The notes under the pieces: model-generated | The model's input: only the letters and a program-made list of their open reading frames with translations | What the model was told of the DNA's origin: nothing | Database searches by the model: none | Sequence record: LR756502.1 | Length of the DNA stretch: 64,000 nt | Strand: one strand, 5' to 3' | Program-made: the position numbers and the translations under genes | Shown: positions 1-64,000 of the stretch, piece by piece | Layout of the letters: the number at the start of each line of letters is the position of its first letter | Numbering within the stretch: position 1 is the stretch's first letter

Positions 1-15
1 TAAAAAAACTTTTCA

Positions 16-372
16 ATGAATAAAAAAATTCACTGTATCATAACCAAATTGATTAGTACTACTACAATAATAGTATCTATACTCTTCACCCCATTTCAAT
101 ATTACTATTGTGGTTTGAATTTCACCTGGGTTAATTTGACCATCTTGATATTAATGTCATTTATGTTCTTTTCGTTTGGGAGGTTTCAACTTCTAAAAAC
201 AAATAACCCACTAAGTAGATATAATCCATTCTCATTACACCCTAGATGGAAAACAAGAATGGATTATAGTATGGAAGAGAAACCTGGTCAACTATATCAA
301 CTTGATGATCCAACAGAAGAAGAGATATTGCAGTTGAATAGAGATAAAAAAATAAATCAGTTACTAAAATAA
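16..372 (+). CDS. Hypothetical membrane protein with C-terminal RxxKIxxLL tail
   Basis: Two hydrophobic N-terminal segments; ends NRDKKINQLLK; TAATG overlap with next gene. Confidence 0.7.
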   Translation: MNKKIHCIITKLISTTTIIVSILFTPFQYYYCGLNFTWVNLTILILMSFMFFSFGRFQLLKTNNPLSRYNPFSLHPRWKTRMDYSMEEKPGQLYQLDDPTEEEILQLNRDKKINQLLK

Positions 373-716
373 TGTCGGATAGTTTTTTTGATAGCTTTAA
401 GTCTGATGGTGTTCCAAAATCAGTCAATAATACCAAAGTAGTGCACTTTAAGAAGGAAGACTATGATGTTTATATTGGTCGTCTACCAGGTGGTAAATAT
501 AATAAGTGGGCTTATCCTAAGGAGTTGAGAGATTCTTTTCCAAAGGGGACACCAAGAAAACAGATAGTAGATGCTTATAGAGACTATGTTCTCTCTAAGC
601 CCGAATTAATTAAGGATTTATGTGAGATAAAGGATAAAGTTCTTGGTTGTTGGTGTAAGCCATCAAAGTCTTGTCATGGTGATATACTTGTTGAATTGAT
701 ATCAAAATATTGCTAA
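372..716 (+). CDS. DUF4326 family protein
   Basis: YDVYIGR, KWAYP, LGCWCKP..CHGDIL motifs. Confidence 0.85.
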   Translation: MSDSFFDSFKSDGVPKSVNNTKVVHFKKEDYDVYIGRLPGGKYNKWAYPKELRDSFPKGTPRKQIVDAYRDYVLSKPELIKDLCEIKDKVLGCWCKPSKSCHGDILVELISKYC

Positions 717-752
717 AATTAAACTAAAATAAACATCTATCATATAAAAAAC

Positions 753-1298
753 GTGTTTAATAAAAACTTTAATATAATCTTAGGTAAAAGATCAAGTGGT
801 AAAACATACCTTCTTTGGGAAATTTCAAAGATTTTTAAATCACTTGGATATAAGATATGTTTTATCGGACTATCTAATGAATTTACTGAGGGTTATGTTG
901 GTGATGATTTTCTAAAACATTTTGATCTTCATCGTAATCTTACAGATATTACTGGGAATAATGACATTAAGATGTTGGAGCTTGTAAAGGAGATAGTTGA
1001 GAGAGATAAGTTTGACTTTATATTTATAGATGATATGCATCTTAATGAAAGGATACATAAACTGATATCTGAAATTGAAGTTAGAAAAGTTTGCACATCA
1101 AACAGTATTAGTTCATCCAAGCAATCTCCAATTAGCTTTGATAAAGATTTTGATACCTATAGTATAAATAATTCTTATGATGATGAAACAATGAAGTCAG
1201 TGTCAATGATACAATATAATGGTTTATTGGTTGGTGAAATTAAAGAATTCCTACTCTCTTTAACAAGAGAATTAAAAATTAATAATGTATTAAAATGA
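753..1298 (+). CDS. Small P-loop NTPase with C-terminal tail
   Basis: GTG start; Walker A GKRSSGKT, Walker B FIFIDD; ends TRELKINNVLK. Confidence 0.7.
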   Translation: MFNKNFNIILGKRSSGKTYLLWEISKIFKSLGYKICFIGLSNEFTEGYVGDDFLKHFDLHRNLTDITGNNDIKMLELVKEIVERDKFDFIFIDDMHLNERIHKLISEIEVRKVCTSNSISSSKQSPISFDKDFDTYSINNSYDDETMKSVSMIQYNGLLVGEIKEFLLSLTRELKINNVLK

Positions 1299-2401
1299 AT
1301 TCAGTAGATAGACAATACCTTGATTTACTAAGACACATATTAGAAAATGGTGTCATAAAAACTGATAGAACCGGCACAGGAACGATTTCTGTGTTTGACT
1401 ACACAATGAGATTCAATATGAGTGAGGGTTTTCCCTTACTAACATCAAAGAAGATGTTTACTAAAGGTGTTATACATGAATTGATTTGGTTCCTTCGAGG
1501 TGATACAAATATTAAGTATCTTGTTGATAACGATGTTCATATTTGGGATGGTGATGCCTATAAGAGTTACCTAAAAAATGTCATTACTTCCTCTAATCCA
1601 TATGATAGAAACATCATATCAATGGATGTGGTTGATGGGATAGGTTCATTTAAGATTGGTGACCCTTTCAGTAAAGAAGAATTTATTGAGAAAATAAAAA
1701 CAGATTCTAGGTTTGCTAAGACATGGGGTGAATTAGGGCCGGTTTATGGTAAGCAGTGGAGAAGATGGGAATATGTTGAGGGTTCGTCTATTAGAGATGT
1801 TTCAAGAAGAGATGGTAGAGTAATACATATAGACCAAATATCAAACCTAATTAACGACCTTAAAAACAATCCAGATTCAAGAAGATTGATGGTATCTGCT
1901 TGGAACGTTGCTGAAATAGACCAAATGACACTACCCCCTTGTCACTATGGATTCCAATGTTATACATCCGAAATAACCACCTTTGAGAGAAAGAAGATAT
2001 ATTGTTTATCCATTAATAAACCAATAGAATATTCTGAGGACTTCGCTGATGTTGAATTGGATACCTTAAATGTTCCAAAAAGAATACTAAGTCTTAAGTG
2101 GAATCAAAGATCAGTTGATACTTTCTTGGGTCTACCATTTAACATCGCTTCTTATGGACTTCTACTACATATTTTAGCTAAAGAGGTCAATATGATACCT
2201 GGTGAATTAATTTTCTCAGGTGGTGATGTTCATCTATATACAAATCACGTTGATCAGGCGAAAGAGCAATTATTGAGACAAACATTTGATTTACCAAATA
2301 TAAAATTAACCAATAAGTCAATAGATAATTTGAAATATGAAGATATACAAATTCTTGATTATAAATCTGATAAAGTATTAAAAGGGGACCTATCAAACTA
2401 A
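1295..2401 (+). CDS. thyA: Thymidylate synthase
   Basis: DRTGTGT, FPLLTSKK, ELIWFLRG, LPPCH, QRSVDTFLGLPFNIASY, GGDVHLY. Confidence 0.97.
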   Translation: MNSVDRQYLDLLRHILENGVIKTDRTGTGTISVFDYTMRFNMSEGFPLLTSKKMFTKGVIHELIWFLRGDTNIKYLVDNDVHIWDGDAYKSYLKNVITSSNPYDRNIISMDVVDGIGSFKIGDPFSKEEFIEKIKTDSRFAKTWGELGPVYGKQWRRWEYVEGSSIRDVSRRDGRVIHIDQISNLINDLKNNPDSRRLMVSAWNVAEIDQMTLPPCHYGFQCYTSEITTFERKKIYCLSINKPIEYSEDFADVELDTLNVPKRILSLKWNQRSVDTFLGLPFNIASYGLLLHILAKEVNMIPGELIFSGGDVHLYTNHVDQAKEQLLRQTFDLPNIKLTNKSIDNLKYEDIQILDYKSDKVLKGDLSN

Positions 2402-2688
2402 TGAAGTATATTTCCGATATAGTGAGTTCATTTAATGATCATTTTGATATCGATCATCAAAAAGATTTTGAATCATCTGTTATTGAGTTTATAATAAGTA
2501 AGTATGGAATAAAATTTGTTGTTGATACTTTAACTGAGAAGGAGTTTAAAAGAAGACATCAGATAGGACATAAAACGGATACATTTGTTATGAAGCTTCT
2601 TCGAAACAAGAAGATGGAAATAAAATCAGAAATAGAAAGTGAATTAAAAATATACATAAGAGAACAAAAACTAAATCAAATTTTATGA
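2401..2688 (+). CDS. Hypothetical protein with C-terminal tail
   Basis: Coupled to thyA by TAATG; ends IREQKLNQIL. Confidence 0.75.
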   Translation: MKYISDIVSSFNDHFDIDHQKDFESSVIEFIISKYGIKFVVDTLTEKEFKRRHQIGHKTDTFVMKLLRNKKMEIKSEIESELKIYIREQKLNQIL

Positions 2689-2885
2689 CAACGAAAAAAA
2701 TGGAACCAGGATCAGTAAACATGAAAGAGATTGTCGAATCAATTAAGACAATTGAAGTATTAACAAGTCAGTATAAAAAAAAGAGACTTAGTACTGATAA
2801 ATATCTTTCTCTGATGAATGAAAGTCTTTCTAATCTTACTAGTCAAAGAAACTATCTAGAATATCTTAAAAATATAGGACAATGA
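2685..2885 (+). CDS. Hypothetical protein
   Basis: ATGA overlaps at both ends; 66 aa. Confidence 0.65.
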   Translation: MTTKKMEPGSVNMKEIVESIKTIEVLTSQYKKKRLSTDKYLSLMNESLSNLTSQRNYLEYLKNIGQ

Positions 2886-3166
2886 TAACATTTTATTTAG
2901 CAACAATAGTATTTATGTTTATAACATGGATATTATTTTTATATGGATCAATATCTAAAAAGATAAATAGGTCCACAATGTATGGTTTTTTGGCCATCTC
3001 ATACTTATCTTATGCACTTTCCTCACAGATGATGGGTAAGTCCTGGTGGCTTAGTCTATTGCTATCAATAGTTTTTATGATAACTTATTCCACTTATAAG
3101 AAAATAGAAAACATTCGCTCAGAAAATGATATAAATAAAAAAGAAGAAAATTCTAATGAGCTCTAG
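2882..3166 (+). CDS. Small membrane protein
   Basis: Three hydrophobic segments; operon coupling. Confidence 0.7.
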   Translation: MITFYLATIVFMFITWILFLYGSISKKINRSTMYGFLAISYLSYALSSQMMGKSWWLSLLLSIVFMITYSTYKKIENIRSENDINKKEENSNEL

Positions 3167-3653
3167 TTTACAAAAAGGTCAATCTATATACGAACAATTA
3201 CAGGAACAAGTAAAAGATATAGATACTTCGAATCTATCAGATGATGTGTCGAGTGAGGTGATATCTACTGTTACCGAAGAGCAAAAGATATATTTTTGGA
3301 CAAGGTTGTATCTAAGAGACGAAAATCCAAATATTGAAATTGGTGATGATATTATAATGTCATACACACCATCTGGTGAGGAATTAAAGGCTAAATTTGT
3401 TTGCTTTGAAAAGAAAGGCCTTGGTAGGGAACAAACAGATGATGTAACATCTTATAATACAGAGGATGATAAAAAGGCTTTGTGTCTTATGATTGATTCT
3501 AAGGATGTTAATTACTCTGATCAAATACCATTTATTAGAACACTATTTAAGACAGGATTTCATTATGACTATCAATTGGTTAAAAGAGATGAGCTTATTT
3601 TTGTTCTTGAGAAGTCTGGTATAATGTTGGATTATTATGATGTAGACTTCTAA
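3156..3653 (+). CDS. Hypothetical protein
   Basis: 165-aa ORF ending the operon, convergent with next gene. Confidence 0.75.
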   Translation: MSSSLQKGQSIYEQLQEQVKDIDTSNLSDDVSSEVISTVTEEQKIYFWTRLYLRDENPNIEIGDDIIMSYTPSGEELKAKFVCFEKKGLGREQTDDVTSYNTEDDKKALCLMIDSKDVNYSDQIPFIRTLFKTGFHYDYQLVKRDELIFVLEKSGIMLDYYDVDF

Positions 3654-5161
3654 TTACATTCATAGCAGTCTACCATACCATGATCACATCTATCACAATC
3701 AAAATATCCAGATCCTTCACACTCTGAGCAATCTACTTTACCGGTACCATCACACTCTCGGCAATTTATTGGTTCTCCATCATCATCTGGCTCTTTACCA
3801 CTACCATCACAATCCGGGCAATCTACCTTACCCTCGTCACAATCACAACCAACTCTTCCATTGTCACACTCTTCACATGGGAAAGATCCACTACCACCAC
3901 AACAATCACAGGTGCCATTTCCACCATTTGTGTCTTCTAGATAGAAATCATATCCAACTGTAGATGAATTTGATATTGTTCCATTATGTGAGTAGTATTT
4001 CATTGTGTCCATATATGGGTAGTAATCAAAATTGTTCTTATCTAGTTTGACAATTATCTTGCCTTCAATTGCCTCTCCGTTGAGTAATATTGTTGTGCTT
4101 TCTGAATTTTCTTGTTTCTCTTTGTACAACCATCCATTAATAATTGCGTATTGCTTAAATAGTTCAACATCGGACTCTTTTGTGAAGTATACTCTATCCA
4201 TGAATGTTCTTCCCTTTATATCTTTCCATAGTATTGCTCTTCCTCTTATCTTTGTTTCTTCCACAACAATTTTTGTTTCCCCTGTATTTTCGTCTATTAC
4301 CTCAATACTACCTGGTTCATTCTTAAGAATTATCATTGATACTTGTTCTGGATTTTCTACATATATTGAGAAGAATTTTTGACATTTTGGATATTTCATA
4401 CAAGATCCGTTAAGTGTTCCTCCTGCTTCTGATACATATCTATCTTCGTGATACCATCTTCTAATATCTTCGCCCTTTACTATTTCAAATAATCTAAAAA
4501 CATCTTTCTCAATTTCAATTCTGGATCTAAACTGATTAACAAATTCTTCTATTTCCTTGTCAGAAACTTTTATACCTGATTTATCTAATATTCTTTTTGT
4601 GAATCTGCCTATTTTTATCTCACTCTTTGGTAGATTTGCAATATCTGATTTTAAACCATTGCTATTTATTAGTACTTCATATTCTTCTCCATCTTCTATA
4701 AACTTAAAAACCATCACAAAAAGTCCGTCCTCATATCTTTTATTCCAATATCCTTCCGCTTTGTATAAATCCTCTATTTCATTTAATGATATTTTTCTAG
4801 CTGATCCGGATTGTCCACTATTTGGAACCTTTGACTTCTTAATTCCTAGTTTCCCTTCTTGTATAGCTTTCCTTGATAGACCATCATATATATGGTCACC
4901 CAAACTACCAATATATGTATATTTTATTTCTTTAGCTCTATTGTCTGGTGTGAATGCGACCGTATCATCTTTATCGGTTAGGTCTATATAGTTTGTATTA
5001 ACATCAACCTCTTTACCTACTAAGTCACTCAATTGTTTAGCTATTGGTGATTTGATCTTAGAAAGTATACTAACGAACCTATCAGAGAAGTTAATATTGG
5101 CTTCTAGGATAATAGATATATTACTTTCTGATATGAAGTCTATATAGTTATTAATTTTCAT
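3650..5161 (-). CDS. SCM-motif domain protein with C-terminal DnaJ-type CxxCxGxG zinc-finger repeats; CTS-like N-terminus
   Basis: MKINNYIDFISE; GTLNGSCMKY, GRAILW, FMDRVY, YYPYMDT; CDCCGGSG, CPDCDGSG, CRECDGTG, CSECEGSG. Confidence 0.75.
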   Translation of the reverse strand: MKINNYIDFISESNISIILEANINFSDRFVSILSKIKSPIAKQLSDLVGKEVDVNTNYIDLTDKDDTVAFTPDNRAKEIKYTYIGSLGDHIYDGLSRKAIQEGKLGIKKSKVPNSGQSGSARKISLNEIEDLYKAEGYWNKRYEDGLFVMVFKFIEDGEEYEVLINSNGLKSDIANLPKSEIKIGRFTKRILDKSGIKVSDKEIEEFVNQFRSRIEIEKDVFRLFEIVKGEDIRRWYHEDRYVSEAGGTLNGSCMKYPKCQKFFSIYVENPEQVSMIILKNEPGSIEVIDENTGETKIVVEETKIRGRAILWKDIKGRTFMDRVYFTKESDVELFKQYAIINGWLYKEKQENSESTTILLNGEAIEGKIIVKLDKNNFDYYPYMDTMKYYSHNGTISNSSTVGYDFYLEDTNGGNGTCDCCGGSGSFPCEECDNGRVGCDCDEGKVDCPDCDGSGKEPDDDGEPINCRECDGTGKVDCSECEGSGYFDCDRCDHGMVDCYECN

Positions 5162-5166
5162 TATTG

Positions 5167-5175
5167 TATATATTA
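5167..5175 (-). promoter_or_regulatory. Putative late promoter TAATATATA
   Basis: 5 nt before ATG 5161. Confidence 0.7.
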
Positions 5176-5199
5176 TTATATTTTTATAATAATGAATAA

Positions 5200-5230
5200 A
5201 AAAAGAGACTAAAAAATTTAGTCTCTTTTT
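5200..5230 (-). terminator. Intrinsic terminator
   Basis: AAAAAGAGACTAAA-AAA-TTTAGTCTCTTTTT hairpin downstream of 5250..5723. Confidence 0.75.
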
Positions 5231-5249
5231 AAATAAGTTTAGTTATTGA

Positions 5250-5723
5250 TTATTTAAATCTCACACTTTCTACTTTTGAACTAGGTGTGATTGGTTTTCT
5301 TTCAGTTTTAATAGCTGATTGATGTATTCCAGATGATGCTCCAGCTTTAAGTTTTTCAAATCCTGTTCTTGTATCATATGCTAGTTTTTCAAATATCTCA
5401 TTTTTAAGAGTTGTTCTTACCGCTGTATAATCAGCATCTATCTTAGATATGCCTAATAGACCAAGTAGTTCTTTTTGACAAAATATATCTAACTTAGCCA
5501 TAAGTGACTTTTGAATACCATCTAATGATTTTTGAGTCTCTGGATTTTTTTGATCTAAAGCAGATTCAGCAGCTTTCAATTTTGCAAATTCGTCTTTATT
5601 ATCATTTTTGAATTTATCTTTTGCTTTTCCAATCTTTCCTTTAAGGAACTCAAAAGCCTCGTCTACATTTTGTCTGTCAAGATTTTCGGTAGAGAATCCT
5701 TCAAAAGTTTTTAAGTGTTTCAT
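5250..5723 (-). CDS. Putative virion internal protein (CTS-like N-terminus)
   Basis: MKHLKTFEGFSTE; TAATATATA at 5749-5757. Confidence 0.7.
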   Translation of the reverse strand: MKHLKTFEGFSTENLDRQNVDEAFEFLKGKIGKAKDKFKNDNKDEFAKLKAAESALDQKNPETQKSLDGIQKSLMAKLDIFCQKELLGLLGISKIDADYTAVRTTLKNEIFEKLAYDTRTGFEKLKAGASSGIHQSAIKTERKPITPSSKVESVRFK

Positions 5724-5748
5724 GTGAATCTAATTATATTTTGTAACA

Positions 5749-5757
5749 TATATATTA
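5749..5757 (-). promoter_or_regulatory. Putative late promoter TAATATATA
   Basis: Upstream of 5723. Confidence 0.7.
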
Positions 5758-5802
5758 AAGCCATAAAGTCATTTTTTGATAATGTCTTAACTAATTAGTT
5801 TT

Positions 5803-5828
5803 AAACTTTTATAGTCTATTATGTATAA
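5803..5828 (+). promoter_or_regulatory. Putative middle promoter AAAC..TATAA (21-nt offset)
   Basis: Upstream of the DNA polymerase subunit; same geometry at 721, 8268, 11351, 12733, 25788, 47921 (+) and 38831, 55745 (-). Confidence 0.45.
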
Positions 5829-5852
5829 ATAATACAAAAATAAATTAATAAT

Positions 5853-7391
5853 TTGTTAGTCGATACACAATATTTAACAAATAGTAAGCGATTGGTTGTA
5901 AGCTATGTTGATAAGACTGGTGATATAAAGCTCAAGTATTATGAGTGGGAAAATCCCATGAAATATATTACATGTGAGGACAATGATAAAGAAAAACACC
6001 CACAGTTTAGATCTTGGGATGGAAAATCTGTTAAACAAATTGAAGTAAATCATCCAGATAGATATGCTATTTATGAGTTTCTTGATTCTCTGCCTGAATC
6101 AGAAAGAGAAGAAATATTCGAATTTAATCTACCAAAAACATATTTTATTGATATAGAAACAGAGATAGTTGATGGGTTTCCAGAGGCTGCTGATGTTAAA
6201 GATGCTTTGGGTAATGTTATAAAAGAGGGAGCTTGTACAAAAGTTTTATCTGTATCAATTGTATATGATGATAAGATTATATTACTTGGATTAAAAGACA
6301 TGCCTGACGATATGCAGGAAAGAATACGTGTAAATACAAATAAATATTTTGAAAAATATAAATCGGATTATAAATTCAAGTACATAAAGTATGAGGATGA
6401 GTTTGATATGTTGTATGCTTTCTTCTACAAGATGGTCCCTAAAATGCCATTGATAACTGGGTGGAACTTCCTTAACTATGACTGGTTATATCTTGTTAAT
6501 CGTTCTAGAAAGATAAGTAAGTTTGTAAATGGTAGAGAATATAAAATAGATCCTGCAGTTTCTTCTTTAACAAAAAGACTTAATAAGATATGGTCTACTG
6601 AATTTGAAGTACCTGCTCATAGAATGATATTTGATTACATGCAGTTATATGAAGTGTGTGATACATCCATTAAGGTTAAGGAATCATCATCACTTGACTT
6701 CGTTTCTAGTAAGCTTGTTGGTGTTGAGAAGATTAAGTACACTGGATCATTACAGAAATTATATGAGGATGACTTTGAAACATTTATGTACTATAACGCG
6801 GTCGATTCGGTCTTAGTTCAAAAGATACATGAGTCCAGAAATTATATATCAATTATATATGCGATATCCGCCTTGGCTAAAATAAGAATTGTTGATGTTG
6901 TTTCTCAGATGAATAATGCTCTTGGATCACTCGCAATAACTGAGGGAGTTCTTCGAAATAGATTTAGGGAAATGGATAATATAGTTCTATTTAAGGGTGA
7001 AAAGTCTGATGGTGAAGCTACAATTGCTGGTGGTTGGGTTAAAGACCCGATTGTTGGTATGAATCAATGGTGTGTTACTTATGACTTTGCCTCACTTTAC
7101 CCAACCACACAAAGGCAATTTTTTATTGCTCCAGAAACATTTATTGGTGTTCGTGATGTTAAAAATCCTGAGTATTGTGATAACGGAAGAAAGATAGAAT
7201 TGGATAAGCATGTTATTTGTGTTAATGGTGTTGTCTTTGAAAAGAGACTATCTCCAACTTTAAGAATGCTTGAGGATGTCTATGCTGATAGAAAGAGGAA
7301 TAAAAATATTATGATGGATAAGAAGGATGAGCTTAAGAAGATAGAGGATGAAATTAAATCTATGGAACTTGAGCTAAATGGTTCTATTTAA
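5853..7391 (+). CDS. Family B DNA polymerase, N-terminal subunit (3'-5' exonuclease plus motif A) of a split enzyme
   Basis: TTG start; ExoI FIDIETE, ExoII GWNFLNYD, ExoIII YNAVD, motif A YDFASLYP; stops in the fingers before KxxxNSxYG and YGDTDS. Confidence 0.88.
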   Translation: MLVDTQYLTNSKRLVVSYVDKTGDIKLKYYEWENPMKYITCEDNDKEKHPQFRSWDGKSVKQIEVNHPDRYAIYEFLDSLPESEREEIFEFNLPKTYFIDIETEIVDGFPEAADVKDALGNVIKEGACTKVLSVSIVYDDKIILLGLKDMPDDMQERIRVNTNKYFEKYKSDYKFKYIKYEDEFDMLYAFFYKMVPKMPLITGWNFLNYDWLYLVNRSRKISKFVNGREYKIDPAVSSLTKRLNKIWSTEFEVPAHRMIFDYMQLYEVCDTSIKVKESSSLDFVSSKLVGVEKIKYTGSLQKLYEDDFETFMYYNAVDSVLVQKIHESRNYISIIYAISALAKIRIVDVVSQMNNALGSLAITEGVLRNRFREMDNIVLFKGEKSDGEATIAGGWVKDPIVGMNQWCVTYDFASLYPTTQRQFFIAPETFIGVRDVKNPEYCDNGRKIELDKHVICVNGVVFEKRLSPTLRMLEDVYADRKRNKNIMMDKKDELKKIEDEIKSMELELNGSI

Positions 7392-8037
7392 CTTTTGTCA
7401 CTGTAAACTCTATATCTGGTAATTCTTTTTTAACAATTCTCTCAACTCTATTTACAACCTTTGAGTTATCATCAAAAAAGTGTGCCTTTTTGAATCCAGT
7501 CTCTCTTATTAAATCTACAATTTTGTAACCTTTCCAAAGCCCTGGATTGCCAGATCCTTTACCGGCTGGAAACATATGTAGTCCATATTTTGGCTTTTCT
7601 AACCCAAGAGACTCCATAGTTTCCCCTACTTTCTCTCTCATATCTTCTGGTCTAGCCGTTACAATACATTTATCTTCAACATCATTATACATTTTTGATA
7701 GATCCTTTACTTTTTTTGGTAGACTTATATCAGTGAATGGAAATCTATGTGGTGTTAGTAGATATACCCTTTTATTTTTCCTTTTCCAATTTCCAATTAT
7801 ATTTAGTTTAAATTCTGGATCTTCAACATAAAGCCTGCCATTCTCCCACTTAATATCCGATAGCTTGGATCCTATCCTATCCACTGATATTTGTAGCATG
7901 TCTTTTATAGTTATGTTTTCTTTAAGAAACTCAATTGATAATTCCTCAAATGTTGGTGTCTTAACAAGTGTTTCATCAAAATCAAATATGTATAAGATAT
8001 CTGACTTAAAGCTTTCAAATTTTTTAATCCTCATCAT
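7384..8037 (-). CDS. HAD-superfamily phosphatase, CTS-like N-terminus
   Basis: MMRIKKFESF; YIFDFDETL, VTAR, HFFDD; start placed at the MMR codons rather than 8049. Confidence 0.75.
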   Translation of the reverse strand: MMRIKKFESFKSDILYIFDFDETLVKTPTFEELSIEFLKENITIKDMLQISVDRIGSKLSDIKWENGRLYVEDPEFKLNIIGNWKRKNKRVYLLTPHRFPFTDISLPKKVKDLSKMYNDVEDKCIVTARPEDMREKVGETMESLGLEKPKYGLHMFPAGKGSGNPGLWKGYKIVDLIRETGFKKAHFFDDNSKVVNRVERIVKKELPDIEFTVTKVK

Positions 8038-8209
8038 TGAATAATTCATTTATAATATTTGTATATCCGACTCCAAATCTTTCTATGCACATACTATATA
8101 TTTCATCCTTATCCTCAATTCCTTCGATAATAATCGATTCTATGTATTTCTCAACGTCGCTACTGTCAGAATATATTCCAAAATCATCATAATCTATTAT
8201 AATATTCAT
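8024..8209 (-). CDS. Small acidic hypothetical protein
   Basis: TAATATATA at 8230-8238; overlaps downstream gene start. Confidence 0.65.
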   Translation of the reverse strand: MNIIIDYDDFGIYSDSSDVEKYIESIIIEGIEDKDEIYSMCIERFGVGYTNIINELFNDED

Positions 8210-8229
8210 TATTTTTCCTTATTTTTAAT

Positions 8230-8238
8230 TATATATTA
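8230..8238 (-). promoter_or_regulatory. Putative late promoter TAATATATA
   Basis: Upstream of 8209. Confidence 0.65.
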
Positions 8239-8300
8239 TAAAAAACCACACAAAATTCTAATTTTCCAAACAAAGTTGAATTATTTGATATAATTTTCAT

Positions 8301-9968
8301 ATGTCATTAAAAACAGATTTAGCCTTATATAAGCCACGAAAAGAACAAAAAGAAGCAATGAGTTTTATTGACTCTGAGTGGAAGCGTGATAAAACAAACA
8401 AATTTTTCCTACTTGATCTGCCTGTTGGTGTTGGTAAATCACACTTAGCTCTTATGATTGCTGATTGGTATCAAAAGAATGTTAGCAAGATGGCAAAGGT
8501 GGATATTATTACAAACAGTAAGCTTTTACAAGACCAGTACGCCGATACATATAGTTCTATTAATGATTTAAAAGGTAAAGAGAATTATGAATGTGAGACC
8601 TACTCTTGCTCTTGTGCGCAGGGTGCTGAGTTTAGTAGACTAAATAAGACGAATTGTGAATCCTGTCCTTATTCTGGAGCTCGTGAGTCATTTATTGCTG
8701 GTAATATATCACTAACTAATTTCTATCTTTATATATTATATGCTATCTATACACCTAAACTTCTTGAGTCAAGAGGAGCTAAAGTGCTTATAGTAGATGA
8801 ATCACATGAGTTTGATGATGTTATTTCCGACTTTGTTTCAATAAAAATAACTGAAAATACAATAAAGAGACTTAAGTTTTCAAATGAATCAGAAGTTATA
8901 AAGAAGTTCAAGTCGGTAAGTTCAATTAATGACTATGTTTCATTTCTAACATTTATTTCCGGTGAGATTATATCAACTATGGATGGTATGGAAAAAGGAC
9001 TTGGGTCACAATCTAGAAATGCTAGATCTGACCAAAGAGACCTTAAAATATCAAAGATACTTAAGGTTAAGAATACCGATATTAAGATAATGCAAAATAT
9101 AACTGACTTAAAACAAAATCAGTTAAAGATTGATATTTTCTTAAAAGAGTATAAGTCTAATCCAAATAACTGGGTACTTGAAACCGGATATAATGAGAAG
9201 TTAAAACAGAAGGAGTTATCGTTGGAGCCAATTTGGGCATATGACTACTTGGATAAGTATGTATTTAGTAACTATGATATGGTTTTTCTTATGTCTGGTA
9301 CAATTCTCGATAAGAATTTATTTTGTCAATTAAATGGTCTAGATGTTACAAAGGCTGTTTACTATTCGATAAGATCCCCATTTCCTGTTAAAAATAGGCC
9401 AATATATTATATGCCTGTTGGAAAAATGAGTTATAAGTTGAAAGAGGAAACATTCAAGAAATATATTCCTTATATAAATAAAATATTGACTAAGTATAAA
9501 AACCAAAAAGGTATTATACATACTAATTCTTTTGAGTTGGCTAACTGGATAAAGAAATCAATAAATGATCCAAGGTTGATCTTTCATGATTCATCAAATA
9601 AAGATGAGATGTTGAAGATGCATTTTGATTCAGAAGAACCAACTGTTATTGTTAGTCCTAGTATGGATACTGGTGTGTCTTTTGATCACGAGAGAAGTAG
9701 ATTTCAAATAATAGCGAAGATTCCCTATCCTAGTCTTGGCTCACAAAAGAATAAACTAAGGCAGAAAAATAATCCTGAGTGGTATCAGTGGAAGACTGTC
9801 ACTGGTATAGTTCAGATGACTGGTAGATCTGTTAGGTCTGAGACTGATTGGGCTGATACTATTATAATAGATGGATCTTTTTCGGATGTTATTAGATATA
9901 GTGGTCATCTTATACCAGACTGGATACAAGATGCTATATCAAAAGTAAATGTAAAAGAAAAGGCATAA
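8301..9968 (+). CDS. DinG/XPD-like SF2 helicase
   Basis: DLPVGVGKS, KGKENYEC plus Cys cluster, VDESH, MSGTI, QMTGRSVRS. Confidence 0.88.
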   Translation: MSLKTDLALYKPRKEQKEAMSFIDSEWKRDKTNKFFLLDLPVGVGKSHLALMIADWYQKNVSKMAKVDIITNSKLLQDQYADTYSSINDLKGKENYECETYSCSCAQGAEFSRLNKTNCESCPYSGARESFIAGNISLTNFYLYILYAIYTPKLLESRGAKVLIVDESHEFDDVISDFVSIKITENTIKRLKFSNESEVIKKFKSVSSINDYVSFLTFISGEIISTMDGMEKGLGSQSRNARSDQRDLKISKILKVKNTDIKIMQNITDLKQNQLKIDIFLKEYKSNPNNWVLETGYNEKLKQKELSLEPIWAYDYLDKYVFSNYDMVFLMSGTILDKNLFCQLNGLDVTKAVYYSIRSPFPVKNRPIYYMPVGKMSYKLKEETFKKYIPYINKILTKYKNQKGIIHTNSFELANWIKKSINDPRLIFHDSSNKDEMLKMHFDSEEPTVIVSPSMDTGVSFDHERSRFQIIAKIPYPSLGSQKNKLRQKNNPEWYQWKTVTGIVQMTGRSVRSETDWADTIIIDGSFSDVIRYSGHLIPDWIQDAISKVNVKEKA

Positions 9969-10004
9969 AAAAACCCACCAAATGGTGGGTTTTTTTATGC
10001 CTTT
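9959..10004. terminator. Bidirectional intrinsic terminator
   Basis: Perfect 22-bp inverted repeat AAAGGCATAAAAAAACCCACCA-AA-TGGTGGGTTTTTTTATGCCTTT between convergent genes. Confidence 0.9.
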
Positions 10005-10416
10005 ACTTTTGTTTCTTTAATATTGCTTTTTGCATTGCTTCTGGAAGTTTCTTTTGACCAGCCGTTAAACCTTTTTTAGGTTCTTTCTTTTCAGCTTTTT
10101 TATCGTCCTTTTTATCTTCTTTCTTACCTTTTTTCTCGAAGTTAAATTTTTTCTTTTCAACCACTTCATCTCCCCATGTCTTTCTTCTAACCGGTTTATT
10201 CTCTTCTTCCTCTTCTTCCTCCTCTGGCTTGCAAGCTGGACAACCATCAGTTCCACAAGGACACTCTTCTTCCTTGAATTCATTATCTAGTCCGTCATTC
10301 TCTTCTCCTTTTACGTGGTTTAACCAATCTTGCTCATCTGAGTCAGTTTTAGTAAATCTCCCAGCATCTTCTGAGTCGGAAAAATTTTCAAATGTTTTTA
10401 GGTATCTTAATTTCAT
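10003..10416 (-). CDS. Acidic/basic low-complexity protein, CTS-like N-terminus
   Basis: MKLRYLKTFENFSD; E-rich middle, K-rich end GLTAGQKKLPEAMQKAILKKQK. Confidence 0.75.
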   Translation of the reverse strand: MKLRYLKTFENFSDSEDAGRFTKTDSDEQDWLNHVKGEENDGLDNEFKEEECPCGTDGCPACKPEEEEEEEENKPVRRKTWGDEVVEKKKFNFEKKGKKEDKKDDKKAEKKEPKKGLTAGQKKLPEAMQKAILKKQK

Positions 10417-10440
10417 ATGGTTATAATTATTTTCTTAACA

Positions 10441-10449
10441 TATATATTA
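10441..10449 (-). promoter_or_regulatory. Putative late promoter TAATATATA
   Basis: Upstream of 10416. Confidence 0.7.
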
Positions 10450-10517
10450 ATGTCCAAACATAGAAATGTATATTTTATATAATACTTTACTAAAAATGTA
10501 AAATACATTGTTAGAAA

Positions 10518-10526
10518 TAATATATA
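10518..10526 (+). promoter_or_regulatory. Putative late promoter TAATATATA
   Basis: 4 nt before ATG 10531. Confidence 0.7.
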
Positions 10527-10530
10527 GTTT

Positions 10531-11313
10531 ATGAAAATACAGAGGTATAACGAACACTCATTATATTTATCAATGAGTGAGTATTTTATCGAATCATTGC
10601 AGTCTATTATTACTGAGTCTGAGAGCACTTCAAAGTATAAGGATATAGAGAAGAAAGTTATAAAGGATCTAAAGCTAAACCTTTCTATAGTTGGTACATT
10701 TGGTGCTGGTATATCTGTTATGTATCCAATTGTTGAGAAACTGGTTAGTAATATGGAGATCAATATTGATATCACCCCATCCAAGATTGTGTTATTGACA
10801 TTGGCCGCATTTTCAATTATTTACCTGGAAGAGAAAAAATCAAAGTTAGATTCCGACAAAGAGGCTGTTTTAAGAAAAGATTGTCAATCTATGTTAGAGG
10901 AGCTAAAAATGTCTGGAATTGGAAATGGTATTGTTAAGAAATTAATTGATGGATTTAAATCTATAAAGAATATATTTTCTCTAATAGGAAAGCATGCTGG
11001 TGCTATTGTTGGTGGATTTATTGATATGTTTGCATATGCATCCTTAGCAATGCCGATATTAAATGGTGTATTGGTGATTGTTGGTAAGTATGATTTGACA
11101 TTGGATAGTTTACCTGGTAATTTTCTTGGGTTAGCAACTGGTGTTGGTACAATAATTGCTAAACATGGAATAAGTGATATATTAAATAGAATGAAAGGAA
11201 AACTTCCATTCAATAAGAATAAAGTCATTGACGAAATCGATACTCCGATTATACAGAAGTTTGGTGACGCCGATATTGAACAAGACGGAAATTTAATCAA
11301 GGAAGAGCAGTAA
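10531..11313 (+). CDS. Hypothetical protein with hydrophobic segments, CTS-like N-terminus
   Basis: MKIQRYNE; TAATATATA 4 nt before ATG. Confidence 0.75.
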   Translation: MKIQRYNEHSLYLSMSEYFIESLQSIITESESTSKYKDIEKKVIKDLKLNLSIVGTFGAGISVMYPIVEKLVSNMEINIDITPSKIVLLTLAAFSIIYLEEKKSKLDSDKEAVLRKDCQSMLEELKMSGIGNGIVKKLIDGFKSIKNIFSLIGKHAGAIVGGFIDMFAYASLAMPILNGVLVIVGKYDLTLDSLPGNFLGLATGVGTIIAKHGISDILNRMKGKLPFNKNKVIDEIDTPIIQKFGDADIEQDGNLIKEEQ

Positions 11314-11398
11314 TTATATTGTATATTACCATATACGCTGAATATATAATAAACTTAACTTAATCAATTTATATAATAATAAAAAGTGAAAGTATTAC

Positions 11399-12733
11399 AT
11401 GACTCCCCAATTAGAGAAGGTATTTTTTAATTACGTACTGCGAACAAAGAAATTCTTCGAAATAGTTAAACCTTATTTTTTCAGAAACTCAGAGATACAA
11501 TTTGTATATGGTGTTGTTCGTGAATATATGATCAAACATAATGATGCTCCAATACCTACTGCTCGCCAAATATTGGATATGGTATCTCTCGAAGATAAAG
11601 AGGGTATAATAACAAAGGATATATTAAAATCAATACTGCAAGTAGACCTAAAGGAATATGATGAGAAAAATTTTATAGAGCCTAAATTTAATGCTTGGGT
11701 ATTGTCAAATAGACTTAAAACAGGAACTGTTGATATAATCGATGAGACAAGAAATCTTGATAACATATCCGACTTTGAAAAGGCTGTTGAGGCAGCAAAT
11801 AGAATAAAGGGTATTGTTGATGAGATGTCAAGTACAAATTTTATACAAGGTGATGATATGGGATCTGATTTTGATGATGCCGAGAGTCACGTACAGGATT
11901 CCTCTAAGTTTAAGGTTAAGTCTGGATTTGAGACACTGGACCATATGCTTGGTGGTGGTTGGGATATACAGACACTTAATGTTATAATGGCTGAGACTAA
12001 CAATGGTAAATCATTGTGGATGCAAAACTTTGCATATAAGGCAGCTGATATGGGATATAATGTTCTATATATTTCACTTGAAATGAGTGAGAGAAAGGTT
12101 ATGAAAAGAATCGGGGCAATGAGATTAAAAATTCCAATTAATGACTACGATAACGCTTCTAAGGATATTGAAATGATAAGGAAGAGGATTCAATCTTTGG
12201 GTAGTTCTTCTGGGGTAGGTAGTGATTTATTTTCTAAAAAAATTGGAAAGATATATGCTAAGTTTTGGGCAGCTGGTACGGCCACTGTTGGTGACTTTGA
12301 TAATTATATACAAGCATTAAAAGAAAAGAAGGATATAAAAGTTGACCTTGTAATTGTTGATTATATTACACTTGTTGCTGCTGTTAAAGGATCAATGTCT
12401 GATAACCTTTATACAAAAGGTAAGCATTTAGCCGAAGGATTAAGAGCGGTTGGTGCTAAATACAAGGTACCGGTTATAACAGGTGTTCAGGTTGCGAAAG
12501 ATGCCTGGAACTCAGCTGATATAACACTGGAAAGTGTGCCTGAGTCAAAAGCTATAGCTGAGACTGCTGATACATTTTTTGCCATAATAAGAACTGAGGA
12601 AATGAAGAGACAGAATATGTTTAGATTTAAGCTACTTAAACAAAGAGATGGTGATTTTTTAAAATCACAAGTTAAATTGACTCTAAACCCTACATACTTA
12701 ACATTGGAGAATGATCAGTTCCTAGATACCTAA
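11399..12733 (+). CDS. Replicative DNA helicase (T4 gp41/DnaB-like)
   Basis: AETNNGKS Walker A, YISLEMSE, VIVDYI, VITGVQ, ESKAIAETAD, LKQRDG. Confidence 0.9.
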   Translation: MTPQLEKVFFNYVLRTKKFFEIVKPYFFRNSEIQFVYGVVREYMIKHNDAPIPTARQILDMVSLEDKEGIITKDILKSILQVDLKEYDEKNFIEPKFNAWVLSNRLKTGTVDIIDETRNLDNISDFEKAVEAANRIKGIVDEMSSTNFIQGDDMGSDFDDAESHVQDSSKFKVKSGFETLDHMLGGGWDIQTLNVIMAETNNGKSLWMQNFAYKAADMGYNVLYISLEMSERKVMKRIGAMRLKIPINDYDNASKDIEMIRKRIQSLGSSSGVGSDLFSKKIGKIYAKFWAAGTATVGDFDNYIQALKEKKDIKVDLVIVDYITLVAAVKGSMSDNLYTKGKHLAEGLRAVGAKYKVPVITGVQVAKDAWNSADITLESVPESKAIAETADTFFAIIRTEEMKRQNMFRFKLLKQRDGDFLKSQVKLTLNPTYLTLENDQFLDT

Positions 12734-12779
12734 AACAAAGAATATTTAATTTATATAAAATAAAAAATAAAATCTCTTT

Positions 12780-13748
12780 ATGAGTAAAAAAAATGTCAAA
12801 GATGACGAAGATTTTGATGATGAAACAGAACAAACTACCGATGAGTCGGTTGATGATTATCAAGAAGATGATGAAGAAGTAGAAGTGGAAGAGTCAACTT
12901 CAGAAATAAGCAAGATAAGTGATGATGATGATATGGAACTTGTAATTGAGATAGATGAAGGTGATTTGGATATAACTGACCCAAGTAATGAGGTAGTTGT
13001 TAAGACTGAAGATACTGAATCCGAATCTGAAGAGATAGTATTATCAAAACATAAGATACAAGGAAAGCATACTTTAAAGTATGATTCTATTTTCAAGGGT
13101 AAAAAAGATGAACCATTGGATGAGGAAGATCCAGATGCGGCTTCTATGTACTATAAGGAAAGCATTGAAGTTGATAAATCATCTAACTACTACTTTGAGT
13201 CTATTGACAATGAGCACTATATTAGAGCTAAATTAGTTAAAGAAAGAGTTTATGCTATCCTTAGTGAAAATACAAACCTTAACTTCCTAAACAATAGGAG
13301 AAAGCCATCAAGGGTTGATTTTAATAACTATTATATGTTGTTGAGGACCAATCTACAGGAGGAAAGTTTTACAAATGTTGAGTTGTTCAATGAGCTATCA
13401 GTATATTTTTCCGATAATCTATTTAATATGTTCAAGTTATTGGAAAATAAGTGGAGAAATATGATAATATCTGAGCTCCAAGAACATATTGGTAAATCAA
13501 AAACAGATAAAGAAATTAAAAACAGAAATATCTATATTGGTACAGAGATAGAATTTACATGGATGGATGGTGAAGAGGAATTATCTATAACTGGTGTCGT
13601 TGTTGATGCTGATTATCAATTATCAACATTCAAAGTGGATTCATATGAAAACCTCTATGATGTAGATATATTAAATGTCACAAAGATATTAAACAATTCA
13701 AAATTTAAATATAATTTAAATAAGCTTAACAATATTGACTTCTTATAA
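12780..13748 (+). CDS. Hypothetical protein with strongly acidic N-terminal half
   Basis: 322 aa; D/E-rich first ~90 aa. Confidence 0.8.
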   Translation: MSKKNVKDDEDFDDETEQTTDESVDDYQEDDEEVEVEESTSEISKISDDDDMELVIEIDEGDLDITDPSNEVVVKTEDTESESEEIVLSKHKIQGKHTLKYDSIFKGKKDEPLDEEDPDAASMYYKESIEVDKSSNYYFESIDNEHYIRAKLVKERVYAILSENTNLNFLNNRRKPSRVDFNNYYMLLRTNLQEESFTNVELFNELSVYFSDNLFNMFKLLENKWRNMIISELQEHIGKSKTDKEIKNRNIYIGTEIEFTWMDGEEELSITGVVVDADYQLSTFKVDSYENLYDVDILNVTKILNNSKFKYNLNKLNNIDFL

Positions 13749-13843
13749 AAAGTTTTAATATTTATTTTAAAATTTCTAAAAAAAGAAAGATTTAGTTTCA
13801 ATATTGAAAATACGATACGATATATAAAATACAAAAAATTAAA

Positions 13844-16396
13844 ATGAGCATGATTAAAGTAACGAAAAGAAATGGCAAAAAAGAGCCAGTGATGTTGGAT
13901 AAGATATTAGAAAGAATCAATCAACAAACTTATGGGTTGGATCAAAAATGGGTAGTTCCATTTGAAATTGCTCAAAAAGTTATTGAGGGAATAACCCCTG
14001 ATATTAAGACATATGTATTAGACCAGTTAGCTATGGAAACTGCAGCTGCTCTTACAACTAAACACCCAGACTATTCCGTTCTTGCGGCTAGGTTGGCAAT
14101 TACAAATTTACATAAAGAGACAAAGAAGAGCTTTTCAGAGACTGTTGAGGATCTTTATAGATATGTTGATCCAAATACAGGAAGACTATCTCCTATTGTA
14201 TCTGAGGAATTCTATTCAATTGTTAAAAAACATGCTGATGATTTAGACTCAGCGATTGTTCACTCAAGAGATCATAATTTTGATTACTTTGGATTTAAGA
14301 CACTTGAGAAATCATACCTTTTGAAATTAAATGGACTTGTTGCGGAAAGACCGCAATATATGTATATGAGAACAGCTCTACAGATATGGAAAGATGATAT
14401 ATCAAAGGTTATTGAAACTTATAATTTATTATCTGAGGGATATTATACTCATGCTACACCAACTCTATTTAACTCTGGTACAACAAGGCCACAACTATCA
14501 TCTTGTTTTTTATTAGATGTTGAGAGTGATTCAATTGAAGGTATATTTAATACTCTTAAGGAATCCGCTCAAATTTCTAAAAATGCTGGTGGTATCGGTA
14601 TCTCATTTGGTAAAGTTAGAGCTAAGGGTACATATATTGCTGGTACAAATGGAACATCTAATGGTATTATTCCTTTTTTGAAGATTTTCAATGAAACTGC
14701 TAGAGCAGTTGATCAAGGTGGTGGTAAACGCAAAGGGTCCATAGCTATCTACATGGAACCTTGGCACGCTGACGTATTTGACTTTCTTGACCTTCGTAAA
14801 AATCAAGGTAAAGAGGAGTTGAGAGCTAGAGATCTTTTCCTAGCTATGTGGACAAATGATTTATTTATGGAGAGAGTTGAGTTGGATGCTGATTGGTCAC
14901 TTATGTGTCCTCATGAGTGTGTTGGGTTAACTGAGACATATGGTAAAGAGTTTCGTGATCTATATGAGGGATATGAAAAAATTGGTAAATTTAAAAAGGT
15001 TGTTAAGGCTAGAGATGTTTGGAATAAAATATTAGAATCCCAAATTGAAACAGGAACTCCTTATATTCTATATAAAGATGCTATAAATGAAAAATCAAAC
15101 CAATCAAACATTGGTGTTATTAGATCATCTAATTTATGCGCTGAGATTGTTGAAGCTACTGGTATTACTAAGTCTCAAGGTGAGATTCTTAAGAATAAAG
15201 AGTTACTTGATAAATTAGGACTTAGTGAGTTCTATGGTGAGGAGTTTGTTAATGAAACAGCTGTGTGTAACTTGGCTTCAATTGCTCTACCTAAATTTAT
15301 AAATAAAAATAAAACATATAACTTCAATAAGCTATATGACGTTGCATATTCTGCTATTATTAACCTTAATAATGTTATTGATGTTAATTATTATCCATCC
15401 GCTGGTGCTAAATTTTCAAACCTTTGTCATCGACCAGTTGGTCTGGGTGTACAAGGTCTAGCTGATGTATTTTTTGTCAATGGTTTGGCATATGAATCAG
15501 AAGAGGCTAAATTATTAAATAAGGAAATATTTGAAACTATATACTACGCGTCTATGAGAGCATCTTGTGACCTAGCTAAGGAACAAGGATCATATGCAAC
15601 ATATGAGGGATCTCCTATATCACAAGGTAAATTTCAATTTGACTTGTGGGGAGTTAAAACCACAAAGAGATGGGATTGGGACAAGCTAAGAGAAGATATT
15701 AAGAAGTATGGTGTTAGAAATTCATTAACAACTTGTATCATGCCGACAGCTTCAACCGCTTCAATACTTGGTAATGAGGCTTCTTGTGAGGGACAAACTT
15801 CAAATATGTATACTAGAAGAGTATTGTCTGGTGAGTTTATACTTGTTAATAAGTATCTTGTTAAGGAGTTGATTAAGCTTGGTGTTTGGAATGACTCAAT
15901 CAGAAAGAAGATTATAAATGAGAATGGATCTGTTCAAAATATACCCGAGATACCAACCAATTTGAAAGAGGTTTATAAGACAGTGTATGAAATTAAACAA
16001 AAGGATGTTATTGATATGGCGTCTGATAGAGGAGCATTCATTGATCAAACACAATCGATGAATATATTCATGGACTCTCCTAACTTTGCTAAGTTAACTT
16101 CGATGCACTTTTATGGTTGGGGTAGAAGAAATATATTAAACGATACTGAAGGAAATCCTGTAATCCCACAGGGTGATGGTGTTGATGTAATATATGATAA
16201 AGATGGTAAAGCTAGATGTTATAGAGATAAAAAGGTATCATTAAAAACTGGTATATACTATTTGAGAAATAAATCTACTGCTGATGCTGTTAAGTTTACT
16301 GTTCAAGAAGAAGTTAAAAAAACAGTTGAAGAACAACTTGCTGAAATATCTTGTAGTCTGGATAATCCTGATGATTGTTTGGCTTGTGGATCGTAA
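13844..16396 (+). CDS. nrdA: Ribonucleoside-diphosphate reductase class Ia, large subunit
   Basis: ATP-cone VTKRNG, THATPTLFNSGT, QLSSCFL, SSNLCAE, C-terminal CSLDNPDDCLACGS. Confidence 0.97.
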   Translation: MSMIKVTKRNGKKEPVMLDKILERINQQTYGLDQKWVVPFEIAQKVIEGITPDIKTYVLDQLAMETAAALTTKHPDYSVLAARLAITNLHKETKKSFSETVEDLYRYVDPNTGRLSPIVSEEFYSIVKKHADDLDSAIVHSRDHNFDYFGFKTLEKSYLLKLNGLVAERPQYMYMRTALQIWKDDISKVIETYNLLSEGYYTHATPTLFNSGTTRPQLSSCFLLDVESDSIEGIFNTLKESAQISKNAGGIGISFGKVRAKGTYIAGTNGTSNGIIPFLKIFNETARAVDQGGGKRKGSIAIYMEPWHADVFDFLDLRKNQGKEELRARDLFLAMWTNDLFMERVELDADWSLMCPHECVGLTETYGKEFRDLYEGYEKIGKFKKVVKARDVWNKILESQIETGTPYILYKDAINEKSNQSNIGVIRSSNLCAEIVEATGITKSQGEILKNKELLDKLGLSEFYGEEFVNETAVCNLASIALPKFINKNKTYNFNKLYDVAYSAIINLNNVIDVNYYPSAGAKFSNLCHRPVGLGVQGLADVFFVNGLAYESEEAKLLNKEIFETIYYASMRASCDLAKEQGSYATYEGSPISQGKFQFDLWGVKTTKRWDWDKLREDIKKYGVRNSLTTCIMPTASTASILGNEASCEGQTSNMYTRRVLSGEFILVNKYLVKELIKLGVWNDSIRKKIINENGSVQNIPEIPTNLKEVYKTVYEIKQKDVIDMASDRGAFIDQTQSMNIFMDSPNFAKLTSMHFYGWGRRNILNDTEGNPVIPQGDGVDVIYDKDGKARCYRDKKVSLKTGIYYLRNKSTADAVKFTVQEEVKKTVEEQLAEISCSLDNPDDCLACGS

Positions 16397-16430
16397 TAAA
16401 AAAACCACTCATTGAGTGGTTTTTTTTATT
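16395..16430. terminator. Bidirectional intrinsic terminator
   Basis: A-run-CCACTC-ATT-GAGTGG-T-run between convergent genes. Confidence 0.85.
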
Positions 16431-17269
16431 TAAAACTTTCTAAATTTTGTATTTTTAAGCACTAGCTTTGTGTGTGTTGAGTGTGTTATGCTTACTCCAA
16501 AGTCATTTGTTACTTGTCTCTGTAGGAATGGTAATATGAAATCCTCCTCGAATGATACTTTATAACTAGATGGTATTTTTGATTTTAATGTCTCTAATGA
16601 AACTGGTAGATAGTTTTCATTTACTTCTCTATCCCAATTCTCGATATATTTATACTTTAATAGGTAATGCATAAATGTTCTATAGTTATCGTTAATAGAG
16701 CCCCACTTATCTTCAAATGATTTTAAAAATCTTTGGTCAGATATCTTTCTAACTTTCTTTACATCCTCTTTAAATTCGTTTATTTCATTCTTGTCAATCT
16801 TACTTGATGGTATCATATCTCTTATTGATATAAATTTGAAGTCTCCTCCAAATACCTGTTTTTCCCAGAAGAATTTTATAGTATTTGAATTTGAATATGA
16901 GTATACCTCATGTATTACCGAACTTAGATTTAGTAATGGTGATTTGTATCTTTGAATCTCACTAACCACCTCATTCCAATTACTCGTCAATGTGGCATTA
17001 TTTCCTAAAACCGACTTCGCCTTTGATAACATGGTTTGATCCAAATCATATCCTATTAATTTGGCTCTGGGGTTAGCTTTTGATACTTTTGATAGAAATG
17101 ATCCATCCGCACATCCAAAATCAACAATTACATCAAAATTAACTTTATCAATGAAAAACATCTTATCACTAAAAGACATACCCATCCCATCAATATATGA
17201 TTGTATGTCACTTATTGGTTTTTCTCCAACCAACTCTTCTAAGAATAACTGCCAGTTAAATATTTTCAT
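16430..17269 (-). CDS. Class I SAM-dependent methyltransferase, CTS-like N-terminus
   Basis: VIVDFGCADG, LIGYDLD, NLSSVIHEVYSY; MKIFNWQLFLEE. Confidence 0.8.
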   Translation of the reverse strand: MKIFNWQLFLEELVGEKPISDIQSYIDGMGMSFSDKMFFIDKVNFDVIVDFGCADGSFLSKVSKANPRAKLIGYDLDQTMLSKAKSVLGNNATLTSNWNEVVSEIQRYKSPLLNLSSVIHEVYSYSNSNTIKFFWEKQVFGGDFKFISIRDMIPSSKIDKNEINEFKEDVKKVRKISDQRFLKSFEDKWGSINDNYRTFMHYLLKYKYIENWDREVNENYLPVSLETLKSKIPSSYKVSFEEDFILPFLQRQVTNDFGVSITHSTHTKLVLKNTKFRKF

Positions 17270-17271
17270 AA

Positions 17272-17832
17272 TTAATTGATTACTATTGGGTTTGTGTATA
17301 TATTAATTTCTAGTTCACGAAGTCTTCTAATCTTTGGTCCTTTTAAGATTCTTACTTTAAACGATAAGCTATCTGACATAGCCTGCTCTACCGTAGTATT
17401 GGAGAATCCAAGAAAAATAATATCCTCTTTTACTACTGTTAATCCTCTATAATTTGTGTATGTTCCTTTATATCTAAATTTACTTCGATCTATTTTTGCA
17501 TTTGGTATTTCATCCATCCTGAATTTTAGTTCACATAGAGCCGTCTTTATATCCGCTTCAAATTGATCACTGATATCACTCTTGTTCTTTATTACTAATG
17601 AAATGTGTAGGTATCTATAAGTATCAGATCCTTTTTTATAGTGGTCGTTAAATATTTCAACCTCAAATCCAAGATCTTGAAAGTCATGTAGTAAATATCC
17701 AATTTCTTCTCGAGTTGATTCAAGACTATCTATTGCTTTTAAATTTCTTTTTCTAGAATCGAGTAAATCATCATCTATTGAAGTATTTTTATCTACTCTA
17801 AAAAAATCTTTGAATTTCTTAACTATACCCAT
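17272..17832 (-). CDS. Hypothetical protein, CTS-like N-terminus
   Basis: MGIVKKFKDFF; TAATATATA 4 nt upstream. Confidence 0.75.
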   Translation of the reverse strand: MGIVKKFKDFFRVDKNTSIDDDLLDSRKRNLKAIDSLESTREEIGYLLHDFQDLGFEVEIFNDHYKKGSDTYRYLHISLVIKNKSDISDQFEADIKTALCELKFRMDEIPNAKIDRSKFRYKGTYTNYRGLTVVKEDIIFLGFSNTTVEQAMSDSLSFKVRILKGPKIRRLRELEINIYTNPIVIN

Positions 17833-17836
17833 TTAG

Positions 17837-17845
17837 TATATATTA
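17837..17845 (-). promoter_or_regulatory. Putative late promoter TAATATATA
   Basis: 4 nt before ATG 17832. Confidence 0.7.
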
Positions 17846-17847
17846 AA

Positions 17848-18618
17848 TCATTTCCATATTTTTTCCAGATCTATCTTTGAGCTAATATCTATTATTCTAT
17901 CTCCTTTTTTTAGCGCATACCTATGTAGATAGATAAATAGCTTACATATCTTTGAGATTTTTTTTGTCTCGGATGATTCAAGATCAAAGTTAAATATCTG
18001 TATTAGGTTTTCGATTTCGGAGAATGTTACGGTTCTTTTTGATCCAAGAAAGTTCATAAATTCATAGTTGTAGTCATTATACTTAACCGCGTCTGAATCA
18101 TGTTGCTTACTTATTAAAAAGTTTGTTAAACTATTCTCTATACCAATCGATGGTAGTGAATACCTATACCCATCAATAATAAAAACTCTTTCATCACCAT
18201 TATAATATTTCATTGTATCATCATTTATCTCAAAATAGTTAAATGAATTCTTACCAAACTCTATAATATCCTGTTTACCGATTTCATCATTGAAATAACT
18301 AACTGTTACTGGCTTATTCTTTGTCAATTTTACAATTTCTAAGAATATGAATACGATGTCAATACTTTTTATGTCATTGAATGTGTATCCTGGGGATAGA
18401 ATGCAATTGTTCTCAACAATTCTTTTAAGTCTTGTTAGCACCACACCCAAATCATCTTTTATGTAGTTATATTCATATTCGATTATATCACCAACGTCTG
18501 CTTTCTTAACCCATATTTCAAACCCGTCTTTGTAAAATAGTCCTTGTGATGGTAGAGACTTAACATCTACCTTTTTCTGTAGATTCAATAATACTTTAAT
18601 AACGTTTGATAAGCTCAT
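17848..18618 (-). CDS. Baseplate hub assembly protein (T4 gp26-like), tentative
   Basis: LPSQGLFY, IVENNC, IKSIDIVFIFLEIVKLT pattern; start moved to ATG 18618 below TAATATATA at 18638-18646. Confidence 0.55.
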   Translation of the reverse strand: MSLSNVIKVLLNLQKKVDVKSLPSQGLFYKDGFEIWVKKADVGDIIEYEYNYIKDDLGVVLTRLKRIVENNCILSPGYTFNDIKSIDIVFIFLEIVKLTKNKPVTVSYFNDEIGKQDIIEFGKNSFNYFEINDDTMKYYNGDERVFIIDGYRYSLPSIGIENSLTNFLISKQHDSDAVKYNDYNYEFMNFLGSKRTVTFSEIENLIQIFNFDLESSETKKISKICKLFIYLHRYALKKGDRIIDISSKIDLEKIWK

Positions 18619-18637
18619 AAAATTTATTAATTTTTGG

Positions 18638-18646
18638 TATATATTA
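18638..18646 (-). promoter_or_regulatory. Putative late promoter TAATATATA
   Basis: Upstream of 18618. Confidence 0.7.
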
Positions 18647-18694
18647 AATTTATTCCTTTTCTGGAGGAAGTCATGAGGCAAGAATATATAAATC

Positions 18695-19405
18695 ATGTTA
18701 TTGATAAATGATGATTGTTTCAACTATTTTAAGGAAATAAAGAATAATTCTATTGACTGTATAATAACAGACCCACCATATTTAATATCAAGAAAATCCA
18801 ACTTCAAAAATCACTCACATTCTACTGAGAAATTTATGGTTAATAAGTACGATATATCTATTGATTTTGGTGAGTGGGATAAAGAAGATATTGATTGGGA
18901 TTTACTATTTAAGGAGTATTATAGAGTTTTGAGAAATGGTGGTACATTGTTAATATTTTTTGATATTTGGAAATCAAATATAATTAAGGAATTTGCTGAG
19001 AAAAATAAGTTTAAGCAACCAAGAATTTGTTCTTGGGTAAAAAATAATCCAGTGCCTATTAATTCAAAGTTAAACTATTTATCAAACTCCACTGAATATT
19101 TTTTCACCTTTGTTAAGGATAAGAAGCCAACATTTAATTCAGAGTATGATAATGGTATATATAGATACCCACTCTGTCATGGGAAGGAAAGGTTGGATCA
19201 CCCGACTCAAAAGCCACTTGGATTGATATCCGACTTGGTATTAAAACATACAAATATTGGTGATCTTGTACTTGATACCTTTGCTGGTGTTGGTACAACT
19301 GGTGAGGCATGTTCTATTAATAATAGAGACTTTATTCTTATTGAAAGAGATAAAAAATATTTTGACATACTAAATAAAAGATTAAGTTGTTGTAAACAAA
19401 AGTAA
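18695..19405 (+). CDS. DNA adenine/N4-cytosine methyltransferase (beta class)
   Basis: IITDPPY precedes HPTQKP and VLDTFAGVGTT. Confidence 0.92.
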   Translation: MLLINDDCFNYFKEIKNNSIDCIITDPPYLISRKSNFKNHSHSTEKFMVNKYDISIDFGEWDKEDIDWDLLFKEYYRVLRNGGTLLIFFDIWKSNIIKEFAEKNKFKQPRICSWVKNNPVPINSKLNYLSNSTEYFFTFVKDKKPTFNSEYDNGIYRYPLCHGKERLDHPTQKPLGLISDLVLKHTNIGDLVLDTFAGVGTTGEACSINNRDFILIERDKKYFDILNKRLSCCKQK

Positions 19406-19412
19406 ATATCAG

Positions 19413-19421
19413 TAATATATA
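19413..19421 (+). promoter_or_regulatory. Putative late promoter TAATATATA
   Basis: Upstream of 19443. Confidence 0.65.
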
Positions 19422-19442
19422 ATAAAAATGAAGTAATGTAAT

Positions 19443-19844
19443 ATGAGTATAAAAGTAAAAAATTCACAATTAAATAATGATACTATAGCGGCTTTAAATA
19501 CCCTAATAGATATGGATATTAACGCTGGATCTGCATTTAGACTGACTAGAATAATAAAAGAAATATCATCCATTGTTGATGATAAAATAAAGCTTGAAAA
19601 AAGAATACTTGATAAGTGGGTTGAAAAGGACCAGAACGGTGAGGTTATTAGACCAACTGACGAATCCGGTAATATTGTAGAGGGTGCTGTTAATATAAGT
19701 GATGTTGCTTCTTTCACTAAAGAAATGGATGCATTAATGAATACTGAGAATGATATTCCTTACGATAAGTTAAAATTTGAGGATTTAAATCTAGCCACTG
19801 CTAAGGTTAAGGATTTAATTAAATTGGATTTTCTATTTGATTAA
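19443..19844 (+). CDS. Hypothetical protein (possible tail or fibre assembly chaperone)
   Basis: Helical 133-aa ORF after TAATATATA, near fibre-like genes; function is a guess. Confidence 0.6.
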   Translation: MSIKVKNSQLNNDTIAALNTLIDMDINAGSAFRLTRIIKEISSIVDDKIKLEKRILDKWVEKDQNGEVIRPTDESGNIVEGAVNISDVASFTKEMDALMNTENDIPYDKLKFEDLNLATAKVKDLIKLDFLFD

Positions 19845-20104
19845 TTTATAATTATCCTTTTATGATAAAATTCATCATTTGATGAACCATCTATCCTGTA
19901 AATTCCATAATTTACAGGATATTTTTCTGTATTGGTACCAACTAATACTCCGTTTATCTTTTGAATATAAAATACCGAGAATACGCTTTCATTTAGTGTA
20001 TTTGTTATTACCATCAATATTTTTCCTGATGATTTTTCACTTTTTGTCGTAAAGCTTGTTGTTAGAAGAACAACTGCTAATAGGGTGATAATTATAGATT
20101 TCAT
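19841..20104 (-). CDS. Small protein with signal-peptide-like N-terminus
   Basis: MKSIIITLLAVVLLTTSF. Confidence 0.65.
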   Translation of the reverse strand: MKSIIITLLAVVLLTTSFTTKSEKSSGKILMVITNTLNESVFSVFYIQKINGVLVGTNTEKYPVNYGIYRIDGSSNDEFYHKRIIIN

Positions 20105-20182
20105 AATAATACCTTTTTTTGGTTTAACGAGTTAATTGTAAAAAGGTTTCGTTGGTATTTTTATTTTAACCAATACTGATTT

Positions 20183-20191
20183 TAATATATA
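20183..20191 (+). promoter_or_regulatory. Putative late promoter TAATATATA
   Basis: Upstream of structural gene 20213. Confidence 0.7.
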
Positions 20192-20212
20192 TGGTTATAA
20201 AAATATATAAAT

Positions 20213-21796
20213 ATGCCAGCAACATTCAGTATAAATGTAGGTACTCCTACAGAATCAGCTAGAAAGCAAGACATCTATACTGTATTACAGGATATACCTG
20301 ATAATACTTCAAAACTAATAACACCAAGAGATGTCAGAGATGCTATATTTTCTGTTTGGGCCAATTCTGTTTTCAAACAGACCACTGGTACGTCATCTAT
20401 TGAATATATTGGAATTGATTCAAATAATCCTTCAAATAGAGATATTAAACAAAAAATATTCATTGGTAAAAGAAATTTCGGCGGAAATGATATAATGAAT
20501 AATTCTCTGCTATCTAGTTCAAATGAGACTGATATATTTCTATTCAATACTAAGTCTGATTCAACAACACAATCAGCTACTAAGATTTCAATACTATCCG
20601 GTACAGATTCTTCGTTATACGCATATGCTCCATATATAAAATCGGAGTTCATAAGTGATGGTGGTGTTGATAATATTGCATTGGATATAGTTAATCCATC
20701 TCTATTTGGTGGACCTATTAATATTTATAGTCCAAGTGGTAGAATTTCTATAAATAATATAATATTTCCAACAATTGCTGAGTCATCCGCATCCGCTTCG
20801 AACGGTAAAATACTTAGATATAGTGGTGTTTATCCAAATGGCTCACTTGTTTGGAGTAATGATACTGTTAGTATTGCTAATATTGGAGCAACTGGGTCAC
20901 CGACAAATATATTTGGTAGTCCTGTTCTAATAAATGGTTCACCGATGGTCTTTAGTGATGATACTCCACTTCCTTTACCTGTTGGTGGTCTTACACAAGG
21001 AAGTACATTTAGTGATGTTACTATTGTTGAAATGTTAAATAGAATACTTTATCCATATGTGCCTCCTGCTTTATCTTTATCACTAGTTAATAGTTCAGGA
21101 ACAACATATTCCGAATTTGGTACAACTGCCTCAATTGTTTTATCATATAGTATTACAAAGTATTCAGAGGATATATCAGATGCTTATATAGATGGTACAA
21201 CATTTTCTGGTATTACTTTTTCATCTTCACCTGGTGGTATTTTAAGCGGTACTTTGAGTGGGTCCACACATTCAGCTCTTATTGGGTCAAAAAGCTATGT
21301 TATGAAAGTATCTGATGATCCTGTTTGGTTATTTGCATCACATAGTGCAACTGCCTCACTTAATTTCGTTTATCCATCATTTTCTGGATTTAGTCCGGTT
21401 CCAATTTATGTTAGCCCATTATCTGGTTATGTTGCATCTACTCTTATAATGGCATCTAGTTCAATATCATCAAGAATTAGTATACCGTCACCTGGATCAC
21501 AATCAATATCAATATATTATAGTGGTAGTGGATATTTATTTTTTGCAATGCCCGAATCATATCCAGTTTTTAGATATGCTAAGGATCCTAATGGATACAT
21601 TATTCATGATTATGCTGATATATCATCCTCTGTGTTTTTTACCGGCACTCAGTCTAATAGCGTACCTTCATACCTAGGTCAATATCCTACAATAGTACCA
21701 ACTGGTGGTGGTCCAACATACTCACTTGCTGTTAGGTTTTGGGTAACAAACGCTACTTGTAGCTATCCTGGAGGTAATTTTGAATTTATATTCTAA
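20213..21796 (+). CDS. Ser/Thr-rich virion structural protein (paralog A)
   Basis: 527 aa, S/T/G rich; extensive similarity to next ORF; late promoter at 20183. Confidence 0.7.
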   Translation: MPATFSINVGTPTESARKQDIYTVLQDIPDNTSKLITPRDVRDAIFSVWANSVFKQTTGTSSIEYIGIDSNNPSNRDIKQKIFIGKRNFGGNDIMNNSLLSSSNETDIFLFNTKSDSTTQSATKISILSGTDSSLYAYAPYIKSEFISDGGVDNIALDIVNPSLFGGPINIYSPSGRISINNIIFPTIAESSASASNGKILRYSGVYPNGSLVWSNDTVSIANIGATGSPTNIFGSPVLINGSPMVFSDDTPLPLPVGGLTQGSTFSDVTIVEMLNRILYPYVPPALSLSLVNSSGTTYSEFGTTASIVLSYSITKYSEDISDAYIDGTTFSGITFSSSPGGILSGTLSGSTHSALIGSKSYVMKVSDDPVWLFASHSATASLNFVYPSFSGFSPVPIYVSPLSGYVASTLIMASSSISSRISIPSPGSQSISIYYSGSGYLFFAMPESYPVFRYAKDPNGYIIHDYADISSSVFFTGTQSNSVPSYLGQYPTIVPTGGGPTYSLAVRFWVTNATCSYPGGNFEFIF

Positions 21797-21798
21797 CT

Positions 21799-23259
21799 AT
21801 GCCAACATATAGTGTAAACATATCACAACCCACAGAGTCCACATCTTATATGGATATTGATTATATTATTAGTAAGTTGCCTGATAATACCGACAAGGAA
21901 ATAGATCCAAGAGACATTAGAGACGCTTCTATTTCTAATTGGGATGTCCCATCATTCAAGGAGACAAAGGCTACTGCTTCAACAATATCATATATTGGTA
22001 TTGATTCTGGTGATGCTGCTTATAGAGATGTGAAGTCGAAGATATTCTTTGGTAAAAGGGAGTTTAGCTCTAGTGAACTTATGAGCGTTTCATTATTATC
22101 ACCAACTATGAGTGATACTGATATATTTTTATTTAATACTAAGAAAGATTCAATATCTCAATTAAAAACAAGAATTTCTATACTAGCTGGAACCGATGCA
22201 TCTTTATATAGTGTTGCTCCATATTTGCAATCACAAACAGTTACTGGTACAGCTGGTCAGGTTTTATCTTTTGATATAGTTAACCCATCTGGTGGTGATA
22301 TATCAGTGACTAGTGACTATGGGACAGTATCACTAAATGGTATTATTTATCCAACCATTGTTGATACTGGATTATCTGCTTCTAGTAATAGAGTATTGAG
22401 GTATAATGATGGTCAATTATATTGGGATGATATTATAACAAACTTTTATGATACGGTTGGGACAAGTAGTTCTGTGTTGAATATATTTGGTACACCTGTT
22501 TTGATTAATGGATCACCAATTGAATTTACAAGTTCAAAGGAAACACCAGTTGCCTTTAATGGTGTTTCGATGGGTAGATCATTTGATAGTGCTGCTATAG
22601 TTGAGGTTTTAAGAGAGATATTATATCCTTATTTATCCCCACTTTGTACACTTAGTATAAATCAATCTGTGGCTGAATTTGGAACATTTCCATCAATCTC
22701 ACTAGATTATAGTGTAACTAAAAGAACACTTAGTGTTACAACTGTACTTAGTAATATGATACCCGGATCAATATCTCCAATAGTATCTAGTAGTAACGTG
22801 ACCGTATTTGGGTCAGCATCTGGTGTATACATATCAAATACTGATACTATATTTAAAATAACATCAAGTGATGGAACTCAATCCGCATCTGCATCACAGA
22901 CATTAAACTTCGTTTATCCTTACTTTTCTGGACTGCTTAGTAGTTCATCAATAGGATTTTCTGGACTATCCACATTGGATAAAATAGTGGATTCTCAAAA
23001 TGATCAGTTAGTTGGATTGATTGGATCTGGATATATTTACTTTATATATGATAATGACTATCCAGTTCTTAATAAAATATTGGCGGATGATATTGAAGTA
23101 TATGGTGCTAGTAGTAGTATGTCATCATTTACTCATAGTGTTGTTACACTAACATCACCGGATTGGCTTTGGGCCTCTCATCAGTTTAAGGTTTATAGAA
23201 GTATGACATCCTCATACTCTTTTATACCTCCTGCTGCAAATTATCAATTTAAGTACTAA
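21799..23259 (+). CDS. Ser/Thr-rich virion structural protein (paralog B)
   Basis: Shares PDNT.K.I.PRD.RDA, YIGIDS, TDIFLFNTK.DS, DIVNPS..GG with the previous ORF. Confidence 0.7.
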   Translation: MPTYSVNISQPTESTSYMDIDYIISKLPDNTDKEIDPRDIRDASISNWDVPSFKETKATASTISYIGIDSGDAAYRDVKSKIFFGKREFSSSELMSVSLLSPTMSDTDIFLFNTKKDSISQLKTRISILAGTDASLYSVAPYLQSQTVTGTAGQVLSFDIVNPSGGDISVTSDYGTVSLNGIIYPTIVDTGLSASSNRVLRYNDGQLYWDDIITNFYDTVGTSSSVLNIFGTPVLINGSPIEFTSSKETPVAFNGVSMGRSFDSAAIVEVLREILYPYLSPLCTLSINQSVAEFGTFPSISLDYSVTKRTLSVTTVLSNMIPGSISPIVSSSNVTVFGSASGVYISNTDTIFKITSSDGTQSASASQTLNFVYPYFSGLLSSSSIGFSGLSTLDKIVDSQNDQLVGLIGSGYIYFIYDNDYPVLNKILADDIEVYGASSSMSSFTHSVVTLTSPDWLWASHQFKVYRSMTSSYSFIPPAANYQFKY

Positions 23260-23264
23260 AAAAT

Positions 23265-23273
23265 TAATATATA
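23265..23273 (+). promoter_or_regulatory. Putative late promoter TAATATATA
   Basis: 4 nt before ATG 23278. Confidence 0.7.
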
Positions 23274-23277
23274 ATAC

Positions 23278-24726
23278 ATGCCAATTAATATAATAGACGG
23301 ATTTAATCTAAATAAATTAGGACCAATTGATACAAGAATGGTTGCTACCGGGTCTTCTGCTAGAAATTCTATAGCATGGAAGTATGATGGTTTAAAAGTA
23401 TTTGATACATCTGATAGAAAAACATATGTTTGGGCAACATCATCATGGACAGTGGAGGGTGAATTGGGATTGGTTGATGGTTATGTTCCTAAATTCTCAT
23501 CCGCTGGTTTAACAAACTCTATTATTTATGCAACATCTAGCTTTATTGGTCTTAACACAACTGATCCAAAGTCATCTATGCAAATTAATAGTGCTTATGG
23601 TAACCCATTTAGTATAGATAAGTCTACTACTGGTACAATATTAGGTCATAATTATTATAGTGGCGGATCATTTAGTAGTGATGGTTCTTCATACTTTGAG
23701 ATGAAATCTAATGGTGCTTTAATTATAAGAAACAGAGCATCTTCTGGATCATTTATAGATACTATGTATATAACGGCTACTGGTAGTGTTGGTATTGGGG
23801 TTACAGTTTCTACATTACCAGCATTTAAATTGGATGTTAGAAATGGTCTAATAAGCTCAAACTCCTCAACATTAATATCTAATATTCAGTGTGCTGTTAC
23901 TACATGGAAGGATGATGTTCATTTTTTAATTGGTAATATTAACTCAGGTACGTTTGTTAACGCTGGTGCTTTGCAAGTAACATCCGGTGGTGGTTATGGC
24001 AATGGTAGTATTGGTACTACACCATACAACCTACTATTACAACCAGCTGGTGGTCAGGTTTACTTTGGTGGTGGTTCTGTTGGTACTCCAGCTTTATCGT
24101 TTACATCAAGTGGTACTACTGGTATTTATTCACCAGCTGTTGGTGATTTTGCTGTATCTATACTTGGATCTCAAAAAGTTAGACTTACTTCTACCGGTGA
24201 TTTCTATGCTAATATTCATAATATTTCTGGTGCTGGTACATCATCATATCTAGGTCCTATTATATCATCTGGTACATATAACCCAGTTGCTGGATTCTTA
24301 ATTAATTGTACTGTCTCTACTATAAATAAAGTATCTTTATTTGGTGCTTATATTATAAGCCCACTTAACTCATATTGGTCAAGAGTTGGTAATGTTGTTA
24401 CTGTTTCTGGTAATCTTGGAATTATACCAACTACCGCTAATATAGCTACATCTTTTCAGTTAAGCTTACCAATACCTACATCATTTAGTTCTCTTGGTAA
24501 TCCTTTGGTTGATTATACTACTTGGAGACTAGGTGGGTCCGGAACAGTGATTACATCAACTGGGGTATCATCATCTAGTTGTCATATATATGGTAATGGT
24601 ATCTCAACTATTAATGGTAGTTCTACAGTTTCTTTTCAGTTTTATCCACCTGTTGGAACGGTTGGTACTACACAGAATTTTTTAAGTTATACATATCAGT
24701 ATCTACTTGATGCTCAGGCTGCTTAA
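23278..24726 (+). CDS. Tail-fibre-like virion protein
   Basis: MPINIIDGFNL..PIDTR start; fibre-like G/S/T beta repeats (FIGLNT, SVGIG, RLTSTG, WSRVGNVVTV). Confidence 0.65.
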   Translation: MPINIIDGFNLNKLGPIDTRMVATGSSARNSIAWKYDGLKVFDTSDRKTYVWATSSWTVEGELGLVDGYVPKFSSAGLTNSIIYATSSFIGLNTTDPKSSMQINSAYGNPFSIDKSTTGTILGHNYYSGGSFSSDGSSYFEMKSNGALIIRNRASSGSFIDTMYITATGSVGIGVTVSTLPAFKLDVRNGLISSNSSTLISNIQCAVTTWKDDVHFLIGNINSGTFVNAGALQVTSGGGYGNGSIGTTPYNLLLQPAGGQVYFGGGSVGTPALSFTSSGTTGIYSPAVGDFAVSILGSQKVRLTSTGDFYANIHNISGAGTSSYLGPIISSGTYNPVAGFLINCTVSTINKVSLFGAYIISPLNSYWSRVGNVVTVSGNLGIIPTTANIATSFQLSLPIPTSFSSLGNPLVDYTTWRLGGSGTVITSTGVSSSSCHIYGNGISTINGSSTVSFQFYPPVGTVGTTQNFLSYTYQYLLDAQAA

Positions 24727-25406
24727 TCTGAAATTTTATCAAACCACCAATTGAAGTATATGAAGTTATCTCCTACTAGGTTGTAGAGTTCATTATCATG
24801 TCTGATAACCATTTTTGTATCAAAGGATCTTACTAATTCTACTTCAGCTCCTTTGTCCATATTTAGCATTTTACCAGTATCTACACTATAACAGATAATA
24901 TCATTGTTTATTAATTTATATTTACCTTGTTCTGGTTTAAGCCAAGTTTTAATAACCTTTGCTATTAATCCTTTCGTTTTTATGACCCATTCTTTTGTCT
25001 GAAATAAATCTTTATCTTTAAATACCTCAGAGTGTACATCAGGGTATGTTAGTATATTTTTAATAACTGCCCAATATTCCTCCTCATCAATAACAAAAGA
25101 TACATAAGCATCATAGTTGATGTTATCAACCTTAACTATCCTTAGAACCTTCATACTTTTAATATTTTGGCTCTCTAATCCAATTTTGCTTCTTAGATTC
25201 TTATATGCGTTAGTTCCTGATATGTTAAATAGAATATCATCAATTCTAGACATGGCTTGTCTTAGACTGTCTTGGTGTTTATCAAATGCGTTTATGGATA
25301 ATTGTGGATCATCTACATGCATTGATGGTTGTACAGAATCAGCATTCATCCTTTGTAGGTTAAACTCGGTGAATTCTAATATTAATCTGCTTTTTCTATC
25401 TTTCAT
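24723..25406 (-). CDS. Hypothetical protein (late)
   Basis: 227 aa; RLILEFTEF; TAATATATA at 25416-25424. Confidence 0.75.
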   Translation of the reverse strand: MKDRKSRLILEFTEFNLQRMNADSVQPSMHVDDPQLSINAFDKHQDSLRQAMSRIDDILFNISGTNAYKNLRSKIGLESQNIKSMKVLRIVKVDNINYDAYVSFVIDEEEYWAVIKNILTYPDVHSEVFKDKDLFQTKEWVIKTKGLIAKVIKTWLKPEQGKYKLINNDIICYSVDTGKMLNMDKGAEVELVRSFDTKMVIRHDNELYNLVGDNFIYFNWWFDKISD

Positions 25407-25415
25407 ATATGAATA

Positions 25416-25424
25416 TATATATTA
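25416..25424 (-). promoter_or_regulatory. Putative late promoter TAATATATA
   Basis: Upstream of 25406. Confidence 0.7.
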
Positions 25425-25474
25425 AATAGTTACAACTATTTTATGCAAAAATCGTATAAAAAATAATATGTATT

Positions 25475-25786
25475 ATGAAGAAAATTAGAAAATTTAATGA
25501 ATCTGATGAGCAGGTAGATATTTCTGGTGAAAGAATTGATGAGATAATATCTGAACTAAAGGAGTTTGCCTCTTTGATAGATGCAAAAAGAGAAATGGTT
25601 GAGAGTCTATCAAATGAGATGAATAACTATAAGGGGTTATCAAAGAATGGTAATGACCAAATTGATGACTCTGTATCTAACCTACAATTGATTAAAAGCT
25701 ATATTGTTGATTGTAATGAAAAGATTGATAATGTTGTTAATAACATGAATGATTACAATGAAAATGGTAGAAAGTACTTATACTAA
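25475..25786 (+). CDS. Coiled-coil protein, CTS-like N-terminus
   Basis: MKKIRKFNES; heptad pattern. Confidence 0.7.
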   Translation: MKKIRKFNESDEQVDISGERIDEIISELKEFASLIDAKREMVESLSNEMNNYKGLSKNGNDQIDDSVSNLQLIKSYIVDCNEKIDNVVNNMNDYNENGRKYLY

Positions 25787-25830
25787 TAAACTTTAATTTT
25801 TACAAACAATATAAAAAATAAACTGGTAAC

Positions 25831-27756
25831 ATGAATTTACTGAATCTAATTAAGAAAAACTTTGAGTCTGAGATAAATGACTTATCTATTCAAGAGTATT
25901 TGAATATGTGTAAGAAGGACAAGAAGATATACTCATCTCCATCTGAGAGAATGTTAGAATCTATTGGTGAGCCTGAAGTAATAGAGACTGAGTTAGATGA
26001 AAGACTAAGCAGAATCTACTCAAATAAAATTATTAAAAGATATCCAGCTTTTGCTGAGTTCTATGGAATGGAAGAGACAATTGAACAGATTGTTTCATTC
26101 TTTAGACACGCGTCTCAGGGATTGGAGGAGAAGAAGCAAATACTTTACTTACTTGGTCCTGTTGGTGGTGGTAAGTCTTCACTGGCTGAGAGATTGAAGC
26201 AATTAATGGAGAGAAATTCAATCTATGTTCTTGTTTCTGACGCTGGTGAAGTTTCTCCTGTTTGGGAGAGTCCGCTTGGTTTATTTGTAAACTATAGAGC
26301 CGAATTAGAATCTGAGTATGGTATTGAAAAAAGATATATTCCTTCTTGTCCATCTCCTTGGGTCACAAAGAGATTACAAGAGTATAATGGTGATATAACA
26401 AAGTTTTCTGTTAGAAAAGTTAAGATGTCAATACAGTCACAAATTGGTATATCTAAAGTAGAACCAGGTGATGAGAATAATCAAGATATATCAGCACTTG
26501 TTGGTAAAGTAGATATTCGTAAACTTGCTGAGTTTCCACAAAATGATGCTGATGCTTATAATTACTCAGGATCTTTATGTAAGTCAAACCAAGGTCTTAT
26601 GGAGTTTGTTGAGATGTTTAAAGCACCTATAAAAGTATTACATCCTTTATTAACAGCTACTCAGGAGGGCAATTATAATGGAACTGAGGCTATACCAGCT
26701 ATTCCATTTCAGGGTATTATATTAGCCCACTCAAATGAGTCTGAGTGGGAGTCATTTTCTAATGATAAAAAGAATGAGGCTTTCCTTGATCGTGTTTATA
26801 TTGTAAGAGTTCCTTATTGTTTAAGAATTGCCGAGGAGGTTCAGATTTATAAAAAATTATTAAATAGCTCATCATTATCACAAGCTTCTTGTGCACCACA
26901 GACATTAGATTTACTAGCTCAGTTTTGTGTAATGACTAGAATGAAGAGACCGGAAAACTCATTATTATACTCTAAAATGAGGGTTTATAATGGTGAGAGT
27001 TTGAAGGAAAGTGATCCAAAGTCTAAATCACTACAAGAATATAAAGATGATGCTGGTATTGCTGAGGGTATGAATGGTATATCTACTAGATTTGCATTCA
27101 AAGTACTTTCTAAGGTATTTAATCATGATTCAGAAGAAGTAGCTGCTAATCCTGTACATTTATTCTATGTTCTTGAACAAGAAATTGTTAAGATACAAAT
27201 GCCAAAAGATGTTGAGGAGTACTATTTGAATATACTTAAGTCTACAATAACATCAAAATATGCTGATTTTATTGGAGATGAGATACAAAAGGCTTATGTT
27301 GATTCATATCAAGAGTATGGTCAAAATTTATTCGAAAGATATGTTACATACGCTGACCACTGGTGTCAAGATAATGATTTTCGTGATCCTGAAACTGCTC
27401 AGCAGTTTGATAGGGCTACTCTTAATGAAGAGTTGGAGAAAATTGAAAAACCAGCAGGTATTGCTAACCCAAAAGATTTCAGAAATGATGTTGTTCAATT
27501 TTATTTAAGACATAGAGCTAAAAATGGTAAATCTCCATCTTGGAATTCATATGAGAAAATTAAAAATGTAATAGAAAAAAGAATCTTCTCAAAAACAGAA
27601 GATCTTATTCCAGTTATATCGTTTACGAGTAAAGCATCAAAAGATGAAGAAAAGAAACATAGTGAGTTCATTAATAGAATGAAGGAAAGAGGATATACTA
27701 GAAAGCAAATAAAGTTACTTACTGATTGGTATTTAAGAATTAGAAAGTCATCCTAA
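25831..27756 (+). CDS. prkA: PrkA/YeaG family AAA+ protein (annotated serine kinase)
   Basis: YGMEETIEQIV, LLGPVGGGKSS, EPGDENNQDIS, EFVEMFKA, AHSNESEW, AFLDR. Confidence 0.95.
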   Translation: MNLLNLIKKNFESEINDLSIQEYLNMCKKDKKIYSSPSERMLESIGEPEVIETELDERLSRIYSNKIIKRYPAFAEFYGMEETIEQIVSFFRHASQGLEEKKQILYLLGPVGGGKSSLAERLKQLMERNSIYVLVSDAGEVSPVWESPLGLFVNYRAELESEYGIEKRYIPSCPSPWVTKRLQEYNGDITKFSVRKVKMSIQSQIGISKVEPGDENNQDISALVGKVDIRKLAEFPQNDADAYNYSGSLCKSNQGLMEFVEMFKAPIKVLHPLLTATQEGNYNGTEAIPAIPFQGIILAHSNESEWESFSNDKKNEAFLDRVYIVRVPYCLRIAEEVQIYKKLLNSSSLSQASCAPQTLDLLAQFCVMTRMKRPENSLLYSKMRVYNGESLKESDPKSKSLQEYKDDAGIAEGMNGISTRFAFKVLSKVFNHDSEEVAANPVHLFYVLEQEIVKIQMPKDVEEYYLNILKSTITSKYADFIGDEIQKAYVDSYQEYGQNLFERYVTYADHWCQDNDFRDPETAQQFDRATLNEELEKIEKPAGIANPKDFRNDVVQFYLRHRAKNGKSPSWNSYEKIKNVIEKRIFSKTEDLIPVISFTSKASKDEEKKHSEFINRMKERGYTRKQIKLLTDWYLRIRKSS

Positions 27757-27899
27757 TGACTCAATATTATTTAGATACTAGGGGTTATAAGAATATTTAT
27801 GGATACCCGGCTCTTTTTGCCTACTATACTAAGATAGATAGTAGAAGGAAAAAAATTAGAAAAATCAAAAAATTACTAGATGGGTATAAATATAGTTGA
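27756..27899 (+). CDS. 47-aa basic micro-protein (not in ORF track)
   Basis: TAATG overlap with prkA stop; MTQYYLDTRGYKNIYGYPALFAYYTKIDSRRKKIRKIKKLLDGYKYS. Confidence 0.55.
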   Translation: MTQYYLDTRGYKNIYGYPALFAYYTKIDSRRKKIRKIKKLLDGYKYS

Positions 27900-29142
27900 T
27901 AGAAGGAAGAACCCAAGTGGTAAGTCATCTAGTAATAGACAGAGGTTTCTGAAGAGAATAGAAGACCAGATCAAAAGGGCTCTTCCAGATATTGTTAAAA
28001 ATACAAGCGTTAAAGACTTAACATCATCTAAAGATAAAGTTAAGGTTCCTGTGAAGGGTATTGATGAGCCACAATTTACATATGATAGAGAGTCTGGTGA
28101 TAAAAAGTGGGTGCATCCTGGTAATAAAGAATACATACAAGGTGATACAATTGAGAAGAAGAAAAGCGGACAGGGTGGTAAGGGTCGAAAAGGATCAAAT
28201 GATCCATCAACATCAGAAGATGAGTTTAGTGTTTCTATATCAAGAGATGAGTTTCTTGACTACTTCTTTAAGGACCTAGAGCTACCAGACATGATTAAGA
28301 AACACCTTAATACAATCGTTAATTGGAAGCAAAAAAGAGCAGGATATTCACAGTATGGGAATCCAAGTAGATTAAATGTCGTTCGCTCTTATAAAAACTC
28401 TATGGCTAGAAAAATAGCATCACAGATATTTTTTGATAAGAAGATAAAGGAAATAGAAGATAAATTAAAAGATAATAGTTTATCAGATGATGATAGATTA
28501 AAATTAGAAACTGAATTGACCAAGTTCAAAAATATGAGACTGGCTGTTGGGTTTATGGAAGAGGTTGATCTTAGATATAATAATTTTGAGAAGTATCCTG
28601 TTCCTACCACATGCGCTGTTATGTTTTGTATAATGGACGTTTCTGGTTCAATGGGTGAGAAAGAGAAAGATATTGCTAAGAGATTCTTTATGTTACTCTA
28701 TATGTTTTTAACTAAACAGTATGAAAAGATTGAGATTGTCTTTATAAGACACCACACAGAAGCTAAGGAAGTTAGTGAAGATGAGTTTTTTAATTCACGA
28801 GAGTCTGGTGGAACTGTTGTAGTGCCTGCTCTTGAAATGATGAGTAAGATAATAAAAGAAAGATACTCAAAGGATTGGAATATCTATGCTGCTCAAGTAT
28901 CTGATGGTGATGTTTGGGATAAATCGGATGCTGATGACTGTTATAAGATATTAGATGCTGATATTCTAAATAAGATACAATATATGATATATATTGAGGT
29001 TTGTAGAACAAATGATGGTGACCTATGGGACAACTACGATGCTCTATCTCAGAAAAGAAATAACTTTCAGATTGGTAAAATTCATAGTGTTGGTCAGATA
29101 TGGACTGTATTTCAAGACTTCTTTAAAAAGAAAACCGCATAA
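27880..29142 (+). CDS. yeaH: YeaH/YhbH (DUF444) vWA-domain protein
   Basis: IVDRR..GKS..NRQRFL, HPGNKEY, FCIMDVSGSM (MIDAS DxSxS), FIRHHTEA, SGGTVV, QVSDGD. Confidence 0.93.
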   Translation: MGINIVDRRKNPSGKSSSNRQRFLKRIEDQIKRALPDIVKNTSVKDLTSSKDKVKVPVKGIDEPQFTYDRESGDKKWVHPGNKEYIQGDTIEKKKSGQGGKGRKGSNDPSTSEDEFSVSISRDEFLDYFFKDLELPDMIKKHLNTIVNWKQKRAGYSQYGNPSRLNVVRSYKNSMARKIASQIFFDKKIKEIEDKLKDNSLSDDDRLKLETELTKFKNMRLAVGFMEEVDLRYNNFEKYPVPTTCAVMFCIMDVSGSMGEKEKDIAKRFFMLLYMFLTKQYEKIEIVFIRHHTEAKEVSEDEFFNSRESGGTVVVPALEMMSKIIKERYSKDWNIYAAQVSDGDVWDKSDADDCYKILDADILNKIQYMIYIEVCRTNDGDLWDNYDALSQKRNNFQIGKIHSVGQIWTVFQDFFKKKTA

Positions 29143-29264
29143 TGGCCGTTTGTAGGATAATAGGTAGATTTATAAGGCCTGGATATACTCCAATGGATCC
29201 ACCTAAAAGAATTAAAAAACGACTAGGTAAAATCTATAAAATTTTAAAAATTATCAATAAATGA
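29142..29264 (+). CDS. 40-aa basic micro-protein with RxxKIxxIL tail (not in ORF track)
   Basis: TAATG overlap with yeaH stop and ATGA overlap with next gene; MAVCRIIGRFIRPGYTPMDPPKRIKKRLGKIYKILKIINK. Confidence 0.6.
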   Translation: MAVCRIIGRFIRPGYTPMDPPKRIKKRLGKIYKILKIINK

Positions 29265-29446
29265 AACCAGGAGTAATATTTGTCCCATACATTATTCAGC
29301 ACTTACCAGTGACCACTATTCAATGTGGTACATTTTCGCCTAATAAGACACTTCGTAGTAGATATTCAAGTATTTTTCTCAAGTCTAAAAACTTGATTAG
29401 AAAAGACAAAATAGAAAAGATATTAAATGAAAAACCCCTCGATTGA
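29261..29446 (+). CDS. 61-aa protein resembling the C-terminus of a T4-like major capsid protein, plus C-terminal tail
   Basis: PGVIFVPYI...GTFSPNKTLRSRY; IRKDKIEKIL. Confidence 0.6.
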   Translation: MKPGVIFVPYIIQHLPVTTIQCGTFSPNKTLRSRYSSIFLKSKNLIRKDKIEKILNEKPLD

Positions 29447-29454
29447 GGGGTTTT
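29431..29454. terminator. Bidirectional intrinsic terminator
   Basis: AAAACCCCTC-GATT-GAGGGGTTTT. Confidence 0.85.
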
Positions 29455-29456
29455 AT

Positions 29457-30005
29457 TTATTTATTAAATTTTAATTTGAATAGTGTTTTGTATGTAAGAG
29501 CTACAACCTCATCAATTATATTATGTAAGTGAGTATCTTCCTGTGATATACATTGTCTAGCACTTTTAATATAAGTTGCTAGTTCCTCAAAATAAGCCAC
29601 TTTATCTTTTGTCTTTGTTTCTTTTGTGTCAATAATATCATATCCATCAACAATACCATATTGTCCTTGGTATGTTTCGATTAACTCATCAATTAGTTCA
29701 AGTACATCTTCATAAAAAGTACCTAGTGCCATATGTGATGCATAAGATCCTTCATCTCCTCCAACTTGTAAGTGATAAATATGAGCCATCTCTCTAGATT
29801 CAAATAGCTTAGAGAATAGCTTAGTTGGATTACACTCAGAGCTTTGTTCAGATTCGGTATTTTCTGGTAGATTTGCCTTTGGTTCTTGATCCATGTTTGT
29901 CTTATCAACATCTTGTTGAGGTTGACCAAATTGATCCATCTCATTTATCTTTTTGATAATACCTTTTGGTACTTTAATGTCAGAGAACTTTTTGAATGAT
30001 GACAT
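29457..30005 (-). CDS. Ferritin/Dps-like four-helix protein (DUF5856-like)
   Basis: SREMAHIYHLQ, HMALGTFYE, IDELIETYQG, NIIDEVVAL. Confidence 0.75.
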   Translation of the reverse strand: MSSFKKFSDIKVPKGIIKKINEMDQFGQPQQDVDKTNMDQEPKANLPENTESEQSSECNPTKLFSKLFESREMAHIYHLQVGGDEGSYASHMALGTFYEDVLELIDELIETYQGQYGIVDGYDIIDTKETKTKDKVAYFEELATYIKSARQCISQEDTHLHNIIDEVVALTYKTLFKLKFNK

Positions 30006-30025
30006 ATGATTTTATTATTTTTTTT

Positions 30026-30034
30026 TATATATTA
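30026..30034 (-). promoter_or_regulatory. Putative late promoter TAATATATA
   Basis: Upstream of 30005. Confidence 0.7.
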
Positions 30035-30037
30035 AAT

Positions 30038-30433
30038 TTATTGACCAAGTAATTTATCTTTTAATACCTTATGTATTAAAATTCCATCAAATCCGGCTTT
30101 TCTTAGATCATGATAAAATTCAAGTTTTTCTGTGGATGTTGGCATTCTTTCTCCAAATTCCACATCCCATGATGACTTAATTATTTCTTCCGGTGTTTTA
30201 TCATCATCTTTACCAGTATAAGCTTGGCCTCCGTAAGTAGACTCCAGTAATTCATCTGTGTCAATATTATTAATTGTATAACTGGATTGATTCTTAATAG
30301 AAGATAGTGTTGAGTCTGCAATATATGATGCTTCTCCTTCATTTGATGCCTCTATCACAAATTCAACCTGAGCAGAAACTCTAAAGTTTCTTTTATTATC
30401 TATCTCTTCTAATAGTTTAGTAAACTTCTTCAT
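30038..30433 (-). CDS. Hypothetical protein, CTS-like N-terminus
   Basis: MKKFTKLLEE; TAATG coupling. Confidence 0.75.
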   Translation of the reverse strand: MKKFTKLLEEIDNKRNFRVSAQVEFVIEASNEGEASYIADSTLSSIKNQSSYTINNIDTDELLESTYGGQAYTGKDDDKTPEEIIKSSWDVEFGERMPTSTEKLEFYHDLRKAGFDGILIHKVLKDKLLGQ

Positions 30434-31575
30434 TAAAAATTATCCTCTTCTGGGGCTATTGAATATAACTTCCCTAATTTTTTTCTTAAATAAATACCAG
30501 AATCGTTTATCCTTTTTTCAAAGTATTTAACAAATTCATCACATTTCATCTTTTTTAATACCTTTAGTGGTATTGTTGGTGTTTCATTAAATTCCTTCAG
30601 TGACTTTTCATATTGTTGAACCCACATATTTTTCAATCTCTCTTTAAGAGGGTGTGATAGAACGCCACCACCCGGTCTTATTAGTGTTGTTTCTGTAGGT
30701 CTACTTCCTATATACTTGTTTATTTCTAAATCTAATTCTTTTATGAAGGCTTCCGATTTAAAATTTTCCATCTCTTTTGCCATTTTCCAAGCCTCGGTCT
30801 TAGTTATTTTTTCAGGTCCATATTTATTTACCCAAAATGCCGCTTCTTGTACTTGTGCATTTAGTTCGTGTGGTTCGGACGCATATAGATAGAATGTGAA
30901 TTTACGCATCCATTGATTGTATACATCATTAGGTATACCCCATTTATTTACATCAGCCGCTGTTATGGATGATGCTGGTCCTTTTGTTTCTATTCTTCCT
31001 TTACCCTTAACCAATATTCTATTATAATACTCATATAAGTGATTTAATTCATGCCATATACATTCTTCAAGTTCATCCTGAATTTTCTTTTTATATAGAC
31101 CCATATTAAAGTTTGGTGATAAATCAATTGAAAAGACGCATGATAATATTAATCCATGATCTGATACCTCTTTTACTGGAGGAGCCTTTCTAGTATATCC
31201 TGCCCAATTACTTTTACCAAATCCTATAGCCCATCCACCAACCGAGAAGGCCAATGTTTTACCCTCTTTTCTTCTTCCAAGAATTATATACTTATATTTC
31301 TTTTCAAACTCTGTATCGGCCATTTTATTAAATACAGTATTTATCTCTATACCAACTACGGGAAATTGAGCATATAAAACTTTATCTGTTATATTTGGTC
31401 GTATCTTTGTATAAGTTATATTAACCTGATCATCTATTTTTTTATCATCAGATTGATAGAACTCAAGAAATTCATTCCATACTTTATTAAATATAGGCTC
31501 TGTGTAAAATAGTGTTGGTTCAGCAAGTCCTACCTTTTCATTTAATTGGAAGTTTTTAAAATTAATAATCCCCAT
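30433..31575 (-). CDS. Zincin-like HExxH protein, CTS-like N-terminus
   Basis: MGIINFKNFQLNE; IWHELNH and downstream PHELNA. Confidence 0.65.
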   Translation of the reverse strand: MGIINFKNFQLNEKVGLAEPTLFYTEPIFNKVWNEFLEFYQSDDKKIDDQVNITYTKIRPNITDKVLYAQFPVVGIEINTVFNKMADTEFEKKYKYIILGRRKEGKTLAFSVGGWAIGFGKSNWAGYTRKAPPVKEVSDHGLILSCVFSIDLSPNFNMGLYKKKIQDELEECIWHELNHLYEYYNRILVKGKGRIETKGPASSITAADVNKWGIPNDVYNQWMRKFTFYLYASEPHELNAQVQEAAFWVNKYGPEKITKTEAWKMAKEMENFKSEAFIKELDLEINKYIGSRPTETTLIRPGGGVLSHPLKERLKNMWVQQYEKSLKEFNETPTIPLKVLKKMKCDEFVKYFEKRINDSGIYLRKKLGKLYSIAPEEDNF

Positions 31576-31580
31576 AAGAA

Positions 31581-31589
31581 TATATATTA
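31581..31589 (-). promoter_or_regulatory. Putative late promoter TAATATATA inside a hairpin loop
   Basis: 5 nt before ATG 31575; flanked by CCCATAAGA/TCTTATGGG. Confidence 0.7.
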
Positions 31590-31623
31590 AATATCTTATG
31601 GGGATTTTTTAACTTTTGATTTT

Positions 31624-32063
31624 TTATATTAACTCGTTTAGCTTAGATTCCCTGAATGTTTTTATAAAATCAGCATCATCCACCTCTGTTTCAATAATTT
31701 CAAAGAATGATAGATTAACATATTTCATATATTTCATAGATTCCTCCTCATTTGCTTTATCATTTAACCTCCACTCATCCACAACGTCCCATCTATTTTT
31801 TGGTATACTCTTTCCGTACTTGGTGTTTAGTGAAATGTTTAGTGATTTAAGTCCTTCTACATCCTTAACAATATCTGATATATCATATGTGTATTGCTCA
31901 ATTTCAGTAACCTTCATCTCCTCAATGTTTAGCTTAATCACCTCTTTTTCGGCCTCTGATTTTGTGAAGAAGATTTTCTTTGGTGTCCCACCCCTGACTC
32001 TGGTTCGGAAAAAACTTCGTCATTATATTCATAACCTTTGCTTAAAATTACATATGCTTTCAT
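31624..32063 (-). pseudogene. Gene interrupted by an apparent 1-nt frameshift in a G-run (track shows only 31624..31941)
   Basis: ATG at 32063 lies 2 nt after the upstream stop; MKAYVILSKGYEYNDEVFSEPESG joins GGTPKKIFFTKSEAEKEVIKL by a -1 shift at about 31992; ends FRESKLNELI. Confidence 0.6.
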
Positions 32064-32065
32064 TA

Positions 32066-32566
32066 TTATTTTGTTTTATTATGTTTACTTAGCCATTTAT
32101 TTACCTGTTTCTCCGACATATCTATTATTTGTTGTTTTGTATATCCGATGTGTGTCATTATATCAAATACCATTATAAGGCAGTCTACTGACTCCAATAA
32201 CATATTCTCTTTTATCTGTTCTTTTGATTCGTCACAGTTTTTAAACCCAACCAGCTTTAGAATTTCAGCTGCTAACTCTCCAGTTTCCTCACTTAACTTA
32301 AGACCTCTTTCTACTATTCCATATTTCTCCGACTTAACTATGTCTGATGTACTTTTTACTAATTCATATACATAGTCTATTAATGGATCAATATTAATGT
32401 CATCAATTGATGGATTCATTTTCCTTTCGTAGTTCTCTATTAGAATTGAAAGTATTTCGGCTTTATTTCCTTCATCTGAATCTAGATCGGAATGGAATAT
32501 TGATTCCAATTGTTTTTGAGCCTCTGTATAATCTTCGTGACTTCTTATTGGTTTTAATGATATCAT
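32066..32566 (-). CDS. HigA-like N-terminal segment fused to a MazG-like NTP pyrophosphatase
   Basis: IRSHEDYTEAQKQLE..EGNKAEILSILIENYE; LKLSEETGELAAEIL..LLESVDCLI. Confidence 0.65.
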   Translation of the reverse strand: MISLKPIRSHEDYTEAQKQLESIFHSDLDSDEGNKAEILSILIENYERKMNPSIDDINIDPLIDYVYELVKSTSDIVKSEKYGIVERGLKLSEETGELAAEILKLVGFKNCDESKEQIKENMLLESVDCLIMVFDIMTHIGYTKQQIIDMSEKQVNKWLSKHNKTK

Positions 32567-32585
32567 AAAATGTGGTGTTAGAATT

Positions 32586-32594
32586 TAATATATA
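32586..32594 (+). promoter_or_regulatory. Putative late promoter TAATATATA
   Basis: Upstream of 32620. Confidence 0.7.
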
Positions 32595-32619
32595 TGGAGT
32601 AAAAATACAAAAATTATAT

Positions 32620-32916
32620 ATGAAATTCATAAAAAAGTTCGAAAAATTTTTGGAATCATCTGCAGCAGAGCCTCAGGTGGATCCTGGTAAAACAAAAGTG
32701 GCCCCAGGAAAACCACTTCAGAAGCCAAATAGGCCAAGTCCTATCAAAAGAGAAAACCCATCACCAGTTCCTTTGCCGGCAAAGGCGGAGGTTGATGAGA
32801 AAGATTACCAAACTGGTAAGACTGTTACAGCAACTGCTGAGCAGGTAGCTGATAGATTTATTGACCTTATGGTACAGGGTAATGAGGATGTTAAAAAATA
32901 TACTAAGCTTATATGA
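32620..32916 (+). CDS. Pro-rich hypothetical protein, CTS-like N-terminus
   Basis: MKFIKKFEKFLES; start moved to ATG 32620 after TAATATATA at 32586. Confidence 0.75.
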   Translation: MKFIKKFEKFLESSAAEPQVDPGKTKVAPGKPLQKPNRPSPIKRENPSPVPLPAKAEVDEKDYQTGKTVTATAEQVADRFIDLMVQGNEDVKKYTKLI

Positions 32917-34382
32917 AGAATTTTTCAAAATTTTTAGAAGAAATAACAATTAAAGGAAACACAGGCATTCCTGGTGAGGACGATAAATCCGAGCCAAACT
33001 ACCTAAGAGGAGTTGACGGAAAGGGTCAACAGAAGATTAGTAATATTCGTGATCCTAGACCCTTATTTGGTGAGATAATGAGTTTATTGAATAGAGGAAA
33101 GAGCCTTACTAGAGGAAAAGAAAAGGAATTGGAAGAATTTGCTGAAAGAATTATTCGTTCTGTATATTCTGGTATATTGGATAATGTTGATCTTGATATA
33201 AAACTTCTTAGAGATGGTGGGGATGTTGCTAAGTTTATGGAAGAAGAGTGTGAAGAGGAAGAGGAAGAAAATTTACAAAAGTCAGGTGATAAAAATCTAA
33301 AATTGGAAGTAGATAAGAGAAAGATTGCTAATAATATAATACAAGGAGAGGCTAAAAATACAAAATTAGTTATTGAAATGCCAGCTTGTAAGGAAGGACT
33401 TAAAAAGATTCTTGGTGATAGAAATGGTGAGGAATATCACAAAATAATAATTGATATATCAAAGATAGCTGATAAATTGGACTGGATTATCCCAATTGAT
33501 GTTAAAGCTGATATGATGGAGAGAGCTCCTGAAGGAATGGCTGGTGCAGTTAGTGTAAAATGGCCAGAAGCTAAAGAAGAAAAACCTAAAAAAGAGGCAG
33601 AAGATATATTAAAAAGTCTTGAAGATGGTGAAGATTTGGAAGAAAATACTGAGGAAATAGAAGAACTTCTATCTACTGGTAATCCAATTATAAAAGCAAG
33701 AGGAATAGATTTTCCTATGTTAATTCATGAAACTGTTAAAGGGATATATGAGTTAATAGCTGCTGCTGGTATGCCAAAGGATGAAAAAATAGCTAAAAAT
33801 GTAATGTTTAACACATCATCTTTTTCTGATGAGGCTGAGGATTTTAGATATGGTCCTTATATCGCTGCTGATTTAAGAGATTTTATAAACCTTAATTCGA
33901 AGGTTGATAAATATCCAAATATTAGGGAATTTGTATTTGGTAAACTAATTGAAATGCCTGCAGATGAATTCCTTATTAATATGAAGAATATTCTATTAAA
34001 TAGTCCGGATGCTAGACTATTAGTGGATAAGCTTATTGACTCTGTTATAGAGGAGTTAGATGAGTATGCTGAAAAGTCTTCTGATTATGAATCCAAGAAA
34101 AAGCTTGGTGAGATTGAATCTGGTGAGGAAATAGCTAATGAGCCTATTAACCCTGAGACGCCAGCGGATAAGGTTGAAACACCTGAGTCTAGTGTTGACT
34201 ATTCAAGTATGTCAAAGAGAGATCTTCAAATTGAAGCAGATGATGCTTTGGATAGTGGTGATATAGAGAAATTTAAGAAGATTGCTAAGTATTTAGCAAA
34301 TGAGTCTGTTGAAGTTTATATGAAAGAGTTTGATAGAATTAATGAGTCTAGTATATTTCATGACAGAAGAAATAATTTATAA
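32913..34382 (+). CDS. Acidic hypothetical protein with HE motif, CTS-like N-terminus
   Basis: MKNFSKFLEE; FPMLIHETVKG; ATGA coupling. Confidence 0.8.
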   Translation: MKNFSKFLEEITIKGNTGIPGEDDKSEPNYLRGVDGKGQQKISNIRDPRPLFGEIMSLLNRGKSLTRGKEKELEEFAERIIRSVYSGILDNVDLDIKLLRDGGDVAKFMEEECEEEEEENLQKSGDKNLKLEVDKRKIANNIIQGEAKNTKLVIEMPACKEGLKKILGDRNGEEYHKIIIDISKIADKLDWIIPIDVKADMMERAPEGMAGAVSVKWPEAKEEKPKKEAEDILKSLEDGEDLEENTEEIEELLSTGNPIIKARGIDFPMLIHETVKGIYELIAAAGMPKDEKIAKNVMFNTSSFSDEAEDFRYGPYIAADLRDFINLNSKVDKYPNIREFVFGKLIEMPADEFLINMKNILLNSPDARLLVDKLIDSVIEELDEYAEKSSDYESKKKLGEIESGEEIANEPINPETPADKVETPESSVDYSSMSKRDLQIEADDALDSGDIEKFKKIAKYLANESVEVYMKEFDRINESSIFHDRRNNL

Positions 34383-34385
34383 TTA

Positions 34386-36248
34386 ATGGGTATATTTAAG
34401 TATAATCAATTTATAGGAAAACCACTTACTGAGAATCTACAAGGGGCTAAAAAGCTAATGAAGGATAGATATTTGATGCTAAAATCAATAAAAGATCTAA
34501 ACCTTTTGACTGGTAAATTAAAACAGGAGTGGGATGATGGTGAAAGAAGATCATTTTCTCTTAAGGACTTTACCGAGGATCAACAAGATCTTATTAAGGC
34601 TAAATTCAGAGAGATAAAACTAACTGATGAAGAGGCTAGAAATATTGAAAAAGATCCTGGATTTATTAAGATAAGAGAGCTTGTAAAAGATACTTTGGGT
34701 TGGTGTTATATCTTTACATATTTCTACTATGTAGAAAATGTGCCATTTGAGGAACTAGAAGATATTTACAAGAAGTTGTTGGATTTTAGACCATTGTTGA
34801 GTAGATTACCTAAACCATTGGATAATAATTTCATAAATCCTAATATCAAAAATAACAATGAGGTTCTAGTTGATGAGTTGGAGAAAATTAACAGATATAG
34901 AAAGCTTAAGAGGTTTGTTGATGAACTTCCTGGTGATATGAGGAGAGAATTTGCTTCAACTTCAGAGCTTTATAAAGGAAAAATTGAGGATATAGCTGTT
35001 GCATTTGACGAGTTTGGTAAAAATGCAGAGACTGGTGTTGTTGATGAAAAAGAAAAATCTACACTACAAAAGTTATTCTTCTCTAAGATTAAAAGATATA
35101 AAGTTTTAAGAGAGGTTATACCACAAGCAGAGAACTATATTAAAGGATTGGATAATAAGAATGTTGTTAAATTCTATAAGGTAATTGAGAAGTGTAATGA
35201 AATGTTTGGTATTGTTGGTGCTGATATAGTATTTGATGAAAATGGTATACTAATACTTGATATTAAATCTTTCCAAGCTAATAAGATGTTAAATTCTAAT
35301 ACATCACATTGTATAGCTTCATATGATGGACATTGGTCCAGTTATGTTGGTACTGAGCAAGATAACAAATTTAATAAGCAATACTATATCTATAACTTTA
35401 ACTTATCATCTTCCGATAATAAGTCTATTATTGGTATAACAATTGAGCCAAATCAAAGAATAAATGCTTGTCATCTTAAAAATGACGCAGGATTTAGTGG
35501 TGATATAAGAAACTGCCTAAAGGGATGGGAAAGACAATATGATATAAAGGAAGATCTTTGGACTGTATTATCCCCTATGTCTGATGAAGACATAGCTAAG
35601 AAAAAGAGAAGAATTGCTGCTAATAGAGAAATCATAAAACCAAAAATAAAGTTGGATGAGATTCAAAAGTTGGTTAGAGAAGAAGGAGCTGATGTTAATA
35701 GAGAAAATGGTAAGCCATTGTTGAACGCTGTTCAGGAAGGAAGCTATGATAAGGTTAAATATCTACTAGAACTTGGAGCATCTCCTAATTTGAGACAAAA
35801 AGCAGAAGCAGTTATTAACCAAGCCAAGGACCTTGAAATGATTAAACTTTTGGTTAATAAGGGAGCTGAGTTGACGAGTCAAGTATTTAAGAATATTATG
35901 GAAGATAATTCAGCTGTTGAATATTGTTTACAAGCTGGTATGGATCCTAACTTTGAGAACTCATTGCCAGTAAGAACTTGTTGTAAACAAGGTAGTCTAG
36001 ATACACTTAAGTTACTTATTAAGTATGGTGCCCAAATTAAACATGCTAGAAATATGCCAATGGCTTGGGCAGCTGAGAATAATAGAAAGGACTTTATGGA
36101 GTATATGATAGGACTCGGTGTTGATACTGGATTCAGTTCTATAAAGAAATGGATTAGTCACACTACTAAGTTTGCTAAACCAGAAGATAAGAAAGAAATG
36201 ATGGACTATATAGATAAACTTATAGATTCAAAAAAAGTAACTGCGTAA
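34386..36248 (+). CDS. Ankyrin-repeat protein, CTS-like N-terminus
   Basis: GADVNRENGKPLLNAVQEGSYDKVKYLLELGASPN and further ankyrin-like units; central SHCIA motif. Confidence 0.8.
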   Translation: MGIFKYNQFIGKPLTENLQGAKKLMKDRYLMLKSIKDLNLLTGKLKQEWDDGERRSFSLKDFTEDQQDLIKAKFREIKLTDEEARNIEKDPGFIKIRELVKDTLGWCYIFTYFYYVENVPFEELEDIYKKLLDFRPLLSRLPKPLDNNFINPNIKNNNEVLVDELEKINRYRKLKRFVDELPGDMRREFASTSELYKGKIEDIAVAFDEFGKNAETGVVDEKEKSTLQKLFFSKIKRYKVLREVIPQAENYIKGLDNKNVVKFYKVIEKCNEMFGIVGADIVFDENGILILDIKSFQANKMLNSNTSHCIASYDGHWSSYVGTEQDNKFNKQYYIYNFNLSSSDNKSIIGITIEPNQRINACHLKNDAGFSGDIRNCLKGWERQYDIKEDLWTVLSPMSDEDIAKKKRRIAANREIIKPKIKLDEIQKLVREEGADVNRENGKPLLNAVQEGSYDKVKYLLELGASPNLRQKAEAVINQAKDLEMIKLLVNKGAELTSQVFKNIMEDNSAVEYCLQAGMDPNFENSLPVRTCCKQGSLDTLKLLIKYGAQIKHARNMPMAWAAENNRKDFMEYMIGLGVDTGFSSIKKWISHTTKFAKPEDKKEMMDYIDKLIDSKKVTA

Positions 36249-36249
36249 T

Positions 36250-36471
36250 ATGCATTTAAGAAGATACAATGAATCTGAAGAATCAGAAGATATGTCTAGG
36301 TTACAACCTAAAGTAAAGCACTTAATTGAATATCTTAGCTCTCTTGACCCAGAAGCTGACGTCTATCTAGATAAAGATGGTTGGGACTCCTATGGTGATA
36401 ATGAAGTTGATATAGTGAAAAATAGTGGATTGTTTTTACCAAGAGAAGGATACCTAATGATAAATAACTAA
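36250..36471 (+). CDS. Hypothetical protein, CTS-like N-terminus
   Basis: MHLRRYNES. Confidence 0.7.
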   Translation: MHLRRYNESEESEDMSRLQPKVKHLIEYLSSLDPEADVYLDKDGWDSYGDNEVDIVKNSGLFLPREGYLMINN

Positions 36472-36477
36472 AAAATA

Positions 36478-36501
36478 AAACCCAATCTTATGATTGGGTT
36501 T
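36478..36501. terminator. Intrinsic terminator between convergent genes
   Basis: AAACCCAATC-TTAT-GATTGGGTTT. Confidence 0.75.
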
Positions 36502-37186
36502 CTTGTTTTTGTAGTATCTTATATATCAAGTATGCGTCATTAACATCTTCATATGGTTTTGGTATTGTTAAGATTGAAACAACATCACTCTTAGATAGTT
36601 TACAATGTTTTGACCAAGAATCATTGAATTCATTATTTTCGACAATCGCCATAAACATGTGATTTTTCTTAAAAGATCCACCTGATATCCCTTCATTATT
36701 CTTAAATACTAACTTAGGCTTTTTCTTACCAATGTCTATTGGGGTATATGATAGTTTACAAGTCTCTAGCTTCAATGTTGATGGTGATAGCACCGTTATA
36801 TCCTGTGTTAATTGGTCCCATAGTTTCTTTCTCAATAAAGTTGAAAACGTAACAAGATCAATGATATCCCCTGCTGAACTAGCAAAACTATATCCTTCGA
36901 TTCCAACTTTTGTTGGCTTTGTGTGATCGATATTATCAAATATATCCTTTAGAATCATATCTGATATAGTATCATAGTCTTTTAGCTTTGTCAACTCTCC
37001 CTCTGAGTAGTCTTTGAAATCACGAAATTCTATAAATCGGTAGGTGATGTGTTCTTCGGCCATCTTAAACCACTTAGTCATTCCGGTCTTACCGTATACT
37101 TTAGATTCTCTACAGTAGTTGAAAATCTTTCCATTAACTACAAGAGCTGTTGATATTAAACTTGGATCTAACGCGATTATATTCAT
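36488..37186 (-). CDS. RuvC-like Holliday junction resolvase
   Basis: IIALDPSL, GIEGYSF, SPSTLK, EDVNDAY acidic tetrad. Confidence 0.8.
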   Translation of the reverse strand: MNIIALDPSLISTALVVNGKIFNYCRESKVYGKTGMTKWFKMAEEHITYRFIEFRDFKDYSEGELTKLKDYDTISDMILKDIFDNIDHTKPTKVGIEGYSFASSAGDIIDLVTFSTLLRKKLWDQLTQDITVLSPSTLKLETCKLSYTPIDIGKKKPKLVFKNNEGISGGSFKKNHMFMAIVENNEFNDSWSKHCKLSKSDVVSILTIPKPYEDVNDAYLIYKILQKQETQS

Positions 37187-37216
37187 ATCACTATCTATTA
37201 AATATTATCTGCTTCT

Positions 37217-37708
37217 TTAAACGAAATTGCTTGTATTCAATGGGAGTCTTGATATCCTAATAATCATCTCTTGTCCATTTGTTGCATACCTTGATATTGA
37301 TGAGTTAAATCTATAATTTTTTAATGTGTTTAGATTATCCATTATGTCCTTCCAGTAGTCATTAATTTCGTCTAATGATATTGCGTACCCGTTTCTACTA
37401 AAGCCTGATGCACACTCTTCTCTTCTCTTAATACAATACCTTGAGAACTCTATGGTGACCTTATATTTGTCTCCAACTCCGGGAGAGCTATATTCTCTCT
37501 CGGTTCTTACCGACTCTATATAATTGGAATCAGCCAATGGTGACATAATATCCTCTATTAAAGTTTTATCTTCCTGTCTTCTAAGCGCTTCTTCCTCTAA
37601 AGTTTTATCTTCCTGTCTTATAAGCGCTTCTTCTTGTGCATCTTTCAATATTTTTTCAGCTGTATCAGTAACTGATTCAAATAGTCTATATCCCTTGATA
37701 TGTTTCAT
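37217..37708 (-). CDS. Hypothetical protein, CTS-like N-terminus
   Basis: MKHIKGYRLFES; contains a 13-aa duplication. Confidence 0.75.
   Translation of the reverse strand: MKHIKGYRLFESVTDTAEKILKDAQEEALIRQEDKTLEEEALRRQEDKTLIEDIMSPLADSNYIESVRTEREYSSPGVGDKYKVTIEFSRYCIKRREECASGFSRNGYAISLDEINDYWKDIMDNLNTLKNYRFNSSISRYATNGQEMIIRISRLPLNTSNFV
37559..37636. repeat. 39-bp near-perfect tandem duplication
   Basis: TAAAGTTTTATCTTCCTGTCTT(C/A)TAAGCGCTTCTTC x2, encoding EEAL(I/R)RQEDKTL. Confidence 0.9.
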
Positions 37709-37716
37709 AATAAAAG

Positions 37717-37725
37717 TATATATTA
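37717..37725 (-). promoter_or_regulatory. Putative late promoter TAATATATA
   Basis: Upstream of 37708. Confidence 0.7.
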
Positions 37726-37726
37726 A

Positions 37727-37758
37727 TTTGTGGATCTCGTATATTTTCCTTATATTTG
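37727..37758 (+). promoter_or_regulatory. Bacteroidota primary-sigma promoter
   Basis: TTTG-N20-TATATTTG. Confidence 0.85.
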
Positions 37759-37785
37759 TATATTAAACCACTAAAACTATTCACT

Positions 37786-38253
37786 ATGATTGGACATCCT
37801 ATTAAACATATCGATGCTTTTGACTTCATCTTGGCGGGTAAGGCCATAGTAACTTTTCTAAATACACAAACTGATAATAGATTTACTTATAGGGTTAAGA
37901 AGGCTAAAGAGGGTGATATATTCTTTGTTAGTGTACTAACTAACCCGGAAATATACCAATATGTTGGTACTATGACAAATGGGTTATTTAGACTTGGTAA
38001 AAAATCTAAGATATCTGGAGATGCTCAATCCATTAAGGTGTTTGATTATGTTACTAAAAAATTAAAGTCTGGTTCATTGCCTAATTTTATTGAAATTTGG
38101 CACGAAGGTCGTTGTGGTCGTTGTGGTAAATCTCTTACTGTACCAGACTCTATTAAATCTGGGTTGGGCCCAGAGTGTATTAAATTGACTTTAAGTCCAG
38201 AGAAACTTAAACAAATGAGAAGAGATAAAAAACTTAAAACTATACTTGGATAA
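37786..38253 (+). CDS. DUF6011-like zinc-binding protein with C-terminal tail
   Basis: HEGRCGRCGKSLTVPDSIKSGLGPEC; ends RRDKKLKTILG; start moved downstream of the promoter. Confidence 0.8.
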   Translation: MIGHPIKHIDAFDFILAGKAIVTFLNTQTDNRFTYRVKKAKEGDIFFVSVLTNPEIYQYVGTMTNGLFRLGKKSKISGDAQSIKVFDYVTKKLKSGSLPNFIEIWHEGRCGRCGKSLTVPDSIKSGLGPECIKLTLSPEKLKQMRRDKKLKTILG

Positions 38254-38722
38254 TATGACATTAATTTCATTTATTTCCGCATTAACTCCATTTATATTCA
38301 TTGGATATTGGTACTATCTACAAAAGAGGAGAGAGAATATATCATTTGATATTAGATTTGGATTAAGATGTTATTCCTGTAAGGAAAAAAATGGATTTGA
38401 TATATCCTCTAGATTTGTAAATAATGATATTGTTGAGAAATTGGAGATATGTAAGTCTTGTGAAAGAGAAGAGAGACTAAATATACTATTTAAAAGAAGA
38501 TTAAACATTAATCGCATAAAGAGATTTCTAATTTCTAATAAGTCAAGAAAGGTACAAGGAATACTATTGGTTATGATAGTATCGTGTGTTGTTATTGATA
38601 TAACAATGTTATTTACTATAAAGGTGCGTGGGTTTGGTCTTTTGTCTAATCTTATTAGTATAGTATTTTGGGTTTGTTTTATTGGTAGATTTATTGTTAC
38701 TTCAATAAAAAAACCCAAATAA
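38246..38722 (+). CDS. Membrane protein with CxxC pairs
   Basis: N- and C-terminal TM segments; CYSC, CKSC. Confidence 0.7.
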   Translation: MDNMTLISFISALTPFIFIGYWYYLQKRRENISFDIRFGLRCYSCKEKNGFDISSRFVNNDIVEKLEICKSCEREERLNILFKRRLNINRIKRFLISNKSRKVQGILLVMIVSCVVIDITMLFTIKVRGFGLLSNLISIVFWVCFIGRFIVTSIKKPK

Positions 38723-38800
38723 TTTCTTATTTGGGTTTTAGGGTCGTTTGATTTCTCATTCGTTTCCACCACCTATTTTTTCTAAAATAGGAAAATCCTC
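38707..38800 (-). ncRNA. Candidate small RNA (about 94 nt)
   Basis: Own AAAC..TATAA promoter-like site (38806-38831), internal CCTATTTT/AAAATAGG hairpin, U7 terminator; only a 10-codon ORF. Confidence 0.35.
38710..38739. terminator. Bidirectional intrinsic terminator
   Basis: AAAACCCAAATAA-TTTC-TTATTTGGGTTTT. Confidence 0.85.
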
Positions 38801-38822
38801 CGTTATTATATAAAATGTGTTA

Positions 38823-39035
38823 TTAAAGTTTATTTGACTTTTTAACTTCTATATAATTAACTACTCCTCGAATAAATAACTCTTTTATTACAGATTCACA
38901 GCTATATGTCTTGTCAAAGTAAAATTCTATGTTATCGCTAACATTTTTCATACCAGCATTATATAGATCTTCCGCGGAAATGTTTCTGCTGTCAATGTTC
39001 CTTTCCCTTAAAAATTCAAATAGTCTATATTTCAT
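38823..39035 (-). CDS. Hypothetical protein, CTS-like N-terminus
   Basis: MKYRLFEFLRE; ATGA coupling. Confidence 0.65.
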   Translation of the reverse strand: MKYRLFEFLRERNIDSRNISAEDLYNAGMKNVSDNIEFYFDKTYSCESVIKELFIRGVVNYIEVKKSNKL

Positions 39036-39760
39036 TCCTTTTCAATAATTTTTATTTTATCAGGTGGAATATTATCCAATGTATAATATCCATTTTTGTA
39101 ATTTGGATCTGAATATAGTATAATATTTAATTCCTTAGTATCTACTTCATATATTATCCACTTATCATTTATAGTAAATTTATTATTTCCCCACTTTTTG
39201 GATGAGTAAAATGATTTCATTTGTGGTATAAGTAATTTACAATCTTCTAATGATGGACACAGATATATTCTATCTGGGTGTATTGTTAATTTTGATTTAT
39301 TTTTGGGATGAAGTCCAGATTTTTTTATTTGATTTTCAAATTGTTTAATTGTCAAATGAAATAATTTATTTGGAATATCTTTTTTTATGTCAAATTTTGA
39401 TTCGAATTTTATTTTAATATTTTTAAAATACATGCTCCTATCTAGTAGATAATTTCTATCATATGTTAGTGTATTTTTCATTCCACTTAAATCTGTTATT
39501 TCCATAGAAGATGGAAACCAACCATTCATATTAATAAAAAGCGATTCAATACAATCAAAGATATTAGATAGATTGTTTATTTTATTAAACCAGTCTATCT
39601 CCAATTCAATTGTATTATCCAAATCATTGTATTTAATATTATAAATTATTTTAAGAGGGTTTAGGAAAATTCCACACTTTTGTGTGAAGAATTTTCCATC
39701 TGTTGTTTTTATTAAACCCTCATTTAGTAAATTTATAAATTTTCCAAAGCTATATATCAT
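39032..39760 (-). CDS. ADP-ribosyltransferase-fold (Tpt1/KptA-like) C-terminal domain protein, CTS-like N-terminus
   Basis: LFHLT..IKKSGLHP..RIYLC..IYEVD..YTLDNIPP; MIYSFGKFINLLNE. Confidence 0.6.
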   Translation of the reverse strand: MIYSFGKFINLLNEGLIKTTDGKFFTQKCGIFLNPLKIIYNIKYNDLDNTIELEIDWFNKINNLSNIFDCIESLFINMNGWFPSSMEITDLSGMKNTLTYDRNYLLDRSMYFKNIKIKFESKFDIKKDIPNKLFHLTIKQFENQIKKSGLHPKNKSKLTIHPDRIYLCPSLEDCKLLIPQMKSFYSSKKWGNNKFTINDKWIIYEVDTKELNIILYSDPNYKNGYYTLDNIPPDKIKIIEKE

Positions 39761-39775
39761 AACCTATTTTATTTA

Positions 39776-41002
39776 TTAGCTGAATATGTCTTCAGCATCT
39801 GCACTATCAACAAATCCGTCATTATCTTCATCGTCATCCATAATCTCACTGAACTTCTTTTCTACTTCCTCGATCTCATCTAGTGATTTGAATCTGAAAT
39901 AGTCATTTACAATTGGCTCCATTTTCTTAAGAACCTCCATTGTAAATACTTCTTGTTTGAATAGTTGCTTTGTCGGTACTGACTTATTTAAGTGATTAAC
40001 ATACCAACGATTTCCACCTGGTATAAATGTCATTTCGCCTGTTTTTTTATCAACATCCATTTTACCACAAGCGATTCCAATTTGATCGAAATACTCTGGT
40101 CTACAGAAAGCATCTAGTCCTGTATATGGGTTCATACCGTTTGCAAATGAAATCTCAAATCTAATCTTCTTAGGCTTGGCCATACGATTTTTTGCTGTTT
40201 TGAAAAGAACTGATATTCCACTAGCTCCTAAATCCATATCATCTTCGTCTCCTGTCTTTAACTTTGACTTACTCATGAATCCAATTACTGACGCTGAGTA
40301 TAACAATCCATTACCACCCTTTAACTTCTCAGTTGGGTATAGATCAAGAGAAAGATATGTATGGTTACAAACTATCATAGGTATATCAAGGAATCCAAGA
40401 TCAGTATTGATGCTTCTAAATAGTGATCCTAATGCTTTCGCCTTGGTCATATCTTGTTTAATATCTCCTTTTAATAAGTCATTCTTTTCTTTATTTGATG
40501 CCATCTGTCCAAGAGAATCCAATACAATCATTAGTTTAGGTAGCTCAAATCCGGCCATCTTTTGTTGCTTTAATTCATCTACTAACTGTGATAGAACCAT
40601 GTTAACATCTTCTACTTTATTAGATCTAATTAATCTAAATTTATCTAGAGAATTATCTATTCCAAATTTTGGTAAGTCTTCCAAATCTACTGCTTGTTCT
40701 GTGTCAATGTAGATAACAGAATATCCATCCTTCTGAGCATGTTTTGAAACTGAATAAGCTATAAATGACTTCCCTGCTCCTGACTCACCAGCGAATGCTG
40801 TAATTCTGTTTGTTGCAACTCCGCCTTTTAGTAATCTTCCTGATAGAGCAGCATCTAATAGATATACCCCTGTTGTGATAAACTTTTTCTCTCTAATTAC
40901 CTTTTCAATTTGAATTGGTACTGTCTTTGCAATATTATCCAAAATAGAACCAATTTTAGAAAATTCAAACTTTTTGACATCTTTTTTAACTTCTTTAGCC
41001 AT
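39776..41002 (-). CDS. uvsX: UvsX/RecA-like recombinase
   Basis: ITTG..LDAALSG, AGESGAGKS, YIDTE, VLDSLG, DMTKAK, CNHTY, GGNGLLYSAS. Confidence 0.92.
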   Translation of the reverse strand: MAKEVKKDVKKFEFSKIGSILDNIAKTVPIQIEKVIREKKFITTGVYLLDAALSGRLLKGGVATNRITAFAGESGAGKSFIAYSVSKHAQKDGYSVIYIDTEQAVDLEDLPKFGIDNSLDKFRLIRSNKVEDVNMVLSQLVDELKQQKMAGFELPKLMIVLDSLGQMASNKEKNDLLKGDIKQDMTKAKALGSLFRSINTDLGFLDIPMIVCNHTYLSLDLYPTEKLKGGNGLLYSASVIGFMSKSKLKTGDEDDMDLGASGISVLFKTAKNRMAKPKKIRFEISFANGMNPYTGLDAFCRPEYFDQIGIACGKMDVDKKTGEMTFIPGGNRWYVNHLNKSVPTKQLFKQEVFTMEVLKKMEPIVNDYFRFKSLDEIEEVEKKFSEIMDDDEDNDGFVDSADAEDIFS

Positions 41003-41039
41003 TTTATAAATTTATTTTTATACTTTATATATAAAAAAA

Positions 41040-41090
41040 TACATACCCTCCTACATATTATTTTAATTTATTTCCGAAGGAGGGTGTGTA
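41040..41090. repeat. 13-bp inverted repeat with 25-nt spacer in divergent intergenic region
   Basis: TACATACCCTCCT ... AGGAGGGTGTGTA (one G-T mismatch). Confidence 0.8.
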
Positions 41091-41110
41091 TAACTTTTTA
41101 TATATAGAAT

Positions 41111-41827
41111 ATGAAGAAATTAGAATTTCTAGATAAAGCAAGAAATACTCACGGTTATAAGTATAATTATATTGAATTACCTGAAAAAATAAAACTAACT
41201 GATAAGGTTAGTGTTGAATTTGGTGGTGAGATTTTTATACAAACTGTATCTAAGCATTTAATGGGTAGATGTCCAGAAAAGAAAGTAGATAAAAAAACAA
41301 CAAAGGATTTTATAATGGAATCTAAAAAAGTATGGGGTGGTAAGTATGACTACTCTCTTGTTGATTATAAAGGATCCTTAGATAATGTTAAAATAATATA
41401 TGATGGTGTTGTCTATGAACAAAGAGCATCTTCTCATTTAGAAGGAATGGCTCCAGAGTTTAGGAAAACAGAAGACTCAATAATAAGAGATAGTATAAGA
41501 GAAAGTAATTCTATTGGAGAAAATGAGATATCTAAGTTTTTAGATAAGTATAAATTGACTTATAATAAAAAACATAAAATAGATAATATTGAATTTAATT
41601 TCTTCTTACCATCGATTAGAACTTTTATAGAATATGATGGAATACAACATTTTCAAATTGTAAAAGAATATGGACAAGACTTTTTTGATAAAATAAAACT
41701 AACCGATAGATTAAAGGAAGACTATTGTGAAGATAATTACATTAGTTTAATTAGGATTAGATATGATGATGATATTTATAGAATTTTGTGGGATAATTTA
41801 AAACAACATATTAAGAAATCTATTTAA
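41111..41827 (+). mobile_element. Free-standing putative homing endonuclease (DUF559/Vsr-like PD-(D/E)xK domain with N-terminal repeats)
   Basis: Two repeats (THGYKYNY / VWGGKYDYSLVDY); FFLPS..FIEYDGIQHF; LIRIRY. Confidence 0.7.
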
Positions 41828-42089
41828 TATTTGTCTCTGGATATGATTCTAAAGTAAATTCTAGATCTTCTTCTGGTAGTTGCATATTAATGTGAGCTTT
41901 TTCTAAGGCTTTTCTAACATGAAATTTTGCGAACTCAACCATTGCTTCTTTTACATCATCTCTCTCATATGCCGTTCCAGTTGAGCTTGGAGCATCTTCA
42001 AAAAATACTACTTGATATTTTGATAATATGCTATCTGAATCTATAGTTGGTGTAGTTGATTCATTTATTTTGTCACTAAACCTTTTCAT
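41820..42089 (-). CDS. Hypothetical protein, CTS-like N-terminus
   Basis: MKRFSDKINES. Confidence 0.7.
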   Translation of the reverse strand: MKRFSDKINESTTPTIDSDSILSKYQVVFFEDAPSSTGTAYERDDVKEAMVEFAKFHVRKALEKAHINMQLPEEDLEFTLESYPETNIK

Positions 42090-42526
42090 TATTTATTAAG
42101 TATTTTTTCGATATCTTCTCTTTGCTTACCAGTTAGAGCTATATCTTTAGCATCTTTAGCAACACCATCTACTACTTCAATAAATGCGTATGTCTTTTGA
42201 CCTCTCTTTTCAATTCTTATTTGTTTACCAGATTTAGATTCGTTTATTTTCAAGGATTCATTTTCCTCATCACTTCCAATTGGGTCTCTATCCATTTCCT
42301 CTGGAAAGTATTGTTTAAGTATATTGATTGTTAGTAGGTCATCTTCCCAATACCATAGCTCGGTATCATATAATGCGACCTTTTGATCACTTATTAGCTT
42401 ACTTAGTATTGGCTCTTCTGAAAAATACCCGGCTTCTTCTTGTTCTAGTGATATTCTAACTGATCCAATTTCTCCTTCTCCAGGTATAACTGATTCATTT
42501 ATAAATTGGTTCCATTTTTTAATCAT
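42089..42526 (-). CDS. Hypothetical protein, CTS-like N-terminus
   Basis: MIKKWNQFINES; a second LKINES internally. Confidence 0.75.
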   Translation of the reverse strand: MIKKWNQFINESVIPGEGEIGSVRISLEQEEAGYFSEEPILSKLISDQKVALYDTELWYWEDDLLTINILKQYFPEEMDRDPIGSDEENESLKINESKSGKQIRIEKRGQKTYAFIEVVDGVAKDAKDIALTGKQREDIEKILNK

Positions 42527-42771
42527 ATCAGTCCTTCTTTTTTTAATAAGTTAATTATATCTTTAGTGGCTAAGTCAATGGACTTACTATCTATTTGTTC
42601 ATCACCTCTACTACATTCTGAACACCAATCACCATAAGGTACATTAGTAATCTCAATGTTGTTTGAAATCATATCTCTTATCTTATTTTCCAATAATTCC
42701 TCTTTAGATGGTTCGAAGTCTGGATCACTTCTACCTATTAATCCTTCATCAAATTTCTTCAAATGATTCAT
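42523..42771 (-). CDS. Hypothetical protein, CTS-like N-terminus
   Basis: MNHLKKFDEG; CSEC; TAATATATA 4 nt upstream. Confidence 0.7.
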   Translation of the reverse strand: MNHLKKFDEGLIGRSDPDFEPSKEELLENKIRDMISNNIEITNVPYGDWCSECSRGDEQIDSKSIDLATKDIINLLKKEGLI

Positions 42772-42775
42772 AAAC

Positions 42776-42784
42776 TATATATTA
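42776..42784 (-). promoter_or_regulatory. Putative late promoter TAATATATA
   Basis: 4 nt before ATG 42771. Confidence 0.7.
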
Positions 42785-42820
42785 TTTTTAATTATCGAAT
42801 ATTTTTACTAAATTTGTAAA

Positions 42821-43153
42821 ATGGTTAAAATTATATATTTTGCAACTCCTTACTCACATGATGTTAAATCGGTTGTTGATGATAGGTATTTAAGAACAGC
42901 TAATAAGGTGGCTGAGTTAGTTTCTGAAGGGAATGTTGTTATATCCCCAATTTTCTATGGACATAATCTACTAAACTATAAAGAAATGCCAGGTGACTGG
43001 ACTTTCTGGAAAAATTTCTGCGAATCATTCTTATATAAGTCTGATGAGCTATGGGTTTATATGATTGATGGTTGGGATAAGTCAACTGGTGTACTTGCTG
43101 AAATTGAATTAGCTAAGAAGTTAAATCTCCCTATAAAGTATTTAGAGGTATAA
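42821..43153 (+). CDS. DUF1937 (nucleoside deoxyribosyltransferase-like fold) protein
   Basis: YFATPYSH, SPIFYGH, DELWV..GWDKSTGVLAEIELA. Confidence 0.8.
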   Translation: MVKIIYFATPYSHDVKSVVDDRYLRTANKVAELVSEGNVVISPIFYGHNLLNYKEMPGDWTFWKNFCESFLYKSDELWVYMIDGWDKSTGVLAEIELAKKLNLPIKYLEV

Positions 43154-43173
43154 AATGGAGGTTTTAATAGATA

Positions 43174-43205
43174 TTTGTTATTTATTAAAAAAATTACTAT
43201 ATTTG
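43174..43205 (+). promoter_or_regulatory. Bacteroidota primary-sigma promoter
   Basis: TTTG-N20-TATATTTG, 5 nt before ATG 43211. Confidence 0.85.
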
Positions 43206-43210
43206 TAAAT

Positions 43211-43840
43211 ATGAAATTTGAAAAACAAAATATATTCTTCGCTTCTGATCTACACGTTAGTCACGCTAAAGTAATTGAATATGATAAGCGACCATTTGCT
43301 GATGTGGATGAAATGCACATTGAACTAATAAAGAGGTGGAACTCTGTTGTTGGTCCGGATGATCTTGTGTTCTACCTTGGTGATTTTTCTATGGGTAGTA
43401 ATGAGACAGCTAAGTGGATGGCTCACTCATTAGCGGGTAAGATTCACTTTATAATGGGTAACCACGACAGAATGAAGGATATTATTAAACTTGATAGATT
43501 TGAGTCTATACATCCATATGGTTGTGAGATTTGGGTTAAGGATGATGAATCTGCTATACCTCAGAGAGATAGCAAAAAAACTAAAAAGAAAGATGGATAT
43601 CAGCAAATAATTTTATCACATTATCCAATATTGAGTTGGAATAGAGCACATCATGGATCATACCACCTACATGGACACTGTCATGGTAGTATGATGGTTA
43701 ATATGCCAGAGTATTATGATAGAAATGTTTTGGATGTTGGTATGAAGTGTATTGATTACACTCCTATATCATATACTGAAGTAAGGGAAATAATGAGTAA
43801 GAAAAAGGGGTCTAAATCAAAAATTGATCATCACGCATAA
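43211..43840 (+). CDS. Calcineurin-like metallophosphoesterase
   Basis: FASDLH, YLGDF, MGNHD, LSHYP, HLHGHCH, DVGM. Confidence 0.9.
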   Translation: MKFEKQNIFFASDLHVSHAKVIEYDKRPFADVDEMHIELIKRWNSVVGPDDLVFYLGDFSMGSNETAKWMAHSLAGKIHFIMGNHDRMKDIIKLDRFESIHPYGCEIWVKDDESAIPQRDSKKTKKKDGYQQIILSHYPILSWNRAHHGSYHLHGHCHGSMMVNMPEYYDRNVLDVGMKCIDYTPISYTEVREIMSKKKGSKSKIDHHA

Positions 43841-44166
43841 TGTATATAGAAGGAATAAATGAAAAGTGGCGCCAACCTTTCCTTGAGGCTTTGGTTCAAA
43901 TTGAGGTTTGTGGGTTTGATATAACTCACAGATATGATAATGGCTTCCCAATGCTTATTGGAGGCACAGAATTATATGCTAGAAAGGGTGACTTTCTTAT
44001 GTGTTATAGTTTAGTAAACTCTTTATTAACAATTGCTGAAAGTAGAGATGTTCTAATTAATTGGGATATTGATACTTTTGTCTGTAAATGGCTAGAAACA
44101 GACAACCTATCAGTTGATACAAATAGACAAATATATAAGTATGAGAGATGTAAAGGGGTTTTGTAA
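43840..44166 (+). CDS. Hypothetical protein
   Basis: TAATG coupling; 108 aa. Confidence 0.65.
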   Translation: MYIEGINEKWRQPFLEALVQIEVCGFDITHRYDNGFPMLIGGTELYARKGDFLMCYSLVNSLLTIAESRDVLINWDIDTFVCKWLETDNLSVDTNRQIYKYERCKGVL

Positions 44167-45022
44167 GATTTTTGACATAAGTGTTCCTGATTATGATCAC
44201 TTTGATTACTATATTGACCAATTATCAAGATTGGCTAGACATAGTGATATTAAGGAACTTATATCTCTATATGAGAAAGCTGAGGATGATTTGGGTGATC
44301 TTTATGAGTATCGAATGAGAAAGTCTTCTGAAATAATTGAGTTTCTTCAAAGTACTCGAGCATATAATGATATATCATTGGATAATCTTATAAAGGATTA
44401 TCCAGTCACAAAGACATTTCAGTATGTTGGTGGTAAAAAATATCTATCAATAGATATTAGAAAGGCAAACTGGACCGTATTAAAAAGTTATGACCCACCA
44501 TTTGTAAGTGAGTTGCCAGATAACTATGAGGATCTTTTGGATAAATTTGGTATGCCAGAAGTATTTAAGAGATCTAAATCACTCAGACAATACATATTTG
44601 GTAATATAAACCCAAGAAAACAGGCAAAGGCACAGAGAGTTATAATACAGGAGGTAATTCAAAAGTTTAGTGACTTAAGTGAAGTTACACTTGAATGTAT
44701 GAAGAATGATGAGGTAATCTATTCATACACTGATATTGATTATTTAACAGATAAAATTCTAAGTAAAATTGATATATCAAGGTTTAGAATTAAACTTTTT
44801 GGTGTAGAGAAAGTGGAAGATTTTCGGATAGATTCAATAATGGATACCTCTGAGAATGTTATTTATAGAGAAATGGTTGGATGTAATGGGAATAGATTCT
44901 TTTTACTATTAAAGAAGTATATTTTCAATGAACCATTTGATATAAGGGACTTATATTTTAGAATGGATGGCAATATTGCAATTTGGAAATTAGATGGACT
45001 TGAACTAAAATTGAATGTATAA
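44141..45022 (+). CDS. Hypothetical protein with polymerase-palm-like motifs
   Basis: YLSIDIRKAN, LRQYIFG, KNDEVIY; start moved to ATG 44141. Confidence 0.65.
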   Translation: MRDVKGFCKIFDISVPDYDHFDYYIDQLSRLARHSDIKELISLYEKAEDDLGDLYEYRMRKSSEIIEFLQSTRAYNDISLDNLIKDYPVTKTFQYVGGKKYLSIDIRKANWTVLKSYDPPFVSELPDNYEDLLDKFGMPEVFKRSKSLRQYIFGNINPRKQAKAQRVIIQEVIQKFSDLSEVTLECMKNDEVIYSYTDIDYLTDKILSKIDISRFRIKLFGVEKVEDFRIDSIMDTSENVIYREMVGCNGNRFFLLLKKYIFNEPFDIRDLYFRMDGNIAIWKLDGLELKLNV

Positions 45023-45275
45023 GATTGATATTTATATAAATGGTGGTCTTTTTAAAAGTATTGATACTGTTGAAAAGATAACAAACTTATCTAGTGCTAA
45101 GTATGTTGCTCATGACTTTATGAGAGATAACTTTAAAGGATATGTGGTTAATGAAGTATCCATATCTTTTTTTGAGTGTGATGATGGGACAAATAGAACA
45201 AAAATAAAAATAAAATCTAAAGATTTATCTAGAGATATTATACTATCCGCTATATTAAAAAATGGAGTTATTTGA
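45015..45275 (+). CDS. Hypothetical protein with C-terminal tail variant
   Basis: Ends SRDIILSAILKNGVI. Confidence 0.65.
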   Translation: MYKIDIYINGGLFKSIDTVEKITNLSSAKYVAHDFMRDNFKGYVVNEVSISFFECDDGTNRTKIKIKSKDLSRDIILSAILKNGVI

Positions 45276-45888
45276 TAAGAAGAAAATAGACCTATCAAAG
45301 GTCACATGTCACTCTGGTGGTGCTGATGGTTCAGACATCACTTGGGAGAAAACTGGTGAGGAATTTGGTGTTAAAACTAATGCCTATTCATATAAAACAA
45401 AAAACCATAAAGGATTTAATAAGGTTGAGATATCGGATGATGATTATAAAGAGGGTATAGTTGAGGTTAATAAAGCAAATAAGTGGCTAAATAGATATGG
45501 TATTCAAAAGTATATGAATCTTTTAGCCAGAAATTGGGCACAAGTAAAATACTCTAGGCAAATATTCGCTATTGGTACAATTCTAAAGGCGGGTCAGAAG
45601 AGTAATAAGGGATATTATAATAAGGGTAAGTATGATGTTGTTGATGGTGGTACTGGGTATGCTGTTATGATGGGTATAAACCACAACAGAGATGTTTATG
45701 TTTTTGATCAGCCAAAAGGTATTTGGTTTCGTTGGTCTTATATAAGTCTATCTTTTGTTGAGATGGATTCCACACCTATTATAGAGTATTATGACTTTGC
45801 TGGTATAGGAACAAGAGAGTTGCAACAAAATGGAGTTAATGCAATACGTAATGTATATGAAGAGACTAATAAAAATAAAATAAAATAA
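45262..45888 (+). CDS. Stand-alone SLOG-superfamily nucleotide-binding protein
   Basis: CHSGGADGSD, LLARN, VDGGTGYAV, VYVFDQ, FAGIGTR. Confidence 0.65.
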   Translation: MELFDKKKIDLSKVTCHSGGADGSDITWEKTGEEFGVKTNAYSYKTKNHKGFNKVEISDDDYKEGIVEVNKANKWLNRYGIQKYMNLLARNWAQVKYSRQIFAIGTILKAGQKSNKGYYNKGKYDVVDGGTGYAVMMGINHNRDVYVFDQPKGIWFRWSYISLSFVEMDSTPIIEYYDFAGIGTRELQQNGVNAIRNVYEETNKNKIK

Positions 45889-45892
45889 AGAT

Positions 45893-46288
45893 ATGAATGT
45901 AAGTTTTGATTTTGATGGTACACTTGATGATGAATTTGATGGGTGTGTTAATGTACAAAAGGAAGAGATTCAAGGACTCGCCAAGAAATTTGTAAGAAAT
46001 GGGCATAATGTTTGCATTATTACTAAGAGATATGATGAAAAAAATAGTAAATTAGGTAAGGGCAATGAGCACTTGGAGGTTTTTCGTCTCGCTAATGAAC
46101 TCGGTATTGAAAAAGTCTACTTTACTAATCGAATTATGAAGTTTTCGTACATAATTGATTTGAAGATTGATATGCATTTTGAAAATTCTGACTATGAAGT
46201 TCAGTTAATAAATCAGTCTTGTAAAGATCATAATTGTGTAGTTGTTCATGTTGAATCTAGTAATTGGAGGGACCTAATAAATGAGTAG
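45893..46288 (+). CDS. HAD-superfamily hydrolase
   Basis: VSFDFDGTL, IITKR, MHFEN. Confidence 0.75.
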   Translation: MNVSFDFDGTLDDEFDGCVNVQKEEIQGLAKKFVRNGHNVCIITKRYDEKNSKLGKGNEHLEVFRLANELGIEKVYFTNRIMKFSYIIDLKIDMHFENSDYEVQLINQSCKDHNCVVVHVESSNWRDLINE

Positions 46289-46661
46289 GAAGAATGTTGT
46301 AGTTGAGCTTACTCCCTTCTTATATGAGGATGGTAATACATATTATTTTAAAATTGTAAAACGTGAGTATAGTAATAACTTTCACGACCTATATGTTTAT
46401 GAAAAGATTATTACTAAAACAAAAACATTTTTTGGCAAGGAAAAGATAACAGAGGATTTAATTAAATTAAATGACTCACCTGAGATAGTTTCTATAAATC
46501 TTGATACATATGACATAAAAAATTCCATTAAGAAGGTATTGGTATCAACAAGAGTTCAAGAAGTCTTAAAAAATTGGGATGGGTTAGTCGGTAATATACC
46601 AGATGATGTTAAGATAAGTCTTAAGAGAGATGGTAAGTTGAAAAGTATTCTCGGTGAATAA
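46281..46661 (+). CDS. Hypothetical protein with C-terminal tail
   Basis: Ends KRDGKLKSILGE. Confidence 0.75.
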   Translation: MSRKNVVVELTPFLYEDGNTYYFKIVKREYSNNFHDLYVYEKIITKTKTFFGKEKITEDLIKLNDSPEIVSINLDTYDIKNSIKKVLVSTRVQEVLKNWDGLVGNIPDDVKISLKRDGKLKSILGE

Positions 46662-46673
46662 ATAATACGAAAT

Positions 46674-46943
46674 ATGAAGATAATTGAATATGATGATAAG
46701 TTTTGGATTAATCTATCGGACTTAAGAAAGATTGGATTTCAACTACCTATAAAGGGAACAAGTTTACTATGGACACACTTTCTTGGTGATTATGATACTC
46801 ATTATAAATTTTTTGAGAATCGTGCTGGTTGGTCTGATGGTTTGTTTATTAGTCCATTCTCAACAAATGTTGGTGAGAAATTTGCTGGGTATGGTGAATT
46901 ATATGTGGAATTCAATCAAAGTAATTTTGTAAAAAATTATTAG
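46674..46943 (+). CDS. Hypothetical protein
   Basis: 89-aa ORF in operon. Confidence 0.65.
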   Translation: MKIIEYDDKFWINLSDLRKIGFQLPIKGTSLLWTHFLGDYDTHYKFFENRAGWSDGLFISPFSTNVGEKFAGYGELYVEFNQSNFVKNY

Positions 46944-46950
46944 TTAATAT

Positions 46951-46959
46951 TAATATATA
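46951..46959 (+). promoter_or_regulatory. Putative late promoter TAATATATA
   Basis: 4 nt before ATG 46964. Confidence 0.7.
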
Positions 46960-46963
46960 GTTT

Positions 46964-47446
46964 ATGATTAAATTTTCAAATATGATAAATGAGGATAAAT
47001 CTAGTTCTAAGTTTAAGCTAGGATTGGATCTGCATGGTGTGGTTGATTCAATGCCAAAGGAGTTTTCATTTTTAACAAATGCTATAGTTTCTGCTGGTGG
47101 TGAAGTTCACATATTGACTGGTGGATCCTGGACTGAAGAACTAGAAGGTCAAATAAAATCATATGGTATAGTTTGGACCAATCATCTATCTGTATATGAT
47201 TATCTAATTGAAACTGGAGCAGAGACTACTGGTGAGATTCAATTTCCTGATGGAACCATACAAAAGAAATTTAATGATGGTGCTTGGGACAAGATCAAAG
47301 CTGATTATTGTAGGGATAATAAAATATCACTACACATTGATGATACATTAATATATAATGACTTCTTTACAACCCCTTTCGCTAGGTTGTGGACACACAG
47401 TAATAACCCAAAAGCTCCTCACAAGGACGTTAGACACTTAGATTAA
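46964..47446 (+). CDS. HAD-like (5'-nucleotidase-type) protein, CTS-like N-terminus
   Basis: MIKFSNMINE; LGLDLHGVVD, ILTG, LHIDD. Confidence 0.65.
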   Translation: MIKFSNMINEDKSSSKFKLGLDLHGVVDSMPKEFSFLTNAIVSAGGEVHILTGGSWTEELEGQIKSYGIVWTNHLSVYDYLIETGAETTGEIQFPDGTIQKKFNDGAWDKIKADYCRDNKISLHIDDTLIYNDFFTTPFARLWTHSNNPKAPHKDVRHLD

Positions 47447-47448
47447 TT

Positions 47449-47922
47449 ATGACAATTAAAAAATGGTTTGATTACAACCAACCTGACAAATTAAAAGTGT
47501 CTGGTGGTATAGTTCTTATTTTAAATGGGACCAAGATTTTACTCGCCCATCCAACAAAAAGTAAGTGGTATGAAACATATTCTGTCCCTAAGGGTGGTGT
47601 TGATGATGGGGAATCTGAGATGGATGCTGCTATAAGAGAAATACGAGAAGAGACTTCACTTATTGTAACAAAGGATATGATAGTAAATCCAGATGATCCA
47701 ATTATTATAAATTATAAGAACAAGGCTGGTATAACATATAAAAAACTGGTATTGTATAAAATTTATATAAATAATATTGGTGAGGTTGGTATGACTTCAG
47801 AAATCTTGGATAAGAGTAATCTACAACTTAGGGAAGTTGATTGGTGTGGTTTTCTTGATAAGAAGGAAGCGCAGTTGAGAATATTTCATAGGATGGTTAG
47901 TCTATTGGATCTAATAGACTAA
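47449..47922 (+). CDS. Nudix hydrolase
   Basis: PKGGVDDGESEMDAAIREIREETSL Nudix box. Confidence 0.9.
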   Translation: MTIKKWFDYNQPDKLKVSGGIVLILNGTKILLAHPTKSKWYETYSVPKGGVDDGESEMDAAIREIREETSLIVTKDMIVNPDDPIIINYKNKAGITYKKLVLYKIYINNIGEVGMTSEILDKSNLQLREVDWCGFLDKKEAQLRIFHRMVSLLDLID

Positions 47923-47952
47923 ACAATTTATACTTTTACTGGTATAATCTCT

Positions 47953-48303
47953 ATGGAAGAAATTGAAAAAATAGAACTGGATTTGGAAAATCCAATATTT
48001 GCATTCTATATTAATGTCGCTAATTTGCCTAGACAACAAGTAGATCAAATTATGTCTCATTTTACAAAACTTACAAATTATAGCAATGTGACATGTTGGA
48101 TATTAGCATCGGATGTTACAAAAGTGGAGTGTGTATATGATGGCAAGTCAAAAATTAGGGATAAGGAAATTTCACGCTTTATAAAAGAAATAAATAAGAG
48201 AGTTGATATACTATCCAACTCTCGTAATTTTGAGGATTTCAAGATAAACATCCGAGATTGGAGACTAAAAGAAATCATAGAAAATGAGTCACAAAAAGAA
48301 TAA
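47953..48303 (+). CDS. Hypothetical protein with C-terminal tail variant
   Basis: Ends IRDWRLKEIIENESQKE. Confidence 0.75.
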   Translation: MEEIEKIELDLENPIFAFYINVANLPRQQVDQIMSHFTKLTNYSNVTCWILASDVTKVECVYDGKSKIRDKEISRFIKEINKRVDILSNSRNFEDFKINIRDWRLKEIIENESQKE

Positions 48304-48625
48304 AATAGAAATACTTGATGCTACTATCAAAAAGGCCGAGATGGATGAACATAATCTTGGGTGGAATGATGACTATGAATATGGTATGGAGAATGATTAT
48401 GATGATTGGGATGACCCCTATTACTGTTGTGAGTCTTGTACCCCAAGATTTCCGATGGGTGGGTTGGATTACGAATATGATATGTCAAAGTCCAACAAAG
48501 ATGGTAGAATGATTGACCTTGATTCCATTTCAATATCTAGAAAAAGAAACTCAATAATAGATAAAGTTCTTGGCGAACAAGTTGGAGTAACAACAATAGG
48601 TGATGTTATAAATGCAAAGCTATAG
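48284..48625 (+). CDS. Acidic hypothetical protein with tail variant
   Basis: D/Y-rich, CCESC; KRNSIIDKVLGE. Confidence 0.7.
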   Translation: MSHKKNKIEILDATIKKAEMDEHNLGWNDDYEYGMENDYDDWDDPYYCCESCTPRFPMGGLDYEYDMSKSNKDGRMIDLDSISISRKRNSIIDKVLGEQVGVTTIGDVINAKL

Positions 48626-48863
48626 TAAATTCAAATATGGTGAAATTGCCGTTCTTAGAAAGGGATATGCTATTACTGGTATATATGTTATGGTTGGTGT
48701 AAAATTTGATTCAAAGACACATTGTAAGAGAAACCCGTCAGTAATATCATATTATATTGAGGGATATCCAATTAGAAATTGGTGTTATGAAGAGGAGTTG
48801 AGAAGAGTAAATATTCTAAGTAGATTAATAATCTATCTATTTAAAATTAAAAGTAGGTTTTAA
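48612..48863 (+). CDS. Hypothetical protein
   Basis: 83-aa ORF, operon-coupled. Confidence 0.6.
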   Translation: MQSYSKFKYGEIAVLRKGYAITGIYVMVGVKFDSKTHCKRNPSVISYYIEGYPIRNWCYEEELRRVNILSRLIIYLFKIKSRF

Positions 48864-48867
48864 TTAT

Positions 48868-48938
48868 GGTTGTGTGGCCGAGATCTTAGGCACACCTTCG
48901 CAAAAGGTGGTACGGTATTTAGTTGGTATCCACAACCT
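48868..48938 (+). tRNA. tRNA-Cys(GCA)-like gene with degenerate T-loop
   Basis: Acceptor GGTTGTG/CACAACC, D-arm GCC/GGC, anticodon stem CACCT/AGGTG with loop TC-GCA-AA, discriminator U; T-loop TTAGTTG, no encoded CCA. Confidence 0.75.
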
Positions 48939-48973
48939 CAATTTCAAAAGTTATAGAATCGTTCTATATCAAT

Positions 48974-48992
48974 ACAAACCATCGGTTTGTTT
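48974..48992 (+). terminator. Possible weak terminator after the tRNA-like gene
   Basis: ACAAACC-ATC-GGTTTGT-TT. Confidence 0.4.
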
Positions 48993-49010
48993 AACTTAAA
49001 CAATTAAAAA

Positions 49011-49421
49011 TTGAAGAAGAATAATAAAAAATTTGAGAAGATTAGAAATTGGATAGAGGATAAAGGTTATTCTGTGAGATTTGGTTCTTATGATTGTGTT
49101 GATTATGCAACGAAAGAGGTTGTTATCTATAATAACAGATATAGTACAAAGCATCTTATATATTCAGCACTTCATGAATGTGGTCATGTTGTGTTAGGAA
49201 ATAGAGATAACTATTGTAGAGACTTTAAGTCTATTATCAAAGCCGATAGTGTTGATGGTCGGCATTATCGTAGTAATCTCTATAAGTATAAAAAACTAAA
49301 AGAAGAGATTGATGCATGGGAAGAGGGGTATACTTTATCTAAACAACTTGATATAAAGATTGATAAGGATGATTATGACCATTATGCAGCAAGGAACTTC
49401 ATTACATATGTGAACAATTAG
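49011..49421 (+). CDS. Zincin (HExxH) metallopeptidase-like protein
   Basis: TTG start; YSALHECGHV and downstream EEIDAW. Confidence 0.7.
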   Translation: MKKNNKKFEKIRNWIEDKGYSVRFGSYDCVDYATKEVVIYNNRYSTKHLIYSALHECGHVVLGNRDNYCRDFKSIIKADSVDGRHYRSNLYKYKKLKEEIDAWEEGYTLSKQLDIKIDKDDYDHYAARNFITYVNN

Positions 49422-49422
49422 A

Positions 49423-49454
49423 TTTGGTTATTTGATATAAATTCCTTATATTTG
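49423..49454 (+). promoter_or_regulatory. Bacteroidota primary-sigma promoter
   Basis: TTTG-N20-TATATTTG. Confidence 0.85.
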
Positions 49455-49471
49455 TATTAAATAATTAAACT

Positions 49472-50113
49472 ATGATGAACTACGACTCTTATAGATACAT
49501 CTATCCACCACGTCCAAAAAATGCAATACCATCTGATGAATTATCTGTTTGGGATAATGATACACTCATAGGTCAACCAAAATTAAATGGATCTAACTGC
49601 GTTATTTTCACTAATGGTGAAAGATTCAGAGTAATGAATAGACATGATCAAACATTAACCAACTTTCGTATAAATACTGATGAAATACTTAATATATACA
49701 AGTGTAAGAAAGGTGAATGGATGGCTATCAATGGTGAATATATGAATAAGTCCAAAATGGATGAGAGTGGTAAGGTTTTTAACCACAAGTTTGTTATTTT
49801 TGACATCCTTGTTCAGGATTCTAAATATTTGGTTGGTAGTACGTTTGAGGATAGAATACTTCTAATGGATGATCTTTATAATACCAAAGATTCTGATAAG
49901 GATTATCTTTATGAGATTTCTGAAAACATCTACCGAGTTAAATCGTATAATAACAACTTTAAATTTATTTTCGATAAATTAACACCAATTGATATGATTG
50001 AGGGTTTGGTTATGAAAAGAAAGAATGCTAAATTGGAGCTTGGATCTACTGAGAATAATAATATTAAGTCTCAGATTAAATGTAGGAAGGCTACTAAAAA
50101 TTATAAATACTAA
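49472..50113 (+). CDS. ATP-dependent ligase-type nucleotidyltransferase (adenylation domain only)
   Basis: Motif I QPKLNGS, III INGEY, IIIa VIFDIL, IV EGLVMK, V IKCRK. Confidence 0.8.
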   Translation: MMNYDSYRYIYPPRPKNAIPSDELSVWDNDTLIGQPKLNGSNCVIFTNGERFRVMNRHDQTLTNFRINTDEILNIYKCKKGEWMAINGEYMNKSKMDESGKVFNHKFVIFDILVQDSKYLVGSTFEDRILLMDDLYNTKDSDKDYLYEISENIYRVKSYNNNFKFIFDKLTPIDMIEGLVMKRKNAKLELGSTENNNIKSQIKCRKATKNYKY

Positions 50114-50115
50114 AA

Positions 50116-50364
50116 ATGGAATCAGACGATTCAAGAGGATTAAAAATGAACTTAGGACAATATAGAGATACCAAAGATATGGAGAGTGTTATGCTAAAAA
50201 AGATGCATCTTTACTCTGAGGTAAGATATGCTTGTGTGGATGAGACTGCTATTGAAGAAAGAATAAAAAATATAAGAAGAATACGTAAGTTAATTGCTAA
50301 AAGGAGATCAAATGCTTTCTTAGGTTTCTATAAGAAAGTAAAAGACTTATTTTATTTTAACTAA
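50116..50364 (+). CDS. Basic hypothetical protein
   Basis: 82-aa ORF followed by a terminator. Confidence 0.65.
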   Translation: MESDDSRGLKMNLGQYRDTKDMESVMLKKMHLYSEVRYACVDETAIEERIKNIRRIRKLIAKRRSNAFLGFYKKVKDLFYFN

Positions 50365-50388
50365 ACCACTCAATAGAGTGGTTTTTTT
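50363..50388 (+). terminator. Intrinsic terminator
   Basis: AAACCACTC-AATA-GAGTGGTTT plus T-run. Confidence 0.85.
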
Positions 50389-50391
50389 ATT

Positions 50392-50400
50392 TAATATATA
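50392..50400 (+). promoter_or_regulatory. Putative late promoter TAATATATA
   Basis: Directly after a terminator, upstream of 50420. Confidence 0.7.
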
Positions 50401-50419
50401 ATTAAAAATAATTATTTTT

Positions 50420-50992
50420 GTGGAAAAATTCTCCAAATTAAAACCAAAAGATGAATTCTCTGATAGTAAAGATGAAGTCTTATATACTGATAATAATATA
50501 AAAATTGTAAGCTATGAAGATTGGTCGGTTATAGAAGAGAAAGATACAATTGTTTGTATACCATATCTAATAGAGACGAATCAAATTATTCTAAGATATG
50601 AATATATACCTCCTTTTAAGATGGCCGATGGTCAAGAGTTTCATATAACTGTTCTAAGTGGTAGTGTTGATAGAGGAGAGTCAAAGGAGAGATGCCTACT
50701 TAGAGAATTAGAAGAGGAAGCTGGAATAATATTGAGAGATGGATTTAACATAGAGTTTATGAATCCTTTGTTCAAGACAAAGGCACATAATAACAAATAC
50801 TATCCTTGTATTATTACACTATCTGAGAGTGATTACCATGAGGTTATGGCTAAAGGTGATGGTACTAATGCTGAAGGTTTGAGTAAGTCAGTTAAGGTTG
50901 ATGTTAAGCACCTTAACTCACTGAATCCATCAGATCTAATAACAGACTACATGTTGGGTAAAGTTAAAAAGTATATAAATCAAAATCAATAA
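50420..50992 (+). CDS. Nudix hydrolase (ADP-ribose pyrophosphatase-like)
   Basis: GTG start; SGSVDRGESKERCLLRELEEEAG. Confidence 0.82.
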   Translation: MEKFSKLKPKDEFSDSKDEVLYTDNNIKIVSYEDWSVIEEKDTIVCIPYLIETNQIILRYEYIPPFKMADGQEFHITVLSGSVDRGESKERCLLRELEEEAGIILRDGFNIEFMNPLFKTKAHNNKYYPCIITLSESDYHEVMAKGDGTNAEGLSKSVKVDVKHLNSLNPSDLITDYMLGKVKKYINQNQ

Positions 50993-50993
50993 A

Positions 50994-51017
50994 AAAAGAG
51001 ACCAAATGGTCTCTTTT
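50994..51017. terminator. Bidirectional intrinsic terminator
   Basis: AAAAGAGACCA-AA-TGGTCTCTTTT. Confidence 0.85.
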
Positions 51018-51042
51018 CTTTTTATAGCTGTTCGTGCTTTAA

Positions 51043-52107
51043 TTAAATTTTTGAAAGTAATTCCGACTTCTTAGTATTAAACTCATCATCTGTTAAGATA
51101 CCGGCTGAATGTAAATCAGCTAGTTTTTTAATAAGTTCAATAACATCATCAGATTCTCTCACTAGGATATCCTTTAGGTTTATTTCCCCGGTCTTTTTAT
51201 TAACAATATCTTTTGTTTCAACTGGCTTTCTACTATTTGGAAGTATCTGTAAAATTGTACTTGAAATATAGTTAGTATCAAAGTCCATATCTATCTCACT
51301 GAATACTTGTGAAGACGATTCTCCTTTTTCAACTCTACCTGTTTCAATGGATGAAATCGGAGTTGTGTTTGAGATATTTTGGAAGGAATTACCAGTATTA
51401 TTTATTGTCAATCCACTTAAGTCTACTCCAGAAGTATATGAACAATTAACAGAGTCCGATGAATACATAGATGTGTTGTATGTTCCTGTTGTTGTGGATA
51501 AGGAACTTAACCCACCACTTATAGTAGTTGTGCAATTTCCATTAGATAAGGAACTTAACCCACCACTTATAGTAGTTGTGCAATTTCCATTAAATATACC
51601 AGAAGTACTACTTCCACAAGTAATAATTGTTCTATATGGGTAGTAATGATTGTAATAAGGGTAATAGTCATAATGATGAACATGTACAACCTTATTGAAC
51701 TTTTCTTGCCAGTTATGAATTGTCACAACTGATTCTTTATAGAAGAATACTTCTAATAATCCGTTGTTTGTAGTGGCATCCGCCGATTCAATAGTGTTTT
51801 CTACCTCATAGGTGCTGAAGATAAACTTCTTTTTATCATCTACAAAGCAGTCAAGATAGAATCTTTGACCTGGTTTAAGTACTAGTCCAGTTTTAGAAAT
51901 GGATTGTCCATTAAGTTTAATATCACACAACACACACTCTTTAAGTGGATTATACAACTCGATTTCGAACTCTTGTTCGTCATCTAAGTAAACTTTACCT
52001 TTTTTGATTGATTTTCTTCCTTTATCGGAAGGTTTTGATTTGTCTTGTTGATTGTTTACAACAATGAACGCTTCGGGCTTTGCCGAGCTTGTAGTTTTTG
52101 CTACCAT
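51043..52107 (-). CDS. Hypothetical protein with low-complexity S/T/G linker and C-terminal SHOCT domain
   Basis: Start moved to MVAKTTSS; FEIELYNP, GLVLKPGQR, IETGRVEKG; IELIKKLADLHSAGILTDDEFNTKKSELL. Confidence 0.8.
   Translation of the reverse strand: MVAKTTSSAKPEAFIVVNNQQDKSKPSDKGRKSIKKGKVYLDDEQEFEIELYNPLKECVLCDIKLNGQSISKTGLVLKPGQRFYLDCFVDDKKKFIFSTYEVENTIESADATTNNGLLEVFFYKESVVTIHNWQEKFNKVVHVHHYDYYPYYNHYYPYRTIITCGSSTSGIFNGNCTTTISGGLSSLSNGNCTTTISGGLSSLSTTTGTYNTSMYSSDSVNCSYTSGVDLSGLTINNTGNSFQNISNTTPISSIETGRVEKGESSSQVFSEIDMDFDTNYISSTILQILPNSRKPVETKDIVNKKTGEINLKDILVRESDDVIELIKKLADLHSAGILTDDEFNTKKSELLSKI
51497..51592. repeat. Perfect 48-bp tandem duplication
   Basis: GATAAGGAACTTAACCCACCACTTATAGTAGTTGTGCAATTTCCATTA x2 (NGNCTTTISGGLSSLS). 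Confidence 0.95.
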
Positions 52108-52237
52108 AGTAATTCTTTTTATTTTTATCCTACATCTTTGAGTCTTATTCAAACTCTCAACGATATCCTAAAGATACCCGACATAAGTTAGCGAACAGCT
52201 ATAAACTATATATCAAGGTTATATTGGTCCCTTTTTA

Positions 52238-52269
52238 TTTGGTGTATTGGTATATTATCCTTATATTTG
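52238..52269 (+). promoter_or_regulatory. Bacteroidota primary-sigma promoter
   Basis: TTTG-N20-TATATTTG. Confidence 0.85.
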
Positions 52270-52297
52270 TAATAGATAAAATTATATTTAAACTAAA

Positions 52298-53632
52298 ATG
52301 TTAGACTTTTTGTTCAGAAATAAGAAAAATAAAAATAAACAGGAGATTGTTAATAAAATTAATAATACTACTATGGACGACGCGAGCGAGTTTGTTTTAA
52401 AAACATTTCTTAAACTAACATCCAATACTTATCCATATGGATTTGAGGAGTATTTGGTTGATGAAATGATGAAATTAAAAATGTTCCCATCTGATATTCA
52501 AAAGGATGCCTATGGAAACTATTTTTATAAAATTGGTAATTCAAGAACGATGTTTACATCACATCTTGATACTTCTTGTAGAGATTATAAGCCAGTAAAA
52601 CACATATTCCAAAAACATCTTATTAAGACTAATGGAACTACTATCTTGGGTGCTGACGATAAAGCTGGTATGACTATTATGCTTTATATGATGAAGAATA
52701 AAATACCTGGTCTTTATTACTTTTTTATTGGTGAGGAGGTTGGTTGTGTTGGATCTGGATTGGCTGCTAAGCATTTAGCGTTCAAGGCTGACTATGATAG
52801 ATGTGTTTCTTTCGATAGAAGAGGAACCGACTCTGTTATTACTCACCAATCATCATCAAGATGTTGTTCTGATGAATTTGGTAAGCAATTAGCAACTGAG
52901 TTAAATAAGACCGGATTTACATATAAAATAGATGATAGTGGAGTCTATACAGACTCTGCTGAATTTACAAGTGAGATTGCTGAGTGTACTAATATATCAG
53001 TTGGTTACTATAAAGAACATACAACAGAAGAGTCACAAGATATTGAACACTTATCTGAGTTGGCTAAGGCTTGTTTATTGGTTGATTGGGAGTCATTGGT
53101 GACTAAGAGAGATCCATCTAAGACAGAGTATAAATCTTGGGACTATTCAACATCATATTCATCATACGCATCTACATATAGAAAGAGCACTTATCGTGGT
53201 GGTTCTGGTGGAGGTAATTGGAGAGATAGAGACCATGGTTATGGATGGGGTTCTAACTTCAGAAACATAGATAAGGCTTATGGATATGATGATGATTTCT
53301 ATGAGGATGATGAAACAAAGAAAACTCGTAGAGGTAAGAATAAAAAGGATAAAAAGGATAAAAAGGGAACTATCTATTATGATAATGGTAATGGTGAGTT
53401 AATTCCTTTCAATGATAAATTATCAAGAGAGGCATCTGAGTTAGAATTCTTCAATGAGTGTTCTTCTTCATCTGGATCCGATAAATTTGACTGGATAAAG
53501 TTCAAGTTTTTAGATGATAATTTAACAATGGATGAATTGGAAGTTATAAAAAATCAATACCTAGATATGCATGATGAAGAAGAGCGTAGATTCTATGGTA
53601 TTATGAAATCTTATGTTACTCAATTGCGATAG
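52298..53632 (+). CDS. M28/M42-like zinc peptidase with low-complexity C-terminal extension
   Basis: SHLDT, LGADDKAG, IGEEVG, SFDRRG, YTDSAEF, TNISVGY..EH. Confidence 0.85.
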   Translation: MLDFLFRNKKNKNKQEIVNKINNTTMDDASEFVLKTFLKLTSNTYPYGFEEYLVDEMMKLKMFPSDIQKDAYGNYFYKIGNSRTMFTSHLDTSCRDYKPVKHIFQKHLIKTNGTTILGADDKAGMTIMLYMMKNKIPGLYYFFIGEEVGCVGSGLAAKHLAFKADYDRCVSFDRRGTDSVITHQSSSRCCSDEFGKQLATELNKTGFTYKIDDSGVYTDSAEFTSEIAECTNISVGYYKEHTTEESQDIEHLSELAKACLLVDWESLVTKRDPSKTEYKSWDYSTSYSSYASTYRKSTYRGGSGGGNWRDRDHGYGWGSNFRNIDKAYGYDDDFYEDDETKKTRRGKNKKDKKDKKGTIYYDNGNGELIPFNDKLSREASELEFFNECSSSSGSDKFDWIKFKFLDDNLTMDELEVIKNQYLDMHDEEERRFYGIMKSYVTQLR

Positions 53633-53832
53633 TGATCAATAATATCTGATGATTTTATTTTTTCATCAGGAGCATTTGATAATTTAGATTGTGGTATATT
53701 ATGTGTTACTTTATAATACCCACCATTCTTCTCAAGAATTTTAACAGGAGTGATAATATCATTATACCAATATTCTATAAGAATAACATCATCAACATTA
53801 TAAAAAGATTTATATTCAAGTAAAAACTTCAT
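53620..53832 (-). CDS. Small hypothetical protein, CTS-like N-terminus
   Basis: MKFLLEYKSF; TAATATATA 4 nt upstream. Confidence 0.7.
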   Translation of the reverse strand: MKFLLEYKSFYNVDDVILIEYWYNDIITPVKILEKNGGYYKVTHNIPQSKLSNAPDEKIKSSDIIDHYRN

Positions 53833-53836
53833 ACAC

Positions 53837-53845
53837 TATATATTA
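53837..53845 (-). promoter_or_regulatory. Putative late promoter TAATATATA
   Basis: 4 nt before ATG 53832. Confidence 0.7.
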
Positions 53846-54828
53846 TGTTTGGTAGACTCATTTTTGATTTAGATATAGAAGAGTTCATTTATGGAAATAC
53901 TTGTGATAAGATTGTCATGGTTTTGGTTAGTGGTAACTCAACCACAATTAATGAAATTGGTAACTATATAAAGAGAGAGGAACTTGATATAGTTTCCTAT
54001 CTTCCGAAATCTAAGATTAGTAATCTATCAAGTACTGATGATCCATACTCTGATGGGATTGGACGAGTTAGTATTCGGATTGGTAGGTTTGTTAATAAAT
54101 TCATAAAAAATATTGCCTTTAGTAACTATAATATATCCCCAAAAGACCTTGAGTCATTTGTTAATTTATATAAGTCATATTTCTTTAGAAGTGAGTCTAG
54201 TCTAAAGTTAGTTCAAGGTAATGAGATATTAAAGTGGTATTGTGAGGATAGTTATTATCAACATGAAGGAAATAGATTTGGTCCACTTTGGAACTCTTGC
54301 ATGAGACAAAGTGAAAGAAATAAGTTTATGAATCTTTATGTAGATAATGATATTAAAATGCTAATTCTTTTATCTGATGATGGTAGGTTACTTGGTAGAG
54401 CCATTATATGGGAAAAGGCGTTAGGTCTTGATGGTTCTGAGTATAAAGTAATGGATAGAATATATACGATGTATGATCATGACGTTAATATGTTCAAGAA
54501 TTGGGCAAAACAAAATGGATTTTATCATAAGATTGAACAAAGTGCTAAGAGTGAAAAGTACTTTACGAAGTATAATGGTGATGGTGTCTCAGAAAATGCT
54601 GAGATATTGATGTCGGTTACAATGACAAATCATAAACAAAGATATTATCCATATTTAGATACATTTAAATTTTATGACCCAAAGAATGGTCAATTTTCTA
54701 ACAGTGATTTTTACAATCATGAATATATATTGGTTCAAAGTAATGGTGGTCTTTTACCACCAGAGCCAGAACCAGAGCCAGAACCAGAGTTCTATGATGA
54801 TGATGAGAACTATGATCCTGAATGGTAA
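53845..54828 (+). CDS. SCM-motif domain protein (paralog of 3650..5161)
   Basis: IRIGRFV, GNEILKWY, LWNSCMRQ, GRAIIW, MDRIY, YYPYLDTFKFY; EPEPEPEP tail; exact start uncertain. Confidence 0.75.
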   Translation: MFGRLIFDLDIEEFIYGNTCDKIVMVLVSGNSTTINEIGNYIKREELDIVSYLPKSKISNLSSTDDPYSDGIGRVSIRIGRFVNKFIKNIAFSNYNISPKDLESFVNLYKSYFFRSESSLKLVQGNEILKWYCEDSYYQHEGNRFGPLWNSCMRQSERNKFMNLYVDNDIKMLILLSDDGRLLGRAIIWEKALGLDGSEYKVMDRIYTMYDHDVNMFKNWAKQNGFYHKIEQSAKSEKYFTKYNGDGVSENAEILMSVTMTNHKQRYYPYLDTFKFYDPKNGQFSNSDFYNHEYILVQSNGGLLPPEPEPEPEPEFYDDDENYDPEW

Positions 54829-54863
54829 AAAAATAGCCCACTGAAAAGTGGGCTATTTTTTTA
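54826..54863. terminator. Bidirectional intrinsic terminator
   Basis: AAAAAAATAGCCCACT-GAAA-AGTGGGCTATTTTTTT. Confidence 0.9.
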
Positions 54864-55673
54864 CAAACCATTTTGAAATTTGTACTTTTCATATCTATCA
54901 ACTAAGTCTATTAGAAATTTATTTCTAACAATATCACTAACTCCAAATTTATGGCTATAGATATCATTGAGTGGTCTCTTGTAGTTTTGTTGGCTTTTTG
55001 TTCCGTCATCTTCTCTAAACTCATAGTCTCCAGTTGTGATTGATATAAAATCTAAAAACTTTGAGTCTCTCTTCTTAATATCATATTGTGAGATATCTCC
55101 CATCATTATAGCTTTTGAATTTTTACCTAGACGAGTTGACCAAAGCATTAGTTGATGCATTGTGCAATTTTGAGCCTCATCTAATAACATAAGTGATTCA
55201 TCATATGTAGTGCCTCTCATATACGCAAGTGGTTCAACAACAACTTCACCTATTGATTTCATAAACTCAAATGATTGTTTACCAACTATTTTCTGAAATG
55301 TAGTGAAGTAGGATTGCATATATGGATCAGTCTTTTCCTCAATAGTTCCTGGTAGAAATCCCAAACTTTCACCACTTTCCTGTATAGGTTTTGTTAATAC
55401 AATTCTTTCAATTTTCTTATCAGCAAGAAGTCCAATTGCCGCATAACAAGCAACAAATGTTTTGGCTGTTCCAGCAGGTCCTTGGCAAATTGTTAGGGTA
55501 TTGTTTCTAATTCCTTTATATAGTTCCTCCTGATTGGGACTTAAAGTTATAATAGTTTTTATTTTTTCCCATTCTTGCTTTGTTACTCCAGATTTACGAG
55601 GTGTTTTATTCTTATTAAACTCTTCAACACCGTTCTCAATCTCTCTTTGGTTTCGTTGTTTTTCTCTGCTCAT
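54861..55673 (-). CDS. phoH: PhoH-like ATPase
   Basis: GPAGTAKT, GFLPG, LAYMRGTT, LDEAQN, GDISQYD. Confidence 0.93.
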   Translation of the reverse strand: MSREKQRNQREIENGVEEFNKNKTPRKSGVTKQEWEKIKTIITLSPNQEELYKGIRNNTLTICQGPAGTAKTFVACYAAIGLLADKKIERIVLTKPIQESGESLGFLPGTIEEKTDPYMQSYFTTFQKIVGKQSFEFMKSIGEVVVEPLAYMRGTTYDESLMLLDEAQNCTMHQLMLWSTRLGKNSKAIMMGDISQYDIKKRDSKFLDFISITTGDYEFREDDGTKSQQNYKRPLNDIYSHKFGVSDIVRNKFLIDLVDRYEKYKFQNGL

Positions 55674-55745
55674 TAAGGAATTTCTTTTTTTTATATATTG
55701 TATTACTTACTTTACCTTTATATGCTAATCAGAAAGATAAAGTTT

Positions 55746-55754
55746 TAATATATA
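55746..55754 (+). promoter_or_regulatory. Putative late promoter TAATATATA
   Basis: Heads the operon with the giant virion gene. Confidence 0.7.
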
Positions 55755-55775
55755 CTAAAATTTATATATGAATAG

Positions 55776-55991
55776 GTGAAGAACCGTGATGATTTGATTT
55801 ATGATCTTATTTTTTCTGAAAATCTGAAATATACGATCGATGTTTCTGAGTATGTTAGTGACATATATAAGTATGAGGAATTTGTCTCGGATATTAAAAA
55901 AGTGCTAAAAAAATCAAAAGTTTCTATTGTTAAAAGTTCTGTTCTACTTGATAGTAAAACAGCAACATGGGAATTGAAAGTAAAGAAGTAA
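55776..55991 (+). CDS. Hypothetical protein (late operon leader gene)
   Basis: GTG start; TAATATATA at 55746. Confidence 0.6.
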   Translation: MKNRDDLIYDLIFSENLKYTIDVSEYVSDIYKYEEFVSDIKKVLKKSKVSIVKSSVLLDSKTATWELKVKK

Positions 55992-55992
55992 G

Positions 55993-58900
55993 ATGTGGAA
56001 TATTAATAAGGATACAAGTAAGTGGAGTATGACAACTGATAGTCTACCAAAAGATACATTTGATGTATTAAAGCAAGAACTATCAAAGCTAAGGTTTTAC
56101 TCAAAGTGTTTGAGTGGGGCTACATTTATTCCTATGAATAATGTTGATGATGTTTATGATATACTTGGTCAATATGAGCCTAAGAATTGGTACGTTAGTT
56201 CTCCATATTCTGTTACGTCTATTCCACCACAGTATGCATCAGCTATAAGCTCAACAAGTTCTACTGAATACTATACTAAATATCTAGGTGAGTATGGATT
56301 GACTTTGAAGAATTTATTTACTCCAACTAAATTAATAAAAGATTCTATCAATAACTATATCTATGTTGATGTTGCTACAATAGTATCACTTGATAATATT
56401 GGTGAAACTGTTATTGGATTAACTATTGATGGTGTTAGATTAAAAGAGGGTCATAGAGTACTTGTTAAGAATCAAAAAACAAATGTCGTTTTGTCAAACG
56501 TTATTGATCCAAGTACTTATTTTCAGTCTAATTATTATGTAGTAGAGGATTTAGGATTGACAATTGAATATGAGTATTACAATGAGGATAATGGAGTTTA
56601 TATATTTAAAAATAATGTATTAGTTAGAGAGTCTGATTTGGATAGTTATGAAACATGTATGAGATATAGTATATCTGTTAAGCTTGGTGTTATAAACAGA
56701 GAAAAACAATATCATCTATCTAGATTGTTAAATGGGTACTTTCCAACAACATCAGATAACAACCCAATTGAATTTTCTGAAAAACACAATTGGATGTTAA
56801 GAAATAGGGTTGATTATAATAATTTATTTGAAATAAACTATTATGATGTGATTAAGAATGGTACACATTCCTATCAATTAGATGGGGTTACATATAGTAT
56901 TCCTGAAAGGACAATATCTGTCGGTGAATTTGGTGTTATATTAAATAACCAAGAGGGATTGTCAAATATTATCCCAAATAAATATAAAGTTAACCTAAGA
57001 GGTATATCACAAACAACTACAGATTACTGGGTGTGTGGTGATGATGGTACTTTGTTGAAATTAAGAAAACATGACTTTGAATTAACAAAGGTTGATGCTG
57101 ATTGCTCTTGTGGTTCACTCAAAAAAGTAATATCTCCTATTAATTCTATATCATTCTTTAATGACTTACGAGGAGCAGCGGTTGGTGACCTAAATGTTAT
57201 ATTGTTAACTGATGATGGTGGTAAGACTTGGGATAGATTGCGTATAGGTGAGTTTGATGCATATACTTATAATAAAGTAATATATTCAACACTTGATACA
57301 TTTTATGTTGGTGGTGATACTGGCGTTTTCATTGAATTTACATTTAGTTCCGGTGAGTGGATAGCTCATAAGAGAAGAGTCGCAAAATATATTGACTCTG
57401 ATGATGAGTATATACTTGTTGAAGATATAAATGATATGTATGAAACATCAATTACGTCATGGGGTCTAAGTTACTCATATAGTACACAGAGTACATCATC
57501 CGACAAAGACTTGCTTATGTTAGTTACAAATAATGGTAATTTGGTAGCATATGATGTTAATGATTTCATTCCTGAGTTTGACTTTTTATATTTAGATTTT
57601 GGTCAGAATTATGGTGATATTAGATCTATAACAAGAAAAGATAACACAAATGATTTCTACTTCTCTTCTGAGAATATTTATTCATTTGATATTAATAATT
57701 TTAACTATATTACTAGCTCTCAGTCTAATATAATATCAAGTACATATTCAGCATCATTGATATCAAGTGTATATATAAATGAAATGTATGATTATAAAGG
57801 AGAGGAATTAATAATATGTGGTAATACATCTTTATTAAAGAGTGCTACTTATAGTATAGTAAGTTTTAATGATATAGATATAACATTTAATGATAAATTA
57901 AGATCAAAGATGTTATTTATGGATTATGATATTGGTGGTAAGTTAAATTTCTTTGATGATTCTCAGAACTATAGAATGCCTGTATCTGTTACATTTAGTG
58001 GGTCATCATTTAGTGCTGGTACATACTCATATCTATCATTTACTGAGTTGGTATATGGTCCTACCTCACCAAGTTTTATAACTGTTACCGAAAGTAACTG
58101 GTTAACTTATTGGAGTGATAGACAGAAAACATTTGAATATTATAGTTTGGCTCCTTTGGATGAAACAACCAAAGTTAAAATGTCAACAACATTCAGCTAT
58201 TATCCATCAGCTACCTCATCTACATCTATGTACTTTACATCATCTGTTGTTGCTACTGGATATACTGATATACAACCACTTGCTCCTCTTATAAGAAATA
58301 AGACTCTTGGTAGATTCTATAATGCTGGTACTGCGTCAATTACTGCTCCGTCTGTATTATATTCGGTATTCCTTTATGACTATTTAATGGTTGTTAAAAC
58401 ATCAAATACAAACCCAACTCAGGTTGGTGATGTTCTTAGATTTGAGTCAGATGTTGTTGATGGTGATTTCATAGTAAATAAAATGGTTAATATATCAACT
58501 GATAATTATTATTATTTATTTACTGAGTTTAATCAAGCAATTATTAATCAAATAAAGGCTAGCTCTTTACCAATGTCAATAACTAACTTAAACAAATATA
58601 AAGATGTTGATGAATTGTATGATAGGTTTAATTTACATCCAATATCAAAGGCATATGAGATGTCATATTCAACATCCTCTAGTATTGTGGAGATATCTCC
58701 TCTATTTAATAACTATACATCCTACTATAACCTAGCAACAAATGTTATATCAACTGGTGATCTATATACAATGTCATATACCGAGGGGTTCTTGGATTTT
58801 GGATATAAACCAACATATAATATTTTATCATATTTAGAGAGACTTAATCCAGATGTGTTTTTTGGTATAAAGGAATATTTGTCCATGCCTATTTATAATG

Positions 58901-61083
58901 CACTTCCACTTGGATCATTAACATCATCAACTATATGGTTTGAATCGAATGGTATGACCTATTCTGGTGGGGCTTTTAGCTTACCGGTTAATAAGATTTA
59001 CTTTGGTACAGATTTAAGTTTAGAATGGGAAAGTATATTTATAAATACGTTTGTTGATATTACTATACATGGAACATCAGACTATCAAACAGATAAGCTA
59101 TTTGTTATGAATAAGTATTATGACTCTTCATATGACGCATATGTTATTGAATTTCATAAGAGACTTAGTTATACTCTTGGTGATTCTGGTATACTTGGTG
59201 GTAGTGGTACGATGGATATAACATCAAGAAGAACATTACAGCAAATAAGCGATGACTTACAAGAGTTAAATAACTTACAAAGAACTAAGGGTGTTAGTAG
59301 AGAAATTCAAACTGGATTCTCATATACAAACTATGAGAATGAATTAAACTTTAAGTTTCCAACAGATTCTTATGCTAAGATATTACTATCAGATGCTAAT
59401 ACTATTAAAGAGTTAAGTGCTTTGATATACATTGACTATAAGAATGAGTTGGCAATGAATATAACAAGACTGGAGATAGAGTATGAAATACCTATATTTA
59501 ATACATTTAACTTTGGTGGTAATCTTTATGTATCTTGTTCACAGAAACATGACCTTATAGATGGTGATGGTGTTGTATTGGAATTTACTGGTGGTACTGG
59601 TTCTTCTCAACAACTAAATCAACAGTACTTTGGTTATCATGTTGTTACTGTTGTTAATAACTATGATTTTGTATTGGATGTTGCTTATGGTGCTATACCA
59701 ACTGTTGGTAATGATATTGGTATTGTTAAACATATTAAAAAGGATCCATTCTTAAACTACTCTCCTGTTGATATTATTGATATTGGTGTTGATAAGAAGG
59801 GTAAGAGGTCAATAATATTGGGACCTGAAAATGTACAACTTACTGGATCGACATATAAGTTAGTTGATGTTGATTATACGAAGTATAGATTCAGATTAAT
59901 TGATGGTATGAACATTGATATATTAAATTCTAAATATCCTTGGATACTTGAGGCGGAGATAGAAGATGCTATAATTGGTATGGATTCGTCTCAGTCGTTA
60001 ATATGGTATACTGGTATTTGGGAGTGTGGTCGTTGGTTTGGTGGAACTTGGAAGTCAGGAACTTGGAAGTCAGGTGATTGGTATGGTGGTGTTTGGGAGT
60101 CCAAATCAATAACTGATAAACTTTTGACGGTTGCGGTTGATAATGTTACTACCAATAACTCATATTCGAATTGGTTTGATGGTCGTTGGTTTGGTGGTAC
60201 TTGGTCGGGTGGTAACTGGTTCAATGGTAGATGGTATGGTGGTGATTGGAAGACAGGTAACTGGTATAATGGAATTTGGAATGACGGTAACTGGAGAGAT
60301 GGTAGTTTTGTTGGTGGTATATGGGTACTTGGTCAATGGGATAATGGAATTTTTAATACTGATAATAGACCATCTTATTGGTTAGATGGTAAGTGGTATG
60401 GTGGTGACTTTGAAAATGGTATGTGGTATAATGGTATTTTTGATCAGAAAAATGGTAAGAAGTCCAGGTTTGGCACAAATGCATATAATAGTAGAACAGC
60501 TACTTGGCATGGTGGTAAGTGGGTAACTGGTGAATTCCATTCTAGGTTAAATACAAATGATGATGGATATCCAGATGTTTCTGATACTCATAAGTTTTCT
60601 ATTTGGTATACTGGTATATGGTCATCAGGTAATTGGTATGGTGGGATAGCATATGATATTGACTTTAGATCAGGTACTTGGCATGGTGGTATCCTTGATG
60701 ATATTCAAGTTATTGGAGTTGATACAACTAATAATACATTTACTATGAATGGTATATTTAAGTATAACATTGGTGATGATTTACATATAATTGATAACCA
60801 AATTGGTGGTACATACTCTGTTTATGGTAGTAATACAATACCTGGTAGATATAGTGTATTATATACTGTAGAAGATAGTGTAAATAAGTGGACAACTGTT
60901 TATGTTGCTACTGATCTATCAAGCGCTAGTGCTAGTGCTCCATTAAATACTGATATAAGAGTGGTTAGCAGCTTTAGAGGATCTAATTGGAAGTCTGGTA
61001 TTTGGACAAATGGACTATTTGAAAATGGTCTATGGGAAGGTGGTATTTGGTATAATGGTGTTTTTAATGGAACTTGGTCATAA
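55993..61083 (+). CDS. Giant virion structural protein (1696 aa) with BNR-like propeller repeats and WxxGx repeat C-terminus
   Basis: RVLVKNQ; TDDGGKTW; dozens of W-x-x-G-x units from about 60001. Confidence 0.75.
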   Translation: MWNINKDTSKWSMTTDSLPKDTFDVLKQELSKLRFYSKCLSGATFIPMNNVDDVYDILGQYEPKNWYVSSPYSVTSIPPQYASAISSTSSTEYYTKYLGEYGLTLKNLFTPTKLIKDSINNYIYVDVATIVSLDNIGETVIGLTIDGVRLKEGHRVLVKNQKTNVVLSNVIDPSTYFQSNYYVVEDLGLTIEYEYYNEDNGVYIFKNNVLVRESDLDSYETCMRYSISVKLGVINREKQYHLSRLLNGYFPTTSDNNPIEFSEKHNWMLRNRVDYNNLFEINYYDVIKNGTHSYQLDGVTYSIPERTISVGEFGVILNNQEGLSNIIPNKYKVNLRGISQTTTDYWVCGDDGTLLKLRKHDFELTKVDADCSCGSLKKVISPINSISFFNDLRGAAVGDLNVILLTDDGGKTWDRLRIGEFDAYTYNKVIYSTLDTFYVGGDTGVFIEFTFSSGEWIAHKRRVAKYIDSDDEYILVEDINDMYETSITSWGLSYSYSTQSTSSDKDLLMLVTNNGNLVAYDVNDFIPEFDFLYLDFGQNYGDIRSITRKDNTNDFYFSSENIYSFDINNFNYITSSQSNIISSTYSASLISSVYINEMYDYKGEELIICGNTSLLKSATYSIVSFNDIDITFNDKLRSKMLFMDYDIGGKLNFFDDSQNYRMPVSVTFSGSSFSAGTYSYLSFTELVYGPTSPSFITVTESNWLTYWSDRQKTFEYYSLAPLDETTKVKMSTTFSYYPSATSSTSMYFTSSVVATGYTDIQPLAPLIRNKTLGRFYNAGTASITAPSVLYSVFLYDYLMVVKTSNTNPTQVGDVLRFESDVVDGDFIVNKMVNISTDNYYYLFTEFNQAIINQIKASSLPMSITNLNKYKDVDELYDRFNLHPISKAYEMSYSTSSSIVEISPLFNNYTSYYNLATNVISTGDLYTMSYTEGFLDFGYKPTYNILSYLERLNPDVFFGIKEYLSMPIYNALPLGSLTSSTIWFESNGMTYSGGAFSLPVNKIYFGTDLSLEWESIFINTFVDITIHGTSDYQTDKLFVMNKYYDSSYDAYVIEFHKRLSYTLGDSGILGGSGTMDITSRRTLQQISDDLQELNNLQRTKGVSREIQTGFSYTNYENELNFKFPTDSYAKILLSDANTIKELSALIYIDYKNELAMNITRLEIEYEIPIFNTFNFGGNLYVSCSQKHDLIDGDGVVLEFTGGTGSSQQLNQQYFGYHVVTVVNNYDFVLDVAYGAIPTVGNDIGIVKHIKKDPFLNYSPVDIIDIGVDKKGKRSIILGPENVQLTGSTYKLVDVDYTKYRFRLIDGMNIDILNSKYPWILEAEIEDAIIGMDSSQSLIWYTGIWECGRWFGGTWKSGTWKSGDWYGGVWESKSITDKLLTVAVDNVTTNNSYSNWFDGRWFGGTWSGGNWFNGRWYGGDWKTGNWYNGIWNDGNWRDGSFVGGIWVLGQWDNGIFNTDNRPSYWLDGKWYGGDFENGMWYNGIFDQKNGKKSRFGTNAYNSRTATWHGGKWVTGEFHSRLNTNDDGYPDVSDTHKFSIWYTGIWSSGNWYGGIAYDIDFRSGTWHGGILDDIQVIGVDTTNNTFTMNGIFKYNIGDDLHIIDNQIGGTYSVYGSNTIPGRYSVLYTVEDSVNKWTTVYVATDLSSASASAPLNTDIRVVSSFRGSNWKSGIWTNGLFENGLWEGGIWYNGVFNGTWS

Positions 61084-61099
61084 ATTCGACCTATAATAT

Positions 61100-61108
61100 T
61101 AATATATA
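61100..61108 (+). promoter_or_regulatory. Putative late promoter TAATATATA
   Basis: 4 nt before ATG 61113. Confidence 0.7.
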
Positions 61109-61112
61109 GATA

Positions 61113-61499
61113 ATGATAAAGAGATATTCACAATTTATTAAAGAGGCTGATGAATTTGAGAAAACAGATGCTGTTGAAAATTCAAATCCTAATAAGTATA
61201 CAGAGGTTAGAGAAGAGATTAAGTCTATGATTGAAAAGACTATTGAGAAGTCAGGTGGTGAGTTTAAATCATTCACTGAGTCATTTCTTAAATCACCTGA
61301 GGATGTTAAAATCGAAGGCCTTATAAATGATTCTGATGTTTATGACTTTTACCTTAAATGGAGAAATGATATTGATGAAATTCTTAATGATGTTAAGTTC
61401 TATGATGAGTCACCAAGTGATTTGAGTGTATTTGGTTTATATGAATATCTAATAAAGGGTACTGAGAGATCCTTAGAGGAATTCATAAAGGGTTTATAA
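61113..61499 (+). CDS. Hypothetical protein, CTS-like N-terminus
   Basis: MIKRYSQFIKEA; TAATATATA 4 nt upstream. Confidence 0.78.
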   Translation: MIKRYSQFIKEADEFEKTDAVENSNPNKYTEVREEIKSMIEKTIEKSGGEFKSFTESFLKSPEDVKIEGLINDSDVYDFYLKWRNDIDEILNDVKFYDESPSDLSVFGLYEYLIKGTERSLEEFIKGL

Positions 61500-61500
61500 C

Positions 61501-61965
61501 CTATTCATAACAAACTTTTGGATATTTCTTTTTCTTTTCAACCTCAATAAGTTCCCAACCAGATGTTTTACTTAAAACATCTATTACATTTTCCTTCATT
61601 TGATCCATTTTACTAAGGATATTATATGTTGCGATTACATCTATGTTATAGATGTGATGTAAGTATTCCAATCCTTTTATTACCTTAGTTAGATTGAAGT
61701 TGCTTTGATATGATTTTATAAAATTTAGGCTATCTACTACAATTGTGTCATAAATTGGCTTACCATCAACTAGTACAGCAAACTCTAAATCAATAAGGAA
61801 GCAATTTTTTATTATGGATATATCACAGTTGTCTAGATCTTCTACTATTCTAGAAACCGCCTTATCTTGATCAAGTGAGAAGTAAAATACCTTAGACTTG
61901 TTCTTAATAAGTTCAAAGCATTTTGAAGATTTTCCTGAGGAATGTTCCCCGTATATTAGTTTCAT
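61501..61965 (-). CDS. Small RecA-like P-loop protein
   Basis: GEHSSGKS, FYFSLD, IVVDSL. Confidence 0.6.
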   Translation of the reverse strand: MKLIYGEHSSGKSSKCFELIKNKSKVFYFSLDQDKAVSRIVEDLDNCDISIIKNCFLIDLEFAVLVDGKPIYDTIVVDSLNFIKSYQSNFNLTKVIKGLEYLHHIYNIDVIATYNILSKMDQMKENVIDVLSKTSGWELIEVEKKKKYPKVCYE

Positions 61966-62402
61966 TATAGATATGATTTAACAACCTCCCAAGTATCAAT
62001 GTGAAGATGGAAATGGTTTATTATTAAATACAAATATACTAAAAATTTATTAGCTATAATAATAAAGGTTAAAAAATTTGACAATATAGTTATTTTTATA
62101 CCAGTTTTAATTTTATTTAATACAAGTGATATAATTAAAACAAATAAAAAAACATACCAGCTTTGTGTTAAAATACCAAGCATCATCCACATAAAATCTA
62201 TTGCCATTATACCAGATGCTCCTATAAATGTTGTGTATTCACTATCTGTCCTGAAATCAGACTTAATAGGCTTTATTTTAGTTACCTCTTCAAATTTAAT
62301 ATACCACTCTTTCACTCTATTGTATTCTTTTAACTTTATTAGTAGTGCAAGTGTCATAAATAAAGGAATAAGACCGAGTGTGTAGTATATATCTCCTAAC
62401 AT
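61965..62402 (-). CDS. Multi-pass membrane protein
   Basis: Four hydrophobic segments; TAATG coupling. Confidence 0.75.
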   Translation of the reverse strand: MLGDIYYTLGLIPLFMTLALLIKLKEYNRVKEWYIKFEEVTKIKPIKSDFRTDSEYTTFIGASGIMAIDFMWMMLGILTQSWYVFLFVLIISLVLNKIKTGIKITILSNFLTFIIIANKFLVYLYLIINHFHLHIDTWEVVKSYL

Positions 62403-62517
62403 AGATTTAGATGTTTTTCAATTATATACAAAAGTTTTCTTTTTGTTTGAGAATATTAGAGAAACAGAAAGTAAAAATAATTATATATAGTTATATAAAA
62501 TAATAATAGGATAGTAA

Positions 62518-64000
62518 ATGGCATCGACACCCTTGTATAAATCACTAAAATCAAATGGTACCTCATTCTATGCATTTCCTGGAGCAGCTGAGGATATATC
62601 AGCAGCTTATCAGAATGAAAATTATAAGATGTACTTTTCAAAGTATACATTACTGAATCTACCAAAGCAACAGTTGGTAAATCTTGGTGGTACACAAGCT
62701 ACTCCTACTTATTGGGATTTTGATGCTTTTCAAAAGTCAACAAATGCTACTCCACCTGCATCATATCAGGAACAGATTATTGAGTCACTTAGAAACTATG
62801 TTGCTAACCAAGAGGTTGTTATAAGAGAATCTAGGTTAAATAACACACAGTATTATTATGATACTAAGGCCTTGGAAACTGTTAGTGAGAAATTATTTTT
62901 CAAATGGTGTAAAGAACTTAATATAATCGACTTTGAACCGGCTCTTCCGGATGATGAGTATTTTTCTAATCTTGCTGAATTTCAAAGTAAGAATATAAAT
63001 GATGATACCTATTTTCCAGAATATCTTTGGAGAGAAAGAGAGGTTATTCAATGGGACACACAGTATTTCTATGAAACAGCATATCCTTTATTCCCTGGTA
63101 AACTAGAGGTTCAGTTTAATGGAACAACTAACTTTAGAGTTGGTGATATAGTTAGACTATTTGATGTTAGTAACTCAACAATAAGTTCAGATCCATACCT
63201 TGGTGGTATTGGTACATCAGATGGTATTAGCTCAACAATTCTTTCTATAATACCAGCAGTTGGTGCTACACAGGGACAAAAAGCTATATTTGATTTATCG
63301 TCTAGTTTATCAGTTGAGTATGAGACTACTGGTAAGGCAGAATTGGTATATCATAGACTTGTTCAGTATATTGGTGATGTTAATGGTATTAGTAATGTAC
63401 AAGAGGCTAATAGATCATATACTGAGGTATATGCTCATATCCCTGATCATACTGGTAGAACTCCTGATATGTTATTTAGAACATTAGTTGATGTAAACTA
63501 TAAGCCAAATATGGCATTTCCTATAATACCAAGTCAGTACCAGCCAGAAATAATGGGTGCTGAATTATTTAATTCTCCTATTGTTAGTACTCCTCAAAAT
63601 TATCCAGGAAGTTATTTTGGACAATTTGATACGTTAGATTTTACTTATGAAACATCAACCGGTGACTCTGTAAGAAGAAGTGGTGATTACTACGGTGTTA
63701 GTGGTGATATAAATACTACTATTGTTGATGGGTCTACTATCGATGGTATATCAATGGATTTTAATACAGATCACTATGTTAAGATGAATATTCAGGATAG
63801 AGTTTTAACAAATTTTGATCAGTTTAATGCACTTGAAGTAAATAATCTACCACCTGAGGATTTTGAATTTAATGCCATACTTTGGTATTATACAGTTAAA
63901 GATGATGTTAATAATATTGTTAAGACTAACTTATATGGTATAACATTTCTTGATAACCCAGATAATAACCCAAAGGATGAAGAGATTGGAATAAGATTTC
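62518..64000 (+). CDS. Large probable virion structural protein, 3'-truncated by the window (absent from ORF track)
   Basis: MASTPLYKSLKSNGTSFYAFPGAAEDISAAYQNENYKMYFSKY...; frame appears open to the window end. Confidence 0.75.
   Translation, partial: MASTPLYKSLKSNGTSFYAFPGAAEDISAAYQNENYKMYFSKYTLLNLPKQQLVNLGGTQATPTYWDFDAFQKSTNATPPASYQEQIIESLRNYVANQEVVIRESRLNNTQYYYDTKALETVSEKLFFKWCKELNIIDFEPALPDDEYFSNLAEFQSKNINDDTYFPEYLWREREVIQWDTQYFYETAYPLFPGKLEVQFNGTTNFRVGDIVRLFDVSNSTISSDPYLGGIGTSDGISSTILSIIPAVGATQGQKAIFDLSSSLSVEYETTGKAELVYHRLVQYIGDVNGISNVQEANRSYTEVYAHIPDHTGRTPDMLFRTLVDVNYKPNMAFPIIPSQYQPEIMGAELFNSPIVSTPQNYPGSYFGQFDTLDFTYETSTGDSVRRSGDYYGVSGDINTTIVDGSTIDGISMDFNTDHYVKMNIQDRVLTNFDQFNALEVNNLPPEDFEFNAILWYYTVKDDVNNIVKTNLYGITFLDNPDNNPKDEEIGIRF

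What the first reader, a model, noticed from the sequence alone, without database searches (positions are those of the whole stretch)
16..48625. Shared C-terminal tail R-x-x-K-[IL]-x-x-[ILV]-[IL] on about a dozen unrelated proteins: a candidate docking or degradation tag
Seen in sequence: unrelated ORFs end in the same amphipathic 9-mer. Full matches are RDKKINQLL (16..372), RELKINNVL (753..1298), REQKLNQIL (2401..2688), RLGKIYKIL (29142..29264), RKDKIEKIL (29261..29446), RESKLNELI (31624..), RDKKLKTIL (37786..38253) and RDGKLKSIL (46281..46661). Variants are RDIILSAIL (45015..), RDWRLKEII (47953..), RNSIIDKVL (48284..) and KIRKIKKLL (27756..). The carriers include a membrane protein, a P-loop NTPase, a Zn-binding protein and micro-ORFs. 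None carries the N-terminal CTS-like peptide, and they sit in operons headed by host-type or AAAC..TATAA promoters rather than directly behind TAATATATA. Inference: a portable short linear motif that routes early/middle proteins to a common partner, such as a hub or scaffold, a membrane site, or an AAA+ unfoldase (the phage PrkA-YeaH is one candidate). I know no described function for it.
Basis: partly seen in the sequence, partly recalled or inferred. Interest (0 to 1): 0.88.

Follow-up and report, generated by a model that had tools for sequence, protein, structure and literature searches.

The report
Shared tail tag on phage proteins
About one in six proteins of this 642-kb uncultured bacteriophage, otherwise unrelated to each other, end in the same ten-residue helical tail, which looks like a recognition tag read by one common partner that is still unknown.

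Summary
The window is part of LR756502.1, a 642-kb uncultured huge phage with a predicted Bacteroidetes host. All 12 quoted tails are present. Nine score at least 16 bits with a genome-trained matrix and three are weak. Genome-wide, 154-173 of 1,011 ORFs (15-17%) end in the motif, against 0.1-6 expected from shuffles. Of 154 carrier bodies, 147 show no similarity to one another, and only 5 of 150 hit any Pfam family. The tail is a portable add-on. It is missing from homologues of one carrier in other phages. In another family it is the best-conserved block, kept in about 63 of 66 full-length representatives. The conserved columns lie on one face of a predicted terminal alpha-helix. Carriers avoid genes behind TAATATATA (1/154 against 159/857), the element that precedes the portal gene. 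The motif occurs in many low-GC viral contigs, in none of 22 bacterial look-alike sites, and as a distinct dialect in a sister genome. Best reading: a clade-specific C-terminal recognition helix read by one co-evolving partner. The partner and the outcome (turnover or tethering) are unknown, and PrkA is only weakly implicated. Pfam, PHROGs, PDB and the literature searched hold no description.

The parts
16..372 (+). Carrier: 118-aa protein with two N-terminal hydrophobic segments. The tail motif is encoded at 340..366 and one residue follows it.
   Evidence: Translation. Matrix score 25.3 bits. Three homologues at 52-91% identity keep the tail columns.
753..1298 (+). Carrier: 181-aa P-loop NTPase-like protein whose stop overlaps the start of the thymidylate synthase gene. 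The tail is encoded at 1266..1292 and one residue follows it.
   Evidence: Weak Pfam AAA_14 / TK hits. Score 18.2 bits. The tail is nearly invariant in 8 homologues and is kept in about 63 of 66 full-length 50%-cluster representatives. AlphaFold2 predicts a terminal helix at residues 163-180.
2401..2688 (+). Carrier: 95-aa ORFan. The tail is encoded at 2659..2685 and ends exactly at the C-terminus.
   Evidence: 27.2 bits; no Pfam or PHROG hit.
29261..29446 (+). Carrier: 61-aa micro-ORF at the end of the PrkA-DUF444 operon. The tail is encoded at 29399..29425 and six residues follow it. The stop lies in a terminator-like hairpin.
   Evidence: 20.0 bits. A syntenic counterpart with a similar ending exists in LR745206.
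31624..31941 (-). Carrier: 105-aa ORF on the minus strand. The tail is encoded at 31627..31653 and ends at the C-terminus, followed by a hairpin. It overlaps a longer plus-strand shadow ORF (31616..32092).
   Evidence: 16.1 bits. Recovered among the ORFs that the greedy caller rejected.
37786..38253 (+). Carrier: 155-aa DUF6011 (Zn-ribbon) protein of family phrog_20259. The tail is encoded at 38221..38247 and one residue follows it.
   Evidence: Pfam and PHROG hits. Homologues in Sinorhizobium phage phiM9 and Caulobacter phage CcrColossus stop right after the Zn-ribbon, with no tail. Most of 120 metagenomic homologues carry a tail and about 15 do not. AlphaFold2 gives mean pLDDT 89.8, with the tail as helix 138-154 at pLDDT 74-78.
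45015..45275 (+). Carrier (variant with I instead of K at column +3): 86 aa. The tail is encoded at 45231..45257 and five residues follow it.
   Evidence: 18.7 bits.
46281..46661 (+). Carrier: 126-aa ORFan. The tail is encoded at 46626..46652 and two residues follow it.
   Evidence: 20.7 bits.
48284..48625 (+). Sub-terminal copy: 113 aa. The motif is encoded at 48545..48571 and 17 residues follow it.
   Evidence: 19.5 bits. Counted among the 27 'internal' copies.
47953..48303 (+). Weak candidate: 116 aa. The motif-like stretch is encoded at 48253..48279 and seven residues follow it.
   Evidence: 9.0 bits only.
29142..29264 (+). Weak candidate: 40-aa basic micro-ORF after the DUF444 gene. The motif-like stretch is encoded at 29220..29246.
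   Evidence: 6.9 bits. Similar basic endings occur on syntenic micro-ORFs in relatives.
27756..27899 (+). Weak candidate: 47-aa basic micro-ORF between the PrkA and DUF444 genes. The motif-like stretch is encoded at 27852..27878.
   Evidence: 6.6 bits. A micro-ORF with a similar ending directly follows PrkA in IMG/VR relatives L115 and L129.
25831..29142 (+). PrkA (25831..27756) and DUF444/YeaH-like (27880..29142) genes. They are listed only as a weakly implicated candidate reader of the tail, not as a shown part of the system.
   Evidence: Pfam AAA_PrkA + PrkA at E=2.9e-167 and DUF444 at E=5.8e-147. Phyletic pattern. Counter-evidence.

Best explanation
The tail is a clade-specific, portable C-terminal recognition helix. 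It is a short amphipathic alpha-helix of about 17 residues whose last ten carry the signal. It has been appended to roughly 160 otherwise unrelated, mostly small, non-late (probably early) phage proteins so that one trans-acting partner can recognise them all. Shown: the motif's excess, its terminal position, its portability, protein-level purifying selection, one conserved helical face, exclusion from TAATATATA-driven genes, restriction to viruses, and genome-specific dialects. Inferred: a single partner that co-evolves with the tail reads it. My favoured outcome, at about 0.25 on its own, is hand-over to an AAA+ unfoldase or protease, giving this class of proteins a common, timed turnover. 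The nearly equal alternative, at about 0.2, is tethering to a hub or a phage-made site without degradation. The confidence given (0.55) is for the general claim of a tag read by a common partner.
For: Excess and position: 154 of 1,011 ORFs against 0.1 in shuffles. 76 of the 154 have exactly one residue after column +8. The unbiased loose pattern gives 173 against 5.9. Unrelated bodies: 147 components from 154 carriers, and 5 of 150 with any Pfam hit. Add-on nature: the DUF6011 family has tail-less homologues in other phages and in about 15 of 120 metagenomic relatives, and contigs with a tail-less copy still carry other tailed genes. Selection: the tail is the best-conserved block of the P-loop family and of the 16..372 family. 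All synonymous codons are used at the motif columns. Helix: AlphaFold2 puts the tail in a terminal helix in both modelled carriers. The high-information columns 0, +1, +3, +4, +7 and +8 fall within 300-100 degrees of a helical wheel, and the weak columns fall opposite. Expression class: 1/154 carriers against 159/857 other genes lie directly behind TAATATATA (p=1.4e-11), and carriers are 3/232 genes in TAATATATA-headed units against 151/779 elsewhere. That element precedes the T4-type portal gene. Distribution: 62 of 64 IMG/VR pattern hits are true tails and 251 of 1,014 neighbouring ORFs carry one. None of 22 pattern hits in 596 Gb of bacterial and archaeal genomes is a real tail. Dialects: the sister genome LR756504 (portal 54.5% identical) has 26/149 tailed ORFs but with K at +1 (17/26 against 2/173), I at +3 (18/26 against 13/173), and the protein ending exactly at +8 (19/26 against 13/173), all p<1e-10. 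A concerted shift on many unrelated proteins is what co-evolution with one reader predicts. For the turnover sub-case: the register to the free C-terminus is tight and genome-specific; the class is non-late; PrkA homologues are found in all three complete tail-bearing genomes and not in three tail-less relatives. [quoted passage not shown]
Against: No partner has been identified and no tool here could test binding. The tail also occurs 27 times internally (about 2 expected), and up to 12 residues can follow it, so a free terminus is not strictly required. Its conserved charged residues and helical form are unlike the bacterial degradation tags I know of (established knowledge, not tested). Some carriers look like enzymes that should persist: a P-loop protein next to thymidylate synthase, and Flavokinase and BtpA hits. 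PrkA is widespread in viral contigs of 36-60% GC with no tails at all (0/532 ORFs). The three PrkA-positive genomes are each other's closest relatives, so that co-occurrence is weak. Concerted dialects could also arise if tails spread within a genome by recombination among neighbouring gene ends.
Confidence: 0.55

Rival explanations
1. The tail is an intrinsic structural helix with no shared partner. It would be a self-association or stabilising helix that small ORFan proteins inherit. The carriers would be largely one hyper-diverged paralogous lineage, or would have acquired neighbouring gene ends by in-frame deletions.
For: Carriers sit in dense tandem arrays, for example about 40 in record 606-642 kb and again in 1-20 kb. 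There are some small paralogue groups: 7 pairs in this genome and groups of 5, 4, 2 and 2 in LR756504. The column spacing 0/+4/+7 resembles coiled-coil core positions. The best PDB match, which is not significant (E=1), is a SNARE-layer helix.
Against: A generic stabilising helix would not need an invariant Arg and the fixed polar columns +1 and +3, nor a genome-wide dialect. Identical oligomerisation helices on about 160 different proteins would mix them at random. The tail sits on bodies of 50-622 aa with different folds (membrane, P-loop, Zn-ribbon, kinase-like), and it was added to a family whose outside homologues lack it.
Confidence: 0.15
2. The tail acts as a nascent peptide at translation termination. 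The last ten residues, still in the ribosome at the stop codon, would slow release and favour re-initiation on the overlapping next gene, in a host phylum that does not rely on Shine-Dalgarno pairing.
For: The distance to the stop codon is sharply peaked and genome-specific. 57% of carriers overlap the next start, against 33% of other genes. TGA stops are enriched (46/154 against 123/857), consistent with ATGA overlaps. There is an extra A-ending codon bias in the tail, stronger when a gene follows closely (65% against 54%, p=0.005).
Against: 36 of 154 carriers have no closely coupled downstream gene: 25 are at convergent ends and 11 have gaps of at least 40 nt. In the window, 29261..29446 and 31624..31941(-) end at terminator-like hairpins. 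The spacing to the stop varies from 0 to 12 residues, and 27 internal copies are tolerated and enriched. The amphipathic one-face conservation suggests a folded helix, which the exit tunnel does not obviously require.
Confidence: 0.08
3. The tail is a virion or capsid targeting signal. It would load many small proteins into the very large head for delivery with the DNA, by analogy with cargo peptides of HK97-fold shells and scaffold-binding helices.
For: It is a portable terminal peptide on unrelated proteins in a T4-type lineage (portal hit). One variant ends in a hydrophobic-Gly-hydrophobic triplet (37 of 154).
Against: Carriers are almost absent from TAATATATA-headed units, the class that contains the portal gene (3/232 genes). 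No Gly/Ser-rich linker precedes the tail, and the tail is predicted helical and continuous with the body. Loading about 160 different cargo species would be unprecedented. Some carriers have membrane segments.
Confidence: 0.07
4. The pattern is a nucleotide-level element (promoter, ribosome-loading region, recombination site) or a by-product of AT-rich composition that only looks like a peptide motif.
For: The genome is 31% GC. Non-carrier C-termini are also somewhat enriched in K, I and L. There is an A-ending codon bias in the tail.
Against: Residue shuffles that keep each protein's composition give 0.1-6 hits against 154-173 observed. All synonymous codons occur at the conserved columns, and Arg, Asp and Ile(+4) codon use matches the genome. 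The same DNA pattern in bacterial genomes never marks an ORF end. The motif is kept in homologues whose DNA has diverged to about 50% protein identity.
Confidence: 0.02

Closest known systems
C-terminal degradation tags and adaptor tails read by bacterial AAA+ proteases (ssrA-type tags, ClpX-tethering tails of adaptors)
   Same: A short peptide at or next to the C-terminus. It is transferable between unrelated proteins and read by one machine, and it gives many proteins one fate.
   Different: The tail here is longer and predicted helical, with invariant Arg and conserved acidic and basic columns. Its last residue is variable. It occurs on about 16% of a viral proteome and has genome-specific dialects. 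No protease link is shown.
Peroxisomal PTS1 and similar C-terminal address signals read by a repeat-domain receptor
   Same: A C-terminal, portable signal in tight register to the end of the chain, on many unrelated soluble proteins.
   Different: That system is eukaryotic and relies on a tripeptide at the extreme end. Here the signal is ten residues, can be followed by 0-12 residues, and no compartment or receptor is known.
Encapsulin cargo-loading peptides and scaffold-type coat-binding helices of HK97-fold shells
   Same: Short C-terminal peptides on unrelated cargo that bind one shell protein. The phage has an HK97/T4-type head lineage.
   Different: Cargo genes there sit beside the shell gene and are co-expressed with it. 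Here carriers avoid the late class, have no flexible linker, and number about 160.
Sliding-clamp-binding tails (PIP-box-like motifs; the C-terminal clamp-binding tails of T4 polymerase and late-transcription factors)
   Same: C-terminal hub-docking peptides shared by unrelated proteins, in a T4-related lineage. The hydrophobic spacing is similar.
   Different: Those motifs depend on aromatic residues and are carried by a handful of replication and transcription proteins. Here the hydrophobic columns are aliphatic, and 145 of 150 carriers have no recognisable function.
Common C-terminal adaptor boxes on expanded viral gene families (for example the F-box-like domains on poxvirus ankyrin proteins) and C-terminal translocation signals of Dot/Icm effectors
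   Same: A variable body plus a constant C-terminal docking element, found on a large share of a proteome.
   Different: Those are 40-50-residue domains or loosely defined signals in eukaryote-directed systems. Here the element is a sharply defined decapeptide in a bacteriophage.

Membership tests
Short linear docking motif (generic class) | Short, and found on proteins with unrelated folds | tested here: met
   The signal is 9-10 residues. 147 of 154 bodies form separate BLASTP components. Only 5 of 150 have a Pfam hit, all to different families.
Short linear docking motif (generic class) | More conserved than its flanks among homologues | tested here: met
   This holds in the P-loop family, the 16..372 family and the DUF6011 family.
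Short linear docking motif (generic class) | Binds a defined partner domain | not testable with these tools
   No complex prediction or binding data were available.
C-terminal degradation tags of AAA+ proteases | Lies at the extreme C-terminus with a free carboxylate | tested here: inconclusive
   The modal case has one residue after column +8 (76/154). The range is 0-12 residues, and there are 27 internal copies. In LR756504, 19 of 26 end exactly at +8.
C-terminal degradation tags of AAA+ proteases | The last residues are small or non-polar (established knowledge) | tested here: not met
   In the strict-pattern set, the residue after column +8 is mostly K, D, G, N, S or E. Only the 37 Gly-containing variants end in I or L.
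C-terminal degradation tags of AAA+ proteases | Confers instability through a named protease | not testable with these tools
   The only evidence is a weak PrkA co-occurrence, and it is contradicted by tail-less PrkA contigs.
Encapsulin-type cargo-loading peptide | The cargo gene is adjacent to, or co-expressed with, the shell gene | tested here: not met
   3 of 232 genes in TAATATATA-headed units are carriers, against 151 of 779 elsewhere.
Encapsulin-type cargo-loading peptide | An extended peptide after a flexible Gly/Ser-rich linker | tested here: not met
   The tail is a predicted continuous helix of 17-18 residues. The columns before the motif are not Gly-rich.
T4-type capsid targeting sequence | An N-terminal peptide removed by the prohead protease | tested here: not met
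   The motif is C-terminal in 154 of 181 copies.
Sliding-clamp-binding tails (PIP-box-like) | Aromatic residues at the last hydrophobic positions (established knowledge) | tested here: not met
   Column +7 is I 89, L 53, V 12. Column +8 is L 92, G 37, I 16, F 5.
SAP / HeH (Rho_N-like) motif | Matches the family profiles and has two helices around a Gly turn | tested here: not met
   Ten 45-residue tail fragments gave no SAP, HeH or Rho_N hit at E<=10. The protein ends at, or one residue after, the Gly position.
C-terminal sorting signals of exported proteins (T9SS CTD, sortase/exosortase types) | Export signal plus a long C-terminal domain or a membrane-spanning tail | tested here: not met
   The tail is 10-18 residues and amphipathic. 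Hydrophobic segments occur in 9% of carrier bodies against 13% of other small proteins.

The most novel reading that the evidence does not exclude
Some huge phages may run their own protein-addressing code. A virus-encoded C-terminal 'zip code', with genome-specific dialects, would route about one sixth of the proteome (the non-late accessory proteins) to a single phage-specified reader. This would be a bacterial-virus counterpart of organelle targeting signals.
Probability: 0.3. Interest if true: 0.92.

Novelty: new variant of a known kind. Interest (0 to 1): 0.82.

Why it matters
Huge phages carry hundreds of small genes with no known function. A single tag shared by about 160 of them in one genome, and by a quarter of the ORFs in the related viral DNA fetched here, sorts this dark matter into one functional class. 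It also implies that one mechanism handles them all. Whichever reader recognises the tail would be a central control point of infection in this clade. The tail gives a simple sequence marker for a likely early or accessory gene class in uncultured phages. The dialects offer a built-in covariation signal with which to find the partner. If the tag proves to be an address or a timed-turnover signal, it would be the first proteome-scale sorting code described for a bacteriophage. I found no description in Pfam, PHROGs, PDB or the papers searched.

Tried and rejected
- DNA-level element: rejected. Synonymous codons vary and the same DNA pattern in bacterial genomes never marks an ORF end.
- Compositional artefact: rejected by shuffles.
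- One paralogous family: not supported by all-against-all BLASTP.
- Known domain: ten tail fragments found nothing in Pfam, and no tail-matching family in PHROGs. A tail profile against PDB gave only chance matches (best E=1).
- Fold of the DUF6011 carrier: no PDB match with E<=0.001.
- Cultured model phage: none found. Chryseobacterium phage MA9V-2 has 0 of 60 in its first 50 kb. I did not sample Tenacibaculum phages.
- Names or accessions for homologues: none held.
- Literature: four searches and two targeted readings found no description of the motif.
- Ankyrin-repeat protein as candidate reader: it is found only in the 642-kb and 634-kb genomes and not in the tail-bearing 636-kb genome, so it does not track the tail.
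- PrkA as reader: it is neither sufficient for nor specific to tails.
- Host-type promoter class: the TAnnTTTG box is enriched in intergenic DNA and visible ahead of several arrays, but my orientation control did not separate it from chance.
- tRNA and Rfam scans of the window: nothing found.

Disclosure 1: while reasoning privately I wrote from memory a few short literature motifs and peptides as leads. These were bacterial degradation and adaptor tags, membrane-targeting and clamp-binding motifs, encapsulin cargo motifs and a T4 capsid-targeting peptide.

Disclosure 2: my notebook entries hold bracket-notation patterns (regular expressions) of the 9-17-residue tail. No gene-length consensus was built.

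Full report
**Identity of the window.** The window matches positions 248001-312000 of LR756502.1 at 100% identity. This is an unannotated 642,428-bp 'uncultured phage' record with about 31% GC. The size matches one of the four largest curated genomes of Al-Shayeb et al. 2020. Those genomes fall in the 'Mahaphage' clade and have predicted Bacteroidetes hosts (PMC7162821). The portal protein is of the T4 gp20 type. By portal identity the closest records are:
- LR745206 (634 kb), 79.5%
- LR756504 (636 kb), 54.5%
- LR756501/3 (735 kb), 50%
- LR756500 (462 kb), 38%
- Lak phages, 31%
- Tenacibaculum phage PTm1, 30%

I read the rest of the record as 13 separate pieces. I analysed them piece by piece and never joined them.

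**The observation.** All twelve quoted peptides are at the stated ORF ends.
- With a matrix trained on the whole genome, nine score 16-27 bits and three are weak at 6.6-9.0 bits. One of the nine (48284..48625) is sub-terminal.
- In the window, the finding's own pattern hits 7 of 88 ORFs near the end, against a mean of 0.05 in 2,000 shuffles.
- Genome-wide, the strict pattern gives 93 hits. Of these, 73 lie within 10 residues of the C-terminus, against 0.31 expected.
- The iterated matrix gives 154 of 1,011 ORFs against 0.1, plus 27 internal copies against about 2.
- A loose pattern that leaves columns +1 to +3 free gives 173 against 5.9.
- Nine more carriers were missed by my crude ORF caller.

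Column shares among the 154 carriers:

| Column | Residue counts |
|---|---|
| 0 | R 154 |
| +1 | D 75, N 34, E 31 |
| +3 | K 109, I 12, R 11 |
| +4 | L 84, I 70 |
| +5 | N 51, D 37, K 24 |
| +7 | I 89, L 53, V 12 |
| +8 | L 92, G 37, I 16 |

Exactly one residue follows column +8 in 76 of the 154. Where +8 is Gly, the protein almost always ends with one more I, L or V.

**The carriers.**
- They are small. They make up 32% of ORFs of 80-120 aa but 1% of those above 400 aa.
- Without their tails, the 154 bodies form 147 separate BLASTP components.
- Only 5 of 150 hit any Pfam family, each a different one: Flavokinase, DUF6011, BtpA, DUF2158 and a Zn-ribbon.
- Hydrophobic segments are no more frequent than in other small proteins, at 9% against 13%.
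- They lie in tightly packed co-directional arrays. The densest are at record 606-642 kb on the minus strand and 1-20 kb on the plus strand. In a circular genome these two arrays diverge from one point.

**Protein-level signal, and portable.**
- Every synonymous codon is used at the conserved columns. Arg(0), Asp(+1) and Ile(+4) codon use matches the genome.
- There is an extra A-ending bias at columns +3 to +8. It is stronger when the next gene starts within 10 nt (65% against 54%, p=0.005). I attribute it to the overlapping start region of the next gene: 57% of carriers overlap the next start, against 33% of other genes.
- The 155-aa DUF6011 protein (37786..38253) has homologues in Sinorhizobium phage phiM9 and Caulobacter phage CcrColossus that stop just after the Zn-ribbon. 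The copy in LR745206 and most of 120 metagenomic homologues continue into a tail, and about 15 do not.
- Contigs whose copy lacks the tail still carry other tailed genes.
- In the P-loop family (753..1298), the tail is the most conserved block among homologues about 50% identical. It is present in about 63 of 66 full-length representatives found by a profile search of 1.84 billion proteins.
- The 16..372 family behaves the same way.

**Shape.**
- AlphaFold2 places the tail in a single terminal helix in both carriers modelled. These are residues 138-154 of the DUF6011 protein (pLDDT 74-78, against above 90 in the core) and residues 163-180 of the P-loop protein.
- The informative columns 0, +1, +3, +4, +7 and +8 span 300-100 degrees on a helical wheel, and the weak columns lie opposite. 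This amounts to one conserved face with both aliphatic and charged residues.

**Expression class.**
- TAATATATA is the most enriched intergenic 9-mer by count.
- It sits at two preferred distances, about -13 and -30, before 160 of 1,011 starts.
- It precedes the portal gene, so it is a plausible late promoter.
- Only 1 of 154 carriers has it, against 159 of 857 other genes (p=1.4e-11).
- By transcription unit, carriers are 3 of 232 genes in TAATATATA-headed units, 26 of 153 in units headed by a TAnnTTTG box, and 125 of 626 in the rest.
- Clear TAnnTTTG-type boxes stand ahead of several arrays. However, my orientation control (69 forward, 64 reverse) does not establish this class statistically.

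**Distribution.**
- A back-translated pattern for the Gly variant found 64 IMG/VR loci on contigs of 4-483 kb and 22-47% GC. 62 of them are true tails, and 251 of the 1,014 ORFs in those loci are tailed.
- The same pattern found 22 sites in 596 Gb of bacterial and archaeal genomes, and none is an ORF end with a tail.
- Pfam and PHROGs have no model for the tail. PDB has no significant match.
- No cultured example was found. There are none among 60 ORFs of a Chryseobacterium jumbo phage.
- The first and last 50 kb of the 735-kb, 462-kb and Lak-B8 genomes have none. These are samples, not full censuses.

**Dialects.** LR756504 has 26 tailed ORFs among 149 in its first 50 kb, against 0.85 in shuffles, but the tail has different column shares:

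| Feature | LR756504 | LR756502 | p |
|---|---|---|---|
| K at +1 | 17/26 | 2/173 | 3e-16 |
| D at +1 | 0/26 | 80/173 | 5.3e-07 |
| I at +3 | 18/26 | 13/173 | 1e-11 |
| Protein ends exactly at +8 | 19/26 | 13/173 | 8.5e-13 |

LR756504 also has a longer conserved stretch before the Arg. Thirteen of the 26 bodies are singletons. A concerted shift on many unrelated proteins within a genome is what a single co-evolving reader predicts. Spread of tail-coding ends by local recombination could also contribute.

**Mechanism.**
- The features shown add up to a portable C-terminal recognition helix on non-late accessory proteins.
- That one partner reads it is inferred, and I could not identify the partner.
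- I lean slightly towards hand-over to an unfolding or degrading machine. The reasons are the tight, genome-specific register to the chain end, the non-late class, and the PrkA pattern.
- PrkA homologues occur in the three complete tail-bearing genomes and were not found in the three sampled tail-less relatives.
[quoted passage not shown] Its E. coli homologue is needed for bulk turnover of cytoplasmic proteins (PMC13684143).
- This link is weak. The three genomes are sister taxa, and 36 PrkA-bearing viral loci of at least 36% GC have 0 tails in 532 ORFs.
- Tethering to a hub or site without degradation is nearly as likely.
- The rivals are an intrinsic helix, a nascent-peptide effect at termination, virion targeting, and a nucleotide-level signal. 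They are weighed in their own sections. The last is essentially excluded.

**Known systems.** The tail works like C-terminal tags and docking peptides: degradation tags, PTS1, encapsulin cargo peptides and clamp-binding tails. It fails the defining features of each that I could test (see the membership table). I therefore file it as a new variant of the general kind 'C-terminal recognition signal' and not as a member of any named family.

**Rule disclosure.** My notebook holds bracket-notation patterns of the tail only.

Noticed in passing
window, e.g. upstream of 3650..5161(-), 10531, 17272..17832(-), 20213, 23278, 55776, 61113; genome-wide: TAATATATA sits at two sharply preferred distances (about -13 and about -30) before 160 of 1,011 start codons, including the T4-type portal gene (record 222545..224260). 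It is probably a phage-specific late promoter with very short leaders.
   Followed up: partly
window 25831..29446: This is a PrkA (AAA_PrkA+PrkA) and DUF444 (YeaH-like) operon interleaved with three basic micro-ORFs of 47, 40 and 61 aa. A micro-ORF with a similar basic ending directly follows PrkA in IMG/VR relatives (L115, L129), and syntenic micro-ORFs exist in LR745206 (L078).
   Followed up: partly
LR756504.1 1-50000 (L108): The sister genome uses a different tail 'dialect' (K at +1, I at +3, protein ends at +8) on 26 of 149 ORFs, some of them in small paralogue groups.
   Followed up: yes
whole record; e.g. window 8301..9968 (motif about 310 residues before the end) and 48284..48625: There are 27 internal or sub-terminal copies of the motif against about 2 expected. 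One protein (record 623545..623880) has two copies. They may be relics of gene fusions in the arrays.
   Followed up: no
window 5853..7391: The family-B DNA polymerase hits cover only part of the Pfam models (exonuclease part and the start of the polymerase part) in a 512-aa ORF, with an opposite-strand ORF next to it. The polymerase may be encoded in pieces.
   Followed up: no
window 34386..36248; L104 6505..8385; L106 6319..8310: An ankyrin-repeat protein of about 620-660 aa is conserved just upstream of the DUF6011 gene in relatives. It has no homologue in the 636-kb tail-bearing genome.
   Followed up: partly
window 3650..5161 (-): This 503-aa protein lies behind TAATATATA and has a Cys-rich C-terminal repeat (several CxxC pairs). 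It has no Pfam or PHROG hit.
   Followed up: no
window 1295..2401, 8301..9968, 11399..12733, 13844..16396: The window is a nucleotide-metabolism and replication neighbourhood. It holds a thymidylate synthase, a DEAD_2-type helicase, a DnaB-like helicase, and a class I ribonucleotide reductase large subunit with an ATP-cone.
   Followed up: partly
window 62520..64000: A long plus-strand ORF starts at about 62520 and runs off the end of the window. The short ORFs that the ORF listing reports inside it are shadows.
   Followed up: no
tail profile A5 against PDB: The best match, which is not significant (E=1), is the ionic-layer stretch of an R-SNARE helix. The tail's 0/+4/+7 spacing is that of coiled-coil core positions with an Arg in the core.
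   Followed up: no
record 630445..630636(-), 636271..637183(-), 16853..17182(+) and others: My greedy longest-ORF caller missed at least nine tail-bearing ORFs, so all carrier counts are lower bounds.
   Followed up: partly

Follow-up and report, generated by a model that had tools for sequence, protein, structure and literature searches.

The window analysed here, a stretch of 64,000 nucleotides from LR756502.1, a 642-kb uncultivated phage of the Mahaphage clade, encodes many proteins with similar first residues, and raises the question of whether these form a shared tag, how far it extends over the genome, and whether it resembles the peptide with which phage T4 loads proteins into its head. 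A sequence-only reading of the window had proposed that about 25 proteins carry such a T4-like capsid-targeting peptide, nearly all of them driven by TAATATATA directly or from further down the same operon, and that the phage packages dozens of proteins, including enzymes (methyltransferase, HADs, Nudix, zincins, ART-fold, ankyrin), as a pre-made host-takeover or anti-defence kit.

To determine whether the observation is real, the N-termini were located among the ORFs of the window. All 24 N-termini that survive in that reading are present at real ORF starts, and the observation is confirmed, although it understates the extent of the tag. The genes are listed below with their scores under a refined position matrix (described further on) and the distance to the TAATATATA site upstream, here called the promoter.

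3650-5161, minus strand: tagged gene, 503 aa, starting MKINNYIDFISES; score 12.8; TAATATATA ends 5 nt upstream.
5250-5723, minus strand: tagged gene, 157 aa, MKHLKTFEGFSTE; score 20.2; promoter 25 nt upstream; no Pfam hit.
7384-8037, minus strand: tagged gene, 217 aa, MMRIKKFESF; an alternative start at 8049 would bury the tag by 4 residues; downstream of the TAATATATA site at 8230-8238 through the small ORF 8024-8209; no Pfam hit.
10003-10416, minus strand: tagged gene, 137 aa, MKLRYLKTFENF; score 18.0; promoter 24 nt upstream.
10531-11313, plus strand: tagged gene, 260 aa, MKIQRYNEHS; score 12.2; promoter 4 nt upstream.
16430-17269, minus strand: tagged gene, 279 aa, MKIFNWQLFLEE, with weak methyltransferase likeness; score 11.3; promoter 27 nt upstream; Pfam Methyltransf_12/31/25 hits at E 2e-5 to 1e-4, all below the curated cut-offs.
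17272-17832, minus strand: tagged gene, 186 aa, MGIVKKFKDF; score 13.0; promoter 4 nt upstream.
25475-25786, plus strand: tagged gene, 103 aa, MKKIRKFNES; score 14.4; no exact TAATATATA, but a one-mismatch copy lies upstream.
29457-30005, minus strand: tagged gene, 182 aa, MSSFKKFSD, with a DUF5856 domain at residues 87-178 (PF19174, E 1e-16); score 4.4, just below threshold; promoter 20 nt upstream.
30038-30433, minus strand: tagged gene, 131 aa, MKKFTKLLEE; score 8.9; second gene of the operon headed by the site at 31581-31589.
30433-31575, minus strand: tagged gene, 380 aa, MGIINFKNFQLNE; score 4.4, borderline; promoter 5 nt upstream.
32620-32916, plus strand: tagged gene, 98 aa, MKFIKKFEKFLES; score 16.9; promoter 25 nt upstream; first of a four-gene tagged operon.
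32913-34382, plus strand: tagged gene, 489 aa, MKNFSKFLEE; score 11.3; no Pfam or PHROG hit.
34386-36248, plus strand: tagged gene, 620 aa, MGIFKYNQF, with ankyrin repeats at residues 433-580 (Pfam Ank_2, E 5e-14); score 10.9.
36250-36471, plus strand: tagged gene, 73 aa, MHLRRYNESEE; score 25.2, the highest in the window.
37217-37708, minus strand: tagged gene, 163 aa, MKHIKGYRLFES; score 19.6; promoter 8 nt upstream.
38823-39035, minus strand: tagged gene, 70 aa, MKYRLFEFLRE; score 8.7; follows the UvsX-like gene on the minus strand and has no TAATATATA.
39032-39760, minus strand: possible tagged gene, 242 aa, MIYSFGKFINLLNE; score only 1.5 and no TAATATATA; the weakest member.
41820-42089, minus strand: tagged gene, 89 aa, MKRFSDKINES; score 10.1; third gene of the operon headed by the site at 42776-42784.
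42089-42526, minus strand: tagged gene, 145 aa, MIKKWNQFINES; score 21.7; closest in form to the T-even internal-protein starts examined here.
42523-42771, minus strand: tagged gene, 82 aa, MNHLKKFDE; score 13.6; promoter 4 nt upstream.
46964-47446, plus strand: tagged gene, 160 aa, MIKFSNMINED; score 5.9; promoter 4 nt upstream; no Pfam family at E <= 0.01 apart from a chance-level hit.
53620-53832, minus strand: tagged gene, 70 aa, MKFLLEYKSF; score 10.1; promoter 4 nt upstream.
61113-61499, plus strand: tagged gene, 128 aa, MIKRYSQFIKEA; score 17.6; promoter 4 nt upstream.

The literal pattern first proposed, M-x(1-4)-[KR]-[FYW]-x-x-F-x-x-E, is too narrow: it fits only 2 of 84 N-termini in the window and 18 of 981 genome-wide, against 0 of 3,515 internal Met positions. 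The looser pattern is nevertheless far above chance. In residues 2-15 of the window's proteins, K-x-F occurs 22 times against 3.7 expected (p 8e-11), K-F 19 against 4.6, and F-x-x-F 12 against 2.2. To count the tag over the genome, a position matrix was trained only on the 24 window N-termini and applied to 895 ORFs outside the window, where 93 N-termini scored above the 99th percentile of internal 20-residue blocks (9 expected) and 45 above the 99.9th (0.9 expected); blocks starting at internal Met passed at 1.0%. Two-fold cross-validated refinement gave 149 of 895 outside the window (9 expected), and the self-trained matrix gave 194 of 981. The genome total is thus put at roughly 170-190 of 981 ORFs, or about one protein in six, rather than about 25. 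In the window, 21 of 84 ORFs pass the refined matrix; the genes starting at 30005, 31575 and 39760, all on the minus strand, fall just below it, and one depends on the choice of start (8037 or 8049).

The pattern could in principle be an RNA- or DNA-level signal, for example for translation of leaderless or Shine-Dalgarno-less late mRNAs, or simply AT-rich codon bias at gene starts. The GC content is 31%, no Shine-Dalgarno sequences are seen, many late genes have TAATATATA only 4-9 nt from the ATG, and the enriched residues K, I, F, N and Y have AT-only codons. However, synonymous codons at tag positions are used as in the background (Phe at +3 uses TTT 0.73 against 0.72, and Glu uses GAA 0.65-0.67 against 0.65), and substitutions are conservative at the protein level (F/Y/W, K/R, L/I), indicating that the tag is selected at the amino-acid level. 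In addition, 69 tagged genes sit inside operons without a promoter of their own, untagged late genes with the same 4-9 nt spacing exist (38 of 82), internal Met positions pass at 1%, and the AT-rich relatives PTm1 and Lak-A2 lack the pattern in the 50-kb segments sampled. A nucleic-acid signal is therefore considered very unlikely.

The possibility that the proteins are paralogues sharing an ancestral N-terminal domain was also considered. A few small families exist, for example four paralogues of the 503-residue protein, but without their first 20 residues the 194 tagged proteins fall into 182 BLASTP clusters, of which 168 are singletons. The shared part is only about 12 residues, and recognised domains of unrelated folds begin 40-150 residues in, for example DUF5856 at residue 87, an Rnl1-like domain at 81 and PPK2 at 151. 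Untagged homologues exist elsewhere; those of the DUF5856 protein in small phages cover only residues 57-182, so that the tag plus linker is an add-on. The tag is thus portable, and shared ancestry of the proteins is the least likely of the explanations considered.

The association with TAATATATA holds. The window has 25 copies against about 9 expected under a third-order Markov model, and the genome has 211 copies, of which 166 are oriented within 60 nt upstream of a start. Of the 24 genes listed, 14 have the site directly upstream and 21 lie in an operon headed by it. The late-promoter-like sites serving these genes are as follows.

5167-5175, minus strand: TAATATATA site for 3650-5161.
5749-5757, minus strand: TAATATATA site for 5250-5723.
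8230-8238, minus strand: TAATATATA site heading ORF 8024-8209 and the tagged gene 7384-8037.
10441-10449, minus strand: TAATATATA site for 10003-10416.
10518-10526, plus strand: TAATATATA site for 10531-11313.
17297-17305, minus strand: TAATATATA site for 16430-17269.
17837-17845, minus strand: TAATATATA site for 17272-17832.
30026-30034, minus strand: TAATATATA site for 29457-30005.
31581-31589, minus strand: TAATATATA site heading 30433-31575 and 30038-30433.
32586-32594, plus strand: TAATATATA site heading the four-gene tagged operon 32620-36471.
37717-37725, minus strand: TAATATATA site for 37217-37708.
42776-42784, minus strand: TAATATATA site heading the three-gene tagged operon 41820-42771.
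46951-46959, plus strand: TAATATATA site for 46964-47446.
53837-53845, minus strand: TAATATATA site for 53620-53832.
61100-61108, plus strand: TAATATATA site for 61113-61499.

Genome-wide, 152 of 194 tagged genes (78%) lie in TAATATATA-headed operons against 166 of 787 others (odds ratio 13.5, p 5e-50), while 42 tagged genes lie outside recognisable TAATATATA operons. It had been set beforehand that an equal frequency of the motif on non-late genes would count against the proposal; 48% of genes in TAATATATA operons are tagged, against 6% of the rest. Exact TAATATATA precedes the portal, neck and gp25-like baseplate genes, and its 8-base core AATATATA precedes the protease, capsid and terminase genes. 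Neither precedes the gp32, td, nrdA, uvsW, clamp-loader or pseT homologues, and the site is absent from 7 of 8 replication-gene homologues tested, the RNase H homologue lying in a TAATATATA-headed operon. Late timing of the tagged genes is inferred from this promoter sharing only.

To determine whether the tag is objectively T4-like, the window-trained matrix was applied to the T-even coliphage mogra (MN850579.1). All five annotated internal head proteins (Ip7, Ip9, a putative IP, IpIII and IpII) scored 8.2-18.9 against a threshold of 5.66, whereas gp21, gp22, gp23, gp24, gp67, gp68 and Alt fell below it. In an ORF scan of 130 kb of that phage, 5 of 186 ORFs passed, and 4 of these are internal-protein genes or an unannotated neighbour with the same start. 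In T4, the 10-20-residue capsid-targeting sequence (CTS) puts internal proteins and foreign proteins into the prohead core and is removed by gp21 (PMC3012670, PMC5694885).

As in the internal proteins IPI, IPII, IPIII and their variable relatives in T4 and other T-even phages, the tag lies at the extreme N-terminus, is about 10 residues long, is carried by otherwise unrelated proteins, and has a basic then aromatic start, a Phe three residues on, and a hydrophobic-x-Glu end followed by a small residue. The motif [LIVFMYW]-x-E lies within 20 residues in 87% of tagged proteins, against 35% of untagged proteins and internal blocks. The Glu peaks at residues 9 and 11, P3 is I (50), F (41), Y (36) or L (31), and P1' is Ser in 57 of 168; that this is a prohead-protease site is read from sequence alone. 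Unlike the T-even sequences, most copies carry three extra residues before the basic pair, with the aromatic residue at position 7 in 138 of 194 cases and at positions 3-10 in all, and P3 is often Phe or Tyr as well as Ile or Leu. The systems also differ in scale, with 5-8 genes in a T-even phage against roughly 170-190 here, in a cargo that here would include large proteins (up to about 800 residues) and enzymes, and in host, here a predicted Bacteroidota member; the role of the T-even tag rests on experiment, that of the present one on sequence.

The ejection and inner-body proteins of the giant phages phiKZ and SPN3US offer a second comparison. Their large heads hold tens of packaged protein species, some of them enzymes, with N-terminal propeptides removed after Glu by an S80 prohead protease related to T4 gp21 (PMC5694885, PMC13282480). 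Those propeptides, however, are mostly more than 100 residues long and are not a shared short tag, and their cleavage motif has a small residue at P3 (A/S-x-E in the paper's examples), whereas here the tag is about 12 residues, shared, and bulky and hydrophobic at P3. About 50 head proteins are known there, against a predicted 170 or more here. By analogy only, the cargo-loading peptides of bacterial microcompartments and encapsulins are also short amphipathic helices plus a flexible linker, fused to unrelated enzymes and sufficient to address them to a protein shell, but they belong to a non-viral shell with no protease removal, their sequence is unrelated, and no shell genes of that kind were looked for or seen here.

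The genome was then searched for head assembly genes of the T4 type, which were found 20 kb upstream of the window. These comprise a gp20-type portal (PF07230, E 1e-57), a gp23-type capsid protein (PF07068, E 4e-28, starting at residue 88) and a gp21-like prohead protease at 225272-227371 of the record. The N-terminal extension of the capsid protein aligns with T-even gp23, with an invariant Trp, Glu and I-x-E-N. The protease matches phrog_207 'head maturation protease' (6e-28), the 'scaffolding protein and protease' of Tenacibaculum phage PTm1 (2e-22) and T-even gp21 by phmmer (0.0056), and carries the catalytic residues as invariant His72 and Ser127/128 in a three-way alignment that includes T-even gp21, although its Pfam match to Peptidase_S77 (PF03420) is below the curated cut-off (20.2 bits against 27). 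Lak-A2 and PTm1 have the same kind of head genes but no tag in the 50-kb segments sampled, so the head machinery does not require such cargo.

Taken together, the favoured explanation, held with moderate confidence, is that the shared N-terminus is a T4-type capsid-targeting propeptide that has spread to roughly 170-190 otherwise unrelated late genes of this phage. In this view TAATATATA promoters would drive the head genes and the tagged genes together late in infection. The first 9-12 residues would form a short amphipathic helix, with a basic pair, an aromatic residue at about position 7, a Phe three residues on and then a hydrophobic-x-Glu, that docks the protein on the scaffolding core of the prohead, by analogy with T4; the core would probably be built by the C-terminal two-thirds of the 699-residue protease-scaffold protein encoded next to the portal and capsid genes. 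The gp21-family protease would cut after the Glu, most often before Ser, releasing the tag, and the mature proteins would stay in the head with the DNA and enter the next host cell with it, where they could act before any phage gene is expressed. The analysis itself establishes the tag and its statistics, its likeness to T-even internal-protein starts, its portability, the promoter link and the T4-type head genes; late co-expression, docking, packaging, cleavage and injection are inferred, and no proteome of this uncultivated phage was found in the literature searched. Some observations sit less easily with this view. The number of tagged proteins is 25-40 times that of T-even phages, and at one copy each they already amount to about 38,000 residues, although whether a head can hold useful copy numbers of so many species is only a scaling argument. 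Tagged proteins are on average acidic (median pI 5.1 against 6.0), which is not the obvious choice for proteins packed among DNA, and depletion of internal hydrophobic-x-Glu sites in their bodies is weak (observed/expected 0.97 against 1.11).

It is possible, though unlikely, that the tag takes proteins into the prohead where most serve as scaffolding or core filler, to be degraded or expelled at maturation like T4 gp22, gp67 and gp68 rather than delivered as working cargo. A very large head needs a very large core, T4 core proteins are cut to fragments that leave the head (PMC5694885), and most tagged proteins have no recognisable enzyme domain. Tagged ORFs also flank the portal gene, where T4 has its core genes, and in the cultivated Chryseobacterium phage MA9V-2 a tag-like 82-residue ORF sits between the portal and the prohead protease. 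On the other hand, 182 unrelated clusters, including enzymes (Rnl1-like, CCA-adding/poly(A)-polymerase head, PPK2) and ankyrin, are an odd way to make filler, internal hydrophobic-x-Glu sites are not enriched in tagged bodies as they should be if the proteins were meant to be shredded, and the T-even core proteins gp22, gp67 and gp68 do not carry this tag.

Similarly doubtful is a role for the tag as a late-phase address or pro-sequence for something other than the head, such as docking on the membrane or an assembly site, entry into another phage-made compartment, or a handle for a chaperone or protease that times protein activity. A short amphipathic helix followed by an acidic stretch (net charge of residues 13-40 is -2.1 against -0.24) is the general form of many cargo or localisation peptides, the number of tagged proteins is very high for head cargo, and the case for the head rests on no physical measurement. 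Against this, the matrix singles out the T-even internal head proteins, whose tag has a demonstrated head-targeting role, the phage carries the matching T4-type protease, portal and capsid genes, and the Glu site sits at the T4 distance from the N-terminus. The tag is charged and amphipathic and lacks the hydrophobic core of 10 or more residues of a secretion signal or membrane anchor, and hydrophobic segments occur in 4% of tagged proteins against 12% of others.

The interpretation offered by the sequence-only reading is partly supported. Every part of it that sequence can test came out in its favour, while physical packaging, cleavage and injection are inference only. No evidence was found for 'ART-fold' or 'zincin' cargo; the two Nudix genes (47449-47922 and 50420-50992) are themselves below the tag threshold; the tagged 'HAD' at 46964-47446 has no Pfam hit above chance level; and the methyltransferase call is weak. 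Only ankyrin (34386-36248) is a firm domain call among tagged genes of the window, and 'host-takeover or anti-defence kit' is a guess about function.

Capsid-targeting sequences are known from T-even phages, but no paper reporting the tag expansion described here was found. The tag is dense in the 634-, 636-, 735- and 462-kb relatives and in many IMG/VR contigs, and the tag-like ORF of the cultivated phage MA9V-2 also speaks for its conservation. A wider reading, somewhat less likely than not, is that a whole clade of very large, AT-rich environmental phages, including the 462-735-kb Mahaphages and many IMG/VR contigs, loads well over a hundred different proteins per genome into the head through one short T4-type tag, among them tRNA-repair-type enzymes, a polyphosphate kinase, and ankyrin-repeat and methyltransferase-like proteins. 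The virion would then deliver a working 'starter proteome' rather than a handful of internal proteins, and part of the growth of these genomes would be growth of that cargo. Orthologues and paralogues 27-54% identical in the body keep the tag. In the AF2 model of the 503-residue protein at 3650-5161 the tag (residues 1-20) has pLDDT below 50, and no PDB fold match was found for this protein; its family has 786 metagenomic homologues, and 102-107 of the best 120 keep the tag.

The 64-kb window corresponds to bases 248001-312000 of LR756502.1, an unannotated 642,428-bp 'uncultured phage' genome. It is one of the four largest genomes of Al-Shayeb et al. 2020, who place these in the Mahaphage clade and predict Bacteroidetes hosts (PMC7162821). 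The GC content is about 31%, there are no N runs, and no Shine-Dalgarno sequences precede the starts. The window has no tRNA genes.

To determine whether the shared N-terminal pattern proposed in the sequence-only reading was genuine, the 24 N-termini that remain in that finding were compared with the open reading frames, and all were found at the starts of real ORFs. The observation therefore held, although the literal pattern proposed there is too strict: it fits 2 of 84 window N-termini and 18 of 981 genome-wide, against 0 of 3,515 internal Met positions. The looser pattern is not chance. Within residues 2-15 of the window's proteins, K-x-F occurs 22 times against 3.7 expected from the rest of the same proteins (p 8e-11), K-F 19 times against 4.6, and F-x-x-F 12 times against 2.2. 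Unsupervised EM motif discovery on the window's N-termini gave only a diffuse model, with a log-likelihood of 195 that was moderately above the controls (124-171), and was replaced by an anchored matrix with hold-out tests.

For the hold-out test the rest of the record was analysed piece by piece, giving 981 ORFs in all. A position matrix anchored on the aromatic residue, and trained only on the 24 window N-termini, was applied to the 895 ORFs outside the window. It returned 93 hits above the 99th percentile of internal 20-residue blocks (9 expected) and 45 above the 99.9th (0.9 expected), while blocks starting at internal Met passed at 1.0%. A refined matrix, cross-validated by genome halves, gave 149 of 895 (9 expected), and the same matrix trained on everything gave 194 of 981, a figure slightly inflated by self-training. 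The true number was therefore put at roughly 170-190, about one ORF in six; in the window, 21 of 84 pass.

Residue shares by column among the 194 tagged proteins, relative to the anchor aromatic residue:
Position -4: H 40%, Y 26%
Position -3: L 52%, I 42%
Position -2: K 58%, R 11%
Position -1: K 39%, T 14%, R 13%
Anchor: Y 56%, F 36%, W 4%; at residue 7 in 138 cases
Position +1: N 30%, K 23%, E 18%
Position +3: F 59%

A hydrophobic-x-Glu triplet ends within the first 20 residues in 87% of tagged proteins, against 35% of untagged proteins and of internal blocks. The Glu peaks sharply at residues 9 and 11, P3 is I/F/Y/L, P2 is often N or F, and the next residue is Ser in 57 of 168. An acidic stretch usually follows, the net charge of residues 13-40 being -2.1 against -0.24. 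The AF2 model of one tagged protein, the 503-residue product of window 3650-5161 (-), has a pLDDT of 79.6. The tag is predicted as a short helix (residues 6-13) lying in a low-confidence N-terminal segment (pLDDT below 50 for residues 1-20), ahead of a confident body. The model matched no PDB fold at E <= 0.001, and in BFVD it matched only uncharacterised phage proteins. This protein belongs to a family of at least 786 metagenomic proteins with C-terminal CxxCxGxG repeats, and a further conserved L-x-L-L-L-E stretch right after the tag could be a second cleavage-type site.

To investigate whether the signal acts at the protein or the nucleotide level, synonymous codon shares at the tag positions were compared with the background and were found to match it: Phe at +3 uses TTT 0.73 against 0.72, Glu uses GAA 0.65-0.67 against 0.65, and Lys, His and Leu use both or all codons. 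Substitutions are conservative for the protein, tagged genes occur inside operons far from any promoter, untagged putative late genes have the same short promoter-to-ATG spacing, and AT-rich relatives without the tag exist. An RNA- or DNA-level explanation and plain AT bias were therefore rejected.

Paralogy was examined by removing the first 20 residues, after which the 194 proteins form 182 BLASTP clusters, 168 of them singletons. Recognisable domains of unrelated kinds begin well after the tag, including DUF5856, ankyrin, a weak methyltransferase likeness, T4 Rnl1-like RNA ligase, the poly(A)-polymerase/CCA-adding head domain, PPK2 and DUF4314. DUF5856 homologues in small phages lack the first ~56 residues, and one tagged protein aligns from its residue 18 onward with an untagged 669-residue protein of the 735-kb relative. 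The tag is a portable add-on. Pfam and PHROG searches of 44 tagged proteins (the 24 of the window and 20 elsewhere in the genome) were mostly empty, and no support was found for the ART-fold or zincin cargo proposed in the sequence-only reading. Tagged enzymes outside the window (record 491256-492961, 597869-599053 and 140679-141845) include a T4 Rnl1-like RNA ligase preceded by a second tagged ORF, a CCA-adding/poly(A)-polymerase-head protein, and a PPK2 polyphosphate kinase; the first two are tRNA-repair-type activities.

Likeness to T4 was tested with an annotated T-even record. A tblastn search with the window's UvsX-like protein listed T-even phages, of which Escherichia phage mogra (MN850579.1) was used. 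The matrix trained only on the window scores its five annotated internal head proteins at 8.2-18.9, against a threshold of 5.66, whereas its gp21, gp22, gp23, gp24, gp67, gp68 and Alt are below threshold. In an ORF scan of 130 kb of that phage, 5 of 186 ORFs pass, and four are internal-protein genes or an unannotated neighbour with the same start. A 76-residue mogra ORF annotated 'DNA helicase' next to uvsW (positions 10941-11171 of L015, mogra sequence) passes the matrix (score 8.8), although it is not annotated as an internal protein. The megaphage tag and the T-even capsid-targeting sequence (CTS) are thus the same kind of sequence, most megaphage copies carrying three extra residues near the N-terminus. 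In T4, the 10-20-residue CTS brings internal proteins, and foreign proteins fused to it, into the prohead core and is removed by gp21; about 1,000 internal-protein molecules are packed per head, and T-even internal proteins are a diverse set that shares only the CTS (PMC3012670, PMC5694885).

The matching head genes are present about 20 kb upstream of the window, in T4 order.

Head genes of LR756502.1, in record coordinates:
222545-224260, portal: PF07230, E 1e-57
225272-227371, protease fused to a long C-terminal part, 699 residues: phrog_207 'head maturation protease', 6e-28; similarity to the PTm1 'prohead core scaffolding protein and protease', 2e-22; PF03420, E 4.6e-4, below the curated cut-off
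227452-229167, capsid protein: PF07068 Gp23, E 4e-28, domain from residue 88

A T4-type terminase, sheath, gp25, gp4 and neck protein are also present. Aligned with the PTm1 protease and T-even gp21, the protease keeps an invariant His in a G-E-x-x-H-P context and an invariant S-S-R, which are the places of the catalytic His and Ser of this family. The capsid protein's N-terminal extension aligns with that of T-even gp23 and shares an invariant I-x-E-N, the same triplet type as in the tags. Two paralogues of PHROG 4191 ('peptidase'), neither with a Pfam match, lie at window 52298-53632 (+) and at record 229975-231351 (positions 33975-35351 of L005, a piece of the record); one lies shortly after the capsid gene and an NFACT-R_1 domain gene (record 229253-229942).

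TAATATATA occurs 211 times in the genome, 166 of them oriented within 60 nt upstream of a start, and usually has a T before it and no -35-like partner. The exact word precedes the portal, neck and gp25-like genes, and its 8-base core precedes the protease, capsid and terminase genes; neither precedes the gp32, td, nrdA, uvsW, clamp-loader or pseT homologues. It therefore behaves as a late promoter, though only by this association. A search for a second, early promoter word gave nothing sharp. The word lies within 60 nt of 83 of 194 tagged genes, against 82 of 787 others (odds ratio 6.4, p 5e-23), and 152 of 194 tagged genes lie in an operon headed by it, against 166 of 787 others (odds ratio 13.5, p 5e-50). 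Conversely, 48% of genes in such operons are tagged against 6% of the rest, which answers the refuting condition set in the sequence-only reading, that the motif be equally common at N-termini of non-late genes. None of the hallmark structural or replication proteins is tagged, whereas the Rnl1-like ligase is. The distance from TAATATATA to the ATG is bimodal, at 4-9 nt and 18-28 nt, and the short class implies leaderless or nearly leaderless late mRNAs in a genome without Shine-Dalgarno sequences.

To determine how widely the tag is distributed, segments of about 50 kb around the capsid gene were examined. Those of the 634-, 636-, 735- and 462-kb relatives hold 5-10 tagged ORFs per 45-58 ORFs, while those of Lak-A2 and the cultivated Tenacibaculum phage PTm1 hold 0-1. 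A comparison of orthologous tags by synteny between the window and the 634-kb relative found only one colinear block in the parts of that genome examined: a PrkA (AAA plus Ser-kinase C-terminal domain) gene and a DUF444/YeaH-like gene side by side at window 25831-29142 (+), 84% and 75% identical at protein level to the pair in that relative. Usable ortholog pairs came instead from the head-module region, and orthologues and paralogues with 27-54% body identity keep the tag. Of the best 120 metagenomic homologues of the 503-residue protein, 102-107 keep it, many of them on contigs of 300-710 kb. One exact tag variant, searched as degenerate DNA in IMG/VR, occurs 80 times in 74 loci; 75 of the 80 copies open an ORF of at least 50 codons, and 31% of the 921 ORFs in those loci are tagged. 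Among cultivated relatives with the same capsid gene, PTm1 has the tag in 0 of 61 ORFs, and Flavobacterium phage MaF61 has one weak hit and none that is convincing. The cultivated Chryseobacterium phage MA9V-2, a Bacteroidota phage, has two ORFs with T-even-like tags inside its head module, MA9V2_205 and MA9V2_208 (positions 12897-13703 and 16687-16935 of L100, MA9V-2 sequence), one of them between the portal and the prohead protease, where T4 has its core genes. No virion proteome of these phages was found in the literature searched.

The interpretation given in the sequence-only reading, that the phage packages dozens of such proteins and injects them, was partly supported. The best-supported mechanism is T4-type loading, in which tagged late proteins would dock on the prohead core, the protease would remove the tag after the Glu, and the mature proteins would remain in the head and enter the next cell. 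The analysis establishes the tag and its statistics, its likeness to T-even internal-protein starts, its portability, the promoter link and the T4-type head genes, whereas docking, cleavage, retention and delivery are inferred. Weighing against this mechanism, or unresolved, are the sheer number of tagged proteins, their acidic average pI, the sub-threshold Pfam score of the protease, the only weak depletion of internal cleavage-type sites in tagged bodies, and the absence of the tag in the sampled segments of Lak-A2 and PTm1. A rough scaling argument suggests that the number is not absurd: T4 carries about 1,000 internal-protein molecules with 169 kb of DNA, and a head for 642 kb could hold a proportionally larger mass, while one copy of each tagged protein totals about 38,000 residues.

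The CTS and the idea of injected internal proteins are textbook T4, and long propeptides on ejection proteins are known in phiKZ and SPN3US. In the literature searched, no paper that mentions capsid targeting also mentions huge phages, megaphages, jumbo phages or Mahaphage, and a 2026 review of jumbo phages does not mention anything like this. What appears new is the expansion of the same tag about 30-fold and its spread over a clade of giant environmental phages. If the reading is right, the proteins of an uncultivated giant phage that travel inside the particle can be listed from sequence alone, which is normally impossible without a culture, and a function class would be given to a sixth of an otherwise blank proteome. 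It bears on the open question of what huge phages do with their extra genes, a large share of which would be pre-made tools delivered with the DNA, probably for takeover or counter-defence. It would also show that the T4 capsid-targeting system is old and widespread, shared by coliphages and Bacteroidota phages, and can be scaled up about 30-fold. The tag is a simple and specific search key, so the idea can be checked against any virus-fraction metaproteome.

Further features of the window:
20213-24726 (+), three adjacent ORFs of 482-527 residues that all start with Met-Pro, two with TAATATATA directly upstream and none with a Pfam or PHROG match; they may be structural proteins
55993-61083 (+), a 1,696-residue ORF with no Pfam match at E <= 0.001, headed by a small ORF that has TAATATATA upstream
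42821-50992 (+), a run of small enzyme genes on one strand, comprising a calcineurin-like phosphoesterase (43211-43840), two Nudix genes (47449-47922, 50420-50992) and an ATP-dependent ligase-like gene (49472-50113)

In this last run only 46964-47446 clearly carries the tag, and 48612-48863 passes only marginally (score 5.9, probably chance).

What the first reader, a model, noticed from the sequence alone, without database searches (positions are those of the whole stretch)
5167..61108. Late promoter TAATATATA, often only 4-5 nt before the ATG: predicted leaderless late mRNAs
Seen: about 22 exact intergenic copies, each oriented toward a downstream start codon, including all the structural genes at 20213, 23278 and 55776/55993. 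In nine exact cases (5161, 10531, 17832, 23278, 31575, 42771, 46964, 53832, 61113) and one variant (TAATAGATA, 37186) the gap to ATG is 4-5 nt. Established: T4 late promoters are a lone TATAAATA with the TSS a few nt downstream. Inference: this is a diverged gp55-type consensus, and many late transcripts start at or next to the AUG. That would be an unusual translation strategy for abundant virion proteins.
Basis: partly seen in the sequence, partly recalled or inferred. Interest (0 to 1): 0.7.

Follow-up and report, generated by a model that had tools for sequence, protein, structure and literature searches.

The report
Megaphage late promoter abutting start codons
A strictly conserved 9-base signal (TAATATATA) looks like the late-gene promoter of a 642-kb megaphage predicted to infect Bacteroidetes; it sits only 4-9 bases before the start codon of about 140 genes, so many late messages probably have almost no leader, but this is a variant of the known T4 gp55 system and no transcript ends have been mapped.

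Summary
The window is bases 248,001-312,000 of LR756502.1, a 642-kb uncultured Mahaphage with a predicted Bacteroidetes host. It holds 25 exact TAATATATA copies against 6.7 expected, and 22 point at a nearby ORF start. Genome-wide there are 211 copies, 179 of them in the 9% of the genome that is intergenic. The distance to the start codon is bimodal: 4-9 nt (about 140 genes, peak at 4) or 16-32 nt (about 80 genes), with almost nothing at 10-15 nt.

The motif marks heads of transcription units. It is conserved with its spacing in a relative whose capsid protein is 76% identical. It precedes 9 of 11 orthologues of T4 late genes but only 2 of 18 early/middle ones. The genome encodes a gp55-family late sigma outside the window.

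The gp55-type late-promoter reading is therefore well supported. Leaderless or near-leaderless transcripts are the best inference for the short-spacing class, but no TSS data exist.
- The identified major virion proteins (capsid, portal, sheath, terminase, protease) all use the leadered class.
- The "structural" label of the window ORFs could not be verified.

Verdict: a new variant of a known kind.

The parts
5167..5175 (-). TAATATATA, 5 nt before ATG 5161 (503 aa, unknown); short-gap class
5749..5757 (-). TAATATATA, 25 nt before ATG 5723 (157 aa); leadered class
8230..8238 (-). TAATATATA, 20 nt before ATG 8209 (61 aa); leadered class
8730..8738 (-). exact copy antisense inside the helicase ORF 8301-9968; probably not a promoter
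10441..10449 (-). TAATATATA, 24 nt before ATG 10416 (137 aa); motif kept in the LR745206.1 orthologue (gap 26)
10518..10526 (+). TAATATATA, 4 nt before ATG 10531 (260 aa); orthologue has gap 5 and the same N-terminus MKIQRY
17297..17305 (-). TAATATATA, 27 nt before ATG 17269 (279 aa, methyltransferase-like); the orthologue in the relative has gap 4
17837..17845 (-). TAATATATA, 4 nt before ATG 17832 (186 aa)
18638..18646 (-). TAATATATA, 19 nt before ATG 18618 (256 aa)
18682..18690 (+). variant GAATATATA, 4 nt before ATG 18695 (DNA methylase, 236 aa); the relative has TAATATATA at gap 5
19413..19421 (+). TAATATATA, 21 nt before ATG 19443 (133 aa)
20183..20191 (+). TAATATATA, 21 nt before ATG 20213 (527 aa, conserved huge-phage family, Ig-like C-terminal half; followed by paralogue 21799)
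23265..23273 (+). TAATATATA, 4 nt before ATG 23278 (482 aa, unknown); orthologue has TTATATATA at gap 4
25416..25424 (-). TAATATATA, 9 nt before ATG 25406 (227 aa); gap 9 in the relative too
30026..30034 (-). TAATATATA, 20 nt before ATG 30005 (182 aa, DUF5856 / phrog_858 'starvation-inducible transcriptional regulator')
31581..31589 (-). TAATATATA, 5 nt before ATG 31575 (380 aa); gap 5 in the relative
32586..32594 (+). TAATATATA, 25 nt before ATG 32620 (98 aa; heads a same-strand run with 32913 and the ankyrin ORF 34386)
37192..37200 (-). variant TAATAGATA, 5 nt before ATG 37186 (232 aa, RuvC-like resolvase)
37717..37725 (-). TAATATATA, 8 nt before ATG 37708 (163 aa)
41026..41034 (-). variant TTATATATA, 23 nt before ATG 41002 (UvsX/RecA-like, 408 aa); the relative has TAATATATA at gap 22
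41098..41106 (+). variant TTATATATA, 4 nt before ATG 41111 (238 aa)
42776..42784 (-). TAATATATA, 4 nt before ATG 42771 (82 aa, N-terminus MNHLKKF); the relative has gap 7
46951..46959 (+). TAATATATA, 4 nt before ATG 46964 (160 aa); gap 4 in the relative
47349..47357 (+). exact copy inside ORF 46964-47446, 91 nt before the next start; doubtful
49690..49698 (+). exact copy inside ORF 49472-50113; doubtful
50392..50400 (+). TAATATATA directly after a hairpin and T-run, 19 nt before GTG 50420 (NUDIX, 190 aa)
53837..53845 (-). TAATATATA, 4 nt before ATG 53832 (70 aa); gap 4 and the same N-terminus in the relative
55692..55700 (-). variant CAATATATA, 18 nt before ATG 55673 (270 aa); the relative has TAATATATA at gap 19
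55746..55754 (+). TAATATATA, 21 nt before GTG 55776 (71 aa), which is followed by the 1696-aa ORF at 55993
61100..61108 (+). TAATATATA, 4 nt before ATG 61113 (128 aa)

Best explanation
(T)TAATATATA (core AATATATA) is the late promoter of this megaphage. It is most likely read by host RNA polymerase carrying the phage's gp55-family sigma, which is encoded at record 217,128-217,493, outside the window.

Transcription most likely starts about 5 nt after the motif. That gives two classes of late gene:
- Where the ATG lies 4-9 nt after the motif (about 140 genes genome-wide, 15 in the window), the mRNA is leaderless or has a leader of at most about 4 nt.
- Where the ATG lies 16-32 nt away (about 80 genes), the mRNA has a 12-28-nt A-rich leader without a Shine-Dalgarno sequence, as is usual for Bacteroidetes.

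Shown here: the motif, its enrichment, orientation, spacing classes, conservation, association with late genes, and the sigma homologue. Inferred: who reads the motif, where transcription starts, and that the short class is translated as leaderless mRNA.
For: Enrichment.
- Window: 25 copies against 6.7 expected.
- Genome: 211 copies, of which 179 lie in the 57 kb of intergenic DNA, where 11-30 are expected.
- Composition-matched nine-mers have a median of 2 copies at short gap, against 103 for the motif.
- The reverse orientation has 2.

Spacing. Counts at gaps 4/5/6/7/8 nt are 50/21/16/9/5. Only one exact copy lies at 10-16 nt (at gap 10), and 55 copies lie at 17-28 nt. With accepted variants there are 142 short, 3 middle and 81 long.

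Behaviour at heads of transcription units.
- The upstream neighbour is on the same strand for 50% of motif genes, against 85% of other genes.
- The median intergenic distance is 38-63 nt, against 6 nt.
- A hairpin plus T-run lies just upstream in 15-17% of cases, against 1%.

Conservation. LR745206.1 (capsid protein 76% identical, DNA about 66%) has 24 copies in 44 kb. Orthologues keep the motif and usually the spacing class, the spacer sequence diverges, and the proteins align from residue 1. AATATATA is also used in LR756504, LR756501 and LR756500.

Late-gene association. The set of motif genes contains sheath, portal, tail fibres and endolysins. The non-motif sets contain methyltransferases, RNR, ligase, helicases, polymerases and clamp loader. 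Among T4 orthologues the motif precedes 9 of 11 late genes and 2 of 18 early/middle genes, p = 2.5e-4.

Sigma. The candidate matches phrog_234 at E = 9.7e-6, my own gp55 HMM at E = 5e-5, and gives hhalign probability 92%. It has no late motif upstream of itself. No multisubunit-RNAP DFDGD motif and no T7-type motif was found in the proteome.

Position of the start. The T4 motif lies at -13 to -6 (PMC1524935). A occupies position +5 after the motif in 83% of long-gap promoters. The genome lacks SD sequences. A -10-like box about 12 nt before the start codon is the accepted signature of leaderless genes (PMC3160421).
Against: - No transcript 5' ends are available.
- Exact T4 geometry would start gap-4 transcripts on the U of the AUG, so a 1-nt shift has to be assumed.
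- For gaps of 5-8 nt there is no A preference at +5.
- The sigma homologue is short (121 aa against 185) and lacks the C-terminal third of gp55, which in T4 carries the clamp-binding tail.
- gp33 and gp45 homologues were not found by single-sequence search.
- Two orthologues of T4 early/middle genes (UvsX-like, gp52-like) carry a variant motif.
- In Flavobacterium johnsoniae 87% of transcripts have leaders longer than 10 nt (PMC6847099), so the host phylum is not known to favour leaderless mRNAs.
- Half of the short-gap genes follow a co-directional gene and could also be translated from read-through transcripts.
Confidence: 0.68

Rival explanations
1. The motif is a late promoter, but short-gap genes are not expressed as leaderless mRNAs. 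Either their protein comes mainly from read-through or upstream-initiated leadered transcripts, in which the AU-rich motif merely provides an unstructured SD-free upstream context, or transcription starts inside the first codons and a downstream start codon is used.
For: - Half of the short-gap genes have a co-directional upstream neighbour, and only 15% show a terminator-like hairpin before the motif.
- Bacteroidetes ribosomes initiate on A/U-rich SD-less leaders, and leaderless transcripts are a minority in F. johnsoniae (PMC6847099).
- Strict T4 geometry would put +1 on the U of the AUG for gap-4 genes (PMC1524935).
Against: - The other half of the short-gap genes sit at strand switches, where no upstream same-strand transcript can exist.
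- The sharp pile-up at exactly 4 nt and the empty 10-15-nt zone are unexplained unless the promoter-to-ATG distance itself is under selection.
- Orthologous proteins align from residue 1 while the spacer diverges, which argues against downstream starts.
Confidence: 0.15
2. The motif acts in RNA as a non-Shine-Dalgarno ribosome-binding or translation-enhancer element at SD-like distance (4-9 nt), recognised for example by ribosomal protein S1 or by a phage factor. On this reading it is not a promoter.
For: - The short spacing resembles SD-to-start spacing.
- The genome has no SD sequences.
- Huge phages that lack SD motifs often encode S1-like proteins (PMC7162821).
Against: - About a third of the copies lie 16-32 nt from the start, too far for a ribosome-binding site.
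- Operon-internal genes (58% of non-motif genes have less than 15 nt of intergenic DNA) lack the motif, whereas a ribosome-binding site would be needed there too.
- The motif concentrates at strand switches and after terminators.
- It resembles TATAAATA, tracks T4-late orthologues, and a gp55 homologue is present.
- One gene switches between gap 27 and gap 4 in two relatives.
Confidence: 0.06
3. The motif is a promoter read by something other than the gp55-like protein. Candidates are host sigmaA using it as a strong extended -10 (TAATAT as TAnnnT), another phage-encoded sigma or activator, or an undetected phage RNA polymerase.
For: - TAATAT fits the TAnnnT pattern 7 nt before the ATG, as in bacterial leaderless genes (PMC3160421).
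- The gp55 homologue is truncated relative to T4's.
- gp33 and gp45 were not found.
- Only part of the proteome was scanned against family libraries.
Against: - Bacteroidetes sigmaA uses TAnnTTTG. That motif is separately enriched upstream of genes that lack the late motif (33 of 178, 12-17-fold), which argues for two distinct promoter classes.
- All nine positions of the late motif are nearly invariant, unlike a sigma70 -10 box.
- No RNAP catalytic motifs were found.
- The gp55-like family is at least 79% identical over the 120 best database relatives, which come from contigs of all sizes up to 641 kb.
Confidence: 0.1
4. The pattern is an artefact of AT-rich composition, of gene-family duplication carrying the upstream sequence along, or of ORF calling.
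For: - The genome is 31% GC.
- One 20-member paralogue family contributes 10 short-gap genes.
- In 68% of short-gap promoters the base after the motif is A or G. For gap-4 promoters that base, with the motif's last TA, makes an in-frame TAA or TAG, which could bias 'first ATG after a stop' calls.
Against: - Composition-matched and shuffled controls exclude chance.
- Flanks outside the motif are not conserved among copies.
- Paralogy explains at most a small part of the 141 short-gap genes.
- A stop-codon bias would not place the ATG at exactly 4-5 nt, and orthologue N-termini agree.
Confidence: 0.01

Closest known systems
Phage T4 late promoters (TATAAATA, -13 to -6) read by gp55 with gp33 and the gp45 clamp
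   Same: - A lone, highly conserved 8-9-bp AT-rich element with no -35 partner.
- The core AATATATA matches TATAAATA at 6 of 8 positions.
- It precedes orthologues of T4 late genes.
- A gp55-family protein is encoded.
- Many T4 core genes are present: gp4, 5, 13, 15, 17, 18, 20, 21, 23, 25, 32, 41, 43, 44, 46, 47, UvsX and UvsW.
   Different: - The consensus differs.
- The motif must lie about 1 nt closer to the start for gap-4 genes to keep their AUG.
- The sigma is 121 aa and lacks the C-terminal third of gp55.
- gp33 and gp45 were not detected.
- In T4 the late mRNAs have SD-bearing leaders (my own knowledge). Here there is no SD, and about two thirds of the promoters abut the ATG.
Diverged late-promoter consensus in T4-like phages (e.g. 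Aeh1 CTAAATA; variable -13 in RB49, KVP40, S-PM2)
   Same: This is a precedent for the gp55 consensus drifting together with a diverged gp55 (PMC1524935).
   Different: Those phages infect Proteobacteria or cyanobacteria, and no abutting-ATG architecture was reported for them.
Bacterial leaderless genes recognised by a -10-like 'TA' box about 12 nt before the start codon (Actinobacteria, Deinococcus-Thermus)
   Same: - The first T of TAATAT lies 13 nt before the A of the ATG at gap 4.
- Starts are ATG in 137 of 141 short-gap genes.
- Leader lengths are bimodal.
- The same inferential logic applies (PMC3160421, PMC12340547).
   Different: - Here the box is a phage-specific, fully conserved 9-mer rather than TAnnnT.
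- It is used by a temporal class of phage genes.
- The predicted host phylum mostly uses leaders longer than 10 nt (PMC6847099).
Thermus phage phiYS40 middle/late transcripts reported as leaderless (Sevostyanova et al. 2007, J Mol Biol 366:420; recalled from memory, the paper could not be opened)
   Same: A large phage whose later transcripts start at the AUG. The idea of leaderless late phage mRNAs is therefore not unprecedented.
   Different: - In that case the host is itself rich in leaderless genes.
- The promoters are host-sigma types, not gp55 type.
Bacteroidetes sigmaA promoters (-7 TAnnTTTG) and SD-independent translation
   Same: The genome shows A-rich, SD-free leaders. TATATTTG boxes lie upstream of genes that lack the late motif.
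   Different: The late motif is a separate sequence class, found in front of other genes.

Membership tests
T4-type (gp55) late promoter system | The genome encodes a gp55-family late sigma | tested here: met
   The protein at record 217,128-217,493 (121 aa) matches phrog_234 'late sigma transcription factor' at E = 9.7e-6. It matches an HMM built from 120 gp55 relatives at E = 5e-5. hhalign of the two family alignments gives probability 92%, E = 5e-7, with shared YxNNKxLY and NF(D/N)ExKxxNxxAYxT blocks. Only the N-terminal two thirds of gp55 are covered.
T4-type (gp55) late promoter system | The promoter is a single conserved AT-rich octamer near -10, with no -35 element | tested here: met
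   Information content is confined to TT-AATATATA. Only a weak A-rich patch appears about 17-20 nt upstream. Single mismatches are rarely tolerated.
T4-type (gp55) late promoter system | Sequence equals or is close to TATAAATA | tested here: inconclusive
   AATATATA matches at 6 of 8 positions when aligned at the 3' end. The canonical TATAAATA is not enriched before starts in the mahaphage loci examined, 0-3 copies per locus against 4-10 for AATATATA at long gap.
T4-type (gp55) late promoter system | Found 5' of late (virion, lysis) genes and not of early/middle replication genes | tested here: met
   The motif precedes 9 of 11 T4-late orthologues and 2 of 18 early/middle ones, p = 2.5e-4. The contrast between PHROG sets agrees.
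T4-type (gp55) late promoter system | gp33 co-activator and gp45 sliding clamp that couple late transcription to replication | tested here: inconclusive
   phmmer with T4 gp33 and gp45 found nothing, but both proteins diverge fast. Clamp-loader homologues are present. No profile search was done.
T4-type (gp55) late promoter system | Transcription starts 6 nt after the octamer (octamer at -13 to -6) | not testable with these tools
   Needs 5'-end mapping. The spacing data imply a start no more than 5 nt after the motif for the 64 gap-4 genes.
Leaderless mRNA genes (bacterial, promoter-adjacent type) | A -10-like box at a fixed distance of about 10-13 nt before the start codon | tested here: met
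   The first T of the motif lies 13-18 nt before the ATG in 133-142 genes, most often 13 nt.
Leaderless mRNA genes (bacterial, promoter-adjacent type) | AUG start codon and no SD sequence | tested here: met
   137 ATG, 4 GTG and 0 TTG among 141 short-gap genes. SD-like words are depleted genome-wide.
Leaderless mRNA genes (bacterial, promoter-adjacent type) | The annotated AUG is the real start | tested here: met
   For 9 short-gap orthologue pairs the proteins align from residue 1-7 (seven from residue 1, one at 3/4, one at 6/7) while the spacers differ. There is no proteomic confirmation.
Leaderless mRNA genes (bacterial, promoter-adjacent type) | The mRNA 5' end lies at (or within about 5 nt of) the AUG | not testable with these tools
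   No transcript data are available for this uncultured phage.

The most novel reading that the evidence does not exclude
A lineage of the largest known phages, predicted to infect SD-less Bacteroidetes, runs its late programme through two translation modes that are set simply by promoter-to-ATG distance. More than 100 genes would be expressed as truly leaderless mRNAs. Many of these carry a shared N-terminal MKHLKxYxxFES peptide and may be head-internal cargo. The high-copy virion proteins keep 12-28-nt A-rich leaders. If so, leader length would act as a built-in dosage control, and leaderless initiation would be far more active in (phage-infected) Bacteroidetes than host transcriptomes suggest, perhaps with help from phage-encoded translation factors.
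Probability: 0.45. Interest if true: 0.65.

Novelty: new variant of a known kind. Interest (0 to 1): 0.55.

Why it matters
- The motif gives a usable regulatory map for an uncultured 642-kb phage and its relatives. About 220 late promoters define the late regulon, which includes well over 100 proteins of unknown function. A second, host-type promoter class (TAnnTTTG) marks other genes.
- It extends the T4 gp55 late-transcription paradigm to Bacteroidetes megaphages with a new consensus and a shortened sigma.
- It makes a concrete, testable prediction: roughly one gene in six is expressed from a leaderless or nearly leaderless mRNA in a phylum whose own mRNAs are mostly leadered and SD-less. 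If that holds, it bears on how Bacteroidetes ribosomes initiate and on how huge phages set protein dosage.
- For annotation, the motif fixes start codons for about 140 genes.

Tried and rejected
- An iterative PWM refinement converged only on exact copies and added nothing. It was replaced by a systematic single-mismatch scan.
- Pfam and PHROG searches of the putative structural ORFs 20213, 21799, 23278, 55993 and 5161, and Pfam alone for 31575, found nothing. PDB sequence searches found nothing useful.
- The AlphaFold model of 20213, built from 37 homologues, was only good for residues 260-527 (mean pLDDT 60). Foldseek returned only generic Ig-like/CARDB folds, so the protein's function stays open.
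- Single-sequence phmmer with T4 gp55, gp45, gp33, AsiA and MotA found nothing. gp55 needed a profile.
- Searches for RNAP catalytic motifs (DFDGD; T7-type HDS[FYW] and motif B) were negative.
- A literature search for the motif string found no relevant paper. The phiYS40 paper could not be opened.
- Tenacibaculum phage PTm1, a cultured relative by capsid protein, shows no AATATATA enrichment in the 25 kb examined. Lak-B1 shows mainly (A)ATAAATA-like words at long gap. The short-gap architecture therefore looks confined to the LR756502, LR745206 and LR756504 lineage.
- The variant TAATAGATA at 52270-52278 directly overlaps a host-type TATATTTG box. I regard it as chance and left it out of the parts list.

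Full report
**Identity of the window.** The window is bases 248,001-312,000 of LR756502.1, an unannotated 642,428-bp "uncultured phage" genome. This is one of the four largest genomes of Al-Shayeb et al. 2020, which places all genomes above 634 kb in the Mahaphage clade with predicted Bacteroidetes hosts (PMC7162821). GC content is 31%. Genes lie on both strands, and code 11 gives 91% coding with my crude gene call of 887 genes. I fetched the whole record to gain statistical power and to look for the transcription machinery.

- TAATATATA occurs 25 times in the window, against 6.7 +/- 2.5 expected.
- Twenty-two copies point at an ORF start 4-27 nt away, and three lie in coding sequence.
- The nine quoted 4-5-nt cases and the TAATAGATA variant at 37186 are as described.
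- Genome-wide there are 211 copies, and 179 lie in the 57 kb of intergenic DNA, where Markov models predict 11-30.
- Of the 126 nine-mers with the same composition, this one has 103 copies 4-9 nt before a called start, against a median of 2. The reverse orientation has 2.
- Single-mismatch variants are essentially absent from promoter positions, except N at position 1, T at position 2 and A at position 6. The core is therefore AATATATA, usually preceded by TT.
- Paralogy explains little: the largest family contributes 10 of 141 short-gap genes, and flanks outside the motif are not conserved.

**Spacing.** The distance from the end of the motif to the start codon is sharply bimodal.

| Gap (nt) | Exact copies |
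|---|---|
| 4 | 50 |
| 5 | 21 |
| 6 | 16 |
| 7 | 9 |
| 8 | 5 |
| 9 | 2 |
| 10 | 1 |
| 11-16 | 0 |
| 17-28 | 55 |

With accepted variants there are 142 short-gap, 3 middle and 81 long-gap genes. No exact copy lies at a gap of 0-3 nt; two map at -1, overlapping the called start.

**It behaves as a promoter, not a ribosome-binding site**.
- The upstream neighbour is on the same strand for only 50% of motif genes, against 85% of other genes.
- The median intergenic distance is 38-63 nt, against 6 nt.
- A hairpin plus T-run lies just upstream in 15-17% of cases, against 1%.
- Operon-internal genes lack the motif.
- The genome has no Shine-Dalgarno usage: SD-like words appear before 6.9% of starts, against 13.5% in controls, and leaders are A-rich. 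This is the Bacteroidetes pattern (PMC6847099).

**Conservation.**
- LR745206.1 (capsid protein 76% identical; DNA about 66%) has 24 copies in 44 kb.
- Orthologues keep the motif and usually the spacing class, while the spacer sequence changes. Window 10531 has gap 4 against gap 5, with the same MKIQRY N-terminus. Window 42771 has gap 4 against gap 7.
- The proteins align from residue 1, which supports the called ATGs.
- One gene (17269) has gap 27 here and gap 4 in the relative.
- AATATATA is also the top upstream word in LR756504 and is used at long gaps in LR756501 (735 kb) and LR756500 (462 kb). It is not enriched in Tenacibaculum phage PTm1, and Lak-B1 shows mainly ATAAATA-like words.

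**Late class.**
- PHROG scans of 98 motif genes of at least 200 aa returned tail sheath, portal, four tail-fibre families, a tail protein, three endolysin families and a peptidase. They also returned a topoisomerase subunit, UvsX, HNH nucleases and a methyltransferase.
- The 201 genes without the motif returned methyltransferases, RNR, RNA and DNA ligases, helicases, polymerases, clamp loader, sugar-nucleotide enzymes, tRNA nucleotidyltransferase, and also terminase and head protease.
- Those last two, and the Gp23-family capsid gene (Pfam E = 3.7e-28), turned out to carry C/GAATATATA 21-30 nt upstream.
- Using T4 proteins as probes, 9 of 11 T4-late orthologues have the motif: gp5, 13, 15, 17, 18, 20, 21, 23 and 25. 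gp3 and gp4 do not.
- Only 2 of 18 early/middle orthologues have it: UvsX and gp52, both with the TTATATATA variant.
- Fisher p = 2.5e-4.
- In the window itself, ThyA, the PolB fragment, the XPD-like helicase, gp41/DnaB, RNR and PrkA/DUF444 lack the motif.

**The sigma.**
- An HMM built from 120 gp55 relatives hit a 121-aa protein at record 217,128-217,493 with E = 5e-5.
- That gene lies among T4-core genes: gp25, gp44, gp15, gp4, portal, protease and capsid.
- Its only PHROG match is phrog_234 "late sigma transcription factor", E = 9.7e-6.
- hhalign of its family against the gp55 family gives probability 92%, with the YxNNKxLY and NFxExKxxNxxAYxT blocks aligned.
- Its family is at least 79% identical over the 120 best relatives, found on contigs up to 641 kb.
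- It covers only the N-terminal two thirds of gp55.
- It has no late motif upstream of itself.
- No RNAP catalytic motif was found in the proteome, so host RNAP is the likely enzyme.
- gp33 and gp45 were not detected by single-sequence search.

**A second promoter class.** TATATTTG, which fits the Bacteroidetes sigmaA -7 box TAnnTTTG, is 12-17-fold enriched in long intergenic regions upstream of genes without the late motif (33 of 178). This supports a host-type programme that is distinct from the late one.

**Where transcription starts is inferred, not shown.**
- In T4 the octamer lies at -13 to -6 (PMC1524935).
- Aligning AATATATA with TATAAATA (6 of 8 matches) and keeping that geometry puts +1 on the sixth base after the motif. 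That is the A of the ATG for gap-5 genes but the U for the 64 gap-4 genes.
- The start must therefore be no more than 5 nt after the motif, 1 nt tighter than in T4.
- Four observations fit a start at +5:
  - the hard lower limit at 4 nt;
  - gap 4 being the commonest spacing;
  - A at +5 in 83% of long-gap promoters, against about 50-70% at most neighbouring positions, although +10 is also 80%;
  - a frequent T at +4.
- With a start at +5 the short class has leaders of 0-4 nt and the long class 12-28 nt.
- The near-empty 10-15-nt zone matches the known dichotomy between leaderless mRNAs and leaders long enough for the ribosome. A -10-like box about 12 nt before the start codon is the accepted computational signature of leaderless genes (PMC3160421).
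- Against this, F. johnsoniae transcripts are 87% leadered by more than 10 nt (PMC6847099). Half of the short-gap genes could also be read from upstream transcripts.

1. The identified high-copy virion proteins are in the leadered class: capsid 29, portal 19, sheath 27, terminase 21 and protease 30 nt. Short-gap genes are mostly small unknowns (median 186 aa), plus gp5-, gp25- and gp15-like proteins. Leaderless expression is therefore not shown for the abundant virion proteins.
2. The window ORFs called structural have no detectable homology. The 20213 family is widespread in huge phages, and only an Ig-like C-terminal half could be modelled.
3. Some window genes with the motif are enzymes: RuvC-like 37186, NUDIX 50420 and methyltransferases 17269 and 18695.

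**Novelty.**
- Diverged gp55 consensus sequences are known, for example Aeh1 (PMC1524935).
- Leaderless prediction from promoter-adjacent starts is standard practice.
- From memory, Thermus phage phiYS40 has leaderless middle/late transcripts.
- I found no description of this motif or of the architecture in Mahaphages.
- About 16% of genes with a late promoter abutting the ATG, in a phage predicted to infect Bacteroidetes, is a new variant of a known kind and a clear experimental prediction.

Noticed in passing
genome-wide in LR756502.1; window examples 42771(-) MNHLKKFDEG and 10416(-) MKLRYLKTFENF: 111 of 887 predicted proteins start with a shared peptide of the form MK[H/Y]LKx[Y/F]xxFES, although the proteins are otherwise unrelated. 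Many lie in tandem arrays at 10-100 kb. The peptide is found in 52 of 141 short-gap late genes against 59 of 746 others (odds ratio 6.8, p = 5e-17). Codons vary synonymously, which suggests selection on the peptide. 'IFE|S' resembles the T4 prohead-protease site (L/I)xE, so this may be a capsid-targeting propeptide of head-internal proteins.
   Followed up: partly
window 49447-49454 (before 49472) and 52262-52269 (before 52298); genome-wide: TATATTTG, the Bacteroidetes sigmaA -7 type TAnnTTTG, is 12-17-fold enriched upstream of genes that lack the late motif (33 of 178 long intergenic regions). These are probably host-RNAP (early) promoters, and they are independent support for a Bacteroidetes host.
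   Followed up: partly
LR756502.1 record 217,128-217,493 (L005:17128-17490, outside the window): The gp55-like sigma is only 121 aa and lacks the C-terminal third of T4 gp55. Its family is at least 79% identical across the 120 best database relatives, much more conserved than the capsid protein (51-76% among the four closest genomes, 36% in LR756500).
   Followed up: partly
window 17269(-) versus L014 (LR745206.1): The same gene has the late motif 27 nt before its ATG in this genome and 4 nt before it in the relative, with conserved N-termini. The leadered and abutting arrangements therefore interconvert in evolution.
   Followed up: no
window 25831-29142 (+): A PrkA serine kinase (AAA_PrkA + PrkA) is followed by a DUF444 protein. 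This is the bacterial yeaG/yeaH-type stress pair, carried here by the phage without a late motif. A similar YeaG gene is annotated in Enterobacter phage LAU1.
   Followed up: no
window 20213-23259 (+): Tandem paralogues of 527 and 486 aa belong to a family with more than 400 relatives at about 50% identity on large phage contigs. None of the relatives is named. Only the C-terminal beta-sandwich half could be modelled.
   Followed up: partly
LR756502.1 record 229,253-229,942 (outside the window): A 229-aa protein with an NFACT-R RNA-binding domain (a ribosome-quality-control type domain) lies directly after the capsid gene and has a short-gap late promoter.
   Followed up: no
short-gap promoters generally, e.g. 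window 10518-10533: In 68% of short-gap promoters the first spacer base is A or G. For gap-4 promoters it forms, with the motif's last TA, an in-frame TAA or TAG two codons before the ATG (TAATATA-TAG-TTT-ATG). This could stop ribosomes that arrive from upstream.
   Followed up: no
window 5853-7391 (+): The family-B DNA polymerase homologue here is only 512 aa, with an exonuclease domain and the beginning of the polymerase domain (T4 gp43 hit). The polymerase may be split.
   Followed up: no
phage database hits H23-H30: Cultured jumbo phages of Tenacibaculum, Chryseobacterium and Flavobacterium share the capsid protein at 25-28% identity. They are the nearest laboratory systems. PTm1 does not show the AATATATA motif in the 25 kb examined.
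   Followed up: partly
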